A stretch of DNA of 64,000 nt, from the IMG/VR virus record IMGVR_UViG_3300037419_003078; one strand, given 5' to 3'. The notes below the pieces were generated by a model. It saw nothing but the letters and a program-made list of their open reading frames with translations. It was not told the origin of the DNA and did not search any database. Source of the DNA: an uncultured virus (IMG/VR IMGVR_UViG_3300037419_003078) (Duplodnaviria; Heunggongvirae; Uroviricota; Caudoviricetes). This document shows positions 1 through 64,000 of the stretch, piece after piece; the first letter of the stretch is position 1, and every line of letters begins with the position of its first letter. The translations under genes and the position numbers were made by a program.

Positions 1-708
1 ATGGCGAAGGTAAACCAAGACGTAGAACTAGATGTATTCAACGAGGAGGATATTGAAATATTCCAAGCACAATTACCTATTGCTTATGACTATGTTGAAA
101 CTCGTAACTTTGATGATGAAATACTAGAGACATTTCAAATAGGATATTCTCCCGATGGAATAGACGAGCCATATCATTCTAGAAAAAGAGACTTCATGGG
201 TAGGGTAGTAATTCCTGTTCGTGATGACCTTGGTCAGTTAGTAGGTTGGTCAGGAAGACTAGCTACAGACGATAAGAGTGCGATTAAAAAGTTTAACAAA
301 TGGCAACATAAATTAGATTTTGATAAAGGCTTTGTATTGTATAACTATGATAAGGCTAAAGAATTTGTAAGAGAAAGCAAAGAGTTAATTCTTGTAGAAG
401 GTCCTTTTGACGCTATCAGATTGTGGTCACATGGCATACACAATGCTGTTGCAGTGATGGGTAGTGCCTTAACACCTGAACAGCTTTCTTTAGCAGTATC
501 AAGCACTCTAAAGGTTTATGTGATGTTAGATTCAGATGGAGCAGGACAAGTAGGCTCTAGAAGAATATGCGAACAATTAAAGCCATATGTAGATGTGTAT
601 ACTTTAAGTTTACCTATTGGTAAAGACCCTGATAATTTATCATTCGAGGAGGCATGGCTTTGTGTTTCTGACCCAATAAAATATATTGGAGAAAAGAAAA
701 CGAGATAG
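1..708 (+). CDS. dnaG: DNA primase (DnaG-type Toprim), probably 5'-truncated by the window edge
   Basis: FQIGY, GRVVIPVRD..GWSGR, Toprim VEGPFD and LDSDGAG, KDPD; N-terminal Zn-finger absent. Confidence 0.9.
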   Translation: MAKVNQDVELDVFNEEDIEIFQAQLPIAYDYVETRNFDDEILETFQIGYSPDGIDEPYHSRKRDFMGRVVIPVRDDLGQLVGWSGRLATDDKSAIKKFNKWQHKLDFDKGFVLYNYDKAKEFVRESKELILVEGPFDAIRLWSHGIHNAVAVMGSALTPEQLSLAVSSTLKVYVMLDSDGAGQVGSRRICEQLKPYVDVYTLSLPIGKDPDNLSFEEAWLCVSDPIKYIGEKKTR

Positions 709-711
709 TCC

Positions 712-740
712 TTGACTTTTATCAGGTCTTGTACTATAAT
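712..740 (+). promoter_or_regulatory. sigmaA-type promoter
   Basis: TTGACT-N17-TATAAT. Confidence 0.8.
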
Positions 741-772
741 ATAAATATATTACAAAGAGGAGATGTTATCGT

Positions 773-1009
773 TTGAAAAAACCTAAGAAAATAAAATTAG
801 AGGTAGAAGTGGTTCAAAACGAAACACGAGGAACATGGTTTAATATTATATTTTATGGATTATTTGCAGTAATCTTTACTTTTTCGATTTTTGAATCTTG
901 GTTCGATAAGGATTATGTTTGGAGTGTATTCTATTTATTTCTTTCATTGTTAGAAATTTGGTTAGTTTACAAGAATGTTAAAAACAGATTCTTTAAGAAA
1001 AATAAATAA
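773..1009 (+). CDS. small membrane protein
   Basis: two hydrophobic segments, RBS GAGGAG. Confidence 0.65.
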   Translation: MKKPKKIKLEVEVVQNETRGTWFNIIFYGLFAVIFTFSIFESWFDKDYVWSVFYLFLSLLEIWLVYKNVKNRFFKKNK

Positions 1010-1023
1010 GAGGAGTTGTTAGT

Positions 1024-1233
1024 ATGAAACTTATGAAATTCATACCATATGGTATTTTCGCTTTCTTATTCGGATTTATGTCAAGCAAATTATATCATTT
1101 TATATTAGATTCTCAAGGTGCTGAAAAAAATTCAGGATTCTATTTTGGATTGGCACTATATGGATTACCTGCTTTATTCTGTGCATATATGTTGTATAAA
1201 GATTTAAAAGAAACTTTTAATGAGAAAAAATAA
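1024..1233 (+). CDS. small membrane protein
   Basis: two hydrophobic segments, RBS GAGGAG. Confidence 0.65.
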   Translation: MKLMKFIPYGIFAFLFGFMSSKLYHFILDSQGAEKNSGFYFGLALYGLPALFCAYMLYKDLKETFNEKK

Positions 1234-1236
1234 CCC

Positions 1237-1265
1237 TTGACTTTATAGTGCAAGTAAGTTATAAT
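1237..1265 (+). promoter_or_regulatory. sigmaA-type promoter
   Basis: TTGACT-N17-TATAAT. Confidence 0.8.
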
Positions 1266-1311
1266 ATAAATGTAATACAAATTAATTAAAACTATTGGAG
1301 GCGTTGCTAAT

Positions 1312-1626
1312 ATGGCACATTTTATTAACATGACAATCAAAGGAATCGCAAAGGACGCACACGAGAAATTCCCTATTCGTTACGATGTATCTGAATCAGG
1401 AAGTTCATTCTTCGTAGGTTGTCGAGTAGAGGCAGAAGTCGAAATCAATGGCAACATGATTACTAAGCGTATGGATATTCGTGCATTTAAAGAACAAGCA
1501 GACGAGTTGGCTCATATCCAAGATGGAGATGAAGTAGAATTATTGTGCTCTTATGATATGCAGAAGTCACAAAAAGACGGAAAGTATTATCCAGTTGCAA
1601 CTGTATTAGAAGTAATTAAGGCTTAA
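1312..1626 (+). CDS. putative OB-fold ssDNA-binding protein
   Basis: SSB-like beta pattern (INMTIKG...IRAF...GDEVEL), replication context. Confidence 0.45.
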   Translation: MAHFINMTIKGIAKDAHEKFPIRYDVSESGSSFFVGCRVEAEVEINGNMITKRMDIRAFKEQADELAHIQDGDEVELLCSYDMQKSQKDGKYYPVATVLEVIKA

Positions 1627-1653
1627 TCATACATAAACATTAGGAGTGATATT

Positions 1654-1875
1654 ATGTCAGTAAAATTTTCAATGAACACAGGAAAGCGTATGGAAAACAA
1701 TTTCGCAGAAACTAAAGTAAATCTTCGTAAGAATTTTTATGTGGTCGCTACTGATGGAAAGAAATCGTACATTACAACTATCGAGGACGCATTACTTGTT
1801 GAGGCTCGTCAAGAGGCACAGGTTTGGGCTAAACAAAATGGCTTAACTATTGAACAAGTTCGTGCAATGAAGTAA
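1654..1875 (+). CDS. hypothetical protein
   Basis: ORF with RBS GGAGTG. Confidence 0.6.
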   Translation: MSVKFSMNTGKRMENNFAETKVNLRKNFYVVATDGKKSYITTIEDALLVEARQEAQVWAKQNGLTIEQVRAMK

Positions 1876-1904
1876 GGTAGCCTTAATTGGCTACTTGCTT
1901 TTTT
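1874..1904 (+). terminator. intrinsic terminator
   Basis: AGGTAGCC/GGCTACTT hairpin followed by T-tract. Confidence 0.6.
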
Positions 1905-1923
1905 AGGTAAAGGAGGATAGCAA

Positions 1924-2256
1924 ATGCCAAAGTTTACATTTAATGTAGAGCATAAAGGTCAGATAGATGATGGATACCACACATTCGATGAACTATATAA
2001 TCACAGAATGATTCTTTTTTCTGTAATATGTAATCAGAATAAAGATAGAGCGTGGAAGTCAAGGCTACATGATGATGGAACTATGTATGATAACTACTTT
2101 ATTGTTGGAGTGACAACTGATGAAGGAGAGTATACATATCATTACCACATTGATAATTGGAAATATTTTAATGTGAAAGAGGTTGAGTTTGCCCCTGAGT
2201 GGGACGGACATAAACCTGAGGATATTACTAGATTGCTAACTTTAGGAGGAATGTAG
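1924..2256 (+). CDS. WDGH-motif phage protein
   Basis: DGYHTFDELY.HR, WKS..H.DG, YHY, WDGH motifs. Confidence 0.7.
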   Translation: MPKFTFNVEHKGQIDDGYHTFDELYNHRMILFSVICNQNKDRAWKSRLHDDGTMYDNYFIVGVTTDEGEYTYHYHIDNWKYFNVKEVEFAPEWDGHKPEDITRLLTLGGM

Positions 2257-2257
2257 T

Positions 2258-2869
2258 ATGAATAAAATGGACGAACAAATTATTGTAGTACCAAGAAAAG
2301 CACTTTTTGATTTTGGTAATCTGACGTTTCAAGGAACTGAGACACGATTTGATGTGTTGAAGAAACTAGAAGATAATATTCAAAATAATTTCGGTGTAAT
2401 GCGTAGAGGTGACGCTGAGGTAAACGAAGGTTTTAAACAACCTATTCCATATGCAGTTATTCGTAGAGGAGAACAAATCTTCTTATACAGACGACTATCA
2501 GGTGGTGGAGAGACTAAATTACATGATAAGTTATCTGTAGGTGTAGGTGGACATATGAATTTTGATAGCCCTAAGTTTATGGAGTCACTAAAGACAAATT
2601 TAGAACGAGAGTTAGATGAAGAATTACATATTGATACAGACGATTTAGACATTAACATAGTAGGCTTTATTAATGATGATGAAGACGAAGTAGGTCGTGT
2701 ACATATTTGTATTTTAGTTGTCATTGATGTTCCCGAAGGAACTATCGTAAAAGTTAAAGAAGAAGACCAACTAGAAGGTGACTTTGTTAATCTAAGTACA
2801 TTAAAACACAAAGAAATTTATGACAAGTTAGAGAATTGGTCTAAGATTGTTGTCGATACGCTGAAATAA
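2258..2869 (+). CDS. Nudix-superfamily predicted phosphoesterase (COG4112-like)
   Basis: KQPIPYAV, SVGVGGH, RELDEEL Nudix-like box, VGRVH, LENWS. Confidence 0.75.
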   Translation: MNKMDEQIIVVPRKALFDFGNLTFQGTETRFDVLKKLEDNIQNNFGVMRRGDAEVNEGFKQPIPYAVIRRGEQIFLYRRLSGGGETKLHDKLSVGVGGHMNFDSPKFMESLKTNLERELDEELHIDTDDLDINIVGFINDDEDEVGRVHICILVVIDVPEGTIVKVKEEDQLEGDFVNLSTLKHKEIYDKLENWSKIVVDTLK

Positions 2870-2872
2870 GGA

Positions 2873-3460
2873 GTGTTGGTAATGGCAGTATCAAGAACAG
2901 AAATGCTAGAGCATATGGACTTAGTTGCACCTGATATTACATTCGTACTTTATGGGTGGGTAAAGAATGAAGGAAACAATCTTCAAGGCTTTATCGACAA
3001 TCCATCAGGTCATGTAAACTATAATCCGTATGTAATAATGGACTTCACTAAGTTACAGCAAAGACTCGCTATGCTAAGAACAGTAGAGGAATGTCTAAAT
3101 GTTATAACTGAGTATAAAAGAGGAAATCTAGATTATACTCGTTCAATGTATGAGAGTGCAGTAGACGGTACTCATGTTCAACTAGTAGAGCGTTTGCTAG
3201 ATTGGTTGAAAAAGCGTTATCAAGATATGACTCAGTTCATAGCCTCTAGTGGTAATGCACAAGGCACTGCTCAGATTGATGATTATGCAGGAATGTTCAC
3301 ATTCAATGCACAGAAGTTCATGGCAGAATATACGATGTATAAAAAAGCTATTGTTGGTTGCGAAGTAGTAGTTCAATATAAAAATGAACAAGTAGTTGTT
3401 AATCCTGTCCAAACAGACTTATTAACAACAAATGAACCACCTGTTGCAGATACATTTTAA
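2873..3460 (+). CDS. hypothetical protein
   Basis: 195 aa ORF in operon, followed by terminator. Confidence 0.6.
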   Translation: MLVMAVSRTEMLEHMDLVAPDITFVLYGWVKNEGNNLQGFIDNPSGHVNYNPYVIMDFTKLQQRLAMLRTVEECLNVITEYKRGNLDYTRSMYESAVDGTHVQLVERLLDWLKKRYQDMTQFIASSGNAQGTAQIDDYAGMFTFNAQKFMAEYTMYKKAIVGCEVVVQYKNEQVVVNPVQTDLLTTNEPPVADTF

Positions 3461-3484
3461 GAGGGTCTCTATGCCCTCTTTTTT
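3459..3484 (+). terminator. intrinsic terminator
   Basis: AAGAGGG/CCCTCTT hairpin + T-tract. Confidence 0.65.
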
Positions 3485-3496
3485 CTGCGTTTACCC

Positions 3497-3525
3497 TTGA
3501 CTTTATTTTATAAAACAAGTATAAT
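3497..3525 (+). promoter_or_regulatory. sigmaA-type promoter of dnaE
   Basis: TTGACT-N17-TATAAT. Confidence 0.8.
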
Positions 3526-3545
3526 ATAAGCATGGAGGTGGTCAC

Positions 3546-6500
3546 ATGTTAGATACAATTAATGTAATCTCAAATGACAGGATAGAAGAATTAAAAGAAA
3601 TATTGTTAGAGATAGGTTTTACCCACCTACACTTACATACAGACGCTAGTCATCTTGACGGTATGAATGATATACCTAGTTTGATTGCTAGATTAAAAGA
3701 GATTGGTGCAAAAGCATGTGCAATAACCGACCACGGAAATATGCACAACGCACTTCGTTTTTATCAGGCTTGCTTAGTAAATGATATTAAGCCACTTCTA
3801 GGAAATGAAGTTTATCTATCGTTTGCTAGACAGTTACAACAAAAATCAGACTTTATGATTGTAGAAGAATTTATTGAAGATGATTTCGTACATGAAATCT
3901 CTCACTTAGTTTTATTAGCAGAAAATTTTGAAGGATACCAAAACCTTTGTAGGCTAACTACATTATCAAACACAGATGGTTTCTACGGTAAGCCACGAGT
4001 GGACTATGAACTTTTAAGAGAGTACAAAGAAGGTGTTATTGTAATCAACGGTCACGTTGGTACAGACATAGCTAAGTCTTTCGAGAGAGCATGTAATCCT
4101 GTTGGCGAGACAGAAGAAGAAAAGAAAGCGTACACCGAAAAAGAAATAAAAAGAGCGTATGAGTTAAACAAATGGTACATAGATGTATTTGGAGATAACT
4201 ACTATCTTGAAATACAGAACCATGATTTAAGAATTGAAGAACAAGTAACTCCTTTAGTCATGAAATTAGCATTAGACCATAACGTAAAACTAGTTATGAC
4301 TAATGACTCTCATTATACTTGGAGGTCTGACGCTGACACCCACCGTATTCACTTTGCTAATGGATTAGGTAAAGATTACGAAGAATTTATGAATGATGAT
4401 AAGTTCGATGAAGGTTTCTCTACCTGTGACGAATTTTATGTCAAGTCTACGGAAGAAATGTTAGAAGTGGCTATCCCTTATGGTGACATGGCTATTCAAG
4501 CATTAATTAACACACAAGAGATTGTAGACCGTTGCAATGTAACATTTGACGCTATTACACTTCAAGGAGTGGAAGAAAAGAAAGGTAAGTTGGTTGGCAA
4601 ATGGAAAACAAAAGAATATCTATTTCCTGATTTTCCAATCCCTATGCCATTCGCAAGTAAAGAGTCTTACTTTCAACACCTATCACGAGAAGGCTTAAAA
4701 GACCGTATAGCAGAAGGAGAAGTAGATTTAGATACCTATACACTAGAGGACTATGAAAAACGATTAGAGTATGAAATGGAAGTCATTAATAACATGGGTT
4801 TCCCAACATACTTTATTATCCTATGGGACGTATTGCGTTTCTGTAAGGAACAAGATATTCCAGTAGGCAAAGGTCGTGGTTCAGGTGCAGGTTCATTGGT
4901 AGCTTACTCACTTCGTATTACAGATATTGACCCATTACACTATGACTTACTATTCGAGCGTTTCCTAAACCCTCACCGTATCTCAATGCCCGATATTGAC
5001 CTTGACTTCTGTTACGATAGAATCCAAGAGGTTATTGACTACACTAAAGATAAATATGGTCACGACAGAGTATGTAAGATTGGTACATATGGTACTTTAT
5101 CTGCTAAGGCAGTTATCAAAGATGTAGCACGAGTACTTAAATATGACTACCAAACAATTAATACATTAACTAAAAAGGTAACTGACCTAGGTATTAAGAT
5201 TAAAGACATATTAACTAAGTATAGTGAGTTCTCTACATTGTATGATGAAGACGAAGAATTTAAGCGTATCATTGATTCATCACTTCGACTAGAAGGATTA
5301 CAACGCCATACATCACAACATGCGGCTGGAATCATCATTTCACCTTTCCCACTTACTGACTTAATTCCTTTAAAAGGTAGAGGTGGAGACCTAACAGCAC
5401 AGTTTGATATGGTCGAGTTAGAGGTTCTAGGTTTCGTTAAGATGGACTATCTTCGTTTAAGAACTTTAACAGTTATCAAAAACGGAACAAACTCAATATA
5501 CGAGCAACTAGGCGAATACATTAATATTGATAAGATTGACTTCAATGACCAAGCAGTATTCAAGAAGTTCCAAGATGGTGAATCACTCGGTATCTTCCAG
5601 TTTGAGTCAGATGGTATGCAGTCACTACTTAAAAAACAGAACCCGACTAGCATAGAAGACTTGTCGGCTGTAAATGCCTTGTATCGTCCAGGTCCATTGG
5701 ACTACATCATTGATGACGAGAATGACCCCAACTTCGGTAAGACGATGGTAGATGTTTACTTGGCTCGTGCTAGTGGAGAACAAGAAACAGTATATGACCA
5801 CCCACTACTTGAAGACATTCAAAGTAATACATGTGGAATTTTCGTATATCAAGAACAACTAATGTTCGCCTCAGTAAACCTAGCAGGTTTTACATTGCCT
5901 GAGTCAGATGAATTGCGTAAGGTAGTAGGTAAGAAACTACTTGAAAAAATGCCGGAGCAAAGAGATAAATTTATTAATGGCTGTATGAACAATCCACAAT
6001 TCACACTTTATGGACAGAACCCCAAGGAAATAGCTACTAAGATTTGGAATCAGATTGAAACATTCGGTAGATACGGATTTAATAAATCACATGCTACTGC
6101 TTATGCGACAGTTGCCTATCAATCTATGTGGTTAAAGACATACTATCCTGAGTTCTTCATGGCTAGTGTGTTAACATCATTAATCGGTGAGAAGATTGAA
6201 AAGATTGTACCTTACCTTAATGAATGTAGACGATTAAACCTTAAACTATTAGCACCTGATGTTAACCAAAGTACACTTAAATTTGAAGTATCTGCTGACA
6301 GAAAAGGTATTCACTTTAGTTTAAATGGAATTAAAGGTGTAGGAACAAAAGCAGTAGAAAACATTCTAGAAGTTAAAAAGAAACACGCTTTCAAAACATT
6401 ATCTGATTTTATTATGTTGACTGGTTCAGCAGTAAATAAAACAGTAATTACTGCATTAGCAAAAGCAGGAGCATTCGACTTCTTAGGATATAATCGTAGA

Positions 6501-7343
6501 ACAATGGTTCAAGTTGCAGAGGACTTAGTTGCAATCAGTTCCGAAGTAAAAAAGAAAATCACTGCCAACAAAAAGAGAAAAAAACCTCTATCAGACATCA
6601 GTGTTTTCTATGAGCCTTTCTATAATTATGAAGTAGAAGAATTAGAGGAGTTCTCACATGATGAACTATGTATCCTAGAGAAAACTCTAACAGGATTCTA
6701 TATGACATACCACCCACTTGAAGGACTAATTGACTACATTCAAAGTAAGACAACTCATTCTTCTGATATTATTAATAACGGAGTTCCTGTTATGATGACT
6801 CAGGTTTTCAATGAAGACACTCTAAAGTATTCTGATTCAGGAGACCTTGAAATGGAATATGAAATGTTGCCTCAAGGACAATTCGTTATTACTGGTGGAG
6901 TAATCAAACAAGTTAAAGAGATTACTATCAAGCGTGGTAGAAACGAAGGAAAGAAAATGGCTAGTATCGTTTTAGAGGACGCTTACCAAGGCGACATTAA
7001 ATGCACTATCTTCAATAAAGAATATGAAATACTACAGAACACTATTAAAGAAGGAAAGGTGGTGTTCATCAAAGGTAGTATAGATTACTTCAATGATAGT
7101 GCTCAAATTAACGCTAGAGAGATTACGGAAGTTAGTCGTACATCTGCTAGGAATCTAATGCGAAACGAACTATTTGAACAACTAATGTCAATTAAAGCTA
7201 CAATAAGAGACATAGAAGAAACTATGGAACTACTTGGTGATGACGCTGACCTTATCGTTGATATAACAAACGAACTTTTTGGACTATACGACAAACAAGA
7301 TAAAATTCAAGAAGAAATAGAAAGGTTGGAGTTTGCGTCATGA
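3546..7343 (+). CDS. dnaE: DNA polymerase III alpha subunit (family C)
   Basis: PHP HLHLHT/AITDHG, GRGSGAGSLVAY, MPDIDLDF, KMDYL, YGFNKSH, C-terminal OB fold. Confidence 0.97.
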   Translation: MLDTINVISNDRIEELKEILLEIGFTHLHLHTDASHLDGMNDIPSLIARLKEIGAKACAITDHGNMHNALRFYQACLVNDIKPLLGNEVYLSFARQLQQKSDFMIVEEFIEDDFVHEISHLVLLAENFEGYQNLCRLTTLSNTDGFYGKPRVDYELLREYKEGVIVINGHVGTDIAKSFERACNPVGETEEEKKAYTEKEIKRAYELNKWYIDVFGDNYYLEIQNHDLRIEEQVTPLVMKLALDHNVKLVMTNDSHYTWRSDADTHRIHFANGLGKDYEEFMNDDKFDEGFSTCDEFYVKSTEEMLEVAIPYGDMAIQALINTQEIVDRCNVTFDAITLQGVEEKKGKLVGKWKTKEYLFPDFPIPMPFASKESYFQHLSREGLKDRIAEGEVDLDTYTLEDYEKRLEYEMEVINNMGFPTYFIILWDVLRFCKEQDIPVGKGRGSGAGSLVAYSLRITDIDPLHYDLLFERFLNPHRISMPDIDLDFCYDRIQEVIDYTKDKYGHDRVCKIGTYGTLSAKAVIKDVARVLKYDYQTINTLTKKVTDLGIKIKDILTKYSEFSTLYDEDEEFKRIIDSSLRLEGLQRHTSQHAAGIIISPFPLTDLIPLKGRGGDLTAQFDMVELEVLGFVKMDYLRLRTLTVIKNGTNSIYEQLGEYINIDKIDFNDQAVFKKFQDGESLGIFQFESDGMQSLLKKQNPTSIEDLSAVNALYRPGPLDYIIDDENDPNFGKTMVDVYLARASGEQETVYDHPLLEDIQSNTCGIFVYQEQLMFASVNLAGFTLPESDELRKVVGKKLLEKMPEQRDKFINGCMNNPQFTLYGQNPKEIATKIWNQIETFGRYGFNKSHATAYATVAYQSMWLKTYYPEFFMASVLTSLIGEKIEKIVPYLNECRRLNLKLLAPDVNQSTLKFEVSADRKGIHFSLNGIKGVGTKAVENILEVKKKHAFKTLSDFIMLTGSAVNKTVITALAKAGAFDFLGYNRRTMVQVAEDLVAISSEVKKKITANKKRKKPLSDISVFYEPFYNYEVEELEEFSHDELCILEKTLTGFYMTYHPLEGLIDYIQSKTTHSSDIINNGVPVMMTQVFNEDTLKYSDSGDLEMEYEMLPQGQFVITGGVIKQVKEITIKRGRNEGKKMASIVLEDAYQGDIKCTIFNKEYEILQNTIKEGKVVFIKGSIDYFNDSAQINAREITEVSRTSARNLMRNELFEQLMSIKATIRDIEETMELLGDDADLIVDITNELFGLYDKQDKIQEEIERLEFAS

Positions 7344-7978
7344 GTAAATTGAGAGATAAACAACAGGAGGTAAAAGACCTAGTAGCTAAAGTAGTAGAAG
7401 GAGACGGAGATTCATTTAGACAACTAGAGGGGTTAGCAAAGCCCCTCATGGTTAGTCATTCAGAGTATTTCTCTAGTCTTCATTATAAATTTGAGTTTGA
7501 TGATTTCTACTCAATATGTCTTAACGCACTATATGAGGCTTGTATTAAATATGACCCTAAGAATCCTAGTTTTTTTAGTTACGCTAAGTCATTTATGAAA
7601 CGACAGTGTTGTAGAGAACTTGAATATTGGAACGCTGAAATGAGAGACATATTTGAGCAAGAAGAAATATCATGTGACCGTCAAGTATACGACCTTGATA
7701 AAGACATGGAATCATCTTTACAGTTAAGAGATGAAAGAGAGACTCTAGAAATAGCAGAAGAAAGAGAGTTTACTAGACATATAACTGAAATAATTTCTTC
7801 TTCTTTTGAAGGAGAGAAAGCACTGGTTATGTATCTGTATATAATCAAAGATATGTCACCTAAAAACATTTCCATTCAAACTGGACTACACTATCAAAAT
7901 ACATATGCAATTATAAGACGAGGAATTACCAAGATAAAAGATGAATATAGAGCAAGGTATTTACCCTTGACAAACTAA
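7340..7978 (+). CDS. sigma-70 family RNA polymerase sigma factor
   Basis: region 2 (ALYEACIKYDPKNPSFFSYA) and region 4 HTH (MSPKNISIQTGL...IIRRGITKIK). Confidence 0.75.
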   Translation: MSKLRDKQQEVKDLVAKVVEGDGDSFRQLEGLAKPLMVSHSEYFSSLHYKFEFDDFYSICLNALYEACIKYDPKNPSFFSYAKSFMKRQCCRELEYWNAEMRDIFEQEEISCDRQVYDLDKDMESSLQLRDERETLEIAEEREFTRHITEIISSSFEGEKALVMYLYIIKDMSPKNISIQTGLHYQNTYAIIRRGITKIKDEYRARYLPLTN

Positions 7979-7995
7979 TAAACTTGTATTATAAT
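7967..7995 (+). promoter_or_regulatory. sigmaA-type promoter
   Basis: TTGACA-N17-TATAAT. Confidence 0.8.
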
Positions 7996-8026
7996 TATCT
8001 TATAACCAATCAAGGAGGAATTTAGA

Positions 8027-8281
8027 ATGTCAGAACAAAACAAAGTAAACGAAGAAATTATTGAAGTACCATTAACAGAGGTGGAGCAAGAGAATCCAAA
8101 CGATACACTGAACTTAGAAGATGTAGGATTCATGGTTGTTGTTGGTCGCAGAAAAGATGGAGAAACTTTCTTTAAAACAGTAGGAATCAATGACTTAATC
8201 GTTGTGCGTGGCTTAGTTGAGTACGCTCGTGATGAAGTTAAATTCCAATTCAATAAGTACTTTGAAAACAAAAGTAAATAA
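8027..8281 (+). CDS. hypothetical protein
   Basis: RBS AAGGAGG, own promoter. Confidence 0.65.
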   Translation: MSEQNKVNEEIIEVPLTEVEQENPNDTLNLEDVGFMVVVGRRKDGETFFKTVGINDLIVVRGLVEYARDEVKFQFNKYFENKSK

Positions 8282-8330
8282 TACATAGGAGAGACTAGTT
8301 CTCTCCCTTACTTTTAAGGAGATGACGTAA

Positions 8331-9506
8331 TTGATTATACACTATCTATCTGCAAGTAGATTGAAGAAGTACTTACAATGCACACAAGCATATCATGAGG
8401 CATATGAGAACAAAGTAAGAAGTGACGCAGTTCATTTACGCTTTGGAACTATGGTTCATACAGTATTTGAAAGATGGTTTCAAGAGGACACTGATATTCT
8501 TGAAATCTATGAGCAAGAATGGAGGAAATCAGATGTTGTTGAACCTCAATACTATAAAGATGGTATTGATATGGTTAAGAATTTTGCTGAGACAACGGAT
8601 AAAGACAAGACAATGGCTATCGGGTTTGAACAAGCGTTTGCTATCAATATTGAAGATGACATTGTAATAGATGTTAGCGATACTGATTTCAGCGACAGAG
8701 AACAAGCAAAAGAGTTCCTTAAAAAACTAGAGGAAGACGATAAGCCATATATATTCGGATTTATTGACCGTATTGATTATGATATGGATACAGATACACT
8801 ATACATAGTAGATTACAAGACATCAAGAATAGCACTAACATCATTTGAGGCTAGTGAAGACGAACAGTTAAGCATGTATGCTCTAGTAGCTAAATATATG
8901 TATCCTGAGTATGACAATGTAAAGCTAGAATTACATTATGTTAGATTAGGAGAAAAGGTTCGCTCTAGTAGAACAGATGAAGAACTAGTTGTATTTAAAC
9001 AATGGTTGATTCATATGTATCATCAAATTAAGAATGATGTGTCACCTAAGGCTACATTAAATAAGTATTGTGGTTGGTGTGACGCTAGAAGTGGTTGCCA
9101 CGCTTACCAAGAACTTATAAATGGTGAGGCAGAAGACCTAGATGTTAAAAACTTAGAGTTAGAAAACTTGGACTCTGAATTAGAAAAGATTAATATACAC
9201 AAAAAGATTCTTGAAGATAGAAAGAAAGAAATCGAGGCTAGATTCAAGCAAGAGTTAAAATCTACTGATAACTCACCTATTGATGTAGGAGGAGCAGAAA
9301 GATATGTAACTAACAATGCTCGTGTCAACTATGACATTAGCACAGTAATTGCTTGTTTCCCTGAGGAATTTGAGAATCTACTATCAGTTAAAAAAGCTGA
9401 GGTTGACAAACTAGCTAAGAATAATCCTGAGATTCAAGAAATGTTAGAACAAACATCAGAGAAGTACTTTATCTCACCAACATTACGAAGAAAGAAAAAG
9501 AAGTAA
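8331..9506 (+). CDS. PD-(D/E)XK RecB/Cas4-like exonuclease with probable Fe-S cluster
   Basis: LSASRL..Y.QC, GTMVH, GFIDRID, IVDYKT, QLSMY, CGWC...C. Confidence 0.85.
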   Translation: MIIHYLSASRLKKYLQCTQAYHEAYENKVRSDAVHLRFGTMVHTVFERWFQEDTDILEIYEQEWRKSDVVEPQYYKDGIDMVKNFAETTDKDKTMAIGFEQAFAINIEDDIVIDVSDTDFSDREQAKEFLKKLEEDDKPYIFGFIDRIDYDMDTDTLYIVDYKTSRIALTSFEASEDEQLSMYALVAKYMYPEYDNVKLELHYVRLGEKVRSSRTDEELVVFKQWLIHMYHQIKNDVSPKATLNKYCGWCDARSGCHAYQELINGEAEDLDVKNLELENLDSELEKINIHKKILEDRKKEIEARFKQELKSTDNSPIDVGGAERYVTNNARVNYDISTVIACFPEEFENLLSVKKAEVDKLAKNNPEIQEMLEQTSEKYFISPTLRRKKKK

Positions 9507-9554
9507 GAGGGGTTCTTCCCTTCTTATCTTTATAAAACGATTAGGAGTGATGTT

Positions 9555-10133
9555 ATGCAACGTAACAGAGGACAATGGATTCAGACTTACACAGGTATTC
9601 ACTTTCATCTATTAGACCCTAGACCCGAAGAAGTTAGCAAGGAAGATATTGCTCACTCATTGTCACAGAATTGTAGATTCACAGGACACACAAAGATATT
9701 TTATAGTGTAGCAACACACTCTATCTTGTGTGCAGAACAGGCTAGGAAAGATGGAATGTCAGCTAGAATACAACTGCTATTAATGCTACATGACGCTACA
9801 GAGACCTACTTAACAGATGTTAGCAGACCATTAAAATCAGTATTAGGAAAAATTTACACAGACCTAGAAGATAAGGTTGCAACAGTAGTTTGGCAACACT
9901 TTGACATTGAAGAACCAACCGAGGAAGAATGGAAAACAATTAAACACTATGATGATTTTCTTCTTGCTAATGAAATTGGTCAACTAATGATTAATCCCGA
10001 AGACTTTGACATAGAGCCAATCTACAACGGAGTGTATATCCCTAATCTAGGAATAGTACACACTAAAAATAGATTCTTAGAAATTCTAGATATACTCTTA
10101 AAAGAGTACAAGGAGGAACTAGAAAATGAGTAA
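9555..10133 (+). CDS. HD-domain 5'-deoxynucleotidase-like (YfbR/YfdR family)
   Basis: DIAHSLS..CRF.GH, YSVATHS, LHDATETYLTD. Confidence 0.85.
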   Translation: MQRNRGQWIQTYTGIHFHLLDPRPEEVSKEDIAHSLSQNCRFTGHTKIFYSVATHSILCAEQARKDGMSARIQLLLMLHDATETYLTDVSRPLKSVLGKIYTDLEDKVATVVWQHFDIEEPTEEEWKTIKHYDDFLLANEIGQLMINPEDFDIEPIYNGVYIPNLGIVHTKNRFLEILDILLKEYKEELENE

Positions 10134-10689
10134 TATCTTATTTTGTATAACAGGTCCAAGTGGTGCAGGAAAAACAACCGTAATGAGACAATGTATGACA
10201 AATGAAGTAGGCAGTATCACATCAAGAACCACTCGTGAAGGCGAAGTACAAGGTGTAGACTACTTATTTGTTTCTAAGGAAGAATTTAAAGAGCTTATAG
10301 CTTTTGACGAACTAGCTGAATGGACTGAGTACGCAGGAAACTACTATGGAACAACTAAGGACGAATTACAAAGTAAACTCGAAAATGGTCATGCGTATGT
10401 AATCTGTGACAATCATGGCTTTAAACAATTCGCAGATGTTTACGACAATGTAGTGTCTATATTCTTATATGCAGACGAAGATGATTGTGTTGACAATATG
10501 TTCGACAGAGGAGACAGCACAGAAAAAGTAAATGGTCGAATATCTACATATGATAAAGAGATGGCTAATAAAGGTCAGTATGATTATGTTGTTAAGAACA
10601 TAAGAGGCTACGCACATGCCACTATAGGAGTTATCAACAATATCATTCACGCTGAAATGTTTAGACAGCTTGACAAGGAGGCTAAGTAA
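10126..10689 (+). CDS. gmk: guanylate kinase-like
   Basis: GPSGAGKTT, TSRTTREGEVQGVDY.F, GNYYGT. Confidence 0.85.
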   Translation: MSNILFCITGPSGAGKTTVMRQCMTNEVGSITSRTTREGEVQGVDYLFVSKEEFKELIAFDELAEWTEYAGNYYGTTKDELQSKLENGHAYVICDNHGFKQFADVYDNVVSIFLYADEDDCVDNMFDRGDSTEKVNGRISTYDKEMANKGQYDYVVKNIRGYAHATIGVINNIIHAEMFRQLDKEAK

Positions 10690-11162
10690 TGTTGTTTAGC
10701 ATATTCACACCACACATAGAAATAATTAATGACGATAAAATCAGAGACTTTACAGTAGAGAGTCTGTCCAAAGCACCTGAGTTTTATTCAAACATTAGCA
10801 AATATATTGAGGAAACTGACCTAGCTGTACAATATGCTACTACATTCTTAGATGTCTTAGATGTAGAAGATTACATAAGAGATTGTGTTATAAGTGCAGT
10901 ATTGATTCAAGGAATCACAAAGTTCAAACTTAATGATGAAGATGACATTGTAGAAGATATTATGTCTACATTGTCAGTTAGGCAAACAGTTATCTCTCTA
11001 ATGCCCACAGTAGGCTCAGACACATTCGATAATATACTTAGATTAGTAGAGTCTAGCAGAGGGTACAATTCGCCTATACCACAGGTAATGCCATCACTGG
11101 AAGACCCTGTATATATTTGGATACTTCCATTTGCAAATCAACTAGCAAAGGAGAGAGCATAA
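10689..11162 (+). CDS. degenerate HD-fold-like protein
   Basis: helical pattern like HD hydrolases but with LIQG in place of LHD. Confidence 0.35.
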   Translation: MLFSIFTPHIEIINDDKIRDFTVESLSKAPEFYSNISKYIEETDLAVQYATTFLDVLDVEDYIRDCVISAVLIQGITKFKLNDEDDIVEDIMSTLSVRQTVISLMPTVGSDTFDNILRLVESSRGYNSPIPQVMPSLEDPVYIWILPFANQLAKERA

Positions 11163-11166
11163 AATT

Positions 11167-11631
11167 ATGAACAAAATGAAGTTTAGTACTTACGCCATTG
11201 ACTTTGACGATACAATTACACGAGGTACGAAGTTCCCTGAAATTGGGGAACTCAACCCTCATGCAGATAGAGTAATAAGAAGAATTAAAGAGAACGGTGG
11301 AGAAATTTGTATTTGGACTTGTAGGACAGGAGAGCACGAGGAGAAGGTTAAAAAGTTCCTTGCAGACCATGACATTCCATACGATTCTTTTAACGAGATT
11401 TTACCGTCAGAAAGACAGTATTGGGGCGAAGGAGGAAGAAAAGTATTCGCTCACTGCTATATTGATGATAAAGGTATTTACGCACAAATGAACGGAGGAA
11501 TTGATTGGCTACAAATTGAGTCTTACATATTTAACGAGATACCACATTGGTCAACACAATTTAAAACACAGTGCTTATTATGTGGAGATACAGAGCCATG
11601 CGATTGTGATTATGAGTTATTTAAAAAGTAG
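11167..11631 (+). CDS. HAD-superfamily phosphatase
   Basis: IDFDDTI, IWTCR, YIDDK. Confidence 0.8.
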   Translation: MNKMKFSTYAIDFDDTITRGTKFPEIGELNPHADRVIRRIKENGGEICIWTCRTGEHEEKVKKFLADHDIPYDSFNEILPSERQYWGEGGRKVFAHCYIDDKGIYAQMNGGIDWLQIESYIFNEIPHWSTQFKTQCLLCGDTEPCDCDYELFKK

Positions 11632-11642
11632 GAAGTTTTTCA

Positions 11643-11671
11643 TTGACTTCCTATTATAATTCAACTATAAT
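11643..11671 (+). promoter_or_regulatory. sigmaA-type promoter upstream of nuclease-nrdIEF operon
   Basis: TTGACT-N17-TATAAT. Confidence 0.75.
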
Positions 11672-11683
11672 ATAAGGAGAGGA

Positions 11684-12322
11684 TTGAAGATGACAGTAAA
11701 CAATTACAAATTTGACGATAGAACAAAAGAAGAATTTATTTCTGATATGGAAAAAGGATTGAAAGCAGAAGTTAAATCAATTAATGTTTTTCGAGATATT
11801 TTACATAACAGTGATGTAGAACACCCTGAGATTGTATATTGTGGCTCTGATGAAGAAGGTCAGATTTCTTACGACAAAGATAACGAGGTTGCCAACGTAG
11901 ACCTGTTCCCCGACTACTTGTTGAAGTATAAGGAGAATAGAAGAATTAGAGCAAACTTCGTAGAGGTTAAGGTCTGCAACCCACACTCTCAAGAGTGCTT
12001 TTTCAAAGTTAAGCAATTAGAACAATACAAGGAGTTAGAAAAAGTTGTCATTCTATTTGTAATGGGCTTTGATACTGCAAGTCCTAAATTCATCTTAGTT
12101 AAGCCTGAGGAAATCCTCAACCTAGGTATTCGTCCTACTAAGGTATATGGTAAGTCAACAATAAGAGTGCCAGTGTCTAGATTTCATTGGGAGGAGTTCT
12201 CCCCACATAAAGAAGACCGAGGCAACATATTGACAAAGAAATACATAAGAGAAGTACGAGAAGGAAGAAGTAGACGAACGAATTTTTCCCTAGGTGAAAG
12301 TGCTAAGTTAAAAAATCTATAG
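11684..12322 (+). CDS. putative PD-(D/E)XK nuclease
   Basis: FPDY...FVEVK. Confidence 0.5.
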   Translation: MKMTVNNYKFDDRTKEEFISDMEKGLKAEVKSINVFRDILHNSDVEHPEIVYCGSDEEGQISYDKDNEVANVDLFPDYLLKYKENRRIRANFVEVKVCNPHSQECFFKVKQLEQYKELEKVVILFVMGFDTASPKFILVKPEEILNLGIRPTKVYGKSTIRVPVSRFHWEEFSPHKEDRGNILTKKYIREVREGRSRRTNFSLGESAKLKNL

Positions 12323-12333
12323 GTGGTGACGTT

Positions 12334-12708
12334 GTGGTAATCGTATATTACTCACTCACAGGACAAATACAGAAGTTTGTAGACAGTATCGACAAGTATG
12401 AAACATATCACATCAATGACTATGAAGATAATCTAGGTGAATACATACTTATCACCCCTACTCATGGCTTTGGAGAAGTACCTGAAAATGTAGCTAGTTT
12501 CCTAAAAGAACATCATAGAAATATGAGAGGTGTTTGTGCTAGTGGAAGACAAGTGTGGAAACTAAGAGGTACATACTGTAAGAGTGCTGATGTTATACAT
12601 CAACAGTATGGAGTGCCAATACTTCTCAAATTTGAGATGAAAGGTACTGACAAAGACAGAGAACAATTAGTGGAAAGGATTGAGAGAATTGAGCAAAAGC
12701 TACATTGA
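12334..12708 (+). CDS. nrdI: class Ib RNR flavodoxin NrdI
   Basis: YYSLTG, ITPTHGFGEVP, ASG, KFEMKG; upstream of nrdE. Confidence 0.9.
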   Translation: MVIVYYSLTGQIQKFVDSIDKYETYHINDYEDNLGEYILITPTHGFGEVPENVASFLKEHHRNMRGVCASGRQVWKLRGTYCKSADVIHQQYGVPILLKFEMKGTDKDREQLVERIERIEQKLH

Positions 12709-14782
12709 ATTAAACAATGAAGTTAAGGTAATGAAAAATGGTCGTTACCAATTCGAGAAAGACAAGGAGGCTGTTAAAGCTTACTTCATTGACCATGTGA
12801 ATCAGAATATGGTATGGTTTCATGAAGGTCTAGAAGAAAAAATGGACTATATGTTCGAGAATGAATATTACGATACAGAAGTATTTAATAAATACTCTTT
12901 CAATCAAATAAAGAAATTATCTAAATTTGTATACGGAAAAAAATTCCGTTTCCCTTCATTCATGAGTGCGTTTAAATTTTACAATAATTACGCATTAGAA
13001 ACAAACGACCAAGAAAGATTCTTGGAGCGATATGAAGACCGTGTTGTAGCAAACGCTATACTATTAGGTGATGGTAAGTTCGACAAGGCTATGATGATTG
13101 CTAAAATGCTTATTGAACAAAACCTACAACCTGCAACTCCTACATTCTTAAATGCAGGAAGAAAGCGTTCAGGTGAACTTGTATCATGTTTCTTACTAGA
13201 TACACCTGATAGCACAGAAGGCATAGAGTATGTTAAAGAGTGTGTGGCACAGCTATCTCGCATGGGTGGAGGAGTAGGTGTTAACCTTTCTAAAGTTCGT
13301 GCTAGTGGTGAGCCTATCAAAGGTATCGAAGGTGCGGCTAGTGGTATCATAGGTGTTGCTCGTATGATTGAGTCAACAGTTGCATACTACAACCAACTAG
13401 GTCAGCGTAAAGGTTCAGCAGTAGTTTACGCTAACATTCACCACCCTGATGTACATACATTGTTGGAGGCAAAAAAGATTAATGCAGATGATACTATTCG
13501 TCTAAAGACATTATCTATTGGTGTTACAGTATCTAGTAAATTCATTGAGAAACTAAAAGCAGACCAACCTTTCTATCAATTCTATCCTTACTCAGTGTTT
13601 AAAGAGTATGGTATTCATATGGACGACATGGACATGAATGAGTGGTATGATAAATTAGTTGCCAACCCTAATGTTAAAAAGAAACAAGTAAATGCACGAG
13701 ATTTTGCTAATAATATTGCTATCACATCTCAACAAAGTGGATACCCTTACCTTATCTTCATTGATAATGCTAATAAGCAAAACCCACTAAAAGAGATTGG
13801 TAGAATTGTAATGTCTAATCTTTGTACAGAAATTTATCAACTACATAAGCTATCTGAGGTAAGAGGTCGTCACTTACAGTCTGATTGGAATTATGATGTA
13901 TCGTGTAACTTAGCGTCATTAAATATCGTTAATGTTATGGATAACAAAGCAATTCGTGACTCAGTACGAGCAGGAGTGGACTCTCTTAATACAGTAGCCA
14001 AGAAGACTTCTATTGATTCAGTTCCAACGGTTAAAAACGGAAACGATATGTTTAGAGCAATTGGATTAGGTGTAATGAACCTACATGGTTACTTTGCTAA
14101 GAACTTCATGATGTACGAGAGCAGAGAGGCAAAAGATTTCGCTAATACATTCTTCATGGCTATGAACTACTATTCTATTGAACGCTCTATGGAGATTGCT
14201 ATGGAAGAAGGATTCATCTTTGAAGGATTCGAGAAGTCTGATTATGCTAATGGTCGTTACTTCAAGAAATATGTAGAGAATAGCTTTGCACCTCGAACAG
14301 AGAAGGTACAACAGTTATTTGAAGGAATTTATATTCCAACACAAGAAGATTGGATTGCATTAGCAGAGAAGGTAGCTGAAAACGGATTAGCACACGCATA
14401 CCGATTAGCAATCGCACCTACTGGAAATATTTCGTATGTACAGTCTGCTACAGCAGGTATCGGACCAATCATGGATAAAATTGAGACTCGTAAATACGGA
14501 GATTCAACTACTCAATATCCAATGCCTTACATGACTAATGAGAATATGTTCTTCTATAAAGACGCTTACACTATTGATACGAAGAAATATATTGACTTAG
14601 TTGCAGTTATCCAACAACATATTGACCAAGGTATCTCTACTACATTGTATGTTGATAGCAACTATACAACAGAACAACTAGTAAGCGATTATGCTTACGC
14701 TCACGATAAAGGATTAAAAGCAATCTACTATACTCGTACTAAATTATTAAGTATTGACGAGTGTGTTGCATGTGCAGTTTAA
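12680..14782 (+). CDS. nrdE: class Ib ribonucleotide reductase alpha
   Basis: PATPTFLNAG, SCF, SNLCTE, APTG, C-terminal CVAC. Confidence 0.97.
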   Translation: MRELSKSYIELNNEVKVMKNGRYQFEKDKEAVKAYFIDHVNQNMVWFHEGLEEKMDYMFENEYYDTEVFNKYSFNQIKKLSKFVYGKKFRFPSFMSAFKFYNNYALETNDQERFLERYEDRVVANAILLGDGKFDKAMMIAKMLIEQNLQPATPTFLNAGRKRSGELVSCFLLDTPDSTEGIEYVKECVAQLSRMGGGVGVNLSKVRASGEPIKGIEGAASGIIGVARMIESTVAYYNQLGQRKGSAVVYANIHHPDVHTLLEAKKINADDTIRLKTLSIGVTVSSKFIEKLKADQPFYQFYPYSVFKEYGIHMDDMDMNEWYDKLVANPNVKKKQVNARDFANNIAITSQQSGYPYLIFIDNANKQNPLKEIGRIVMSNLCTEIYQLHKLSEVRGRHLQSDWNYDVSCNLASLNIVNVMDNKAIRDSVRAGVDSLNTVAKKTSIDSVPTVKNGNDMFRAIGLGVMNLHGYFAKNFMMYESREAKDFANTFFMAMNYYSIERSMEIAMEEGFIFEGFEKSDYANGRYFKKYVENSFAPRTEKVQQLFEGIYIPTQEDWIALAEKVAENGLAHAYRLAIAPTGNISYVQSATAGIGPIMDKIETRKYGDSTTQYPMPYMTNENMFFYKDAYTIDTKKYIDLVAVIQQHIDQGISTTLYVDSNYTTEQLVSDYAYAHDKGLKAIYYTRTKLLSIDECVACAV

Positions 14783-14794
14783 GGAGGAACGGAA

Positions 14795-15808
14795 ATGAGT
14801 GAAGAAATTACGCAAGTTCATAGTGCTACCGATTGGACTAAATCAGATGAAACAACAGAAATATTTTGGTTACAAAACCTTAAACAGTTTTGGAGAGACG
14901 AGGAGTTTGTCCCTTCCGAAGATGTAAAGCCATTCGCAAGATTAACTGAGGCTGAACAGAAAGCATTTGTTCGTGCTTTAGGTGGACTTACCCTACTAGA
15001 CACTAAACAAGCTAATGTAGGTATGCCAAAGGTATCAGCAGATTATGAAGGTGACGAGTATCTTACAAGACGCTCGTTACTTAACTTCATGGGTGCTATG
15101 GAAGGTATTCATGCTAAATCATATTCTACTATTTTTACGACTTTGCTAACTAAGTCTGAGATTGACGCAGTACATGATTGGATACGAGAAGATAAGTTCT
15201 TGCAATTTAAAGCAAGTTATATTCAATCATACTATGATAGACCACAATCTCCATTAAATAATTATCTTCGTAAGGTAGCTAGTGTTTTCCTAGAATCATA
15301 TTTATTCTATTCAGGTTTTTACTACCCTCTTTACTTAGCAGGAAATGGAATAATGACAAATAGTGCTGAGATTATCAACCTTATCATTCGTGACGAGGCA
15401 ATTCACGGAGCATATGTAGGAATGTTGGCACAAGAAGACTTTGGAAAGCTATCTAATGAAGATAAGATTGTCGCAGAGGCAGAAATCAAATTAATGCTAA
15501 CAACATTAATGGCTAATGAAGACTACTATACTACTGAATTATATGCTGAGATTGGTATTGAAAATGATGTTAAGCGTTTCTTACGCTACAATGCAAACCA
15601 AGCCCTGATGAACTTAGGATTAGACCCAATCTATAGTGAGGAAGAAACTGAGTTTAGTTCAACTGTATTTAATGGTTTGAGTACAGAAACTACTGCTCAT
15701 GACTTCTTTTCTCAGAAAGGTAACGGTTACTTCTTAGGTAACTTAGTGCCTATCACTAATAAAGCATTTGAATATGACACAGAAGACGAATTTTATATCG
15801 GATACTAA
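14795..15808 (+). CDS. nrdF: class Ib ribonucleotide reductase beta
   Basis: LTLLD, EGIHAKSY, ESYLFYSGF, RDEAIHG; all metal ligands present. Confidence 0.95.
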   Translation: MSEEITQVHSATDWTKSDETTEIFWLQNLKQFWRDEEFVPSEDVKPFARLTEAEQKAFVRALGGLTLLDTKQANVGMPKVSADYEGDEYLTRRSLLNFMGAMEGIHAKSYSTIFTTLLTKSEIDAVHDWIREDKFLQFKASYIQSYYDRPQSPLNNYLRKVASVFLESYLFYSGFYYPLYLAGNGIMTNSAEIINLIIRDEAIHGAYVGMLAQEDFGKLSNEDKIVAEAEIKLMLTTLMANEDYYTTELYAEIGIENDVKRFLRYNANQALMNLGLDPIYSEEETEFSSTVFNGLSTETTAHDFFSQKGNGYFLGNLVPITNKAFEYDTEDEFYIGY

Positions 15809-15811
15809 GAG

Positions 15812-16057
15812 GTGATGTTGTTGACAAGACCATACAACAATAATAATCTTAAAGGACAAATAGGAACTTCATTGATTCCTGATAGACCAAGGAAAAAAAA
15901 GAAGTTTAAGAAAAATGAAAGATGGGGCAGTGCTAAATGTATCTGCCCTAGATGTAAAAATTCAATAGAGAAATATACCAAGACAATAGACGGAAAGAAA
16001 TATTGTGTTAGGTGCTTTGCTAATTACAACGACAAAGTTGAAATGGAGAGTGTATAA
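15812..16057 (+). CDS. small Zn-finger protein
   Basis: CPRC...CVRC. Confidence 0.55.
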   Translation: MMLLTRPYNNNNLKGQIGTSLIPDRPRKKKKFKKNERWGSAKCICPRCKNSIEKYTKTIDGKKYCVRCFANYNDKVEMESV

Positions 16058-16058
16058 T

Positions 16059-16352
16059 ATGAAATTAGTAAAATTTGAAAACACAGGTTGTCCTTCGTGT
16101 GACCGTGCCAAGTTATTTTTAAATGCAGTAGGAGCAACTGACGAGATTGAAATTCAATCTGCTATGCCTTACATTGAAGCAGATGACGCTATTTTAGCAG
16201 GTAAATTAGTAGAGCCTATCATGTCATTCCCTACATTCGTTGTCTTTGATAAGGACGGAAATGAAGTAGTAGGAAAGCGTATGAATGGTTTTGACGCTAA
16301 CCGTACTGGTGAATTACTTGCTTTAGTGGAGTTTGTAAAAGAAAATAATTAA
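16059..16352 (+). CDS. thioredoxin/NrdH-like redoxin
   Basis: CPSC and FPT motifs; ATG 16059 behind GGAGAG. Confidence 0.8.
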   Translation: MKLVKFENTGCPSCDRAKLFLNAVGATDEIEIQSAMPYIEADDAILAGKLVEPIMSFPTFVVFDKDGNEVVGKRMNGFDANRTGELLALVEFVKENN

Positions 16353-16375
16353 TTGATAGAATGAGAGAATTGTCC

Positions 16376-16404
16376 TTGACTTTTCTCTCTTTTTCTTTTA
16401 TAAT
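16376..16404 (+). promoter_or_regulatory. sigmaA-type promoter
   Basis: TTGACT-N17-TATAAT. Confidence 0.75.
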
Positions 16405-16435
16405 ATAACTATAATACAGAAAGAGGTGACAAACG

Positions 16436-17311
16436 ATGTCAAGAATTAAATTAGGAATGGCATTTGCAGGAGGAGGAGTAAGAGGAAGTTCACATCTAGG
16501 AATCGTGCAAGCACTTCATGAACACAGAATTTATCCTGAGATTTATGCAGGAACATCAGCAGGTTCAATAGTAGCTAGTTTACTAGCATATGGATATGAA
16601 CCTGAGAAAGCATTAAAGAAATTCTTAGAGGCTAATCAACACTTGGTAGACGTAGCCTACTGTCATATTTTAAAAGGAACTTTCACAAGTAGCTATGTTG
16701 AAGGTTTTGTTAGTGGAGACCACTTAGAATCAGTGTTAGATGATATGTTTGATGGTTGCCAACTAGGAAGTATTCCAGTACCATTAGGAATCGTATCAAC
16801 TGACATAGACAGAGGAAAGCAAGTAATTTTTACAAATTCCATTAATGGTTTTGATGTTAATAGAATCAATGATACTAGTCCTACTCTTGCATTATGTCAA
16901 AATAAATCAGAATACCGACTAAGCGATATTATCAGAGCGTCAAGTGGATTACCACCAGTACTTGTTCCTAAGAGAATACATGGAATGAAGTTGGTAGATG
17001 GAGGAATCACTAATAACTTACCATCTGATGTAGCTTGGGCATTAGGAGCAGATAAAGTTATCTCCTTAGACCTAGGATATTCAGGACAGGTAGAAACAAA
17101 AGGCTTTATTGATATTTCCCATATGTGTGTAAACTTGCTAATGAAACGAGTTACAGACGGAAACAGAGAAGACTTTGGATTATATATGAATCCTAAAATC
17201 TATGATGTTACTGCATTAGAGACAGATAGAATTGAAGAATGTTTTGAAAGAGGATATGTATACGGAAAGCATAACATTGACAAAGTTATTAAAATGCTAG
17301 AGGAGGAGTAA
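16436..17311 (+). CDS. patatin-like phospholipase
   Basis: GGGVRG, GTSAG, DGG catalytic motifs. Confidence 0.92.
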   Translation: MSRIKLGMAFAGGGVRGSSHLGIVQALHEHRIYPEIYAGTSAGSIVASLLAYGYEPEKALKKFLEANQHLVDVAYCHILKGTFTSSYVEGFVSGDHLESVLDDMFDGCQLGSIPVPLGIVSTDIDRGKQVIFTNSINGFDVNRINDTSPTLALCQNKSEYRLSDIIRASSGLPPVLVPKRIHGMKLVDGGITNNLPSDVAWALGADKVISLDLGYSGQVETKGFIDISHMCVNLLMKRVTDGNREDFGLYMNPKIYDVTALETDRIEECFERGYVYGKHNIDKVIKMLEEE

Positions 17312-17312
17312 T

Positions 17313-17648
17313 ATGAAGACATTTGAGAGTGTCAAAGAAGTTACTAGCTATCTAGCAATAAAGTATCCTAAGAGTAAAGGAAAAGAAATGGTTAGTTGGC
17401 ATGTTAGTGACTTACTTTTACTTATAGGAGTCTATGAAGGAGAACATCTGATGGAAGGTTTTTTTATCTATAAAAATCCTTCAAATAATTACAAATGGAC
17501 TATTATCGACAATATCCATGCAGAATTAGCAGTGCTTAATTACATACAATATTTACAAGAAATGCAACAAGCAATAGCAGTGTCTCATTTTCTTATAGAC
17601 TTTGAAGAAGATGAAAATGACGAAGAATTTTATGAAACCCTTGACTAG
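17313..17648 (+). CDS. hypothetical protein
   Basis: ORF with RBS. Confidence 0.6.
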   Translation: MKTFESVKEVTSYLAIKYPKSKGKEMVSWHVSDLLLLIGVYEGEHLMEGFFIYKNPSNNYKWTIIDNIHAELAVLNYIQYLQEMQQAIAVSHFLIDFEEDENDEEFYETLD

Positions 17649-17669
17649 CAAGGATTATCGTGTTATAAT
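17641..17669 (+). promoter_or_regulatory. sigmaA-type promoter (extended -10)
   Basis: TTGACT-N17-TATAAT with TG. Confidence 0.8.
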
Positions 17670-17711
17670 ATAAAAGTAATATAAATTGAACCCAAGAAAG
17701 GTGATACATAT

Positions 17712-18530
17712 ATGTCAATTAAAATGAGTGAATCAATCGCAAACTTAGCAAAGGCTTACGCACAATTCCAAGCTGAGGTTAAAAACCCAAACAATACTGC
17801 AAAGAACCCACAATTCAAAAGTAAATACGCACCACTAGATGAAGTTATCAATACTGCAAAACCTGTATTGGCTAAATACGGATTATCAGTATTACAGTCT
17901 ACTGGTTCAGAAGGTGAAAGTGTGGTTATTACTTCACTGTTATTACATGAGTCAGGTGAATTTATTCAGTCTTCTGAGTTGACACTTCCTGCTTATCAAA
18001 TTAAAGGTGGAGGAGTTAAAGACTTCAATGCCCAAGGAGCAGGTTCGGCTATTACATACGGAAGACGATATAGTTTATCAGCTTTACTTGGATTATCATC
18101 TGAGGACGATGATGACGGAAATGTAGCGTCAGGTGGATACCGTGATTCATCAAACAATGCACCTAAGTCAAACACTAATACTGGTGGAGGATTAAGTGAC
18201 GAGGAGAAAGAAAAACGCAGACAAGAGGCTATTAAGAAAGCACAAGAACGCTCTAATGCTAATACACCTCCTGCAAATGATACACCTACTACTAATTCAC
18301 CTGCTGAGGATACAACTGATTCATCATCGGACGACAAGATTAGTCCTCAACAAGAGAAAGCTATTAACAACTTGTTAAATGTACTGTCTCGTAAGAAAGG
18401 TGCAGAATTTGACAAAGATTCATTCTTAACAACTGTTATTTCTGAGTATGGAGTGGATAAGTTAGATAATATCACTTCTGACCAAGCTAAAGAAGTAATC
18501 ACTAAAATCAACAAAGAAATGCGTAGCTAA
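17712..18530 (+). CDS. ERF-family single-strand annealing protein
   Basis: NPQFKSKYAPL, GSAITYGRRYSL...EDDDG. Confidence 0.9.
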   Translation: MSIKMSESIANLAKAYAQFQAEVKNPNNTAKNPQFKSKYAPLDEVINTAKPVLAKYGLSVLQSTGSEGESVVITSLLLHESGEFIQSSELTLPAYQIKGGGVKDFNAQGAGSAITYGRRYSLSALLGLSSEDDDDGNVASGGYRDSSNNAPKSNTNTGGGLSDEEKEKRRQEAIKKAQERSNANTPPANDTPTTNSPAEDTTDSSSDDKISPQQEKAINNLLNVLSRKKGAEFDKDSFLTTVISEYGVDKLDNITSDQAKEVITKINKEMRS

Positions 18531-18572
18531 TTAAAATAGGAGGGGTTCGCCCCTTCTTTCTAATAAATAGGA

Positions 18573-19094
18573 GTGATTAGATTGGAAAGCTATTTCATAG
18601 AAATTCCCGGAAGACCTGTTGCTAAATCGAATATGTATGGTGTCCGTGTAATAGGTACAGGTAAAAATGCTAGAGGAATGATATACACAACTCGTGACCT
18701 AGAAGACTATGAGATGATGATTGGTCGGATAGCTAATGAGATTATACCTGAAACAATCAATACATATGCGTCAATGTATATGCGTATCTACCAACACGGT
18801 AAGAAATGGATAGATGTTGATAACTGTTTTAAAGCAGTACAAGATGGGTTAGACGCTACTAAGAAGATTAAGCGAGGAAAGAATGAGATACAGGTGTGCA
18901 ATACAGGTATTGCTAATGACAAATACTTTCAGCTTATCATAGGAGAGCGTATCCATGTAGAGTCTGCCGAAGAACAGAAAATTGAGTTAATTATAACAGA
19001 GTACAAAGGACTAATTAATCTAGTAGATGTCGTGAAAGAACATTACAGCCTAGAAGAAGAATACTATAGAGAATTGTTCCTTCCCGAAATATAA
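18573..19094 (+). CDS. rusA: RusA-like Holliday junction resolvase
   Basis: IPGRPVAK, DVDNCFKAVQDGL, ND. Confidence 0.75.
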   Translation: MIRLESYFIEIPGRPVAKSNMYGVRVIGTGKNARGMIYTTRDLEDYEMMIGRIANEIIPETINTYASMYMRIYQHGKKWIDVDNCFKAVQDGLDATKKIKRGKNEIQVCNTGIANDKYFQLIIGERIHVESAEEQKIELIITEYKGLINLVDVVKEHYSLEEEYYRELFLPEI

Positions 19095-19110
19095 AAAAGG
19101 AGGAGTACTG

Positions 19111-19356
19111 ATGAAAGAACAGATTGCAAACTATATGAACCAAGAAATTTCATACTATAATAATGAGGAGCATGACGCAGAGGATTTCTTAGAGACTCTT
19201 GCCTCAGACATAAGAACAAAATTTAATGTTCCATGTACCTACACTTACTCTCATTCATTCGATGGAGGTCCCGGATATGAAGCCACATCATATGTCATAG
19301 TTGCCTTCCATGAAGGAGTATTTATAGTCGGTAGATTATTGAGCGAGGTGTACTAA
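19111..19356 (+). CDS. hypothetical protein
   Basis: RBS AGGAGG. Confidence 0.6.
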   Translation: MKEQIANYMNQEISYYNNEEHDAEDFLETLASDIRTKFNVPCTYTYSHSFDGGPGYEATSYVIVAFHEGVFIVGRLLSEVY

Positions 19357-20553
19357 ATGGCAAAGATTATATACATGAGCGATTCACCAACAGTCCCAAC
19401 AGGATATGGTCGAGTAAGCAAAGAATTAACAGTAGCATTACATAATGAAGGACATTCCGTTACATGTATTGGTTGGGGGTTCAGCGAAGGTCAAGAAAAC
19501 CCATACCCTTTTAAAATCGTTCCATGTGACACAAGACGAGACAATTTTGGAGAAGATATACTAGCAAGACTGATTCGTGAGGAGAAACCTGATATAGTGT
19601 TTACGCTAGGAGACCCTTGGATGACGGAATTTTTTCCATCTATGGAAGAAAGGAAGACAGTATGTTGGATTAGCTACTTCCCTATTGATGGATACCCTAT
19701 CCCTCCTGATTGGCACTCGTGGTTAAGGAACATAGATGTACCTGTAGTATTCAGCAAGTTCTCACACGAACTAGTGTCTCAAGTAATTGGAAGAAAGCCT
19801 ATCTATATTCCTCATGGAGTAGATACAGACAATTTCAAGCCACTAGATAACAAAGAAGAACTAAGAAAGAACATCTTAGGTTTTGAAGGAGATAAATTCA
19901 TTGTAGGTTGTGTAGCTAGGAATCAGCCTAGAAAGAACCTTCCTGCTTTAATTAAGGCTTTCTCTGAGTTTTCTAAGAATAAAGATGATGTAGCTTTATA
20001 TTTCCATAGTCAGATTCGTGATGTGGGTTGGAACATTGATGAACTTATCGGACGATTTGATTTGCAGGAAAAAGCATACTGTACAAATAACATGGTAGCC
20101 CTAAGAGGTGTATCAGATAAGCACTTGAATGAGATTTACAATATCTTCGATTTATTTGCACTACCGACTATGGCAGAAGGATTTGGATTGCCAATCTTAG
20201 AATCACAATCAGCAGGAGTTCCAGTATTAGTAACAGACTTTTCTGCTTGTCCTGACCTAGTAGTTGACCGACAACAACTAATCAAAGTAAAAGACACATT
20301 GATTATGGGTCGTGGTATTGAGCAAGCAATCGCTGACACAGACGACTTAGTTCGCAAGTTAAATATTTTCTACAATGATTGGAAAAAGAAAGATTCGGCT
20401 AAGTTAAAAGAACTAGGTGCAAAAGGAAGAAGTAAAGCATTAAAAATGGATTGGAAAGATGTTAATGCTGAGTTTTGTAAGTTAATTAAAACTGTAGAGC
20501 CTAAAGCTAAACAGATTGACAAAACAATTAAGCCTAACTTCTATCGTCTATAA
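19357..20553 (+). CDS. GT-B (GT4-like) glycosyltransferase
   Basis: TGYG, IPHGVD, RNQPRK, EGFGLPILES. Confidence 0.92.
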   Translation: MAKIIYMSDSPTVPTGYGRVSKELTVALHNEGHSVTCIGWGFSEGQENPYPFKIVPCDTRRDNFGEDILARLIREEKPDIVFTLGDPWMTEFFPSMEERKTVCWISYFPIDGYPIPPDWHSWLRNIDVPVVFSKFSHELVSQVIGRKPIYIPHGVDTDNFKPLDNKEELRKNILGFEGDKFIVGCVARNQPRKNLPALIKAFSEFSKNKDDVALYFHSQIRDVGWNIDELIGRFDLQEKAYCTNNMVALRGVSDKHLNEIYNIFDLFALPTMAEGFGLPILESQSAGVPVLVTDFSACPDLVVDRQQLIKVKDTLIMGRGIEQAIADTDDLVRKLNIFYNDWKKKDSAKLKELGAKGRSKALKMDWKDVNAEFCKLIKTVEPKAKQIDKTIKPNFYRL

Positions 20554-20565
20554 GGAGAGGATTAT

Positions 20566-21732
20566 ATGACTGAATATCAAGTAGTATGGAGAGGCATTAT
20601 TCACGACAAGCAAGGTTACGCTAGAGCGAGTCGTGAGTACTTGCTTGCATTAGATAAAGCAGGAGTAGATATAAAACTTGAACCATTAAACTTTGGTACA
20701 GAATCTACTAAACTAATACCTGAGCAAGCTAGAAGATTAAGAGAATTAATCAATAAGCCATTAGCAACAGATAAGAAAAAGATTCTAGTGTATCACGCAC
20801 AGCCTTACGGTGTGGACGCAAGAAAAGAAAGAGAAAATGGTTTCGATAAGGTTATTATTAATACAGTATGGGAGACAACATCAATCCCTGAGAGTTGGTT
20901 TCCTGCTATCAATTATGCAGACGCAGTATTCGTACCTTCACAACAGAACATTCAAGCACTTAAAGATAGTGGTGTAACACCCCCTATATACTTAGTTCCT
21001 CATGGAGCAGAAGTAGATATGTTTAATCCTAACAATAAGCCATTCGTTGTAGATAAATCTCTTGATAATACATTCAACTTCTTATCTATCTTTCAATGGC
21101 AACATAGAAAAGGTCCTGACGTATTGCTAAAGGCTTATTGGAATGAGTTCACTAAGGACGACAATGTATCTCTTGTAGTCAAGTCATATTGGAATCCCAA
21201 TGTCAAAGGAAGCCAAAGAGTAGTCCGAGATAAGATTGCTCAATACAAGCATTATCTAGGATACGGAGATGACAGAGCACCAGTGTTCTATACTGGAAGT
21301 GACTTTGATGAAGAAGACCTAAGAGGATTATACACAATGTCAGATATATTCGTTTTGCCGACTAGAGGAGAAGGAGTAGGCTTACCATATATGGAGGCTA
21401 TGGCTAGTGGAATACCATGTATCGCAACAGGTTGGGGAGGTCAAACAGACTTCATCAATAGTGATAATGGTTTTATATTAGACTATAAGCTAGAAAGTAC
21501 TCACTATAAAATAGAGGAGGCTTTGGCTGACAATTACTTCCCCGGTTTTACACCTGAGATGAATTGGGCAGAGCCTAGTGTAGAACATCTTCAAAAACTT
21601 ATGAGATACGCATATGAAAATCAAGATGATGTTACTGAAAAAGGACTATTAGCTAGAGAGTCTATGAAATCTCAACAGTGGTCTATGATAGGCTTTGTGC
21701 TTAAAAACTTTATTGAAAAGGTTGTGTTGTGA
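20566..21732 (+). CDS. GT-B (GT4-like) glycosyltransferase
   Basis: GYA, WETT, HRKG, EGVGLPYMEAMASG. Confidence 0.92.
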   Translation: MTEYQVVWRGIIHDKQGYARASREYLLALDKAGVDIKLEPLNFGTESTKLIPEQARRLRELINKPLATDKKKILVYHAQPYGVDARKERENGFDKVIINTVWETTSIPESWFPAINYADAVFVPSQQNIQALKDSGVTPPIYLVPHGAEVDMFNPNNKPFVVDKSLDNTFNFLSIFQWQHRKGPDVLLKAYWNEFTKDDNVSLVVKSYWNPNVKGSQRVVRDKIAQYKHYLGYGDDRAPVFYTGSDFDEEDLRGLYTMSDIFVLPTRGEGVGLPYMEAMASGIPCIATGWGGQTDFINSDNGFILDYKLESTHYKIEEALADNYFPGFTPEMNWAEPSVEHLQKLMRYAYENQDDVTEKGLLARESMKSQQWSMIGFVLKNFIEKVVL

Positions 21733-22514
21733 TGTACGGTACATATATTGGAAATAATAAAATGTTTGTAACTCCTCAACTTGGTGGCAGAATATATACG
21801 ATGGCAGATGATTTAAGTCTTACACCTGACTTAGTTCATCTTGGCTATTTTGAACCATCGTTATCTAATTATATAAATAAGAATATTACGCAAGGTATGA
21901 ATGTAGTAGATGTAGGAGCAAACATTGGTTATTTTAGCGTACTATTAGGCTTTAAGGTTGGACCAAATGGAAAAATTACTGCTTATGAGCCTAATCTAAA
22001 AGCATACATTTTCTTAATGGATAACCTAGCTGTCAATGGACATACTAAGTTTTCTACTGTAAGAGAGTTTGGTGTCTACTCTGAAAAAGCACTGTTGTCC
22101 TTTAGTGTGTCAGATAGATTTCAAGGCAATAGTTCTATTAAGAAACATAGTGACCAATACATTGAGGATTTCAGGTCTGACACTCAATCTGCTACTACTA
22201 TTAGAACTGTCAAATTAGATGATGAAAATCTAGGATATGTTGACTTCATGAAGATTGATACAGAAGGTGGAGAATATCATGTGTTCTTAGGAATGGAAAA
22301 TATGTTAGCAAACAATCGAGTAGGAACAATTGTTTTCGAGTTAAACAAGAGTATGCTACAAGAAGACATATCACCATTCTACCATCTATTATTAGGCTAT
22401 GAGAAAGACTACAACTTCTACTTAATCAATTTAGATGGAGATTTAATTGAGATTAGTGTAGATGGAATTTTCCAACATGACTTTATTGAAAACATCGTTA
22501 TGAAGAAAGGTTGA
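21729..22514 (+). CDS. FkbM-family SAM methyltransferase
   Basis: VDVGANIGYFS, YEPN, KIDTEGGE. Confidence 0.92.
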   Translation: MMYGTYIGNNKMFVTPQLGGRIYTMADDLSLTPDLVHLGYFEPSLSNYINKNITQGMNVVDVGANIGYFSVLLGFKVGPNGKITAYEPNLKAYIFLMDNLAVNGHTKFSTVREFGVYSEKALLSFSVSDRFQGNSSIKKHSDQYIEDFRSDTQSATTIRTVKLDDENLGYVDFMKIDTEGGEYHVFLGMENMLANNRVGTIVFELNKSMLQEDISPFYHLLLGYEKDYNFYLINLDGDLIEISVDGIFQHDFIENIVMKKG

Positions 22515-23245
22515 TACCTATGAAAGCAATCGTTTTAAGTGGGGGCAAAGGAACAAGATTAATGCCCCTTACTAAAAACACCCCAAAACCAATGCTACCT
22601 TTGTATGGTACACCACACTTAGAATTTATTATTAGACTATTAAAGAAACATAATATAATTGATATTATATTTAGTACAGGATACTTGCACAGTAAGATAG
22701 TCGATTACTTTGGTGATGGAAGTGACTTTGGAGTAAATATTACTTACAAGGAAGATGGCGACATTCCATTAGGAACAGCAGGTGCTATTAAAAATTGTGA
22801 GGAATCTCTTGACAACAGTCCATTCCTAGTGTTTAATGGAGACATACTTACTGATATTGATTTAAGTAGTCTAATATTAAACCACAAAGAAGGAATAACA
22901 TTAGCACTAGCAGAAGTAAAAAATCCCCAACATTTCGGATTGGCTATATTAGATGAACAGAACAGAATATCCCATTTCATTGAAAAACCTTCTATTGATT
23001 TCTTGGTAGAAAATAAAGAGATACCAAAAGTTATCAATGCAGGAATTTATGTAATGGATAAGGAAGTCCTGAACGATATACCTAAGCAAGAGTTCTATAT
23101 GGTAGAAACCGATGTATTTCCTAAGTATGCTAATGACATGAAACTTCATGGACATATTAGTGACAGATATTGGATAGACATAGGAACTTTTGACCGGTAC
23201 GATATAGCTAACAAAGATATAAAATTTGGCTATTTCAGATTGTAA
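22511..23245 (+). CDS. NDP-sugar pyrophosphorylase (nucleotidyltransferase)
   Basis: LSGGKGTRLMPLT..PKPM, LGTAGA, NGD, EKP, WIDIG. Confidence 0.92.
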   Translation: MIPMKAIVLSGGKGTRLMPLTKNTPKPMLPLYGTPHLEFIIRLLKKHNIIDIIFSTGYLHSKIVDYFGDGSDFGVNITYKEDGDIPLGTAGAIKNCEESLDNSPFLVFNGDILTDIDLSSLILNHKEGITLALAEVKNPQHFGLAILDEQNRISHFIEKPSIDFLVENKEIPKVINAGIYVMDKEVLNDIPKQEFYMVETDVFPKYANDMKLHGHISDRYWIDIGTFDRYDIANKDIKFGYFRL

Positions 23246-23348
23246 AATCTTGGTAAAATCTTTTTTTAGATTCTTAGGTATAGGACAAACCGTGTTTGGA
23301 TATAATAATATTACAAATAATTAATTACAAATTTCTCCTTCGCTTGAC

Positions 23349-23377
23349 TTGACGTTGTAATATAAATATGTTACAAT
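23349..23377 (+). promoter_or_regulatory. sigmaA-type promoter overlapped by a 22-bp palindrome
   Basis: TTGACG-N17-TACAAT; TTGTAATATA-AA-TATGTTACAA at 23355-23376. Confidence 0.7.
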
Positions 23378-23437
23378 GCCTATAAGCCACAGGTGAAGGA
23401 GGAAACCAAACACACAAAAACCAAGGAGAGATGTAAA

Positions 23438-23803
23438 ATGTCGAATGTATCTAAAGAGAATTTAAGAAAAGTTGAGAATTATTTTGTTGAGCAAGTCCGT
23501 TCGTTAGGAAACAAACGTATCGAGGCAACTGTTGTTGAAATTGCAGATGGTTCAGGTGTTGCATTAGCAACAGCACACAAAGCAATTAAAGAGTTAGACC
23601 AACGTGGAAGAATAACAGTTATCAAGCCTTCATCTAGACGTTTCCCAATAACATATGTTTACCGTGGCGATATTCAAGGTTTCGAGGTTGCACAAAATAA
23701 AGACGAACAAATTGAGTTCTTAAAAAATAGAATTGCAGAATTAGAAGAACAACTTAAAAATAGTAAAAAACTTCCAAATGATAATATATTGCAAAATGTT
23801 TGA
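23438..23803 (+). CDS. winged HTH regulator with C-terminal coiled coil
   Basis: TVVEIADGSGVALATAHKAIKELDQRGRI; ATG 23438 behind AAGGAG. Confidence 0.8.
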   Translation: MSNVSKENLRKVENYFVEQVRSLGNKRIEATVVEIADGSGVALATAHKAIKELDQRGRITVIKPSSRRFPITYVYRGDIQGFEVAQNKDEQIEFLKNRIAELEEQLKNSKKLPNDNILQNV

Positions 23804-23827
23804 AAATAATATAAATTATAAAAAGAA

Positions 23828-23864
23828 GGAGTTGGTGGTTACACTACGCTGACTCCATTTTTTT
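23828..23864 (+). terminator. intrinsic terminator
   Basis: GGAGT..ACTCC hairpin + T-tract. Confidence 0.55.
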
Positions 23865-23899
23865 GTCAAAAATATTTGGAAAAGTTAGGTTGATTGTCC

Positions 23900-23928
23900 T
23901 TGACTTGGAAAAGAACTTATGTTATATT
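23900..23928 (+). promoter_or_regulatory. sigmaA-type promoter
   Basis: TTGACT-N17-TATATT with TG. Confidence 0.65.
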
Positions 23929-23985
23929 TATATTACAACAAGAACAGCACCTAGTTTAAAATAAAAAGTAGAGGGGTCGAGGCTC

Positions 23986-24195
23986 ATGAAGGCAACTAAG
24001 TCCTGTGAGAACGTAAAAGAAAGCAACAACACAAAGGTAGAGGCTCTAAACTGCATTGAACACTTATTGGTGCTAGATGAAATATCAGTTGACAAATACG
24101 AACTGTTACGGAAAGTAATTGAGATGTTTGATGAAGAAGACATAATCGTGCTTGGTGATGGTATCGCTATCAAACTTGTAGATGAAGAAAAATAG
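23986..24195 (+). CDS. hypothetical protein
   Basis: ORF downstream of promoter. Confidence 0.5.
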   Translation: MKATKSCENVKESNNTKVEALNCIEHLLVLDEISVDKYELLRKVIEMFDEEDIIVLGDGIAIKLVDEEK

Positions 24196-24222
24196 AATTA
24201 TAGATTAGGCAAGGAATTACCC

Positions 24223-24251
24223 TTGCTTTTTCTAGGGAAGTATGTTATAAT
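24223..24251 (+). promoter_or_regulatory. sigmaA-type promoter
   Basis: TTGCTT-N17-TATAAT with TG. Confidence 0.7.
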
Positions 24252-24280
24252 ATACATATAATACAAGAGGAGATGATTGT

Positions 24281-24541
24281 ATGAAAACGTTAGAAGATAT
24301 TCGCAATGAAATTTCAGGTTTAAAATATGGTAGAGAAGTAGAGAGTCATAGTATGGTGATTTTCTTCGGTGGTGAAGAAGAAAAAACATTTATCCTGTTT
24401 CAAAGTGAAGACAAGGAACGAGTAGTAAAAATAATGGAAGACAATAGTGACCTTGTTGAATATTTCACTATTAAAGAATTAGGCAAAACCTTCGCTTTTA
24501 AAGGTAGAGGAGAAACAGTGACTAAATATAGAAATATATAA
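24281..24541 (+). CDS. hypothetical protein
   Basis: RBS GAGGAG. Confidence 0.6.
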   Translation: MKTLEDIRNEISGLKYGREVESHSMVIFFGGEEEKTFILFQSEDKERVVKIMEDNSDLVEYFTIKELGKTFAFKGRGETVTKYRNI

Positions 24542-24636
24542 CACTAAGGGTTGACTCCTAATGTGAGGAGTGAGGTTGTGGTGTAGGAATGGGTGGGCTA
24601 TACCACGAAACTATACATAACGAGGAGAGATGTTTG

Positions 24637-24882
24637 ATGAATATTAATGCACCAAAACAAGAGGTAATTAACACGGAGGTACAAGAAGCAAATGGTCAAC
24701 CAATGACACCTGAGATTTACTTTGACGCTATCGACTCTTACAAAGACTTCATTAACAAAATGAAATTTAAATTAAAGGAACTTATTGATGAAGGAACTAT
24801 GTCAGAAGTAGTTGCTACTCGTATTCTTGACGAGTTCAGTTACAATGCTTTCCAACAAATCGTTAAAGTAAATTATCGCTAA
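24637..24882 (+). CDS. hypothetical protein
   Basis: ATG 24637 behind GAGGAG. Confidence 0.6.
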   Translation: MNINAPKQEVINTEVQEANGQPMTPEIYFDAIDSYKDFINKMKFKLKELIDEGTMSEVVATRILDEFSYNAFQQIVKVNYR

Positions 24883-24934
24883 TATATGGGGCTACATGCC
24901 CCTCACTATATTAGTAGAAGGAGAGGACACTTAA

Positions 24935-26095
24935 ATGAGCGACAATAAATATTTTGAAAATCTATGTTTTCGTTTAAAATTGCAAGGCTTGTCAGAAGAA
25001 GAAATAGCTAAAGAGACAGGTCTTTCTAAAGGACAGGTAGCAAAGAGGCTAGATGATTACAATAATCGTAATCCAGTATTCACTAAGACAAAAATAGAAT
25101 CAAGTCCTATTAATAGTGGTTCAATATCTACAAATTACTTTAATAATAGTTCTATTAATCCTTCCACTATACCTAGTAAAGTAATAGACCCTGATATGTT
25201 TAAGATTGACATAGAAAAGGTTTTAGGTGTAGAACAGTTTGAGGACACCCTAACAAAAGAAGAAGATTTCTTTACACTTCCTGATGGACGAGACAATTCT
25301 TTGTACCTATATAAGAACGCAGATAAACAGCGTGACCAAGTATCTAAATACATAAACGAAAAATATAAAGGTCAGAAAGTTAAAGTGTTGTATATGGCAG
25401 ACTTACATATTCCCTTTACTGTTTATGACTTAGTAAAACACATCATCACTGAACATAGTGACGCTGACATTCTCGTATTAAACGGTGACATACTTGACCT
25501 ATTCAATGTGTCTACATTCGCTAAGGATAAGACAGTAGCCCTTAAACGAGAACTACAAGAAGGTCGTGAGTTCCTAGAAATAGTATCAAGAATCTTCAAG
25601 GACGTTATCCTTGTAGAAGGAAATCATGAGAGACGATTACGAAACTACATTAAGAATGTAATTCCAGTAGACTTGCACTTCTTATTCCCACAAGATGTAT
25701 TAGAGGTTATCCAATCAGGTTCAGTATTTGGTTATGAACCATTAGAGAATGTACATGTGGTAGGCTCATGGTGGATTAAATTGTTTGACACAATCTATGC
25801 TCACCCTGACAACTATTCATCTGTGACTATGCGTACAGTAATTCAGACATCTGAACACTTTACATTAGTTAAGAATATTCCACATCGAGCAGTGGTTATT
25901 GGACACACACACCAAGCAGGAAAATTAATTGACCGAGGAAGAATGGTAATGGAAACAGGTTGTCTACAACATGATGTGGACTACAAACATGGCTCTAAAT
26001 TCATTAAGACTACATGGACTAAGGCTCATGCAGTACTATTCTATAATGAAGATGGAGAAGTATCATTTAACGATAGTCATGTAATTACATATTAA
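24935..26095 (+). CDS. calcineurin-like metallophosphoesterase with N-terminal HTH
   Basis: DLH, GDILD, GNHE, GHTH; N-terminal GLSEEEIAKETGLSKGQV. Confidence 0.85.
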   Translation: MSDNKYFENLCFRLKLQGLSEEEIAKETGLSKGQVAKRLDDYNNRNPVFTKTKIESSPINSGSISTNYFNNSSINPSTIPSKVIDPDMFKIDIEKVLGVEQFEDTLTKEEDFFTLPDGRDNSLYLYKNADKQRDQVSKYINEKYKGQKVKVLYMADLHIPFTVYDLVKHIITEHSDADILVLNGDILDLFNVSTFAKDKTVALKRELQEGREFLEIVSRIFKDVILVEGNHERRLRNYIKNVIPVDLHFLFPQDVLEVIQSGSVFGYEPLENVHVVGSWWIKLFDTIYAHPDNYSSVTMRTVIQTSEHFTLVKNIPHRAVVIGHTHQAGKLIDRGRMVMETGCLQHDVDYKHGSKFIKTTWTKAHAVLFYNEDGEVSFNDSHVITY

Positions 26096-26108
26096 TAGGA
26101 GGTAATAT

Positions 26109-26408
26109 ATGAAAAAAATGTTATCTGAATTAGCAAGCATTATGTTTATGCACTTACTCATTGTCCTAGCTTTAGGAGGAATCGCTTTATTCGTTTGGAA
26201 TAAAGGAATGGTTGCCTTATTGCCCAATATGACAGGAGAACTAGGTTATCTAAATGCTTTGGCAATTATGACAGGAATTTACCTTATTGATATGTTCGTT
26301 AAAAATTATATCAAGACAGTTGTCCGAGTAAAGAATCAAAAGAAAGCATTGTTAGAGTTTTACATTTATAAGGATTTACAAAATCAAAAGCAGAAAGAGG
26401 AGATGTAA
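26109..26408 (+). CDS. membrane protein
   Basis: two hydrophobic segments. Confidence 0.6.
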   Translation: MKKMLSELASIMFMHLLIVLALGGIALFVWNKGMVALLPNMTGELGYLNALAIMTGIYLIDMFVKNYIKTVVRVKNQKKALLEFYIYKDLQNQKQKEEM

Positions 26409-26409
26409 T

Positions 26410-26691
26410 ATGGAAGATTACAACCACATTTATGACGCTTTAACAGAATATCAAGAAGGATTAGTTGAGGAGTGTGTTGAAGAAGTTCAATTTATTCAAG
26501 CAGGAAAGAAAACTACAATAGCACTTGTTACATTAGTCAATGGCTTTGAACTTGTTGGAACATCTGCTTGTGTAGACCCTGTTAATTTTGACACACAGAT
26601 AGGAGAGGCATATGCGTTTGCTGACGCTATCTCAAAATTAGATGAATTACTTGGTTTCTACAGACAAATGGAAATGTATCACAATAATTAA
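26410..26691 (+). CDS. Gp49/Sf6 gp66-family protein (candidate Acb4-like nucleotide sponge)
   Basis: TT....L.NGF...G.SACVDP.NFD..IG..YA......L.GF signature. Confidence 0.75.
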   Translation: MEDYNHIYDALTEYQEGLVEECVEEVQFIQAGKKTTIALVTLVNGFELVGTSACVDPVNFDTQIGEAYAFADAISKLDELLGFYRQMEMYHNN

Positions 26692-26718
26692 GGACTCCTT
26701 TTTAGGAGTTCTTTTTTT
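26691..26718 (+). terminator. intrinsic terminator
   Basis: AGGACTCCT/AGGAGTTCT hairpin + T7. Confidence 0.7.
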
Positions 26719-26822
26719 ATTTTAAAAAAAATTTAAATTTTAGTTCTAAGACAAATTAGTACCTCAATATACTTTATCAAAGACGCAACAAAGTTAATAA
26801 GAATTAATAAGGAGGACACAAC

Positions 26823-27842
26823 ATGAGAGGCTTATACGGATTAGACCTAGGAAACGGAGATATTAAGGTGGTCTCAAACATAACAAAAACACCAATAGTA
26901 TTTCCTAGCGTGATTGGAAGACTAGTTGACTATAATTCTTTAGAGTTAGGTTCTAAGGATAAAATAGGAAACTTGTCAATCATGGTAGAAGGAGAAGAAT
27001 ATGCAGTAGGAAGAATGGCTTTAAAAAATAGCACAATTAGAAACCATGATGTCACAGATGATAAGTACCTATCAGAGTCTACAAAGTTACTAGCACACAC
27101 TGCTTTATCATTAACATCTGAGTTAGCATTTTCAGTAGGTGGAGTTGTAATAGGCTTGCCGATTCATAAAATGAATATAGCAAAAAAAGTAGCACAGGAA
27201 TACAAAGGACAGAAATTCGGAGTTAAATTAGGATACTTCGGAGATTATGAAATGAAGACTAAAATAGTAGCAATAGAGCAAGCGATTGTAGTAGCACAAC
27301 CACATGGAACTTTATTTAATCTAATATTAGACGATAACGGTCAACTAGAAAATAAAGAATTGGCAGGAAGTGGAGTAGCAATATTTGATATAGGATATAA
27401 AACAAATGACGGAATAGTATTTAAAAACCTAGACCCTGTTGGAAGATTAACTATTCACAGTAAAAGTGGTATGCACGTTGCCTATGAAGAAATAAGAGCA
27501 AAGATTAGTAGGAAGTTCAATGGATTAGAAATACAAACGTATGAAGTACCTGAGATTATCCGTACTGGAACTATTAAAGGATTGAACGTAAAGAACATTG
27601 TAAACGAGTCTTTCTACAACCTAGCAGTAAACATCATAAACGAAATTAAAACTCGTTGGGAGGACGCTTGGGAGGTGGAACACATCGTCTTCACAGGTGG
27701 AGGCTCTCAACTATTAAAACCGTATCTTTCACAAGTATTCACTGACGCTATATTTAGTAGTCAAACTTCAAATGCAGAAGGATTTCTAAAATACGCTAAT
27801 AGGTTGTGGGGTGCTAAGAATGATACTGTCGTTCAACGCTAG
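26823..27842 (+). CDS. parM: ParM/StbA-like actin ATPase (type II partition)
   Basis: GLDLGNGDIK, IGLP, QP, FDIGYKTND, FTGGGS, NAEGF. Confidence 0.88.
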   Translation: MRGLYGLDLGNGDIKVVSNITKTPIVFPSVIGRLVDYNSLELGSKDKIGNLSIMVEGEEYAVGRMALKNSTIRNHDVTDDKYLSESTKLLAHTALSLTSELAFSVGGVVIGLPIHKMNIAKKVAQEYKGQKFGVKLGYFGDYEMKTKIVAIEQAIVVAQPHGTLFNLILDDNGQLENKELAGSGVAIFDIGYKTNDGIVFKNLDPVGRLTIHSKSGMHVAYEEIRAKISRKFNGLEIQTYEVPEIIRTGTIKGLNVKNIVNESFYNLAVNIINEIKTRWEDAWEVEHIVFTGGGSQLLKPYLSQVFTDAIFSSQTSNAEGFLKYANRLWGAKNDTVVQR

Positions 27843-28104
27843 AGACACCCACCCTAGAGATAAGAAAGTAATAGATTGGTATAACCAACTATATCGCTCA
27901 GAAAAAAGTAGAAAAATTATAGATATATTATATGCACACATTACTGATAGTCAGCATACAATACAATATGAAGTAGGCGAAAGCCTAAAACAACCTAGAA
28001 AGGAGGAAGTGAAATTACAGATGGTAGACATATCAACTAGCGAACCTGATAGTGAACTAGACTTAAATAGTAAGTTAGATTTACTAGGAGGCGATTTTGA
28101 ATGA
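27811..28104 (+). CDS. putative ParR-like adaptor
   Basis: small gene overlapping the parM 3' end; beta-helix-helix N-terminus, acidic C-terminal tail. Confidence 0.55.
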   Translation: MLRMILSFNARDTHPRDKKVIDWYNQLYRSEKSRKIIDILYAHITDSQHTIQYEVGESLKQPRKEEVKLQMVDISTSEPDSELDLNSKLDLLGGDFE

Positions 28105-28274
28105 TAGGTAAGCAATCTGTTCAAAGAAGATGTGACAAGTGCATTAGAGCAACCATAGTCAACACAAATGATAGGTGTCAGTTGTTCTGCACAATGAGGA
28201 AAGAGACTGTTAGCAGATTCGACCAATGTAACAGATTCTTTTATGGAAAATTTGACAAGAGGTGGATAAAATGA
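28101..28274 (+). CDS. 57-aa Cys-rich protein (not in ORF track)
   Basis: MIGKQSVQRRCDKC...C...C...C; RBS AGGAGG; overlaps both neighbours by 4 nt (ATGA). Confidence 0.55.
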   Translation: MIGKQSVQRRCDKCIRATIVNTNDRCQLFCTMRKETVSRFDQCNRFFYGKFDKRWIK

Positions 28275-28789
28275 AAGTTAACGTAGGAAGTAGAAAGACA
28301 GGATACACTACACAAAATTATTTGGAGCATACCATGAAGCACTATCTTGATAATGTAGCAGATAAATATGAAGGAGAGTTCGTAGAAGAAAACAAGTCAT
28401 TCGCAAGAGACTTCTTGAAAGGAAAGAACTTAGCAAAGTATTCAAAATTAGCAGGAGCAGTCTTACTAGGTAGCATAGCTTTATTTGGATTGATGTCAGG
28501 TGAAGTATCTGCTAGTACAGTAGTAGCTAAAGCAGTTCATATAGACACATCTCCATTAGATAGATTCTTCAAAGAGATATATTGGACTATGTTTAAAGTA
28601 TTAATGTATATAGCAACACCTGTATGGGCATGGGTAGGTTATATCCTTGCAGTAGGTGGAGCGAATAACGAAAAGAGAACACAAGCTAAGAAAGTTGGTG
28701 CAGGGCTTGTCGTAGGTACTGCAATTACAGCCTCAGCACCTTGGGCTACTCGCCAACTGTTTAGACTTTGGAGTTTAGTATTCGCATAG
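28271..28789 (+). CDS. VirB2/TrbC-like pilin precursor
   Basis: signal-like segment ending VSA, then two TM helices joined by GGANNEKRTQAKK; T4SS context. Confidence 0.6.
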   Translation: MKVNVGSRKTGYTTQNYLEHTMKHYLDNVADKYEGEFVEENKSFARDFLKGKNLAKYSKLAGAVLLGSIALFGLMSGEVSASTVVAKAVHIDTSPLDRFFKEIYWTMFKVLMYIATPVWAWVGYILAVGGANNEKRTQAKKVGAGLVVGTAITASAPWATRQLFRLWSLVFA

Positions 28790-28800
28790 GAGGAGATAGC

Positions 28801-29370
28801 ATGGAGAATATTGATTACATTAAATATGAGATTGGTAGAGCGTATTGTGAGGATAATTTCTTAGGAGAAGAAGGAAGGTATGTTGCTAATGCTTTCAAAG
28901 TTATTAACCGTTGCACTAATATATTGTTTAATAATATACCATACGAAGTAGAATTTACTAAAGAAGACCCTTATGAGAGTGCTAAAGAAATGAGAGAGAA
29001 AGTTAAAGAGACTAAGCTAATCAAGATATATACAGAATTTGACGGACACCCATTCTTAAATGAAGAACAAAACTCTAAGTTTAGAGCAGTACATGATGTA
29101 TTTGCACATCTAGTATGTGGTTGTCCATTCACATTTGAAGGAGAATATACTGCCTACCTAGAACAAAGAAAGTACTATCCTAACTGGACTTGGAATGTAT
29201 TATTTGCTGAAATCCCTGCTCAAACGTGTGCTTACTATTATAGTAACAGTTTTGATTTTAAACAGAGAGCGATTGAAGCCCCTACTACTTGGTTAAATAT
29301 GTGTAAAGGCATTGAGCGTGATTATTCTCATAACAGTATTCTTAGCCCCCTATTATATAGTGTAGTTTAA
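28801..29370 (+). CDS. conserved hypothetical protein with FRAVHDxxAH putative metal-binding motif
   Basis: N..FRAVHDVFAH...F..EGE..A...E..AQ. Confidence 0.6.
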   Translation: MENIDYIKYEIGRAYCEDNFLGEEGRYVANAFKVINRCTNILFNNIPYEVEFTKEDPYESAKEMREKVKETKLIKIYTEFDGHPFLNEEQNSKFRAVHDVFAHLVCGCPFTFEGEYTAYLEQRKYYPNWTWNVLFAEIPAQTCAYYYSNSFDFKQRAIEAPTTWLNMCKGIERDYSHNSILSPLLYSVV

Positions 29371-29433
29371 AAAATCGCCACGCCACGCCATACTGTGTAG
29401 GGTTTCTTCGCCCCCCTACTTGGAGGTGATTAT

Positions 29434-29568
29434 ATGCGAATCCCAATCAAACTTATCGAAATGATTGCCAAACAAGGCTCTAAAGAACTTGACTTAGGTA
29501 ATCCACTGACTATTGACACTGTTAACTTCATTATTGAAATCGGCAAGGAAGTACTAAAACCTTGGTAA
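29434..29568 (+). CDS. 44-aa micro-protein (not in ORF track)
   Basis: RBS GGAGGTGA; MRIPIKLIEM...KPW. Confidence 0.55.
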   Translation: MRIPIKLIEMIAKQGSKELDLGNPLTIDTVNFIIEIGKEVLKPW

Positions 29569-29834
29569 AGGAGATGATTAAAATGGTTAAAGAATTAGCA
29601 GAAGTAGTTGCGTCTGTCGGAAAGAAAGCACTATATCACACAGGAGGTATGAAGTTCCCTGTAGTAGTTGAAAACGTAAAGGTTGCTTATGGTAAAGTCT
29701 ATTATTATATCTCAAACGGAGTAGGAGAAGGTAAGTGGACTACTGAGGACTGCCTAGAAGTAATGTCTAGTGAAAAGACTAAAGCGATATTTGGAACTAT
29801 CAAAGAAGTACTAAAAGAAGTGATACTGCCATGA
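29562..29834 (+). CDS. hypothetical protein
   Basis: RBS AAGGAG; start probably 29583. Confidence 0.55.
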   Translation: MVKEMIKMVKELAEVVASVGKKALYHTGGMKFPVVVENVKVAYGKVYYYISNGVGEGKWTTEDCLEVMSSEKTKAIFGTIKEVLKEVILP

Positions 29835-29998
29835 ATCCTACTCTTACCCTGAGACTAGCAAAGTTCCTTAGTAAACGTGTAGCTAACGGAACTGAGATAA
29901 TAAAACAGTTTCCCCAATATAGAGCCGAATACATTGAGGAAACATCAGAGTACAGTAAAGTGCTGTACCAACTATTAAAGGAGATGACTTTACCTTGA
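29831..29998 (+). CDS. 55-aa micro-protein (not in ORF track)
   Basis: ATGA overlap with upstream gene. Confidence 0.5.
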   Translation: MNPTLTLRLAKFLSKRVANGTEIIKQFPQYRAEYIEETSEYSKVLYQLLKEMTLP

Positions 29999-30168
29999 AT
30001 AAGTATCTAATATTATACTGTAGTGGTCGTGCTATACATTATACGAAATTAGCTACAGAATCTTTAAAGCATGATAATGTGAAAGACTTCATAAAGTATA
30101 TGGAGAAGGCAAATGCGTTCAATGAGTTCGTTAAAAATCGAGTGGAAGGTGTGAAAGAGTATGCTTAA
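29995..30168 (+). CDS. 57-aa micro-protein (not in ORF track)
   Basis: TTG start overlapping upstream stop, RBS AAGGAG. Confidence 0.5.
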   Translation: MNKYLILYCSGRAIHYTKLATESLKHDNVKDFIKYMEKANAFNEFVKNRVEGVKEYA

Positions 30169-30274
30169 AATGATTATCATTGGTAGCTATGTGGCTCATA
30201 AAATATATTGGAAACGTGCGAATAAAGTAACGTATATACCTTGGAATAAGTTCTTTGCTAAAGGTGTGAACTAA
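30161..30274 (+). CDS. 37-aa micro-protein (not in ORF track)
   Basis: RBS AAGGTG; ends 1 nt before the virB6-like ATG. Confidence 0.4.
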   Translation: MLKMIIIGSYVAHKIYWKRANKVTYIPWNKFFAKGVN

Positions 30275-30275
30275 T

Positions 30276-31427
30276 ATGAAAATTACTGTAGGAGGGGTGG
30301 TCATACAAGACCACTCTACACCCTTCTCATTATCAAATAAGATGAATGATGTCATAGAGGAGACTAATAGGCTCATAGAGAGTAAGAATAGAGATATTAG
30401 ACGTAGTAGACCTATGAAGAAAATACTAGCCTTATTAGGCTTTGTAACAACAATAGGAGTTACTAGCGTGGCTAGTGCAGAAGTAATTAATCCCATAGAC
30501 CCAATAGATAATCCAGTTATAAAAGGTAGTGGCTTTCTAGGATTCATAACCAAAAGAATGTTCTTTAAGGATAATGATGTATCACTAATAGATAGCATAG
30601 CACTAGATGGTGTGGCGAGGCAGGATACCCTTGTTTGGAAACTAAATAACTTCTTAGAGCATACCTTACTCAATACACAGGATTTTTTCGATAACCCGGA
30701 GATACTTTCAGTTTTTAATGCAATATGGTACATCTGCATGTCATTCGTAATACTAATTATCTCTAAGAAAGGATTTGATATGGTAAAGGCTAGAGTATTA
30801 GGAACAACTACTTTAGGAGCGTCAGAGTTGATTATTAGACTATTAGCTAGTGTAGTAATGACTTTCTTATCATTAGATATTATGCAATTTGCAATAGAAG
30901 GAAGTAATCTAGTTATGAAGACGCTATTCAAAGCAATCGAAACGCACTTAATTCCATATGACGCATTAGAACAAACGAATAGCATAGGACTACTGTTTTG
31001 GTTTATAGGATTCATTGTCATGTTTGTGATACTAGGTATACAGTATTGGATTAGACAAATTACGGTAATGGTATTAGGAGTTATCACACCAATAGCTAAT
31101 ACTGCTTGGGTAGTAGATGGTGGTGCTATGCTAGGTACTCTGATAAGAGAATTTATAACCTTGATAGCCACACCTCTAGTACATGGAATAATGTTATCAC
31201 TAGGAAGTGTAGCCATATTTGAAGTAACGACCCATACAGGAAATGCTTTTGCAGATGGATTGAATAGTATTTTAATAGGATTTGCCACTATGTTCCTTAT
31301 GGTTGTAACACCTACGTTTTTAAGAAAGTTTACTACTGGCTCGTTCAACCCTGTTAAGTGGAGCGTTGGATTAGCCAAAGGCACTTATGGTAATGCAATT
31401 AAACTAGCAAGTCTAATTAAAAAATAG
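30276..31427 (+). CDS. VirB6/TrbL-like polytopic T4SS membrane protein
   Basis: 5-7 TM segments, IRQITVMVLGVITPIA motif typical of TrbL/VirB6. Confidence 0.75.
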   Translation: MKITVGGVVIQDHSTPFSLSNKMNDVIEETNRLIESKNRDIRRSRPMKKILALLGFVTTIGVTSVASAEVINPIDPIDNPVIKGSGFLGFITKRMFFKDNDVSLIDSIALDGVARQDTLVWKLNNFLEHTLLNTQDFFDNPEILSVFNAIWYICMSFVILIISKKGFDMVKARVLGTTTLGASELIIRLLASVVMTFLSLDIMQFAIEGSNLVMKTLFKAIETHLIPYDALEQTNSIGLLFWFIGFIVMFVILGIQYWIRQITVMVLGVITPIANTAWVVDGGAMLGTLIREFITLIATPLVHGIMLSLGSVAIFEVTTHTGNAFADGLNSILIGFATMFLMVVTPTFLRKFTTGSFNPVKWSVGLAKGTYGNAIKLASLIKK

Positions 31428-31439
31428 GAGGAGATTATT

Positions 31440-31562
31440 ATGAAAAAGTACACAATTAAGGTGAGAAAAGATTTTTTAAGATTCGAGCAAATCGTGGTAA
31501 TGGCGAAGGATAAAAAAATCGCAAAGTCTATCGCACAATCAATCGCAAATAGCAGAAAATAG
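31440..31562 (+). CDS. 40-aa basic micro-protein (not in ORF track)
   Basis: RBS AGGAGG. Confidence 0.5.
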   Translation: MKKYTIKVRKDFLRFEQIVVMAKDKKIAKSIAQSIANSRK

Positions 31563-31568
31563 GAGGAG

Positions 31569-32129
31569 ATGTGTATGAAGAAATTCCTTAAAGTATGTGG
31601 CTATGTAGTCCTAGGGTTGTTTGCCCTAGGAATCGCTACTAGTATTGTAGGAGGAAATGACACACCTAAACAAGAACCTAAGAAAGAAGTGGTGCAACAT
31701 GAAAAACCAAAGAAGGAAAAGAAAGATGATGGTAAGAGTCAAGCCGACAAAGAAATTGCCTATCACAGTACAATATCAAACCTCAGTATGGACATGGCAG
31801 ACATTCTATATGACTATAGTACGGTAATGGACGATGGCTCAAAAGACCCTGATTATATGTTGTCAACTGAATATCAAGATAGAGTAGATGAAGTTTGTGG
31901 CAGAATGTATGACAAGATTCAAGAAATTAAAAACGTAGATACACCGTCAAGCCTACAGCCTTTACAAAATAAATTAATAGACGCTATGAACGAATATGAA
32001 TTTGTTGCTACAGAAACACCTAAGGCAATTAAGAATGTTGACCCTCATTTAATGAGTGAAGTATTAACGCATATGGAAAATGGAACTGCAAAGGTTCAAG
32101 CAATAACAGATGAAATGAATGATTACTGA
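31569..32129 (+). CDS. membrane-anchored extracellular helical protein
   Basis: N-terminal TM, Lys/Glu linker, helical domain. Confidence 0.65.
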   Translation: MCMKKFLKVCGYVVLGLFALGIATSIVGGNDTPKQEPKKEVVQHEKPKKEKKDDGKSQADKEIAYHSTISNLSMDMADILYDYSTVMDDGSKDPDYMLSTEYQDRVDEVCGRMYDKIQEIKNVDTPSSLQPLQNKLIDAMNEYEFVATETPKAIKNVDPHLMSEVLTHMENGTAKVQAITDEMNDY

Positions 32130-32322
32130 GGAGGAAAAGTTGTGAAGAAAGTACAATATTGCGTAGGAACTAAACAAGGTTATCGTGTATATATCTTTAA
32201 TGTACAAAAGGAGGAAATTGAATGGCACTCTTACCAGTACTGGCAACCATCAAAGTTGCCCAACTTGTCTTAATCGGTAGCTTGGCACTCAGAAAGAGTA
32301 GAAAGAAGGAGGATATACAAGT

Positions 32323-32664
32323 ATGGAAACTTACACAGTTCCTAGAGGAATCAAGATTAGAGAAACTGTCGCATACGGTTTAAATGGTAAGCAGATAATC
32401 TATTTAGCGTTTGGAATTGGAGGAGCACTTGGTATATGTGCTCTCCCTCTCCCATTCGATTTAAAGATAGCAGGAAGTATCTTGTCATCTATTGCAAGTC
32501 TATTCTTATCCCTAGCAAAGCGTCATGGTCAAGAACTAGATAAATATGTATGGAATACAGTTCAGTATTCTGTTAGAAACAAGGAGTTGAAAAATGATGT
32601 TGAAGAAAAACCGGTTCACACTATTAAAATCAACTACGGTACAAGACAACCTAGTACAGCATAA
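32323..32664 (+). CDS. PrgI/VirB3-like T4SS protein
   Basis: VPRGIK.RE...GLNGKQIIY, two TM, G..LDKY; directly upstream of virB4. Confidence 0.75.
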   Translation: METYTVPRGIKIRETVAYGLNGKQIIYLAFGIGGALGICALPLPFDLKIAGSILSSIASLFLSLAKRHGQELDKYVWNTVQYSVRNKELKNDVEEKPVHTIKINYGTRQPSTA

Positions 32665-34408
32665 AGGTAATTGGTTGCTTGTTATGAAGATACAGAGCAT
32701 TGACATTGAAAATAAAAGTGATATAGATAAGGTATCTACGCTATCCGTATTTCAAGATGTATTAAGGTCTTTCCATAGTCAGGCTCAGATTATTTTTCGT
32801 AAACTCCCACTCGATTTTTCATCTCAAACATCACGCTTAGAGTCTAATATTCTATCGTCAAACAATGAAAAGGTGAAAGAGTATGGCGAAAGTTACGCAG
32901 AATACTTAAAGGAGGTGTCAGCTAACAAGTTAGATAAAGTCAATTATTTGATTATAAAAACAGACAGGAGATGTAGCTATGAAGAAGGAAAGTCATACCT
33001 TGAAGGAGTTTTTAACACAGTCAAACAAACCCTCTCAAACCTTAACATCTCAGTTGTTCAAGTCAAAGGTGAGGAACTTCAAAGCCTTTACCATTTACCT
33101 TCCTTTATCAAGGAAGAAGTGGATTACTTTGTTTATGGTGAGGAGGTAAAACGGACATATGTTGTAATGGACTATCCTAGAACAATTTACCCTAATTGGT
33201 TAAAGCCTATCCTAGGTTATCATTATCCTATTGAATTGACACAACACTTACACCCTATTGGAAGGAGTAAAGTTATTAAGCAATTAGAACTACAGATGGC
33301 TAAATTACAATCTACGATGGACGTACAAGAGAACAATGGAGATGTAGTGTCTAGTGAATTAAGAGTTAGATTAAGCGACACTGAGGATTTACTTCGTAAG
33401 CTAGCTAGTGGTGAATGTAATATGATGGAGACATCTTTCTACATTACTCTTTCTGCCCCCAATCACGAAATATTGAACTATCGTTCTGCTGAACTAGAAA
33501 GTTACATTCGTCAGTGTGGATTAACTTATCGAACGTGTCGGAGAGAGGTTCATAGAGGAATCAAATCAGTACTTCCATTATGTGATGACCATATGCTTGA
33601 ATCATATGCCTTTGATACTCGGTCATTATCAACGTTACTACCTTTTACAGTACAAGACTTTATAGATAAAGACGGAATATTCTATGGACTAAGTAGTGAC
33701 ATGACAGAAATGATATGTGTAGACCTTTGGAATCTCCCCAACCCTAATAAAATTATTCTAGGAAAATCAGGCTTTGGAAAGTCAATGCTATCTAAAACAG
33801 AAACAGCAAGGCACATTATCAATGGTACTCAGGCTATAATAATAGACCATAACGGAGAATGGAAAGAGTTCTGCAACATTCTAGGAGGTGAGTATATAAC
33901 AGATTGTGATTCTACTATCAAATGGAATAGTCATCTATTAGTCTTTGGAGGTGAAGACAAAGTTAAATCTCTTAAAACAGTATGGAATCAAATACAAGCA
34001 GAAGACATTAAGCAACGAGTTCTAGTAATAGAGGAATTTCATAATATACTAAGAGAGGATAAATCCTTATTATTACAAGTAGTTAAAGAGATTCGCAAGA
34101 GTGGTACTGCCCCAACATTTATCACTCAAAATGTAAGAGACTTCTTAATGACCGAGGAAGGACAAATGATATTCGACAACTGCTCTATCAAAGTATTTTT
34201 ACGACAAGGAGAAAATGATTTAGAGGAAGTGGAAAAACTATTTGACCTATCAAGAAATGAGAAAGTCTACCTTAAAACTTGTCCAATAGGATACGGATAT
34301 TTATATACAGACCTATATAAAACAAAATTTAAAGTAGATTATTCGACTAGAGAGGAGGAAATTCTTTCAACTAATCCGATGGATAAGATAAGGAGGATAA
34401 AAATATGA
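32594..34408 (+). CDS. virB4: VirB4-like T4SS ATPase
   Basis: LLPF, NPNKIILGKSGFGKS (Walker A), IIDHNGEW, VIEEFH (Walker B), RKSG..TQ. Confidence 0.85.
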   Translation: MMLKKNRFTLLKSTTVQDNLVQHKGNWLLVMKIQSIDIENKSDIDKVSTLSVFQDVLRSFHSQAQIIFRKLPLDFSSQTSRLESNILSSNNEKVKEYGESYAEYLKEVSANKLDKVNYLIIKTDRRCSYEEGKSYLEGVFNTVKQTLSNLNISVVQVKGEELQSLYHLPSFIKEEVDYFVYGEEVKRTYVVMDYPRTIYPNWLKPILGYHYPIELTQHLHPIGRSKVIKQLELQMAKLQSTMDVQENNGDVVSSELRVRLSDTEDLLRKLASGECNMMETSFYITLSAPNHEILNYRSAELESYIRQCGLTYRTCRREVHRGIKSVLPLCDDHMLESYAFDTRSLSTLLPFTVQDFIDKDGIFYGLSSDMTEMICVDLWNLPNPNKIILGKSGFGKSMLSKTETARHIINGTQAIIIDHNGEWKEFCNILGGEYITDCDSTIKWNSHLLVFGGEDKVKSLKTVWNQIQAEDIKQRVLVIEEFHNILREDKSLLLQVVKEIRKSGTAPTFITQNVRDFLMTEEGQMIFDNCSIKVFLRQGENDLEEVEKLFDLSRNEKVYLKTCPIGYGYLYTDLYKTKFKVDYSTREEEILSTNPMDKIRRIKI

Positions 34409-34644
34409 AGACATACCTTTTATGGTTTAACGAAGGCAAAAGTTGTGCAGTAATGGAAGTAACAAAAATAGTATCAGACGCAGAAAGACTAGCACCACAA
34501 CTACCAAGAGCATTAATAATTCCTGCCCTAATGAACTACCTTAATGCTGATGAAATCATTACTGCTGATACAGAGGAACAGATGTTGGATATGTTTGAAA
34601 ACGCTACTGTTGTTAACATTAGTAAGAAGGAGGATTTAAATTGA
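34405..34644 (+). CDS. hypothetical protein
   Basis: coupled between virB4 and virD4. Confidence 0.55.
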   Translation: MKTYLLWFNEGKSCAVMEVTKIVSDAERLAPQLPRALIIPALMNYLNADEIITADTEEQMLDMFENATVVNISKKEDLN

Positions 34645-37049
34645 GTAACTCTATACTTGAATTAACAAACGTATTAGATAACAGTACTTTAGAGGACTCG
34701 GAGAGACTTCTCCGTTCCTTCTATCGTACCATTGAGCCACACAAGAAACGTAACTGGAAGAATCCCACAAGAATATCGTGGGAGGTGTTTGCAGAGAAAG
34801 ATAAGATTAGCTTTTATGTAGTAGTCCCTAGCAACATGGAGAGATTGATTAAGAGTCGAATAAAAGACGCTTATCCAAGTTCTGAAGTGCGTAAGGTAGA
34901 GGAAGACCATACAAATAAATTTGAAAAACCATTTACTGCTCAGATGGACTTAAACAAACATCATATGTTTTCTACAAAAATGGACACAGGAGATACACCA
35001 TTAAATTCAATATTAAATTCTATGAGTAGACTAGACGAGAATGAAAGAATGTTATTACAGATTACAATGCTACCTATCAACAATACATGGCAAGGTAAGG
35101 CATACGCAAAGTATCGAGATATGTTATTTAATGGAAAGAAACCGAATAAGCCTAAGAAGTTTAATGTTGGTAGTGGAATATTATACTCTATCGCAGGATT
35201 TTTCAAAGTGATAGAATTTTTCTACAATTTAGGTGGAAATGGAGAAAACAAGAACACACCTATCGAGAGAGAAGAATTAAAAGGCACTCAGAAGAAGATA
35301 GCCCTACCTGCCTTTAATACAGATATACGTTTAGTAGCAGAGTCACCTGACCCTAATTCAAGTAGCACTAGACTATCAGAACTAGCAAATAGTTTTATAG
35401 AATTGGATTATGATAATGAATGGAGACGAGTAAAGACTAACTCAGAGAGAACAATGAAGTTTGTTAGAGAGAGGAAAGTAGATAGATGGACTAATAACGT
35501 AGTAACAACAAAAGAGTTATGCCCTATCGTAAGACTAACTAATCAAGCTATTAATGTGCCTGAATTGAAGAAAGCACTAAAGACACTTCCTATCCCACAA
35601 GGACTAGACAAAGGACTATTCTTTGCTCATGGACTATATAACTCATTAATGCACGAAACATTTATGAATCCACAAAACGTAGAGGACTTCGTTCACCCAT
35701 TTATGTTAACAGGGGGAATGGGAGGAGGAAAGACAACGATGATTATCAATATGATGTTAGCTAGAGCATTAGCAGGAAATAGCGTCATACTGATAGATAC
35801 CCAAGGTGATATGTCGTTAGACTTCCTATCTCAGTTACCCAAATCAGAGCATGATAGAGTGGTGTGGTTAAATTTCGGAGATTTATATAATCCACCATCA
35901 TTAGATTTAGTTGAGTTTGTGTCATTAGGAAAGGATAAGAATAGCAGTAGAGTAGATGAAATGTTCGTTAAAGATATAGCTAAAAACGAACTAATATCCA
36001 TATTCAAGAAAATGTGGGGGACGAATTTTGGTCCTCAAACAGAATATATAACACGAAACAACATTACTGCTACCATTGAAACTGGTGGAACTATCATGGA
36101 AATGTTCCGTATGCTAGTAGATGACCAATATCGTGATGAAATAACAATGCAAATTAGAAATAAAGCACCTTTCTGTTGGAGTTTTTGGCATACGTTCCAA
36201 ACAAATTACAATATAGGTCAGAAAATGAGAATGGTAATGCCTAGTATTAACAAGATAGGTAGCTTTGTAGAGTCTCCAATCATAAGAAATATCCTTTGTC
36301 AAGGTACACAGAATTATAATTTTAGAGACATGATGGACAGTGGAAAGATAGTAGTAGTGACAATACCTAAAGGTATTTTGATAGGTGCATGGCAATTAAT
36401 AGCTAGCTTAGTAATCAGCAAGATATGGTTAGCGTCTCTATCAAGAGTAAATCAACCTATCCACGAAAGAAAGCCATGTTTCCTAGCAAGTGACGAGGCA
36501 GACGATATTATAAATGATAATTTCCCTATCATGCTGTCCCAATCTAGGAAGTTCAGATTAGGAATTGTGCTAGGATTTCAGTATTTAGACCAAATAAAAT
36601 CTAATAATAAACGAGTATATGACGCATTAATTGGTAACAAGCCTAATATAGTCGCTTTAAAAATCGGCAAGAAAGATTTAGATAACACATATGCAGAGAT
36701 GTGGAAAGACTTCTATAGGAAAGAGGATTTAAGTGCTTTCCCTAACTTACATGGTGTAGCACAAATATCTGTTAACGGTCAACCTACAAATCCATTTACA
36801 ATTAAAATACCATTTAACTATCATACAAAAGACGATTCACCTAGAGATAATATTGCAGGAGACTTAGAAATTATAGCAGAAAATAGTCGAAAATTATATT
36901 CTAAACCACTTCATGAAGTTGAGGCAATTGTTGATAAGCGTTACGAGGAAGTATTATCTAATTTGGCACTGTCAGATGACATAGAGGATATTGATTATGA
37001 GACACAACTAGATGAAGAACTAATTAAGAACCTAAAAGATATAATCTAA
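34641..37049 (+). CDS. virD4: VirD4/TraG-like coupling ATPase
   Basis: GGMGGGKTT, IDTQGD, DEAD, SRKFRLGIVLGFQYLDQ, ALIGN. Confidence 0.85.
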   Translation: MSNSILELTNVLDNSTLEDSERLLRSFYRTIEPHKKRNWKNPTRISWEVFAEKDKISFYVVVPSNMERLIKSRIKDAYPSSEVRKVEEDHTNKFEKPFTAQMDLNKHHMFSTKMDTGDTPLNSILNSMSRLDENERMLLQITMLPINNTWQGKAYAKYRDMLFNGKKPNKPKKFNVGSGILYSIAGFFKVIEFFYNLGGNGENKNTPIEREELKGTQKKIALPAFNTDIRLVAESPDPNSSSTRLSELANSFIELDYDNEWRRVKTNSERTMKFVRERKVDRWTNNVVTTKELCPIVRLTNQAINVPELKKALKTLPIPQGLDKGLFFAHGLYNSLMHETFMNPQNVEDFVHPFMLTGGMGGGKTTMIINMMLARALAGNSVILIDTQGDMSLDFLSQLPKSEHDRVVWLNFGDLYNPPSLDLVEFVSLGKDKNSSRVDEMFVKDIAKNELISIFKKMWGTNFGPQTEYITRNNITATIETGGTIMEMFRMLVDDQYRDEITMQIRNKAPFCWSFWHTFQTNYNIGQKMRMVMPSINKIGSFVESPIIRNILCQGTQNYNFRDMMDSGKIVVVTIPKGILIGAWQLIASLVISKIWLASLSRVNQPIHERKPCFLASDEADDIINDNFPIMLSQSRKFRLGIVLGFQYLDQIKSNNKRVYDALIGNKPNIVALKIGKKDLDNTYAEMWKDFYRKEDLSAFPNLHGVAQISVNGQPTNPFTIKIPFNYHTKDDSPRDNIAGDLEIIAENSRKLYSKPLHEVEAIVDKRYEEVLSNLALSDDIEDIDYETQLDEELIKNLKDII

Positions 37050-37141
37050 TTTTATAGTATTTGTAATATTTTTGAATTATATGTATATAATATTGTAAAG
37101 ATGGAAATAAAGGTAGTATACGGAAAGGAGGTGGTACTCAA

Positions 37142-37375
37142 ATGAAGTTTTTAATCCCACTAGTATTTGTTCTAGTATCCTTGACTGGTTGCGACTACGG
37201 ACTTACACAAGAGGCGTGTATGAAGGAAGGAGCAGTACTATACAAAGGAGACTGTGTTGACTTTATGAAAGACGTACCTGACCGAGATAAAGACAAGGTG
37301 GTTCAAGATGTAGCAGATGAATTAAACATTACATTTGACGAGGCACTAGGTAGAGTATTTGATTTAGAATATTGA
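37142..37375 (+). CDS. small lipoprotein
   Basis: lipobox LTGC. Confidence 0.7.
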   Translation: MKFLIPLVFVLVSLTGCDYGLTQEACMKEGAVLYKGDCVDFMKDVPDRDKDKVVQDVADELNITFDEALGRVFDLEY

Positions 37376-37379
37376 ACGC

Positions 37380-37406
37380 AAAAAAGGTAGGAGATTAGTC
37401 CTACCT
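37380..37406 (-). terminator. intrinsic terminator at the convergence of the two arms
   Basis: AGGTAGGA/TCCTACCT hairpin with T-tract on the - strand. Confidence 0.7.
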
Positions 37407-37414
37407 GTGGGAAA

Positions 37415-37654
37415 TTAAAGGTCATTCTCTCCACATATTTCACAGCCACCATATGCGTAGTATTCTTTCCAAGCAGAAGTTCCATCAGTGAATTTATGCC
37501 TATTAAGTCTACATAGCCTTTGTATCTCTCTATATGCCTCACTTTTACTTCTCCTTACCTCTCTTGCTCTGTTGCTTAGTTCGGTTAATTCCTTATTGTA
37601 CACTGCGAGTTCCTCAGTTAATGATTTAATATTAGACGGTATTACTTTACTCAT
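37415..37654 (-). CDS. hypothetical protein (coiled coil + Cys/His)
   Basis: RBS GGAGGT. Confidence 0.6.
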   Translation of the reverse strand: MSKVIPSNIKSLTEELAVYNKELTELSNRAREVRRSKSEAYREIQRLCRLNRHKFTDGTSAWKEYYAYGGCEICGENDL

Positions 37655-37659
37655 ATTAC

Positions 37660-38268
37660 CTACCTCCTAATGTGGTCTCCTGTTTTAAAGTAATTTGAGT
37701 TATCTCCACCATTCTCACACCATTCCATGATTTTTTCTACATCTAAGAAACGCTTACGAACATCTGACCACATGATAGGCTTGTAGTCAACCTTCTCCAT
37801 TGACACACATTGCCATAATGCAGGAGATAATCCAGTATCAGCACTATGAGTATGAGCATGAACATTACCAATGAAAGCAGGGTTATAATGCTTTAACCAA
37901 GCAAGATTCTGAGGTGTCATAGGGTGATGTGTTAACATCATTCCACTAATCATATACATTTTAGTTGGCATAAAACCTAGTCGTCTGAACTTGGTATCAC
38001 TATCTCTCCTGTCGTGATTTCCACGAACTAAGATATTACGCTTACCGTCTAAATTTAGACGCTTAGTAATATAATTTGTTCTCTCTGAGTTACAGAAGAA
38101 CATGTCTCCTAACCAAAACACAATGTCACCATCATCAACTGTATTATTATAGTTTTCAATAATAACATTATCCATATGTTCTACGTCAATGAATGGTCGC
38201 ACAGGCTCATGTTTTAAAATATTTTTATGGGAGAAGTGGGGGTCTCCCCACAGCCAAATTTTACTCAT
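37660..38268 (-). CDS. calcineurin-like metallophosphoesterase
   Basis: DPHFSH, LGD, GNHD, HAHTH. Confidence 0.88.
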   Translation of the reverse strand: MSKIWLWGDPHFSHKNILKHEPVRPFIDVEHMDNVIIENYNNTVDDGDIVFWLGDMFFCNSERTNYITKRLNLDGKRNILVRGNHDRRDSDTKFRRLGFMPTKMYMISGMMLTHHPMTPQNLAWLKHYNPAFIGNVHAHTHSADTGLSPALWQCVSMEKVDYKPIMWSDVRKRFLDVEKIMEWCENGGDNSNYFKTGDHIRR

Positions 38269-38280
38269 ACTATCACTTCC

Positions 38281-38544
38281 TTATTCAAACTTCTTCCAAT
38301 CTCTAACTAGTTCTTTTGCATATTCAGTATGTTGGTCTATTATGTCACGAACTTTCAAATCTTTACTGTATCTTCCGAATGAAATTCTCTCTTTTTTGTT
38401 ATAAGAGATAAAGGGAAGTTTTTTCTTTTCGATATGATTGACTTCAACTAACCAAGAGTTTGCACCTGTTATTGTTAACTGTATATAGTTGGTGTCGTCT
38501 ATAAAAAATTTTTCGCTATACGTCAACATAGAATCACTCCTCAT
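38281..38544 (-). CDS. hypothetical protein
   Basis: ORF in - strand array. Confidence 0.5.
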   Translation of the reverse strand: MRSDSMLTYSEKFFIDDTNYIQLTITGANSWLVEVNHIEKKKLPFISYNKKERISFGRYSKDLKVRDIIDQHTEYAKELVRDWKKFE

Positions 38545-38851
38545 CTTTGTTTTTAGCTTTATAAATCATTTCAGTAATTTCGGGTAATGAAAACATGTAT
38601 TCTTTAAATTCCATTAGTTCCAACTCCAATCTATATTAAAATCTTTGCTTTCCTTTTCTTTTCTGCTTTTCCATTCTAATAGTTCTTCTTCTGTCCAGTA
38701 GTGGTCTCTTACTTCACAAATACTTTCAATGCAGTCCTTGTAGGCTCTCCTGTTATATCTTATGTAGAATAGCCTTCCTGCTCTAAATTCATTCTTTGCC
38801 ATTACTCTGAATGTTTGAGTTTGATTGGCGAAACGGTTAAAGAAAGTGACT

Positions 38852-39190
38852 TCATATCGTTTTAAATCCATCTTGCCACAACCTTTTCCATACGACTTCT
38901 GTCTGTTGTTCTTTTTTAACTTCAAATAATGTAGTGTCGTTATACTCATGGTCATATGAATAGTGCTTATGTCCGTATTTAGTTAAGAATACTTTTACAC
39001 CGAAATAGAACTCTGCAAAGTAGCTAACTCCATCTCCTATAGTTGTCTTGTAAATAGAAGTCCAATACTTACCGTCACTATCTTCCGTTGATTTTATATT
39101 CGTTACATGAGAATACTTGACTCCATTAAATTCAAAGTTACTGTTCTCACACACAAAGTCAGACATGATTTCAAAAGGTAATTTTGTCAT
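38852..39190 (-). CDS. hypothetical protein
   Basis: RBS GGAGAG. Confidence 0.55.
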   Translation of the reverse strand: MTKLPFEIMSDFVCENSNFEFNGVKYSHVTNIKSTEDSDGKYWTSIYKTTIGDGVSYFAEFYFGVKVFLTKYGHKHYSYDHEYNDTTLFEVKKEQQTEVVWKRLWQDGFKTI

Positions 39191-39456
39191 ATTGTCACTC
39201 TCCTAAAATAATCGTTTATTTAGAAATTTTTTTAACTTTTGTCTGTTTTCAAAGAACTCAGCTATTTTAATAACTGATAATCCAACTGCTGTAGCAAACA
39301 AAGCAAATATTGTAGTGGGTAAAAATACAATGCTTAGAATCAAATGTTTGACTTTAAATCCTTTTTCAAATATTTCTTCATGATTAAATAGTACAAATAA
39401 AGAAAACAAAAAGCTAGCTATTGTATACATGGCAAATAGAAATGCTAGAAAGTCAC

Positions 39457-39675
39457 TCATTCTCCATCTCCTCCTGCTGACCATATAAAGTGTCCTATGA
39501 TATGTGAAAGAACTAATATTGCTAGCACTACTCCTGCTACTATTAATGCCCACATATGGGTCATTATGAAGGATAAGAGTCCAAAAACTACGACAATTGC
39601 CAATAACACAATGCAACCTATAAAAATCTTTTCAGAAATATCATTGAAAAAACCACTAAATAGTCTTTTTAACAT
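39457..39675 (-). CDS. small membrane protein, paralog of 39688-39912
   Basis: KR.F.GF...K.F.G + two TM + GH. Confidence 0.6.
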   Translation of the reverse strand: MLKRLFSGFFNDISEKIFIGCIVLLAIVVVFGLLSFIMTHMWALIVAGVVLAILVLSHIIGHFIWSAGGDGE

Positions 39676-39687
39676 ATTATCACTCTC

Positions 39688-39912
39688 CTAAATAAGTTTT
39701 CTTATAATTGCGTGTCCTACTAAATACCCTAACACAAGAACAACTAGGACAACTAAGAAGGCTATAAGATATGTAGCAACAAGATATGCCATTAAGCCCA
39801 ACAATAAAAGTGCAAACAATCCTACAAATAATTTATCTAGAAATTTTGAAAGAAAACCATTAAAAAATCTTTTCATAATACCACTCTCCTTTGAATATAC
39901 TAGATTAGTCAT
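39688..39912 (-). CDS. small membrane protein, paralog of 39457-39675
   Basis: same pattern as neighbour. Confidence 0.6.
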   Translation of the reverse strand: MTNLVYSKESGIMKRFFNGFLSKFLDKLFVGLFALLLLGLMAYLVATYLIAFLVVLVVLVLGYLVGHAIIRKLI

Positions 39913-40068
39913 AACTAATTCACCTAAAACGTATCAGTCATTATTGAATACTCGTGAAATACCATAAGAAATTAATAGTTAAAGCACCTACAATGTATCC
40001 AATAAGCAAGCATATTAGGGCTATGTTTTTGGGATTCATTATTACCACCACCTTTATCTTATGTTTAT

Positions 40069-40097
40069 ATTATAACCTTAGAATAAATGAAAGTCAA
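40069..40097 (-). promoter_or_regulatory. sigmaA-type promoter whose -35 overlaps the relaxase RBS
   Basis: TTGACT-N17-TATAAT on - strand. Confidence 0.75.
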
Positions 40098-40109
40098 GGA
40101 GGAATTTAA

Positions 40110-41090
40110 ATGTTTTTACCTGAAAAGAGAACAATTACCAAATTTGAAAGAGAAAATAAAAGAATTACAGATGAAGATATTGATAAAATTATGCGTTGGA
40201 TAACGGATAGAGATATTGAAATATTGATGTTATTATTAAAGAATCCCTTTCTTACAGTAGAACAAATTGAAATGCTAGTGTTTAGCAACTTAACCACTTC
40301 TATGTGGCGTAATAAGGCTAATAAGCGTTTAAGAAGGCTATACCATAGTCAATGTATAGACCGATTCTTTCCACCTACTGAGAAAGACGCAGGAAGTTCA
40401 CAGGCACATTACATTCTTGATTATGCAGGAGCAAAAGTATTAGCTAAGTATAAAGGTCACACAGGAAAGTTTAAGTTTCGTAAAAGAGATTATATCCCAC
40501 AAAATTATAAACACACTTTAAAAATACTTGACTTCTACTCTATTCTTCATGTTCTAAATCGTCAACTAGGATACACTAGTGAAGGAACTGTAGGAGAGAT
40601 AGTTACATGGAAAACAGAGCAAAGAAAAAAGTTTCACTATACTGCCAACAACAGAGTCAATAAAGGTGAGATAATACCTGACGCTTTCTGCATATATAAA
40701 CATACTGCACAAGGTCATTTAAAATTCTTCTTCCTAGAATGTGACAATGCTACTGAGCCTATGGAAACTCTTAAAGGTAAAATATTAAACTATAGACGTT
40801 ATTTCGCAAGTGGCGAATGGAGACAAGAAAAATGGGCAAAAGTCCTAGGTGGATTTCCTGCTATCCTCTTTGTATTCCATAATCAAGAACAAGTAAATGA
40901 GATGGTAGCTTACAGTCGAAGATTAGACTCTAATTTGAAGTTCCTGTTCACCACTTACGACAATCTATATGAAGACGAACGAAAGCTATATGTAAACTCC
41001 TTGGGGAAGAAAAGATATGTTCCCCAAAGAAGGAAGGTCAATATATTATCTGAAATATGGTCAAGTAAAGATGGGCTAGTATCTCTCTAG
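40110..41090 (+). CDS. Replic_Relax (MOBC-like) relaxase
   Basis: N-terminal wHTH (TDRD..IL..L...FLT.EQI...RLRRL), H, IPDA, FFLECDNATE...KI..Y..Y. Confidence 0.85.
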   Translation: MFLPEKRTITKFERENKRITDEDIDKIMRWITDRDIEILMLLLKNPFLTVEQIEMLVFSNLTTSMWRNKANKRLRRLYHSQCIDRFFPPTEKDAGSSQAHYILDYAGAKVLAKYKGHTGKFKFRKRDYIPQNYKHTLKILDFYSILHVLNRQLGYTSEGTVGEIVTWKTEQRKKFHYTANNRVNKGEIIPDAFCIYKHTAQGHLKFFFLECDNATEPMETLKGKILNYRRYFASGEWRQEKWAKVLGGFPAILFVFHNQEQVNEMVAYSRRLDSNLKFLFTTYDNLYEDERKLYVNSLGKKRYVPQRRKVNILSEIWSSKDGLVSL

Positions 41091-41570
41091 CCCTCGTATG
41101 CTATTTCTTGTAATTTGTTGTGCCACTCGCAAGCAGTCTCGCCTATATCCTCTAAATAATCTAACTGCTTATTAATACTATTAGCATTTTCAATCATACT
41201 TAATAACTCTTTTATCCTGTTAATATAATGCTCCATCGTATCACTCCGATTCTATCATTACTTCTCTAACTTCTAAGTCATAAGAATCTACCTGTCTAGA
41301 ATCATCAAATTCTCCACATTCAACTTTCTTCTCTGCTTCCTCAGGACTATCTGCCTCAACATATACTACATTTAATGTTACTTCCTCAAACAATACCTTG
41401 TATTTTGTCATTGTTCTCTTCCTCCTAAAAATGTTCTTATTCTAAGGCTTTGTGTTACAAATTGTTCAAAATTTAACTTAAACTTTTCTCCGAGTTTATA
41501 ATGTTCCATATATTTCTGATACCTTTGATATTGCTCATAGAAATGGTCTAGTAATTCATCTGTCAGTACT

Positions 41571-41864
41571 TCACTCATATTTACCACTCCATTCTTTAAG
41601 TTCTTTTATCACCTGTCCTAATTTATACTCTACATATCCTTCTTCTGTTTCTGTTCCAGTGGATAAAACGTAATCTAATCTTTCTACTATCTGCAATGCA
41701 AGTTCTATCTTAGCTTGTTTCAAATCTATCAATGAAAAAAGATAGGTTATTTCAGGTGATACTAAGTCCTCTCCTTTATGAAACCATTTCTCTTTAAGAT
41801 TTTCATAAAACTCTTTGCTTGATATTCCTGAGTAATCGAATTTTTCTTGTTCATCTATTGTCAT
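41571..41864 (-). CDS. hypothetical protein
   Basis: RBS GGAGGT. Confidence 0.55.
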   Translation of the reverse strand: MTIDEQEKFDYSGISSKEFYENLKEKWFHKGEDLVSPEITYLFSLIDLKQAKIELALQIVERLDYVLSTGTETEEGYVEYKLGQVIKELKEWSGKYE

Positions 41865-42049
41865 AGTTGCTACCTCCTACATTTTAGTCCAATTAATAAG
41901 AACTACATTGCTTACATTCTCTTTTCTGCAAATCAATTCTTTTATGTTCTCTATTTCATTCCATGTTTTAGGTTTTTTCATATCCATCATAGAACCACCT
42001 ATTGCAGGACTACCTTCTTCATCATCACAGAAATAGCTTACATATATCA

Positions 42050-42487
42050 TTATCGCAACTCCTCTCGAACTTTCATTAGAAGTATTCCTAATCTATTCTT
42101 TCCAGTTCCATTTCTACCTATACCCCAATAATAGTCATAGGGAGAATCTTCTATTAGTTCTTTGTCACCAGTTTCCATTAATTTTTTCCACATATGAAAA
42201 TTATGGAATTTAGCTTTTAAGGCTCTGTACATTACGTCTTCCTTTACCTCCTCCCAATCTTTGCGAAGTGGTAAATCTCTCCTCTTGCCTTCTCGTGCAG
42301 TCTCAGAAGGGTAGTTAAGAGTTCTAATGTATTCTTCATACTCAGTTCCTTCAAACTTCATAGATTGAAAATAATGCTCTACAGTTTTATATGTCTTGCC
42401 ATCTATTTCAATGGGCGAAAAATAAAAATTACTTAGAAAACCGAAGGGTTTATCAGCCCCCCAAAACTTTATAGCCACATCTGTCAC
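42050..42487 (-). CDS. NADAR (YbiA-like) ADP-ribosylhydrolase
   Basis: FLSNFY, TVEHYFQ..KF, DWE.VK..VM...AKF, EDSPYD.YWG...G.N.LG..LM.VR. Confidence 0.92.
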   Translation of the reverse strand: MTDVAIKFWGADKPFGFLSNFYFSPIEIDGKTYKTVEHYFQSMKFEGTEYEEYIRTLNYPSETAREGKRRDLPLRKDWEEVKEDVMYRALKAKFHNFHMWKKLMETGDKELIEDSPYDYYWGIGRNGTGKNRLGILLMKVREELR

Positions 42488-42680
42488 ACTCCTTTTTCAA
42501 TTCTTTCAATAATAATTCAGTATGAACTGCCAGTGAAAGTCCTAAATTAGCAACCATATTTGCTTTGTCAACATCAATATAATCATCATTAGCGTAACTA
42601 TCTACTTCTTTGCGAACTTCTTCAATCAAATATTCTACTCTATCTCTCATTGTCATATCTTTTAGTTTCTTTCTGTACAT
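42453..42680 (-). CDS. hypothetical protein
   Basis: RBS GGAGAT. Confidence 0.5.
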   Translation of the reverse strand: MYRKKLKDMTMRDRVEYLIEEVRKEVDSYANDDYIDVDKANMVANLGLSLAVHTELLLKELKKECDRCGYKVLGG

Positions 42681-42691
42681 TCTATCATCTC

Positions 42692-43114
42692 CTATCGTCT
42701 TTTTCCACTACTTCTAGTGCTCTTGCTATAACTTCTACTAGGTGAAGACTTCTTTATAGTGTAAGAAGAACTCTTTTTAGGTTTTACTCTGCTTATCTTA
42801 ACTTTTTTAGGCTTACTAATTTTAATTGTCTTAGTTTTCGGTTTAATTACTTTTGATTTAATTTTAGACTTTAAGTTAGTTTTTGGTGATGTAGGTTTAG
42901 CAATTACACTATGAGATGACTTGTGTTTTTTCTTCTTCAAGTCTACTCCATAGCAATCTTCATCACCTTCTAGTAAGTCATCTGCGTCACAATCTTCTAC
43001 TTCATTATTGTTGTTACTCTGTCGTACAGGTGAATTATTTACTCGACTAGTGTTACTACATGCACTCAAGGATACCAACATTAATGCCATCATAATCAAT
43101 ACTAATTTCTTCAT
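42692..43114 (-). CDS. lipoprotein with Lys/Ser-rich basic tail
   Basis: lipobox LSAC; acidic C..C loop; K/S/R-rich C-terminal half. Confidence 0.7.
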   Translation of the reverse strand: MKKLVLIMMALMLVSLSACSNTSRVNNSPVRQSNNNNEVEDCDADDLLEGDEDCYGVDLKKKKHKSSHSVIAKPTSPKTNLKSKIKSKVIKPKTKTIKISKPKKVKISRVKPKKSSSYTIKKSSPSRSYSKSTRSSGKRR

Positions 43115-43593
43115 ACTACCACTCCTTCGCCTTTTTCAGTTAGTTTTACAGCAGTCTCTCTATAAGTATAAGTTTGTCTGTATCTTCTGCCCCTTCTAAA
43201 CGTTCTAGTATATTTTACTTTGGTGAAAGTAAGCATATTATACTTCTCAAATTCTTTCCAACATTTAAAAACGTATCTCATTATAGCGTCATTTGTTTCA
43301 TATGACATAACCTCTCTATCCTTTACACCTCTCTCTACTAGTTTGTCTCTTTCTGATTGTGTTAATACACGTTTGGCTACCTTAGTTGCGATAGCCATTC
43401 TAGTGAAGTCTAGTCTTGCACAACCATGTTCTTTCTGCTCACACAACCATTTAGTAGTTCTCCAAACTTCCTGCTTGGTAATCATATCCTCTACACTTTT
43501 CTTATCTACTTCTACACTTCTTAGGTTGCCATTAAATTCATAGTATTCTCTTTTGTACTCTGTCCTATGCTTACTCTCCTCCATGATAACCAT
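43111..43593 (-). CDS. hypothetical protein (possible wHTH)
   Basis: C-terminal VKLTEKG wing-like motif. Confidence 0.45.
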   Translation of the reverse strand: MVIMEESKHRTEYKREYYEFNGNLRSVEVDKKSVEDMITKQEVWRTTKWLCEQKEHGCARLDFTRMAIATKVAKRVLTQSERDKLVERGVKDREVMSYETNDAIMRYVFKCWKEFEKYNMLTFTKVKYTRTFRRGRRYRQTYTYRETAVKLTEKGEGVVV

Positions 43594-44181
43594 CTCCTAT
43601 CTTCTGTTAGTCCACTTATGAGGACATCTTAAACATGAGAACTCGATACTGTTCCATAGATAGCTTTTTGTTATGTTAGACTTCTTATGTCCGAATAACC
43701 TACATTTCCAATATTTAAACATTGAAAATCATCTCCTTCTCCTATTAGTCCACTTGTCTTTATTTTGATGGTTGTATTCTAGTATGGCTAAGAATAGCCA
43801 TAAGATTGCACCAATTGGTATGATAAAGCATATAAACCAAAACAAATCTTCATATGTGCCACCGATTATAGGTATCATTCTGTTTGACCACATTCAGGAT
43901 TATCACATACCAATTGAACTTCTATAAACTCTCCATTATGAAATGTCTCTACTCTACAATCTTCATCTCCACATTTTAAACATTTAATAATAAATCCATG
44001 TGCCATATCAATCACTCCTTCTCTTTATTAAATACTAACGGTTGGGCTACCAATACTTTAGAGTCACTTATCATATCATAATAGCAATAAGGACAACAAC
44101 TAGGTAAACTTTCTAGGTCTGTATAAAAAATTTTATTGCAGTCATCATTATCACAGTGCCAAGTATTAATCAGGTGTTCGC

Positions 44182-44421
44182 TCATTGTATTACCTCCTCG
44201 TTTGTTCCTTCTTTAAATATTTCGTCTGCTTTTTCTTGATGTGTTTCAACTTGTTCTTTCCACCAATTTAATTCTTCTAAAATCTTTTTGCGTTTTACAG
44301 TTTGATTAGTATAACTTAGTAATTTTTCATAGTACTCTACATATGTCTTGCTACGCTCCAATCCTTTTAAAACACTGCTTTCAATTAAAACAAATTCACC
44401 ATTTGAAAATTTATATTCCAT
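44182..44421 (-). CDS. hypothetical protein
   Basis: RBS GAGGAGG, own promoter. Confidence 0.6.
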   Translation of the reverse strand: MEYKFSNGEFVLIESSVLKGLERSKTYVEYYEKLLSYTNQTVKRKKILEELNWWKEQVETHQEKADEIFKEGTNEEVIQ

Positions 44422-44452
44422 ATCTTTATTCCTCCTCTTTGTTTATAAAACA

Positions 44453-44481
44453 ATTATATTATAATATATATCATTTGTCAA
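44453..44481 (-). promoter_or_regulatory. sigmaA-type promoter
   Basis: TTGACA-N17-TATAAT. Confidence 0.8.
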
Positions 44482-44804
44482 TGGATAAATTAAAGTTTTT
44501 TTATTTATCTTCTTCTGATTCTTCTTCCTTCTTACAATCTAAACATTGACCATAAAATAGGTGTCGTTCCTCTCCACAGTCCATGCAAGTTCCTACATAT
44601 GGGTACACATAATCACTCCTTCTCTTTAATTTCGTAGTGTGTAACAGTTAAAAAATCCAAGCACCTAATATAAATCCGATAACTAAACCTATAATCATTG
44701 ATACTGCAAGGAATAGAAGCATAATTTGTTCAGCTAATTTATTAAACATAAATACCTCCTTTTTGTCACAATAGTTGTCAAATGCGTAGCAAGAAAGCAA
44801 GGGA

Positions 44805-46580
44805 TTAAGCCCCTGCTAACCTACTACGAATTGCTGATAATGAATCATCACGAACTAATTTACCATCTACAAAGACATCTTGTAATAAGTCAATCTCTGC
44901 CATCTGTTCTTTTTGGGCAAGATTCAATCCATCTAACAATGTAATAGAGCCATCTTCTGTTCGATTAGTAACTACTACCAATCCTCGTTGTGAACGCTTA
45001 GTTCCACTGTCAGTTTTAGGGTCTTTAAATAATTGTTTTTCTTCGCCATTAATCATTGACCATGTAGCTTTATAAGCCATTGAGAAGGTATCACGAGTTG
45101 TATATTGGAATGAGTACGAGCCTACACCTAGGACAATATTACTAGACGCAAAACCTTTCTCCTTTAGTCGAGAACAAATTGCCTCTGCTCTCTCAGGTGT
45201 AATAGAATCACCGTAGATAGCACCAATATGCGAGTCTAATACTTTGTATCCTAATTCATTTACTTCGCCACCAAAGATGTTCCATAGAGCCTCAATAAGT
45301 CCTAAGTGAGATAGGCTTGGTGTGAACTCCTTACAACTTCTTTCTCTATGACCATCAATATAGTAGTATTGCTTGTCGTAGCGATTCCATTCAACATCAA
45401 TGATAAGTTCATAATATTTTCCATCATATTTAAACTTTCCACGAGGACTATCGTCTCCATATTCACCATGAGGTGTGTCTTCACGAAGTTCGTCCATAAG
45501 GTCTTCATAGAAAGAGGCTTTAGCGTCTTCAAACGATTTAACATACTCATCATTTTTAATCTCAGGAATATATCTTCCACAGATAATATCTACAGGGTCT
45601 CCACTGTCAGGTCTGATGACTACTTTACCATTACGAGCCATGATTTTATCTTTAAGTTTTGGAAGAACTTCTCCTACAACCTTCCAAAAATCATAAGTGT
45701 CAGATACGATTGATACAAAGCCATGTGGATAGATGTCTTCAATTAATCGTCTGAATGACTCGTATTCATCACGAACATCTGCGTCACTGTTTGCACACAT
45801 TACTGAATGTTCAGTCGCACTGATTGAAGTTCCTACTAGTTCTTTTTCAATGTTAGCGTTATAGTATTCCTCGTGATATTTAATAGCAGGAATAGTGTCA
45901 GTTCCTACGAATGATAATAGGTGTCCTGCTCCACTTTTCGCTCCACCATCTCGTCCTACCATTCCTCTAAAACTAAAATCGTGTGCACTAAACGGTACAT
46001 GGTCAACATTTCCTACTGTCTCCATAGCGTAACGGTCTAATATTTTACGATACTGACGAGAAATAGTTGCTGATGTAATTGGTTGCCACATCTCTGCTGA
46101 CAACACTGTTTCTAAGAAATTAGTCAACCAATAGAACTTCTTATTAGTATTTTCAATAGTAAGCATTGGTACTCGTAAAGGTACTAGTGTTCCTTCCGGT
46201 ACTGCTTTAATGCGAATAGGTAAGTATCCTAAATCATGCAACTCTGCAATATGAGTAGCGTCAACACTATTTAAAGCGTCTTCGATACTAATTGTTTTGT
46301 CTAAGTATGCGAATGGATTAATTAATGAAAAGTAAATAGTTCGCTTGTAGTCACGAATGATTTCTTCTTTAGGTCGCTTGAAGAAGTTCTCATTAAAGTA
46401 GTTGATTAAGTATTCTTTGATAACTCCTTGGAAACCGTAAGCTACTACTTCTGTGACTCCTTTAATACGACTTCCTCTAGCAGTCATTGTAGTATATATA
46501 ATCTCAGTTCCGTTAGGATACTGGCTTAGATGTCCAATTTTGTAAAAATCTGCAATTGTCATTGGGTTTTGGTTTGTCAT
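44805..46580 (-). CDS. nicotinamide phosphoribosyltransferase-like (candidate NARP1 Namat)
   Basis: DFYK.GH..QYP, HDFSFRG, ATEHSVM, VSDTYD, RPDSGDP, YGDSIT, KDPKTD. Confidence 0.9.
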   Translation of the reverse strand: MTNQNPMTIADFYKIGHLSQYPNGTEIIYTTMTARGSRIKGVTEVVAYGFQGVIKEYLINYFNENFFKRPKEEIIRDYKRTIYFSLINPFAYLDKTISIEDALNSVDATHIAELHDLGYLPIRIKAVPEGTLVPLRVPMLTIENTNKKFYWLTNFLETVLSAEMWQPITSATISRQYRKILDRYAMETVGNVDHVPFSAHDFSFRGMVGRDGGAKSGAGHLLSFVGTDTIPAIKYHEEYYNANIEKELVGTSISATEHSVMCANSDADVRDEYESFRRLIEDIYPHGFVSIVSDTYDFWKVVGEVLPKLKDKIMARNGKVVIRPDSGDPVDIICGRYIPEIKNDEYVKSFEDAKASFYEDLMDELREDTPHGEYGDDSPRGKFKYDGKYYELIIDVEWNRYDKQYYYIDGHRERSCKEFTPSLSHLGLIEALWNIFGGEVNELGYKVLDSHIGAIYGDSITPERAEAICSRLKEKGFASSNIVLGVGSYSFQYTTRDTFSMAYKATWSMINGEEKQLFKDPKTDSGTKRSQRGLVVVTNRTEDGSITLLDGLNLAQKEQMAEIDLLQDVFVDGKLVRDDSLSAIRSRLAGA

Positions 46581-46918
46581 AAAACATCACTCCTACAGTA
46601 TAATTTTATATTTTATTTTTCTCCGAAAGGTTTCCTAGCTAAAATCTTTATAATTCTGTTGATAGAAAATCGTGCGTCTCTCTTGTCATCACTTTCTCCA
46701 TCAAGAAATTCCTTAACATCTTTAGCTAGTTTCATGAGTTCTTTTTGTTCTTGACTAGTCATAGCACATCACTTCCTTTTAGGTCTAGGTTTAGCCACTC
46801 TTTTAACAGATGGTTTCCAATCCTTATCTAGCTTACTAGCACGAATCCAACCTCTAGGTATCCAATTGTTTGTTTCATTGATTTCTTGTTGCTTTGTTTT
46901 TGGCATGACCAACACTCC

Positions 46919-47143
46919 TTACTTTCTAACTGGAAATCCATCTATTGTTTCTCCGTCATAGAATCTAAAAAACTCTTTACTGTACTCCACTTCTTCACCT
47001 TTGTCATTTTTTACTACAACTAAATCGCCTCGTTGTGTATCAATAACTACATATACTCTATTTCTAGTTAAATCAAATTCTGTGTCTTCTGCAATTAACA
47101 AATCGAACTTTTCAACTAGCCTATCTGATTCATAACAGTTCAT
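46919..47143 (-). CDS. small SH3-like hypothetical protein
   Basis: DLTRNRVY.V...V.NDKGE...Y...F. Confidence 0.45.
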   Translation of the reverse strand: MNCYESDRLVEKFDLLIAEDTEFDLTRNRVYVVIDTQRGDLVVVKNDKGEEVEYSKEFFRFYDGETIDGFPVRK

Positions 47144-47158
47144 TTAAATCACTCCTCT

Positions 47159-48040
47159 TTATTCAATTAGACTTGAGATTGGATATACCTTTACTTTGTC
47201 TAAACCTTGATGAATTTCTTCTAAGTTTCTTCCTACGACTGAAATATTTTCTGCATTTATAATAGTATCTGTTGTAAATACTTTGTTAACATGGTCAAGT
47301 AGTCGTACTCCTGTCTTAGGGTGTGGCAATAACATTGAGTTTTCTGCGTGACCTACTAGCAAGTAAACTTCTTCAAAGCCTAGCTTTTTAAGTGCCTCCG
47401 AAGTCTTAACAAAAGTTGAGCCATATGAGGTCAAGTCATCTACTATCAATGCTTTCTTACCTAATTCATTATAGTTTCCTACAAGTTTTAACTCCTCGAT
47501 TACTCCTGAGCCAAAGTCTCTGTCCTTCATGCCTACTAAAGTGTTCGCAATCTCTAATTTAGAGTATCTTTTTTGTGCTCCTGCGTCAGGGAAAACAACA
47601 TAGTCAACATATGGGTCAAAGCCAATTTCCTCATATACTACAGGTATTAAACTCTTAGTAATCATTATTGAATGTGAGTAGTCAAGTAATGCAGGTGTTA
47701 CATCTGAATGGGGTTCAACAACTGAAATACTCTCAAAGCCTAATGAGTTAATAAACTTGGTTACATATTTCAGTGTAAATGCACTTCCATCTTCTGACCT
47801 ATCCATTCGACTATAAGGCATATAATATATTAATAGATGGTTATTGATATTAGCCTTGATTTCCTTCATGTATTCACTTACAAACATTAGTTTAATTAAA
47901 TCTCCATCTTCTTCGTATTTAAAATGGATTCTGTTCGTTAAGAATGGGTCTAAATTTAATAATATACTGCTTTCATTTATCTTGGTTTCACCGTTAGGGA
48001 ATTTAGTAAATTCAACTTCTTTTCCATTAATTGTTATCAT
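47159..48040 (-). CDS. ribose-phosphate pyrophosphokinase-like (candidate NARP1 Adps)
   Basis: KFPNGET, YMPYSRMDR, EPHS, FPDAGA, IVDDLTSYGSTF. Confidence 0.88.
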   Translation of the reverse strand: MITINGKEVEFTKFPNGETKINESSILLNLDPFLTNRIHFKYEEDGDLIKLMFVSEYMKEIKANINNHLLIYYMPYSRMDRSEDGSAFTLKYVTKFINSLGFESISVVEPHSDVTPALLDYSHSIMITKSLIPVVYEEIGFDPYVDYVVFPDAGAQKRYSKLEIANTLVGMKDRDFGSGVIEELKLVGNYNELGKKALIVDDLTSYGSTFVKTSEALKKLGFEEVYLLVGHAENSMLLPHPKTGVRLLDHVNKVFTTDTIINAENISVVGRNLEEIHQGLDKVKVYPISSLIE

Positions 48041-49402
48041 ATAATGTTCCTCCGTTATTAAGTAGTTTATACATAATCGAGTCTATCATTTCAATGGCTT
48101 TGGCACAACGAAGAACTTCTTGTGTGTTCTTCCTTTCTGCCCAATATTGCATGTCTTCTTCAAAGTAATCTTTCCTAGCATTTATTTGGTTATATATGAA
48201 GTCTCTTTCTTGTATAGTAAATTTACTCACATGAATACCTCCTGTAATTTAAACACTCTATCATCAAACACCATAACAGTATCTACAGTTGCAGTTGCTA
48301 TTCTAAATCCTGTATCATTACTATCAATGCTATATATATTACTATAAGAATAATTTATATCTGATGTCATATATTCACTTCTTAAAGAACTGTTATACAT
48401 AACATCTCTGATTATGCTTTCAATGTCTGATTTTCTATTAGAATACCTTTCTACTGCCTTGTGTTCCATTTCACCATCAGGTATTCCTAAGTGCCAATTT
48501 AATTTTATCAATAATTTAATTTCAGGTATTATCATATTATTACCTCCAATTACTACGTTTATGGTATTCTTCGTTCAATCTAATCTTTTCAATTACGTCT
48601 AACTCTTTACCATACTTACATTTTTCACAAACCTTTTGTGAGCCAACCAATTGTTGTTTTTTACACTTACACAGTTTAATATTTGGTTGCATTAAAACCA
48701 CTCTCCTTCTGATGTTTGGTATTGATGAATAGGTTCAAAGCTTACCATTACCTCAGTTCCATTGAAAGATACTATTTCTACTTCAATTATTGCATAGCGT
48801 CTCAAAGTTCCAAGTTCTCTCTCTATAAATTTCTGTGCCATTATTTCACTAGGCAAAAAAGAATCAAATCCTATGCTATCTCCTTCAAAGTGTTCTTCTT
48901 TAAAGTTGAATATTCGACCACTACTTCTTTCAGCTACCACATAAACAACATTACTTTGCATAGTTCGCCATCTCCTTAACTCTATTAAAGTTATCATCTG
49001 CTAACTGATTAATTCTACAACGTATAAGTCTTTTCTCTCTTTTTAATTGCTTGATACCTAGTTCATCTCTTTGTGGAAACATCTTCTCTATGTTGAGCCA
49101 TTGCCCAACTGATGTCTCCATGACTTGCAAAGCACGAATTGAGTCTATTCCTTTTATTTTCTCAACCATTTCCTTTTCTTTTTGAGTTAGCTTAATCACG
49201 GTCATCAACTCTCTTTCGTGTATCTCTTTTATTTTCTTTTCTATTGTAAGCCTTCTTACTTTCTTTGATTCGTGTTACTGGCTTTATAGTCCAAGTTCCA
49301 CGAGATTGTGTTTTTTTACCTATAACGCTCATTCCAACCAACTCCTATATCTGATAAATATATTATATCACGTTTCCCAAAGGAAAGCAAGTAATTTTTA
49401 GG

Positions 49403-49786
49403 CTACTTGCTATCTTTTTTATATTTTTCTACATCTAGTGTGGCATAACCTAGTTGCTTTAATTTTTCATTAACAATAGTTAGTTCTTCTTCTACATCTT
49501 CTTCTTGATTTACGATAATGGTTGCTACTTTGATTACCTCAAGTTCTTGTGGGTGGTAAGGATTGACAGGTTCTTCATGACTAGAGTTATACCATTCCTC
49601 TGATACCCACTTAGCCATTAGAGCCTCCTCATAGGTATTGACAAACCACTTATCCTCACTCCATTCATCTAGTCTGTAAGTGTACTCACCACCATGTTGT
49701 CTGTCATCACCGTTATGTGTCTTTTCGATTCCTAGTATACGGTCTTTCTTTTTTAATATTAGACCATATTGTACTTTATACGCCAT
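49403..49786 (-). CDS. hypothetical phage protein
   Basis: ORF with RBS in - strand array. Confidence 0.55.
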   Translation of the reverse strand: MAYKVQYGLILKKKDRILGIEKTHNGDDRQHGGEYTYRLDEWSEDKWFVNTYEEALMAKWVSEEWYNSSHEEPVNPYHPQELEVIKVATIIVNQEEDVEEELTIVNEKLKQLGYATLDVEKYKKDSK

Positions 49787-50147
49787 CTACTACTCCTCCA
49801 TATAGTTCGTTCACTAGCTTTAAAAATTTTGCTTCGTCATATTCGTCTAGTGCTTCATCTACTGCTTTTAATTTACTTTCATATTCTAATGATACATCAT
49901 TTAGGAACTCATTTGCAAGTTCTAATCTTTCTTTCATGCACTTGAAATTTTTTCTAAGTAGTTGTTGTTGTTTATCTGCAATGGCAACCTTTAATTCTTT
50001 ATTTTCAAAGATACTTTCAACAGTTAAACTATCTACAATAACATGAGATTTAAGAACATTATTTCGGTCTTTTCTTACAATATATCTGTCATTTGTTTCA
50101 GCTTCAACAAACACAATCTCTGATTCCATAAAATAATCTCTACTCAT
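49776..50147 (-). CDS. hypothetical protein, C-terminal IDEAL-like helix
   Basis: AVDEALDEYDEAKFLKLV. Confidence 0.5.
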   Translation of the reverse strand: MSRDYFMESEIVFVEAETNDRYIVRKDRNNVLKSHVIVDSLTVESIFENKELKVAIADKQQQLLRKNFKCMKERLELANEFLNDVSLEYESKLKAVDEALDEYDEAKFLKLVNELYGGVVDGV

Positions 50148-50159
50148 AATAAACTCCTC

Positions 50160-50669
50160 CTATGCCCACAAGCTATAACTTGTGGAAGTATTTGTGTTAC
50201 TGTTGTTTGAAACTCTACCTTTATAGATGTTTGAGAATATTCGTCTAGGGTTTATACTGTATGTAGTTTTCTCTTTTGTCTCGGTAGATATTTCAAGTTT
50301 TCTATATTTAGCCTCCTCAACTAGCAAGACAAATATTTTTGATTTTTCTTTTAGCCAATCTATATCGGTGATGTCTTTATCTAAAAACTTATCCATTTGT
50401 TGCTTAAAATAACGATAGTATTCATTGGTAGGAAGGTTTCTGTGTCCAGTACGATGAAACATTTCACATTGGTCTTTAGCCTCCTCTAAACGATATTCTC
50501 TAGCTTTACGAAGTAACATTTTAATTGTATTAATTAGGTGTTCATCTTCAAATTGGTCAGGAAATAACTTTCTTCCATCTTGTGTAGCCCAGTATTCTCT
50601 GCCACTTAGGGGGGCGAACTGCTTTTCATTGCTTTCTTCTTGACTTTTCTTTCTGCTCAGTCTAGGCAT
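50160..50669 (-). CDS. hypothetical phage protein
   Basis: W.TQDG......D.HL.N.I.ML motif. Confidence 0.55.
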   Translation of the reverse strand: MPRLSRKKSQEESNEKQFAPLSGREYWATQDGRKLFPDQFEDEHLINTIKMLLRKAREYRLEEAKDQCEMFHRTGHRNLPTNEYYRYFKQQMDKFLDKDITDIDWLKEKSKIFVLLVEEAKYRKLEISTETKEKTTYSINPRRIFSNIYKGRVSNNSNTNTSTSYSLWA

Positions 50670-50732
50670 ATAACCAACTCCTTATAAATTAATTATATTA
50701 TAATTCCCTTGCCAAGGAAAGGGTCAAAAGAC

Positions 50733-51119
50733 CTATTCCTCAACTTTTCCTTCTTCAACTTTCTTTACTTTTCCATACTCATAATCAATGTAATTTAGTA
50801 CAGTCTCTTGTAATCCTAACATTCGTTCTTCGCTTGTAATGAACTCAAACAACAGTGTGTCTTCTTCTTGTACTTCGATTATCACCTCTGACTTATCTTC
50901 CATCTCAAACGCCATGTAGTTTCCTCGTTTGTTTTTGTCAATATAATCATACTTTTGGTCAGGTAGCACATATTTACCAGTTCTACCGTTTAAGATTTTG
51001 GTTATGTTGACTCCTAGTATAGGGTTTGGAAAAGATATTTTTCCACTGTTGAGTAGTATTTCAAGCATATTTTGGGCTTTCATTCCTACGATTTTAACTT
51101 TGACTATTTCTACTTCCAT
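50733..51119 (-). CDS. hypothetical protein
   Basis: ORF with RBS. Confidence 0.55.
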   Translation of the reverse strand: MEVEIVKVKIVGMKAQNMLEILLNSGKISFPNPILGVNITKILNGRTGKYVLPDQKYDYIDKNKRGNYMAFEMEDKSEVIIEVQEEDTLLFEFITSEERMLGLQETVLNYIDYEYGKVKKVEEGKVEE

Positions 51120-51179
51120 CTCGTCACCTACTCATTATAGTTTAATTTTATATTATTAGGGAGGCTTTCGCCTCACCTA

Positions 51180-51830
51180 TTAAATCATCTCTGAGCGAAC
51201 TTTTTCTGCGAACTCTTTAATAGCTACCTCTAAGAATTGAGATTGAGTCATTCCAAGCATTGTACGAATTTCGTCCATTTCTTCTTTAGCTTTTGATTCA
51301 ATACGAGTGTTAAGTTGAGCAGTTTCTCGAACTTCATCTGCCTCAGTTTCGATAATGCCTAGCACTAATTCGTAGTTGTTGAAGTTAGCAACTTCACCTT
51401 TACGGTTCATTAACAACATTCTCCAACGTCCATCATTCATTTTTCCTAGAGTATTTTCTGCGTCTTGACGAGTAATGCGAATTTGTTTTGCGTTTAATTG
51501 TAGGTATTCACCAAAGTCTTGAACGATTACACCTGCATTTTTATTTTCAATAATACTTACTAAAGCACTATATTCACTTCTAAGTTTTAAAGCTACAGTT
51601 CCTTCTAATTGTTCTGCACTTACGTTTGTAGTTGATTTAGTTTTAGTTGTTGTCATATCAGCGACACTCTCCTTAGTTTCTGTTTTAACTTGTTTTGTTT
51701 CACTTGTTGGCATTTCTACTACTACGTCATCTAGTCCGGGAATAGTTCCTACTGAGAAATCAGCGTCATCATTCTGTTCCAGTTGTTTTCTTTTACGAGC
51801 CTCTACGATTGATTTTGTCATAATTATCAC
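51180..51830 (-). CDS. protein with C-terminal ribbon-helix-helix domain
   Basis: QLNTRIESKAKEEMDEIRTMLGMTQSQFLEVAIKEF. Confidence 0.6.
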   Translation of the reverse strand: MIIMTKSIVEARKRKQLEQNDDADFSVGTIPGLDDVVVEMPTSETKQVKTETKESVADMTTTKTKSTTNVSAEQLEGTVALKLRSEYSALVSIIENKNAGVIVQDFGEYLQLNAKQIRITRQDAENTLGKMNDGRWRMLLMNRKGEVANFNNYELVLGIIETEADEVRETAQLNTRIESKAKEEMDEIRTMLGMTQSQFLEVAIKEFAEKVRSEMI

Positions 51831-51871
51831 TTCTCCTTTTGTTATATTATATGTTTATTGCACACGTTTTA

Positions 51872-52261
51872 TTACATAAATATCATATATTCATCTTTTG
51901 AGGTTTTGATTACTCCATGATTTTCTTTTATCATAGCCATGATTGTAGCATAGACAGTAATCATGTCTTGCATAGCGTCATCTGCTCCGTAGCTTAGTTC
52001 TTTTGGTATTACCTGTCTTAATCTTGCTACAGTCCAAGTCTTAGGATTATATACGAATTTTAAGTCAATTCCTCCTTCCACAATTTCCATAAAGACCTTT
52101 CCTTCTACAACTACGAAATGTTGTTTATATGCTCCTTTGAACTCTATAATACCTTCTTCAATATCGTTAAAATCAATGTCTCTAACAATGTCCTTGTTAA
52201 GGTCTCTCCATGTTAGCATATTTTTTAATGCTTGATGATTAGGTATGCGAATAGTTATCAT
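51872..52261 (-). CDS. hypothetical protein
   Basis: ORF with RBS GGAGG. Confidence 0.55.
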   Translation of the reverse strand: MITIRIPNHQALKNMLTWRDLNKDIVRDIDFNDIEEGIIEFKGAYKQHFVVVEGKVFMEIVEGGIDLKFVYNPKTWTVARLRQVIPKELSYGADDAMQDMITVYATIMAMIKENHGVIKTSKDEYMIFM

Positions 52262-52268
52262 GATGTAG

Positions 52269-52958
52269 TTAGCCTCCGATTCTAGTGTGTTTACTTAATG
52301 ATTTTCCTTCTCTATGACCACTATTGTATGCACTACTGTCATATCCTCTTTGCACTCTTGAACGAGTACCACTAGTAAAGCTTCTTTTTTCGTATACTTC
52401 AACTAAAGCGTCATCTTTTACTAGCATAGGCATTAAGTTTAATTCTTTGACTTGCTCTGAAAACTTCTCTCTTAGACCATCTATAAAGCCTATAATAAAG
52501 TCGTTTCTTAATCCAGTGCTTTCGTATTCTTCACCTCTTTCTCTACGTTCCTTGCGTAAGTACCGTCTTACTGACTGCTCTAATACGTTGACTGCAAACT
52601 CGAAAAGTTCCTTAGCTAATTCTACGTCTCCTTTCACTCCTAAGAATATAATTCTAGATTTTCCACCACCTGTTCTTGTATATGTGTAACATCTAAAGTT
52701 GTCGCCAATTACCATAGCAAGTGATTTCTTCCAAAAAGGTGTTCTTCCTCTTTCTGTAATAGGTTCATCTACCACCTCTTTCTTTTCTTCTTCACCTCCT
52801 TCAACTTCACTCATGTCAATTCCGTGTTTAGCCATCATACGTTGTGCCATTAACAGTGCAGTTTCACATTCAGCGTCATCTGCTCCGTCACTTGCTAATG
52901 CTAATGCTTTCCTTACTTTTGCCATGATACTTTCTCTTTCTTCACTCATATCAAGCAC
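52269..52958 (-). CDS. DUF2786-domain protein
   Basis: KVRKALALA...E.ETAL.MAQRMMAKHGI; F..GF; Y..G..EG. Confidence 0.8.
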   Translation of the reverse strand: MLDMSEERESIMAKVRKALALASDGADDAECETALLMAQRMMAKHGIDMSEVEGGEEEKKEVVDEPITERGRTPFWKKSLAMVIGDNFRCYTYTRTGGGKSRIIFLGVKGDVELAKELFEFAVNVLEQSVRRYLRKERRERGEEYESTGLRNDFIIGFIDGLREKFSEQVKELNLMPMLVKDDALVEVYEKRSFTSGTRSRVQRGYDSSAYNSGHREGKSLSKHTRIGG

Positions 52959-53132
52959 CTCCTAGAATCCTGTTTTTGCTAACTCTTTATAGCAGTTTAT
53001 CATATTCTCTATTGATGTTACTCTACATAAACTTTCTGAGTCTCCATCACAAGCCTTAGTGATAAGGTCTATATAGATTGCTTTTACGAGTGGGCTTACT
53101 GTCATGCTTACCATCTCCTTAACTATATTTTA

Positions 53133-53161
53133 AGTATATCATACTGACTATCTTATGTCAA
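53133..53161 (-). promoter_or_regulatory. sigmaA-type promoter
   Basis: TTGACA-N17-TATACT with TG. Confidence 0.75.
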
Positions 53162-53825
53162 GAGTTTTTATAGAAGTTTTTTATTTTCTTCTACATTTCA
53201 TCTCTCATGTTCATGTCAGTACTCCAAGCCATTTTTAGTAATCTTTGTACTAGTGTGTCATAATCTATGCCATTCTTATTCAGGAATTTTTCTACATCTA
53301 CCTTCTGCACTATACATATCTTATCTTTTTGAACTTTCTTGGCAACCTCCTCCTTAAAGACATGTGTTGAGTCAAAACGGTAGAAGTAAAAACTAGATTT
53401 GTTAGGATTCTCATTGTATAGCACTAGGTCTACCTTTCCATCATAAATCTCTATTGTTTTTTCTCCATTTTCATATCCTCTTTTGAACTTTGTCTCCATA
53501 CCAACCATCTCCTCGGTTATATATTCTATAATTATATTATAACTGTTTCCCCAAGTAAGGGCGAACCCTTACACTACATAAGTATTGATTACTGTTAGTT
53601 CTGATTCTATATCTCTCAGATGTTCGTTGTATAGGCTTATGTCTCTTATCAACGAACCTATCAATCTACTATCAATACGTTCAACTTCTTCTAATGAAGC
53701 TAGTGACTTAACTTTTTTAAGAATTTTATTTCTGTATGAGATATGTTCAAGTTCTAGGTGTTCCTTGTGAGCAAGTAACTTTTCTCTTAAATCATTCATA
53801 CTAAACATCTCCTTATAATTTAATT

Positions 53826-54116
53826 TTATACTAGGTAGCTTTCTATTCTATGTTGCTCTACAAGTCTTTCTTCATATGATTCAAGGAAGTATTGGTCTTG
53901 ATATTCAGTTGGGAAGAATATCTTAACTCCATCATCGTCATAATTCTTTACTAGGCTTACTTCAACTACCGTCTCTCCTGTAGGTTTAGACATCAAGGTA
54001 TTGTTTAAGTATACTGCTAGTTGATTAATATTGTCTTTATTTGTGTATGTGAAGTAAGCATAGCCATTTCTTGCTCTCCATTCTACACAATATAATGGTG
54101 TATCTCTTAGGCTCAT
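53826..54116 (-). CDS. paralog family A member
   Basis: INQLAVYLN...FFPTEYQDQYFLESYEERL. Confidence 0.65.
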   Translation of the reverse strand: MSLRDTPLYCVEWRARNGYAYFTYTNKDNINQLAVYLNNTLMSKPTGETVVEVSLVKNYDDDGVKIFFPTEYQDQYFLESYEERLVEQHRIESYLV

Positions 54117-54415
54117 ACTGCACCTCCAAAATGATAGTTATAATACTCAAGTAGTCGTTCTTCATATGTCTCTACGAACTTTTGTGATTCTAACTCACTA
54201 GGTATAAAATCAACGTTATCTATTATAATACCTCTAGAGTCTATTATTTGACCGTATAGAGCAGTTAAGCCCCATCTTGTAATATATCTATTCAACCAAA
54301 CTGCTAATGCGTTTATATCTTTCTCTACTATCGTAACAGGATAGTCTATATTTACTTTGTGATTATGAAAGTATATTTTATATCTTATTGTGTTAACATT
54401 AAAATCTAGTGGCAT
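54113..54415 (-). CDS. paralog family A member
   Basis: INALAVWLN...FIPSELESQKFVETYEERL. Confidence 0.65.
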   Translation of the reverse strand: MPLDFNVNTIRYKIYFHNHKVNIDYPVTIVEKDINALAVWLNRYITRWGLTALYGQIIDSRGIIIDNVDFIPSELESQKFVETYEERLLEYYNYHFGGAV

Positions 54416-54427
54416 ATTATCATCTCC

Positions 54428-54994
54428 TTAGAATCCTATTGATACTTCAAATCCTCGTTCATACTTAGCATGAGCAAGTAGTCTTTCCTTCATTCCTGTC
54501 AAGAACTTTTGATTTTGAATTTCTTGTCGCAAGAATTTTACATGGTTTTGATAAATTCCTTCTTCATTCACAATGGAGACTAGCGTGATTCGTCTCTCAG
54601 GAAACTTTTTAAGCATATTGTTTAATGTCTTACATAGTTGACTAATTCCACTAAGTTTTAGTGTCATATTCTGAGCCTTCTGACCTTTTACAGATGTTGT
54701 ATTAGGATTGTATTCAAAGAAGTAAATCTTATATATTGTTTCTTTCTTTTTAGTCAAGTTAATCGCCTCCTCACGAGAATTTACTTTGGTCATCTTTTCT
54801 AGTCTATCCTCGTATATAAAGTTAGAATCGAATGTTGTTGGACTTCCATTTAAATCTATTGTTACTTTTCCTCGATAACAACTACCATGAAGATAGTTGT
54901 ATCCTGCAATTTCTATAATGTCACCTGATTCATCTGTAAAAATCTCTCCTATTCTATGTTTAAATGTAAATACTTGTGGTAGATAGTTGTTCAT
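54428..54994 (-). CDS. paralog family A member with extra N-terminal domain
   Basis: ISQLCKTLN...FLRQEIQNQKFLTGMKERL. Confidence 0.65.
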   Translation of the reverse strand: MNNYLPQVFTFKHRIGEIFTDESGDIIEIAGYNYLHGSCYRGKVTIDLNGSPTTFDSNFIYEDRLEKMTKVNSREEAINLTKKKETIYKIYFFEYNPNTTSVKGQKAQNMTLKLSGISQLCKTLNNMLKKFPERRITLVSIVNEEGIYQNHVKFLRQEIQNQKFLTGMKERLLAHAKYERGFEVSIGF

Positions 54995-55005
54995 GACATC
55001 ACTCC

Positions 55006-56052
55006 TTATCGTCTACTTCCGAATCTAGACATTGGTCTAGTCGTCTCGTTATTTTGTTGTGGTTGAATATTAAACTCTACTGTCGGTGCTTCAAATCCGT
55101 ACTCACTGTTTTGATAAATCCAATCTAATCCTTGAGGTGTAATCTTTCTACCACTTCTTGTTCTATCCATTAGTCGTTTTTGAATTAGATATGGTTCAAT
55201 AATAGATTGTATTGTATTCTTATCAATGCTTGTTGCTGTTGCAATAGTGTCAATTCCTATCGGTGTAGATTGAGTAGCTAAGTATTCTAAAATTTTATAG
55301 TCTTCTTCATCTAATCCAATTTCATCAATTCCTAGTAACTCGAACTGGTCTTTCGTACATTCTTCATTAATAACGTATTCTCCTGTGAACCATGAGTATT
55401 CCTTGCAACGATTGTAATAATTGATAGCAATACGAGCAGTTCCTTTAGAACGTTTTGCAATATCTAATAATGCTTGTTCAGTTATCTTTACACTTTCTCT
55501 TTCTGCTAAGTTATTGATAATACCTGATACTTCATCTTCTGTGTATTTTTGTAGTACAAAGCCTAGTCCGAATCTGTCTCTGAGTGGTTGAGATAAATCT
55601 CCTGCTAAGGTAGTAGCACCAATTAATGTGAATGGTGGTATCCAAAATCGTTCCATTTTATCTCTGCCAAAGTTATCTTTTACTGCTACTTCAATAATGA
55701 AGTCTTCCATAATCGGATAAAGTAGTTCTTCAATCTTCATTGGTAGTCTGTGAATCTCGTCAATGAATAATATGTCGTGTCTGTCTTCACTTAGATTAGC
55801 AAATATATTCTCTAAGTCATCTAAGCTATTTACGTTACTTGCCATTACCTCATGGAACTTAACTCCTTGTTCCTCTGCAATAATTCGTGCAATAGTCGTT
55901 TTTCCTAGACCGGGTGGACCACTTATAAGGAGGTGAGGCAACGGTCTATTCATCTTTTGACAAGCACTCATTGTAATCTTTAGTTGTTTTTTCATTCTTT
56001 CCTGTCCAATGTAATTCTCAAATGTTAATGGTCTGTTTGCCATAATTACCAC
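55006..56052 (-). CDS. ruvB: Holliday junction branch-migration ATPase RuvB
   Basis: RP..F..YIGQ, GPPGLGKTT, FIDEIHRL, FTLIGATT, PLRDRFG, IEPYLIQ. Confidence 0.93.
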   Translation of the reverse strand: MVIMANRPLTFENYIGQERMKKQLKITMSACQKMNRPLPHLLISGPPGLGKTTIARIIAEEQGVKFHEVMASNVNSLDDLENIFANLSEDRHDILFIDEIHRLPMKIEELLYPIMEDFIIEVAVKDNFGRDKMERFWIPPFTLIGATTLAGDLSQPLRDRFGLGFVLQKYTEDEVSGIINNLAERESVKITEQALLDIAKRSKGTARIAINYYNRCKEYSWFTGEYVINEECTKDQFELLGIDEIGLDEEDYKILEYLATQSTPIGIDTIATATSIDKNTIQSIIEPYLIQKRLMDRTRSGRKITPQGLDWIYQNSEYGFEAPTVEFNIQPQQNNETTRPMSRFGSRR

Positions 56053-56074
56053 TTCCTCTTTTGATGTTATCTTT

Positions 56075-56106
56075 ATTTTAACATATCAGTTTTAAATAGT
56101 CAACTG
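56075..56106 (-). promoter_or_regulatory. sigmaA promoter with CAGTT-N10-AACTG operator-like repeat
   Basis: TTGACT-N17-TAAAAT; inverted repeat 56087-56106. Confidence 0.7.
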
Positions 56107-56153
56107 TTTTTTATAATTTAATTTTATACCCTAAGGAGAAGGAGGAATGATAA

Positions 56154-57203
56154 TCAATCCTCGTCTCCATCATAATCATCAGTGTAGCTATCTTCATAGT
56201 GCTCATAATCGTAATGATATCTATTGCTTTCAACCACTCTATTAAATAATGTATCGTTGTTCTTGTGCTCACACCACATTGAGTATAGAACCTTGAATTG
56301 ACTGCCACTCCAAAGTTTAACATCAAACTTCATTTCAGTGTTATTAGGCTTATAGATATATCTGCTAATCAAGAAGGTTTTTTCTTCATATTGGAATAAT
56401 TCTAGTCGTAGTATCCAATCTGTACCACCTAACTTCCAATCGTAGAATGTACTATGTTCATTGTCTAATTGGTGTTTGTTTCTACGTTTACTAATTCGAG
56501 ACATTACATCATCTAAGCTAAAGTGACCAATGTTACGTCTATTAAATCCTTCACGCTCTCGTCTTGAGAAAATCCAATTATCTTTGTATTCAACATTTCT
56601 ATACCAATCATCAATTGCTTCACTGCGTTGGTCTTCATTTGAACAATCTACGAAGTTAGGTCTTGGAAAAATGTCACTAGTAATTAATTCCATTAACATA
56701 CTTTTTTCACTCCTTCTTGGTTCTTTGTAGCTTGCATAATAACTTCCTAATTCTAAGAAAATATCATCTTCTTCTTGTGGTTCTACTGGCTCTGAAACAC
56801 ATTCATCAATATCAAAGAATACATCTTCATCATTTGAAGTACTTGGTGTTATTGTTACTGGCAAATCAACTAAGTACTCACTCCATCTTTCTCTTGCTTC
56901 TTGTAGCATTTCAGGTGTGAAATGTAGCATTTGATGGGCAGAATGTCCACGCTCAACATAAGATGGTCTAGTTACTCCTCTAGGCATTGCATTTGGGCTA
57001 ACATCTACCATTTCACTTATAGAATCTACTGTATCTACTCTTACAGGTGGTAAGTTGCCAGTGTAATTATTTATCATTTTTCTACTGTTCAATAAAGCCT
57101 CTCTTAATTCATCTGTATTACTGAAAACATCACTATCTGACTCTGATAGTTTATTTAAGATATATTCATATACTGCGTCATCATTTCTTGGCATACTTAC
57201 CAC
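56154..57203 (-). CDS. acidic hypothetical protein
   Basis: 349 aa ORF with RBS. Confidence 0.6.
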   Translation of the reverse strand: MVSMPRNDDAVYEYILNKLSESDSDVFSNTDELREALLNSRKMINNYTGNLPPVRVDTVDSISEMVDVSPNAMPRGVTRPSYVERGHSAHQMLHFTPEMLQEARERWSEYLVDLPVTITPSTSNDEDVFFDIDECVSEPVEPQEEDDIFLELGSYYASYKEPRRSEKSMLMELITSDIFPRPNFVDCSNEDQRSEAIDDWYRNVEYKDNWIFSRREREGFNRRNIGHFSLDDVMSRISKRRNKHQLDNEHSTFYDWKLGGTDWILRLELFQYEEKTFLISRYIYKPNNTEMKFDVKLWSGSQFKVLYSMWCEHKNNDTLFNRVVESNRYHYDYEHYEDSYTDDYDGDED

Positions 57204-57227
57204 TCCTTAGAATTTAATTTTATACTA

Positions 57228-58391
57228 TTAGTTGGCTTTGTTTTCCTCCATTTGGAACTCTAGTAACAACTTTTCTTCTTTTAATAACTTCATATCGTTT
57301 TCAGTTGATTCTCGTCCTGCCTTGTAGCCACTTGACCATTCATTCTTTTCATTTTGGTCTAGCAACTCCATCATTTTAGCATAATCATCATCACTCATAA
57401 GGTGTTCTAGGTTACGCTTTATAATAAAGTCGTAGATGTTCTCGTAATCTTCTTTACCATCATTCTTGTCATTAGATTTAGTGCTAGACATCTTTCCTGT
57501 TCTATCGAACCGAAATTCATCGTACCAACCATCATCGTAGTTTTGATAACCATATTGACTTCCGTAGTAATTTCCATACCAACCATTTAAGTTTTCCTCG
57601 AACTTTAAAGGCGTTTGTTCCAACTGTTGAATAGGTGTGTTCTCAGTTACATCAAACTGCATAATAATATCTTCTTTTGGGTGGAAATATTGGATATTAT
57701 CTGTTCTAATAACATATTGATTGCTATGGTGAGAAGTAATATTTGTAGTGTTGATACCAGTTCTAATGAAAGCCTCTTGACTAGCGAACACTGTGATGTT
57801 TAATTCAGGAATATAAGCGAATGTAGTAGGGTTACTGTTACGGAAATAGTTTAAGATATTTCTTTCTTCTTTTCTAACAAAGGCTACTGCATAAACACCA
57901 CTTAATTTTTCTGCTACTGTTTTAGTATTTTCTCTTTCATTTTTCATTTCTTTATCAACTAGTCGGAAGATAACTTCACTATCAACTTCTGCTAATCGGA
58001 ATAAGTTCTCTGAATGGAATAACTCTCCATCATTGTAAATCATACCGTTATGAATACCAATACTTGTTGCTGATTCGATAGGGTGATTATTTTCATTGAC
58101 AGAAGGTGAACCTTGTGTTGCATATCGAGTATGAATTAAAATGTTATGAGTCTTGTTGTTAATGTTTCTATCCATAAATTCTAAGTATGTGTCATATTGA
58201 GTAAATTCGTCTGCACTTACGTTATGCTTTAATACTTCATAGTTATCTTCTCCAAATACTGCAATACCTGTTGCATGAGTTCCTCGTACTTGATTCTCTA
58301 CTGCTAATTCACTTGCTAAATCTTTAATCCAATCTAATTGTTTTTGAGTTCGGTTTTTTTGATACATCATAATTCCTGCGATTCCACACAT
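57228..58391 (-). CDS. class II (Ntn) glutamine amidotransferase
   Basis: MCGIAG, RG..ATG, HTRYATQG, NNHP, HNG.I.N, VDSE. Confidence 0.92.
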   Translation of the reverse strand: MCGIAGIMMYQKNRTQKQLDWIKDLASELAVENQVRGTHATGIAVFGEDNYEVLKHNVSADEFTQYDTYLEFMDRNINNKTHNILIHTRYATQGSPSVNENNHPIESATSIGIHNGMIYNDGELFHSENLFRLAEVDSEVIFRLVDKEMKNERENTKTVAEKLSGVYAVAFVRKEERNILNYFRNSNPTTFAYIPELNITVFASQEAFIRTGINTTNITSHHSNQYVIRTDNIQYFHPKEDIIMQFDVTENTPIQQLEQTPLKFEENLNGWYGNYYGSQYGYQNYDDGWYDEFRFDRTGKMSSTKSNDKNDGKEDYENIYDFIIKRNLEHLMSDDDYAKMMELLDQNEKNEWSSGYKAGRESTENDMKLLKEEKLLLEFQMEENKAN

Positions 58392-58438
58392 AATATCTAC
58401 CTCTTTCGGTTTTTAGTTTTTGTTTTGTCTACTCTTTA

Positions 58439-58470
58439 ATAATAACATATCAGTTGTCATCTGTCAACTA
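58439..58470 (-). promoter_or_regulatory. sigmaA promoter with CAGTT-N10-AACTA operator-like repeat
   Basis: TTGACA-N17-TATTAT; repeat 58451-58470. Confidence 0.7.
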
Positions 58471-58485
58471 CTTTTTTAAACTTTT

Positions 58486-58860
58486 TTATGCTATATAAAC
58501 TACCATCATATTATTTCCTCGTCTAACTTCTTGAACTACGAATGAAGATAATCCTTTCAGATTGATTGCGTCTCCTTTTCTTAGTCCTAATTTCAACACT
58601 TCTTTAATATTCTTAATTCGTATAAAAGATGGTATGTTTACATCTAAACTCTTAGGTGGATTATCTATTGATATATAACCTCTACCAATAAAGTTGTATA
58701 GCAATTGTCCATTGACACATATTGTTTCTTGTCTTACATCTTCATATATTTCATCTAGTCCGAAGATAAGGTCATCTTCTTTGACATTTTGTGCTAACTC
58801 TATTTCTTCTATCTTTGTTCCTGCCATAAAACTTACTTTAGAACCTTTTCCTAACCACAT
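58486..58860 (-). CDS. paralog family B member
   Basis: IKN...GDAINLKGL. Confidence 0.55.
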   Translation of the reverse strand: MWLGKGSKVSFMAGTKIEEIELAQNVKEDDLIFGLDEIYEDVRQETICVNGQLLYNFIGRGYISIDNPPKSLDVNIPSFIRIKNIKEVLKLGLRKGDAINLKGLSSFVVQEVRRGNNMMVVYIA

Positions 58861-58977
58861 CTATATCACCTTCTTACGGTCTATTTTTAGATTATATATC
58901 AACGGAGAGCAGAGGCTTGGAGAACTATGTTCTACTTGGTCATACCCTCCGTTAATGAAAAGTTTAATATTAGACTC

Positions 58978-60279
58978 TTATACTACTTGCTTAAACATAT
59001 ATGAGCCTAATTCTTCATCAAACATTACAAGTCTTTCGTGAGAGATATCTCTCATTAGTTGATTTGTTTTATCAACTGGAAGTCTTAATCTGTCACTAAC
59101 CTTGCCAATCCAATCTGCTTCATTTTCACAATCTGTAATCTGTTGTAGAATGACAACCTCTAGAAGTTTATCTACATTTTCTCGGTCAATCATTCGTGGT
59201 GTATAGAGTTTTTCATCAATTTGTGACCATGACATACCATTGATTCTCATTAGTGATGAAGGTGTCACTGACATCTTTTTAAGAATATCATATGCAACTG
59301 GATTGATATTGTAAATCTCACCTTTTAACCATCTGATTAAAGCACTTGTTCTTAATTGTAGGCTTTCAATATCATCTTGTTCTAAGTCTGTGCTATCACT
59401 TTCTCTATCTCCTGTTCCGAAGTTTACAAATTTATCAAAGATAGTTTTCTTGAAGTCGTATTCATCTTGTTTAATAGAGATGATACCACATTGAGATAAA
59501 TCAATAGCCTTATGCAATAGGGCAACTTCTAAGGCAACTAGGGCAGTTGATACAGCAGGTGATAAGTGAGTGTCAGGGTGTCGAATCTCAACATGGAATG
59601 TAGACAATGTTCTATTTCTAAATCGACTGTGATTCATATTAAACATCTGATACTTACTGTATTTCTCACTCATTTCTTCTTTGATGACACTCATTGGTGT
59701 ATTAGTAGCCGAATAATCAAACGGTGGTCGTCTGAATAACACATATCTTGTTAATGCGTAGTCGTTACAACCACCACTAGCAATCCAATATAGTTCGGGT
59801 GCAAAGATACGGTGTAACTGATAGAAGTTAGCTAAGATAATCTCAGGAACATCTCTTTCTAATTCTGTTACATCACTATTAGTATATCCTGCTAGTAAGT
59901 GAATGTGCATACCTGTATGATGTGAAGTATAGATGTCATGTTGTTGGAATGTATCCATGATATGTTGATTCATATCATAGAATGTTTTCCAATCAAAACG
60001 TTTACCAACTGTTACAACCTCTACTCCATGTGGCACTGAACCATCTTCCATTACTTCTTTCACACCATGTTCACCATGATGATGAATTGAGCGAGAAGGG
60101 TTAAGGGCATTATTGAAAGTGTCATAAACACTACTTAGGCTCTTATTTCTAGGAACTTGAACTTCAAACTCCTCACCTACTTTTAAAATCTTACGAAACA
60201 TCATTTGCCAATACTCAACATCTCTAGTAGTCAATCTACCTAATCTATCGTTAAATAATAAGTAATCAAACATTTTCAT
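58978..60279 (-). CDS. amidoligase (glutamine synthetase-like COOH-NH2 ligase, Amidoligase_2-like)
   Basis: GEEFE, EDGS...EVVT, TGMHIH, KY..N, VEIR; start probably 60279 behind AAGGAG. Confidence 0.8.
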   Translation of the reverse strand: MKMFDYLLFNDRLGRLTTRDVEYWQMMFRKILKVGEEFEVQVPRNKSLSSVYDTFNNALNPSRSIHHHGEHGVKEVMEDGSVPHGVEVVTVGKRFDWKTFYDMNQHIMDTFQQHDIYTSHHTGMHIHLLAGYTNSDVTELERDVPEIILANFYQLHRIFAPELYWIASGGCNDYALTRYVLFRRPPFDYSATNTPMSVIKEEMSEKYSKYQMFNMNHSRFRNRTLSTFHVEIRHPDTHLSPAVSTALVALEVALLHKAIDLSQCGIISIKQDEYDFKKTIFDKFVNFGTGDRESDSTDLEQDDIESLQLRTSALIRWLKGEIYNINPVAYDILKKMSVTPSSLMRINGMSWSQIDEKLYTPRMIDRENVDKLLEVVILQQITDCENEADWIGKVSDRLRLPVDKTNQLMRDISHERLVMFDEELGSYMFKQVV

Positions 60280-60455
60280 TCGACATCTCTCCTTACAGTT
60301 CAATTATTTTAATATCTAATATTCTATCGTTTCTTTGAGCAAGATTTCTAATTGAATTTTTTTGTTCCTCGTTAGAAGGATATGGACTATATAAGTACCA
60401 ACCTTCACCTCTAGTTAACAAGATTAAGTACATATGGTCAACTCCTTATACTCTA

Positions 60456-60487
60456 AGTATATCATATCAGTTTTCAACTGTCAACTG
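60456..60487 (-). promoter_or_regulatory. sigmaA promoter with CAGTT-N10-AACTG operator-like repeat
   Basis: TTGACA-N17-TATACT; repeat 60468-60487. Confidence 0.7.
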
Positions 60488-60505
60488 TTTTTTTATAATT
60501 TATTA

Positions 60506-60748
60506 TTATACTGTAATCATTCCACAGGTTATTTCTAAGGAACGATATGGATTTTTTCCTTCATCTTTGAACTCGTAAAATACTCCGAATACCTCTAGTT
60601 CGCCTAGACCTTTTATGTTTAACGTATCACCACTACATATTTCCATTCCTAGTACATCTTCTGCGTTCTTGACTCGATACCATTTCTTATTAACAGTATC
60701 GCCTTCAAGTTCTTCTTCATAGACTTTCAATGTAACAATATGATACAA
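60506..60748 (-). CDS. paralog family B member
   Basis: VKNAE...GDTLNIKGLGELEV. Confidence 0.6.
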   Translation of the reverse strand: MYHIVTLKVYEEELEGDTVNKKWYRVKNAEDVLGMEICSGDTLNIKGLGELEVFGVFYEFKDEGKNPYRSLEITCGMITV

Positions 60749-60770
60749 GGCGACCTCCCCCTATCGTCTA

Positions 60771-61010
60771 TTATTCTACTATTTCACAAGATATTGCTAT
60801 CTCTTGATATAAATAGTTCATTTGTGGGTAATCGTAGTTGTCTATGTTTAATGATATTACTTCTAATTCTCCTAGCCCTTTTAGATAGAGAACATCACCT
60901 TCTTTTAACGCTATAATTTTTTCTAGATGATGTTCTGCATTTCTAATTGGAAAGGTTTTATGAGCGTGTTCTATACAAAAGTAAGCATAGCAGTCATAGT
61001 TATTCATCAT
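60771..61010 (-). CDS. paralog family B member
   Basis: IRNAE...GDVLYLKGLGELEV. Confidence 0.6.
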   Translation of the reverse strand: MMNNYDCYAYFCIEHAHKTFPIRNAEHHLEKIIALKEGDVLYLKGLGELEVISLNIDNYDYPQMNYLYQEIAISCEIVE

Positions 61011-61027
61011 ATCACCTTCAATCTTTT

Positions 61028-61525
61028 TTATATTATACCATAATCGTCAAAGTCGTCTGCTATTTCATCTAAATAATAATTTGTATCCTCTTTTTTTACA
61101 ACTCTTATGAAGTGTATATAGTAGTCATATATTTCTTGGTCTTTTCTTTGGCAAAGAGAACGATAACTAAACTTGTATTCTTTACCGTCTAATTTTAGAC
61201 TTAATTCTCTATCATACTCATTTGTTTTCTCAATTAGAAATTGACTGTTTTTTACTGGATAATGTTCTCCATTTATAACTAGATAAGCTTTTTCAGGTTT
61301 TGGTGTATTAACGTGACATCTAATACATTCTACGTTATTCTCAGAGCAATTAGAACATTTTCTTTGACCACAATGAGTACATTCTGTCATACAGTCGTAA
61401 CACATTACATCACCACAATCGTCACAAAAGCTAGCGTCCATTTCATATATTATACTACTGCAACTACATCTAACTGATGGACTAGTAATAGTTAAGCTAT
61501 TCATGTATCTAGGCAATCTAATCAT
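61028..61525 (-). CDS. multi-CxxC Zn-finger protein
   Basis: five CxxC pairs plus CSC in N-terminal half. Confidence 0.65.
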   Translation of the reverse strand: MIRLPRYMNSLTITSPSVRCSCSSIIYEMDASFCDDCGDVMCYDCMTECTHCGQRKCSNCSENNVECIRCHVNTPKPEKAYLVINGEHYPVKNSQFLIEKTNEYDRELSLKLDGKEYKFSYRSLCQRKDQEIYDYYIHFIRVVKKEDTNYYLDEIADDFDDYGII

Positions 61526-61529
61526 CTAA

Positions 61530-61799
61530 TCACTCCTCATTGAAGTATTCCTCTTTTGCTTTTTCGTATACTCTTAATGGTATTTTATCTGCTAATTGAA
61601 AGGCTATTCTTTCATCTAATTCAAGAACTTCAATTAATCCTTCAATCTTGTCTTCATTGGGTATAATCGAACCACGCTCAATTTCCATAGCATACTGTGG
61701 TGTAATTCCTACTCGTCTAGCCATCTCACTTCTTGTTAGATTTTTTTCTGCTCTCTTTGCTTTAATTAAGTCTGCGAATGTATTTACCATGTTGCTCAT
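61530..61799 (-). CDS. XRE/Cro-C1 HTH regulator
   Basis: IKAKR...LTRSEMARRVGITPQYAMEIERG...P. Confidence 0.88.
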   Translation of the reverse strand: MSNMVNTFADLIKAKRAEKNLTRSEMARRVGITPQYAMEIERGSIIPNEDKIEGLIEVLELDERIAFQLADKIPLRVYEKAKEEYFNEE

Positions 61800-62059
61800 G
61801 TCTTACTACCTCCTTTTTCAATATTATACTCTTTTAGTTGATTATTGTCAACAGTTATTTTATTTCTTTCTCTGTCATATTTTACGTTGCTTAAAGCGTC
61901 ATTAATTGAGTCCACCATGACTTCACTAATACAGTATTCAACTCCACCTGTAGCAATTCTTAATTCTTCTCTAGTTAATTCTAAGCCTTGTTCATTCGCA
62001 TGGTCTAATATTTGATTTTCAATCATTTTCCTAAAAGTGTTTGGATATTTCATAATCAA
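61796..62059 (-). CDS. hypothetical protein
   Basis: RBS GAGGAGTGG. Confidence 0.55.
   Translation of the reverse strand: MIMKYPNTFRKMIENQILDHANEQGLELTREELRIATGGVEYCISEVMVDSINDALSNVKYDRERNKITVDNNQLKEYNIEKGGSKT
61823..61852 (-). promoter_or_regulatory. sigmaA promoter of XRE gene with GTTGA-N6-TCAAC inverted repeat
   Basis: TTGACA-N17-TATAAT; repeat 61837-61852. Confidence 0.7.
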
Positions 62060-62081
62060 CCACTCCTCTTATAGTTTAATA

Positions 62082-62291
62082 TTAAAGTACAAAACTCTTA
62101 TCTACTTTATGCTCTACTCTTGAAATACTTCTATCTATCGCCTTGATAACCTTCTCTAATACTTCTTCATTGTAGTCATCTAATTTTCCTACAAATTCAA
62201 CTGCTAATCCAAACTCATGTGGTTCACAATTAGATGTGTATATTATAGTAGTACCGTCATATTCCACTTCATATTTGTACATATTCAACAC
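62082..62291 (-). CDS. paralog family C member
   Basis: KY....D.....S.CE..F...V...DYN. Confidence 0.55.
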   Translation of the reverse strand: MLNMYKYEVEYDGTTIIYTSNCEPHEFGLAVEFVGKLDDYNEEVLEKVIKAIDRSISRVEHKVDKSFVL

Positions 62292-62326
62292 TCCTTATAG
62301 TATATTTTTATATCTTAATTTTATTC

Positions 62327-62782
62327 TTAAAAGTGAAAATCTTTGTTCGTACTTTTGTCTAAGTATTCTGCTTTATATCCTAACATTCTAATTATTTCAA
62401 CAACTTGGTCTACGTTGTAATCTACACCATTTTCTTTTACCATGACTACAACTTTTTCAAATAAATCTTGTTCGCAATCAGTCTCAATAACAACCTTTTC
62501 ATTATCCATCAATAGACCATATTTATTTTCCATCATAGGTGATTCCTCCTTAGAGTCTAATTTTAAACTATTGTATGCTTTTGTTATTTCATGTTTAGAC
62601 ATTTCAAATACTCTTTTTCCGTGGTCAATATCCATCACTACTATATCATACATCTTATTTTTCAGTTTTGATTTTATAAGCATATGAAAGTATTCATCAC
62701 TACCATCATCTACTTGACCATATCCTAAATTCATCAATCTATCTTTTTCTTCTGCCATTTGTATCTTATCCATATTAATCAC
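62327..62782 (-). CDS. hypothetical protein with C-terminal family C domain
   Basis: KY...D....TDCE..F...V...DYN. Confidence 0.55.
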   Translation of the reverse strand: MINMDKIQMAEEKDRLMNLGYGQVDDGSDEYFHMLIKSKLKNKMYDIVVMDIDHGKRVFEMSKHEITKAYNSLKLDSKEESPMMENKYGLLMDNEKVVIETDCEQDLFEKVVVMVKENGVDYNVDQVVEIIRMLGYKAEYLDKSTNKDFHF

Positions 62783-62971
62783 TCCTTATATGATTTCAAT
62801 TTTGTCTAATTCATCTTTTGTTACAACAACTGCGTATTTATTACTGTATTCAAAGTCTATCCATACACCTGAATTGACATAAACTATTGTTCCAATCTTA
62901 CCTTTATATTTAACTTTCATACCTTTTTTAAGTTGTTCCATACTAATCACTCCTTAAAGTTTATTTTTAGA

Positions 62972-63250
62972 TTACATATATCTAAAAAACTTCTCTACAT
63001 TTTCGCTTTCTGATTCGTCATAACTTAGAATACATTGTGTTAACTCATACTTGTTGTATCTGTCTCTATGTGCATTATATCCATCTTCACCATCATATCT
63101 CTCTATTACTTCATTAATAAATTCTTCTGCTTGTTCTCTAGACTCTAAGCCAAACTTAGATTTATAAGAATCGCAACTTCCACTGTGCCACTGTCCACTC
63201 ATTTGTCTGTCAAATATTTTAACCAATGCTAACCATTTCATAAACATCAC
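62972..63250 (-). CDS. hypothetical protein
   Basis: RBS AAGGAGTG. Confidence 0.55.
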   Translation of the reverse strand: MMFMKWLALVKIFDRQMSGQWHSGSCDSYKSKFGLESREQAEEFINEVIERYDGEDGYNAHRDRYNKYELTQCILSYDESESENVEKFFRYM

Positions 63251-63287
63251 TCCTTAGAGTATAATTTTAAATCCCAAAGAGCTAGCA

Positions 63288-64000
63288 TTAGCTAACTCTA
63301 TGTCCATCACAATCTGCTAATTCATCTTTTAAATCATCACTCATGTAAGCGTTCATGATGTCAGTATAACAACCACCGCAAACTCTTTCATCTTTTGGAT
63401 TGCTTGAGTTGAAACTTGCCATCTTTTCTTCATCTGTCAACCATTCACCACACTCATAGCATAGTTCTTCATCTACTAATCCACTTCCATCATCTGCGTC
63501 AGTTATATCATCATTTGAGTAAATCATTACCTCACCTGTAACAGTGTCGATTTCACCTTCCAATACAAGTCCTTTACTATCTTTAGCAGTGACCGATTGG
63601 TACGAACTATTGTAGCCTGTTCCTGTCGTTGTTTTAGTAGTTGAAGTCGTGTTACTTTTATAGCTATTGCTAGTGTATGTGTAGCTAGATGACTCAATGT
63701 AAAATCGTTCCTCCTTACTGATAGCGTCTTCTACAGTTGTAGCATTAGCGTTAATATTGAAGTAACGGTCAGGTGTAACTTTCATAATTTCTACTGTCTG
63801 TTTAGCATTAGTAATGCCTAATGTTTGACCTGCACGTTCTAACTTACGGAACGCTTTTGTGATATAATCATCAATAGAGTTGAAGATGATAATTCCTGCC
63901 TCTTTCCAATAAGCTAAATGCATTGGCTTATCTTGTTTGATTAAGTGTAGCATATTAGGACTGTTTTTATGCACGAACGCTAGTGCGAATAATCCACGAA
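63288..64000 (-). CDS. C-terminal part of a second class II glutamine amidotransferase (5'-truncated by window)
   Basis: frame stays open to the window end: RGLFALAFVHKNSPNMLHL...LAYWKEAGIIIFNS aligns with SGVYAVAFVRKEERNILNY...FAYIPELNITVFAS of 57228-58391; C-terminal CxxC pairs. Confidence 0.65.
   Translation of the reverse strand, partial: RGLFALAFVHKNSPNMLHLIKQDKPMHLAYWKEAGIIIFNSIDDYITKAFRKLERAGQTLGITNAKQTVEIMKVTPDRYFNINANATTVEDAISKEERFYIESSSYTYTSNSYKSNTTSTTKTTTGTGYNSSYQSVTAKDSKGLVLEGEIDTVTGEVMIYSNDDITDADDGSGLVDEELCYECGEWLTDEEKMASFNSSNPKDERVCGGCYTDIMNAYMSDDLKDELADCDGHRVS

Follow-up and report, generated by a model that had tools for sequence, protein, structure and literature searches.

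The window, a 64,000-nt stretch of uncultured virus DNA, harbors a module encoded on one strand at 26,823-37,375, with a Replic_Relax gene 3 kb beyond it. Its core follows the order ParM-like actin, adaptor candidate, VirB2-, VirB6- and VirB3-like proteins, VirB4, a TM-less coupling ATPase, and a MOBC-type nuclease. The features are listed below by coordinates and strand.

26690..26713, +: terminator-like hairpin (10-bp stem, then a T run) ending the upstream unit
26823..27842, +: ParM/Alp7A-like actin, 339 aa, cassette gene 1 (Pfam, NCBIfam, phrog_691)
27811..28104, +: candidate filament-to-DNA adaptor, 97 aa, in a ParR/AlpA-like position directly 3' of the actin gene
28262..28789, +: VirB2/TrbC-like (T4SS_pilin-type) membrane protein, 175 aa (Pfam matches of family members)
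28768..30168, +: variable accessory ORFs of 200 (phrog_3170), 90, 55 and 57 aa, outside the conserved core
30276..31427, +: VirB6/TrbL-like polytopic membrane protein, 383 aa, six predicted TM segments (TrbL_4)
31569..32129, +: variable helical membrane-anchored protein, 186 aa (TM scan, Atlas model)
32323..32664, +: PrgI/VirB3-like small membrane protein, 113 aa, two TM segments (PrgI)
32594..34408, +: VirB4-family ATPase, 604 aa from the first start, 574 aa in its database form
34405..34644, +: unconserved 79-aa ORF between the ATPase genes (G001/G002 comparison)
34641..37049, +: coupling-protein-like ATPase, 802 aa (TrwB_AAD_bind, phrog_5156)
37142..37375, +: predicted lipoprotein, 77 aa, final gene of the + strand run (signal-like N-terminus ending LTGC)
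37385-37406, -: terminator-like hairpin 3' of the lipoprotein gene
37660..39912, -: variable leftward block (metallophosphatase, small and membrane ORFs) between the ATPase and relaxase genes
40057..40076, no strand assigned: conserved block upstream of the relaxase gene (alignment, 3/3 aligned relatives)
40110..41090, +: Replic_Relax (MOBC-type) relaxase-like protein (Pfam, phrog_9381)

A new transcription unit appears to begin with the module, after the hairpin at 26690..26713. Pfam and profile matches bore out the original prediction of a phage genome carrying a T4SS-like set (VirB2-, VirB3-, VirB4- and VirB6-like), a coupling ATPase and, about 3 kb downstream, a relaxase homologue, which is of the MOBC type; these assignments are very probably correct. 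The actin gene, which had gone unnamed in that prediction, matched ALP_N (5.2e-22), MreB-like_C (9.6e-15) and Alp7A_like_C (2.3e-5) in Pfam, the NCBIfam ParM model under its cut-off (6.2e-32), and phrog_691, a 'partition protein' (1e-56). Its homologues include SPO1 gp27.9 (8e-27), 0305phi8-36 ORF207 (4e-17), and a protein 82% identical in G001, a 158-kb IMG/VR contig. The 97-aa protein that follows resembles 0305phi8-36 ORF206, found in the same position (a weak match, 1.8e-4, in a 19-sequence set), and is kept in G001 (70%) and the relative G002 (31%); its position suggests a putative adaptor role.

The predicted VirB2-like pilin proved real, but it lies at 28262-28789 rather than at the start of the predicted region. 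On its own the protein, with hydrophobic segments at 64-82 and 113-131, yielded no Pfam match; within its family, assembled from 23 homologues, PF18895 (T4SS_pilin) was detected in 13 of the 24 members and PF04956 (TrbC) in nine. Its Atlas leads are T4SS_pilin clusters, and phage G gp150, which occupies the equivalent position, also matches T4SS_pilin (3.7e-6). The VirB6-like protein matches TrbL_4 (1e-11) and is homologous to phage G gp153 (3.3e-13), itself a TrbL_4 protein (1.8e-11); an ORF of 417 aa that runs antisense to it (30131-31384) was rejected as a gene, being a mirror image of the VirB6-like one. The VirB3-like protein matches PrgI (5.9e-8), as does its G002 homologue (1.8e-10), and is homologous to phage G gp154 (1.6e-9). 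Among the accessory ORFs, those of 200 (phrog_3170, 3.9e-13), 55 and 57 aa have matches in G001 and the 90-aa ORF does not, and none matches the compact G002 module. The 186-aa protein carries an N-terminal hydrophobic segment, reaches 32% identity in G001 and is missing from the G002 module; a VirB8-like assignment was rejected, as its Atlas model is helical with helical lipoprotein-like proteins as the nearest clusters. The 79-aa ORF matched neither G001 or G002 nor any family.

Both ATPases exhibit the motifs originally predicted for them. In the 604-aa translation GKSGFGKS and IEEFH were found, their Walker A/B columns being invariant across 17 homologues, and the profile of these homologues matches the solved VirB4 4AG5 (4.5e-30), which firmly supports a VirB4 identity. 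Single-sequence matches comprise P-loop_TraG (1.3e-12), CagE_TrbE_VirB (8e-4, under its cut-off), NCBIfam conju_CD1110 (5.9e-62; 210 bits, below the 325-bit cut-off) and phage G gp155 (2e-31). The tree that the prediction had called for, here a quick one, placed this VirB4 in a monophyletic clade of its own (15 rows, SH-aLRT 100) on a stem of length 1.48. The 802-aa translation bears GGMGGGKT and DEAD, with Walker A/B invariant in 23 sequences, and its family profile matched TrwB best (1.4e-10), followed by DotL (1.6e-6); the protein itself matched TrwB_AAD_bind (2.8e-5, 23.6 bits against a cut-off of 20.5) and phrog_5156 (1e-108). It combines a soluble N-terminal domain with a TrwB/VirD4-type NTPase and an acidic C-terminal tail, and the TM scan detected no N-terminal TM segment or membrane domain. 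Homologues were found in phage G (gp156, 5e-56), SPO1 (gp27.4, 4e-39) and 0305phi8-36 (ORF201, 4e-15).

The relaxase-like protein matched Replic_Relax (2.1e-30, 106.7 bits against a cut-off of 25.3) and phrog_9381 (3.3e-47), a family named 'replication initiation by nicking' in PHROGs, and joins a winged-helix N-terminus to a PD-(D/E)XK nuclease core. Residues P190-D191, E210, D212 and K224, which form the PD..ExD..K core, were invariant in six phage homologues; judged from the translations, the catalytic motifs of the module are intact. Its homologues include SPO1 gp27.3 (3e-28), phage G gp146 (6e-20) and 0305phi8-36 ORF200 (5e-13). A homologue occurs in 37 phage records, every one a Bacillus phage, and tblastn against 72,556 plasmid records retrieved no match at 1e-3. 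The stretch that separates the ATPase and relaxase genes spans 2.1 kb in G002 and roughly 40 nt in G003, and the two genes are neighbours in SPO1, 0305phi8-36, Thrax5 and G003; in Thrax5 a tyrosine recombinase also adjoins the cassette. The available text of PMC5357655 describes a VirD4 coupling protein beside a PF13814/MobC relaxase as a known mobilization architecture, a pairing peculiar to systems that transfer DNA. An oriT was not detected: the sole conserved block near the relaxase gene (40057..40076) overlaps a promoter match of 11/12 on the minus strand (40097-40069), and is most simply the -10 element of a leftward sigma-70-type promoter, not a demonstrated oriT.

The window and G001 are collinear: of 109 window ORFs, 69 have matches in G001, 68 of them in unchanged order. 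G001 encodes terminase large subunit, portal, scaffold, major head, tail and endolysin, with a tyrosine recombinase gene adjoining that of the terminase, and TerL and head protein genes were seen in all three additional relatives. Virion genes are thus present in 4/4 related contigs, and, as the original prediction had stated, neither virion genes nor a VirB1-like hydrolase or VirB8/TcpC occur among the window ORFs scanned with Pfam and PHROGs. The replicon is a tailed phage, its own contig presumably carrying virion genes as its relatives do. The predicted replisome around the module was largely recovered (DnaG, DnaE, NrdIEF, ERF, and a sigma factor at 7340-7978), except RusA, for which the same scans of the window ORFs gave no match. 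The suggested phage-plasmid status is unsupported: a ParM-like gene also belongs to the cassette of the strictly lytic SPO1 and is therefore not evidence for plasmid life, and neither of two pattern scans across 185,579 species genomes, one with VirB4 profile A1 and one with ATPase profile A8, retrieved a relative encoded there.

The module genes share their genomic place in G001, G004 and G002, with a gene order constant in relatives at 36-82% protein identity. Module proteins are 56-82% identical to those of G001 (the median of 59 shared ORFs is 62%), and in G002, at 31-52%, all eight core genes are retained with their order unchanged and in a more compact arrangement. GC is flat across the region (0.32-0.37), and neither the composition break nor the att-like repeats named beforehand as signs of a separate ICE were present at the borders. 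These comparisons indicate that the module is a stable trait and not a recent ICE insert.

Our best explanation, advanced tentatively, is that a tailed phage of about 160 kb with a Bacillaceae-type host inherits the module vertically as an accessory for conjugation-like export. The actin-like filament and adaptor would bring replicated phage DNA to the membrane, where the Replic_Relax nuclease would bind and nick it and the coupling ATPase would pass it to the VirB4/VirB3/VirB6/VirB2-like channel. DNA would thereby exit the cytoplasm of the infected cell with no virion involved, an adjoining cell being the most likely destination, and ordinary lytic growth would not require the module. DNA translocation across some membrane is slightly more likely than not, and export specifically into a neighboring cell is a doubtful possibility. 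Against export stand the coupling ATPase without a membrane domain, the lack of an oriT, wall hydrolase and VirB8, a VirB4 below the curated NCBIfam cut-off, the unimpaired growth of 0305phi8-36 deleted for its homologous operon (PMC3357382), and the occurrence of the core cassette in strictly lytic phages. Moreover, the ATPase homologues are almost wholly restricted to phages of endospore-formers, which a general conjugation role would not predict: tblastn with SPO1 gp27.4 retrieved 146 phage records, 143 of them from endospore-forming genera by name (Bacillus 133, Geobacillus 5, Lysinibacillus 2, and one each from Alicyclobacillus, Brevibacillus and Clostridium). The other three are two deep-sea thermophilic phage records, whose host we take to be Geobacillus, and one from Microcystis; none came from Staphylococcus, Listeria or Enterococcus, hosts with SPO1 relatives.

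This host range, together with the 37/37 Bacillus phage records of the relaxase, fits a module that would pump phage DNA into the developing spore, inside which the phage would survive. The filament would push genomes poleward, and relaxase, coupling ATPase and VirB4 channel would cross the septal or engulfing membranes; these have no thick wall and so need no wall breach, consistent with the missing hydrolase, and a cassette in lytic phages, where conjugation is hard to rationalize, would also be accounted for. We nevertheless hold it unlikely, given that the support is purely correlative and that the host restriction may stem from a gene pool held in common or from searches of limited sensitivity. 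Host SpoIIIE, furthermore, already transports septum-trapped DNA, and no T4SS is known to operate between mother cell and forespore.

Genome maintenance without export is rather unlikely. Here ParM with its adaptor, a 'replication-relaxation' nuclease and an FtsK-like ATPase would form a unit of plasmid style for partition and for replication or the handling of multimers, serving an extrachromosomal prophage or organizing replicating DNA at the membrane, with the T4SS-like proteins as anchors. Such is the view of the annotators of Tyroviruses, Kirov and Novomoskovsk in the available portions of PMC9703825, PMC10454425 and PMC9658697, and the PHROGs name of the relaxase family, the tyrosine recombinases beside the G001 terminase gene and the Thrax5 cassette, and the need of CGP3 for AlpAC in efficient replication (PMC4446434, in the part available) agree with it. 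It leaves unexplained, however, VirB4, VirB3, VirB6 and VirB2 homologues that are conserved with ATPase motifs intact; deletion of the 0305phi8-36 operon left plaque size and yield as before, with no growth defect (PMC3357382). SPO1 and 0305phi8-36 are, moreover, lytic, and no isolate genome among those scanned encodes a relative.

T4SSs also include protein-secreting, DNA-release and DNA-uptake systems, and an ATPase with a PD-(D/E)XK nuclease is a common defense layout, so that the channel might carry another cargo in place of the phage genome, or the ATPase-nuclease pair might attack incoming DNA and exclude competing elements. Both ATPases weakly match PADLOC mad8 (3.7e-10, 1.3e-5); we find this quite improbable nonetheless, as none of ten module proteins belongs to a PADLOC defense family beyond generic ATPase-domain or similarly weak matches, no candidate effector was recognized, and only DNA transfer systems pair a relaxase with a coupling protein (PMC5357655, available text). 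That the module is a distinct ICE or a piece of a conjugative plasmid, newly acquired or joined through misassembly, is highly improbable and close to refuted: the available part of the Tyrovirus paper (PMC9703825) suggests an ancestral transfer out of a conjugative plasmid and the family closest to the VirB4 is the CD1110 type of Firmicutes, but against this stand the shared genomic place, the absence of a GC break and of border integrase or att-like repeats, the long private VirB4 stem, the relaxase matches (37 phage records against none among the 72,556 plasmid records), and the lack of megablast matches to plasmids or phages.

The module is not new in kind. A 'DNA translocation operon' comprising an actin-like protein, coupling ATPase, relaxase and at times VirB6 or a pilin was described in 2012 in the lytic Bacillus phages 0305phi8-36 and SPO1, with particle-free spread from cell to cell already suggested (PMC3357382), and the present module is an enlarged form of it. 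In CGP3, according to the available text of PMC4446434, a phage actin and adaptor link phage DNA to filaments. Whereas the SPO1/0305phi8-36 cassette represents the core, phage G carries a fuller set including VirB4 (gp155); gp155-156 do not appear in the virion proteome in the available part of PMC12484599. A full conjugation machine is not supported, as neither a peptidoglycan hydrolase nor a VirB8/TcpC-like domain was detected in the module, whereas in all four cellular comparators a hydrolase gene follows VirB4 at a distance of one to three genes. The order VirB6-PrgI-VirB4 is shared with a cellular CD1112/PrgI/CD1110 system.

The T4SS-like genes of the window lie in a single plus-strand run bounded by terminator-like hairpins at 26690-26713 and 37385-37406, and a relaxase gene lies further downstream, set apart from the coupling-type ATPase gene by a block of leftward genes of about 2.3-3 kb.

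Genes of the T4SS-like run and the relaxase gene beyond it (window coordinates, strand, product).
26823-27842, +, ParM/Alp7A-like actin, which opens the run (ALP_N 5.2e-22; phrog_691 1e-56)
after the actin gene, +, 97-aa ORF in the adaptor position
28262-28789, +, membrane protein of 175 aa, VirB2/T4SS_pilin-like by family
between the 175-aa gene and the VirB6-like gene, +, several small variable ORFs
30276-31427, +, VirB6-like protein with six TM segments (TrbL_4 1e-11, above cut-off)
31569-32129, +, membrane-anchored protein of 186 aa
32323-32664, +, PrgI/VirB3-like protein (PrgI 5.9e-8, above cut-off)
32594-34408, +, VirB4-like ATPase of 604 aa
between the two ATPase genes, +, 79-aa ORF
34641-37049, +, coupling-type ATPase of 802 aa (TrwB_AAD_bind above cut-off)
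end of the plus-strand run, +, lipoprotein of 77 aa
40110-41090, +, Replic_Relax protein (2.1e-30; 106.7 bits against a 25.3-bit cut-off)

The Walker motifs that the original prediction had reported for both ATPases were found in the translations, and the 604-aa protein is firmly assigned by profile comparison to the VirB4 family. A profile of 17 VirB4 homologues, in which the Walker motifs are invariant, retrieved the solved Thermoanaerobacter VirB4 structure (4AG5) at 4.5e-30 as its sole match, and the best NCBIfam model was the Firmicutes conjugative conju_CD1110 (5.9e-62), but with 210 bits against a curated cut-off of 325 bits. The family profile of the 802-aa ATPase, built from 23 sequences, matched TrwB (1.4e-10) and DotL (1.6e-6) ahead of HerA-type helicases, and the family corresponds to phrog_5156 (1e-108). 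No N-terminal TM segment was predicted in this protein, and an hhalign comparison of the ATPase and VirB4 family profiles aligned its C-terminal ATPase part alone (probability 77%, E 2e-5). Full-length relatives of the 802-aa ATPase are few in plasmids: a coverage of 80% is reached in none of 88 records, the best of which are large Clostridium plasmids and a Priestia megaplasmid. Separately, we observed a PrgI-VirB4-C40 peptidase locus on large plasmids of the Clostridium sporogenes/botulinum group (150-275 kb; locus L035); at another place these plasmids encode a homologue that covers 77% of the phage-type ATPase and includes the N-terminal domain. In Priestia megaterium pFDU301A (stretch L031, 672-704 kb), VirB4-like and ATPase homologues occur in several separate pieces on an essentially unannotated 1.08-Mb record, and these fragmented matches may be pseudogenes or sequencing errors.

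The relaxase-like protein bears a PD...ExD...K core that is invariant in six phage homologues, and this predicted core agrees with the PD-(D/E)XK fold to which Replic_Relax has been assigned (PMC3424549); in the CONJscan classification, PF13814/Replic_Relax is equated with MobC relaxases (PMC5357655). No oriT was identified among the repeats and conserved non-coding blocks examined, and the one conserved block, next to the relaxase gene, was rejected as a candidate, as it coincides with a strong leftward promoter match (40097-40069). A hydrophobic ORF of about 32 codons, read by eye, starts at 40037 and runs leftward, divergent from the relaxase gene, preceded by this promoter match and by a ribosome-site-like run, GGTGGTGG. 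PADLOC returned only generic ATPase matches on the module proteins.

The remaining components of the run were examined at the level of families as well as of single proteins. Taken singly, the 175-aa membrane protein had no Pfam match; across its family, T4SS_pilin was matched in 13 of 24 members and TrbC/VirB2 in nine of the 24, and Atlas leads agreed with this assignment. Six small ORFs gave nothing usable at permissive Pfam E-values. Pfam detected no VirB8/TcpC-like protein in the window, and the only bitopic candidate, the 186-aa protein, was rejected as VirB8, its Atlas model being helical and its gene not being conserved in G002, the more distant of the related IMG/VR contigs. Likewise, no peptidoglycan hydrolase domain was found in the window ORFs scanned. 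An antisense open frame of 417 aa opposite the VirB6-like gene (30131-31384, minus strand) was dismissed as a gene; it appears conserved in G001, the closest related contig, only because it mirrors the real VirB6-like gene.

A separate ICE inserted into the genome, the alternative raised alongside the original prediction, was looked for and not borne out: GC stays at 0.32-0.37 across the region, no integrase or flanking repeats were seen at the module, and the gene order is kept in relatives. In G002 (146 kb), whose module proteins are 31-52% identical to those of the window, the eight core genes keep their order: those for the actin, the adaptor and the pilin-like, VirB6-like and PrgI-like proteins are followed by the VirB4 and ATPase genes, all packed together, and the relaxase gene comes after a gap of 2.1 kb. 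The small extra ORFs of the window are absent from this module. In another related contig, G003, the relaxase gene directly follows the ATPase gene. When compared with G001, the module proteins exhibit 56-82% identity (median of 59 shared ORFs, 62%), the actin (82%) and the ATPase (80%) being in the top quarter of identities to this contig. In a quick maximum-likelihood tree, the 15 rows of VirB4 proteins from the clade grouped together with an SH-aLRT of 100, and the stem of the group was long; in the same tree the branch of phage G was long and its position was not fixed. Homologues of the relaxase were found in 37 phage records, all of them Bacillus phages, and tblastn of the relaxase against 72,556 plasmid records at 1e-3 gave no match.

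Megablast of window positions 30,000-41,100 and 1-25,000 against phage and plasmid collections yielded no match, a single-protein scan of IMG/VR yielded no relative, and a metagenome scan with the VirB4 profile produced two partial loci only, both weak. Database records place the VirB4, the ATPase and the relaxase of the window itself each on contigs that reach 166,133 bp. The VirB4 of G001 (158,299 bp; CheckV 89%) is 69% identical to that of the window, and 69 of the 109 window ORFs have a match in G001, 68 of these 69 being collinear at 80-144 kb of G001. The remainder of G001 encodes a terminase large subunit, portal, scaffold, major head and tail proteins and an endolysin, with a tyrosine recombinase gene adjoining the terminase gene. 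It also harbors a 3,319-aa tape-measure-like ORF with a C-terminal lysin domain (positions 26-9985 of its piece L007; 40-50 kb of G001), and a presumed tape measure protein of this length implies a very long tail. The terminase and head protein of G001 are also present in all three further related contigs (126-158 kb). The virion genes of the relatives and the collinearity identify the element family as tailed phages, and the collinearity with G001 suggests that the window itself lies on a tailed phage genome. A Psychrobacillus MAG gives its name to a partial record with close homologues, which hints at a possible host.

A scan of 35 ORFs from both ends of G001 matched phage-type families only (thymidine kinase, DHFR, ThyA, ClpP, Apyc1 and amidoligases), and none that was clearly host-type; three of the four related records bear the IMG/VR label 'provirus', for which G001 offers no backing in the form of visible host flanks. 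The proposal that the element is a phage-plasmid found no support either. The window does contain a ParM-like gene, which is not discriminating because the lytic SPO1 cassette has the same gene, and species-genome pattern scans with the VirB4 profile (A1) and the ATPase profile (A8) detected no relative encoded in isolate genomes. Phage-plasmids and conjugative plasmids are treated as separate classes in PMC12282955 and in PMC7969092, the latter a 2021 phage-plasmid screen that applied CONJscan to 2,383 phages.

Several other genes of the window and of G001 lie outside the module. Two GT4 glycosyltransferases, an FkbM-type methyltransferase and a sugar nucleotidyltransferase encoded in a row at 19357-23245 (+) are a sugar-modification cassette, which is conserved in G001 at 70-76%. 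The window also encodes a WDGH-domain protein (1924-2256, +; 7e-44), a patatin-like phospholipase (16436-17311, +; 1e-32) and a full RuvB-like ATPase (55006-56052, -; RuvB_N 4e-50). Three proteins are encoded close to one another at 42050-48040 (-), namely a protein with a NADAR domain (8e-37), one of 591 aa from the NAMPT family (NAPRTase 2.4e-32) and one of 293 aa that is PRPP-synthetase-like, a group which we take to resemble phage NAD+ reconstitution pathways countering NAD-depleting defence. G001 encodes an anti-Pycsar Apyc1 homologue (15618-16388 of its piece L005, -; 7.9e-39). In its piece L012 (3537-12669, -), three amidoligase_2 genes are clustered with the gene of a class-II glutamine amidotransferase, to which an amidotransferase at 57228-58391 of the window is related.

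The sequences themselves show which parts the module has, that the motifs of these parts are intact, that their linkage is conserved and that they are set in a phage, and they point to a putative membrane DNA-translocation device. In the working that we propose, the actin-like protein and its adaptor would carry phage DNA to the membrane, for which AlpAC of the prophage CGP3 offers a precedent; the Replic_Relax nuclease would nick or bind this DNA; and the coupling ATPase would hand it on to a channel made of the VirB4-, VirB3-, VirB6- and VirB2-like proteins. A neighbouring cell is the default reading of where the DNA would go, and it is weakened by two observations: neither a hydrolase nor a VirB8 was found, and the core cassette, i.e., the actin-like protein, coupling ATPase and relaxase, also occurs in lytic phages. 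The forespore is suggested as another destination, purely as a correlation, by the distribution of the ATPase: out of 146 phage records with a homologue of SPO1 gp27.4, comprising myo- and siphoviruses of 39-498 kb, 143 are named for endospore-forming genera. The remaining records are two deep-sea thermophilic phages, whose host is presumably Geobacillus, and one Microcystis phage, and none of the 146 belongs to a Staphylococcus, Listeria or Enterococcus phage. This near-confinement of the ATPase family to phages of spore-forming hosts, added here, leads to two hypotheses, namely cell-to-cell transfer and spore entry. A reading in which the module serves only maintenance, through partition and replication and without transfer, is favoured in the annotation passages on the Tyroviruses and Kirov (PMC9703825, PMC10454425), but it leaves the channel genes unexplained and fits badly with 0305phi8-36, in which deletion of orf200-207 left plaque size and yield unaffected (PMC3357382).

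Phages and conjugative elements are regarded as two distinct gene-transfer routes, and the retention in tailed phages, among relatives with module proteins of only 31-52% identity, of motif-intact mating-channel genes together with a relaxase suggests that phage genomes may have another means of moving or persisting, one that needs no particle. Tentatively, and with the balance leaning against it, we propose that this clade and phage G own a working minimal T4SS, which would move the genome without virions, along a track formed by the actin-like filament, either into a touching neighbour or out of the mother cell and into the forespore. If this were true, the SPO1-type core would be the same device with a simpler channel or one borrowed from the host; if neither cell-to-cell transfer nor spore entry holds, the module remains an unexplained, widespread accessory system of large Bacillus phages.

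Among cellular conjugation systems, the VirB6-PrgI-VirB4 order and families of the window are also those of the CD1112/PrgI/CD1110 monoderm T4SS, and a B. mycoides plasmid has, like the window, a pilin gene upstream of VirB4. In all four cellular loci inspected, a peptidoglycan hydrolase gene is located one to three genes 3' of VirB4 (CD1108-family, DD-metalloendopeptidase, lytic transglycosylase/C40 and C40 proteins). Unlike these systems, the phage module exhibits a TM-less ATPase in the slot after VirB4, has an actin-like gene, and lacks both a hydrolase and a VirB8/TcpC-like candidate. Monoderm type IV coupling proteins are normally membrane-anchored, and monoderm conjugative T4SS also have VirB8-like proteins and adhesins, both of which are absent from the phage module.

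Partial likenesses were also found in mobile elements and prophages. In streptococcal IME class 8, a VirD4 coupling-protein gene adjoins a PF13814/MobC relaxase gene, a pairing shared with the phage cassettes, whereas these elements are described as integrating by a serine recombinase and borrowing the channel of a helper (Coluzzi et al. 2017; PMC5357655); the phage relaxase subfamily differs from theirs in having no plasmid match by tblastn. The Corynebacterium prophage CGP3 likewise has an actin-like protein and an adaptor, AlpAC, that act on phage DNA, and in the account of that system T4SS parts are absent, unlike in the window (PMC4446434). By its description, the large plasmid pXO16 of B. 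thuringiensis sv. israelensis is comparable in its 'phage-like nature' and its distant T4SS-like ssDNA transfer system, with the difference that pXO16 is a proven conjugative plasmid from which no plaques are reported to have been seen, whereas here the relatives have virion genes and transfer is a proposed function (PMC6199540).

The closest described counterpart is the phage 'DNA translocation operon' of Pathria et al. (2012), which consists of a CloDF13 MobC-related relaxase, a TM-less VirD4-like ATPase, and VirB6-like and MreB-like proteins; phages have no other relaxase family, as that paper remarks (PMC3357382). Little work on the core operon has followed since. The ATPase and relaxase genes are adjacent in the SPO1-type lytic myophages (gp27.4/gp27.3), in 0305phi8-36 (ORF201/ORF200) and in the Tyroviruses, with a ParM-like gene first in the cassette of all three. 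In the window, the relaxase is homologous to orf200 (5e-13) and gp27.3 (3e-28), the TM-less ATPase to orf201 (4e-15) and gp27.4 (4e-39), and the actin to orf207 (4e-17) and gp27.9 (8e-27) of the same operon. The TM-less ATPase has 802 aa in 0305phi8-36 and the window alike, and 0305phi8-36 also has pilin-like and VirB6-like proteins upstream of it; the window element, as judged from its relatives only, is likewise a large Bacillus-type phage. Unlike SPO1 and 0305phi8-36, the window possesses a true VirB4 ATPase and a PrgI/VirB3-like protein, as well as the leftward block between its ATPase and relaxase genes. Tyrovirus gp11-18 present ParM, an RHH protein, a T4SS protein and Replic_Relax in a row, as in the window cassette, whereas the cassette of the Tyrovirus Thrax5 has an M23 peptidase and no VirB4, the reverse of the window. 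Of four complete phage records searched with the VirB4 profile, that of phage G matched (3.4e-55), and those of SPO1, 0305phi8-36 and Thrax5 did not. By its predicted gene content, the module is a phage operon of this known kind enlarged by VirB4 and VirB3, a form not described as such before in our non-exhaustive literature survey and recognized here as a trait of the clade.

Bacillus phage G, which alone among cultured phages has a VirB4 match of nearly full length, carries the same six T4SS-type parts as the window: gp146 (Replic_Relax, 4e-25), gp150 (T4SS_pilin, 3.7e-6), gp153 (TrbL_4, 1.8e-11), gp154 (PrgI-like, 1.6e-9 to the PrgI/VirB3-like protein of the window), gp155 (VirB4) and gp156 (ATPase). 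It differs from the window element in being a myovirus of 498 kb, in part identities of just 23-27% and in the location of its actin-like gene about 295 kb from the module. Where its genome paper treats this set, only gp155-156 are named, as TraC-/TraD-like proteins with a function in phages that is 'entirely unknown', and both are absent from the virion proteome as given there (PMC12484599); the full set found here in this cultured phage extends beyond its published list.
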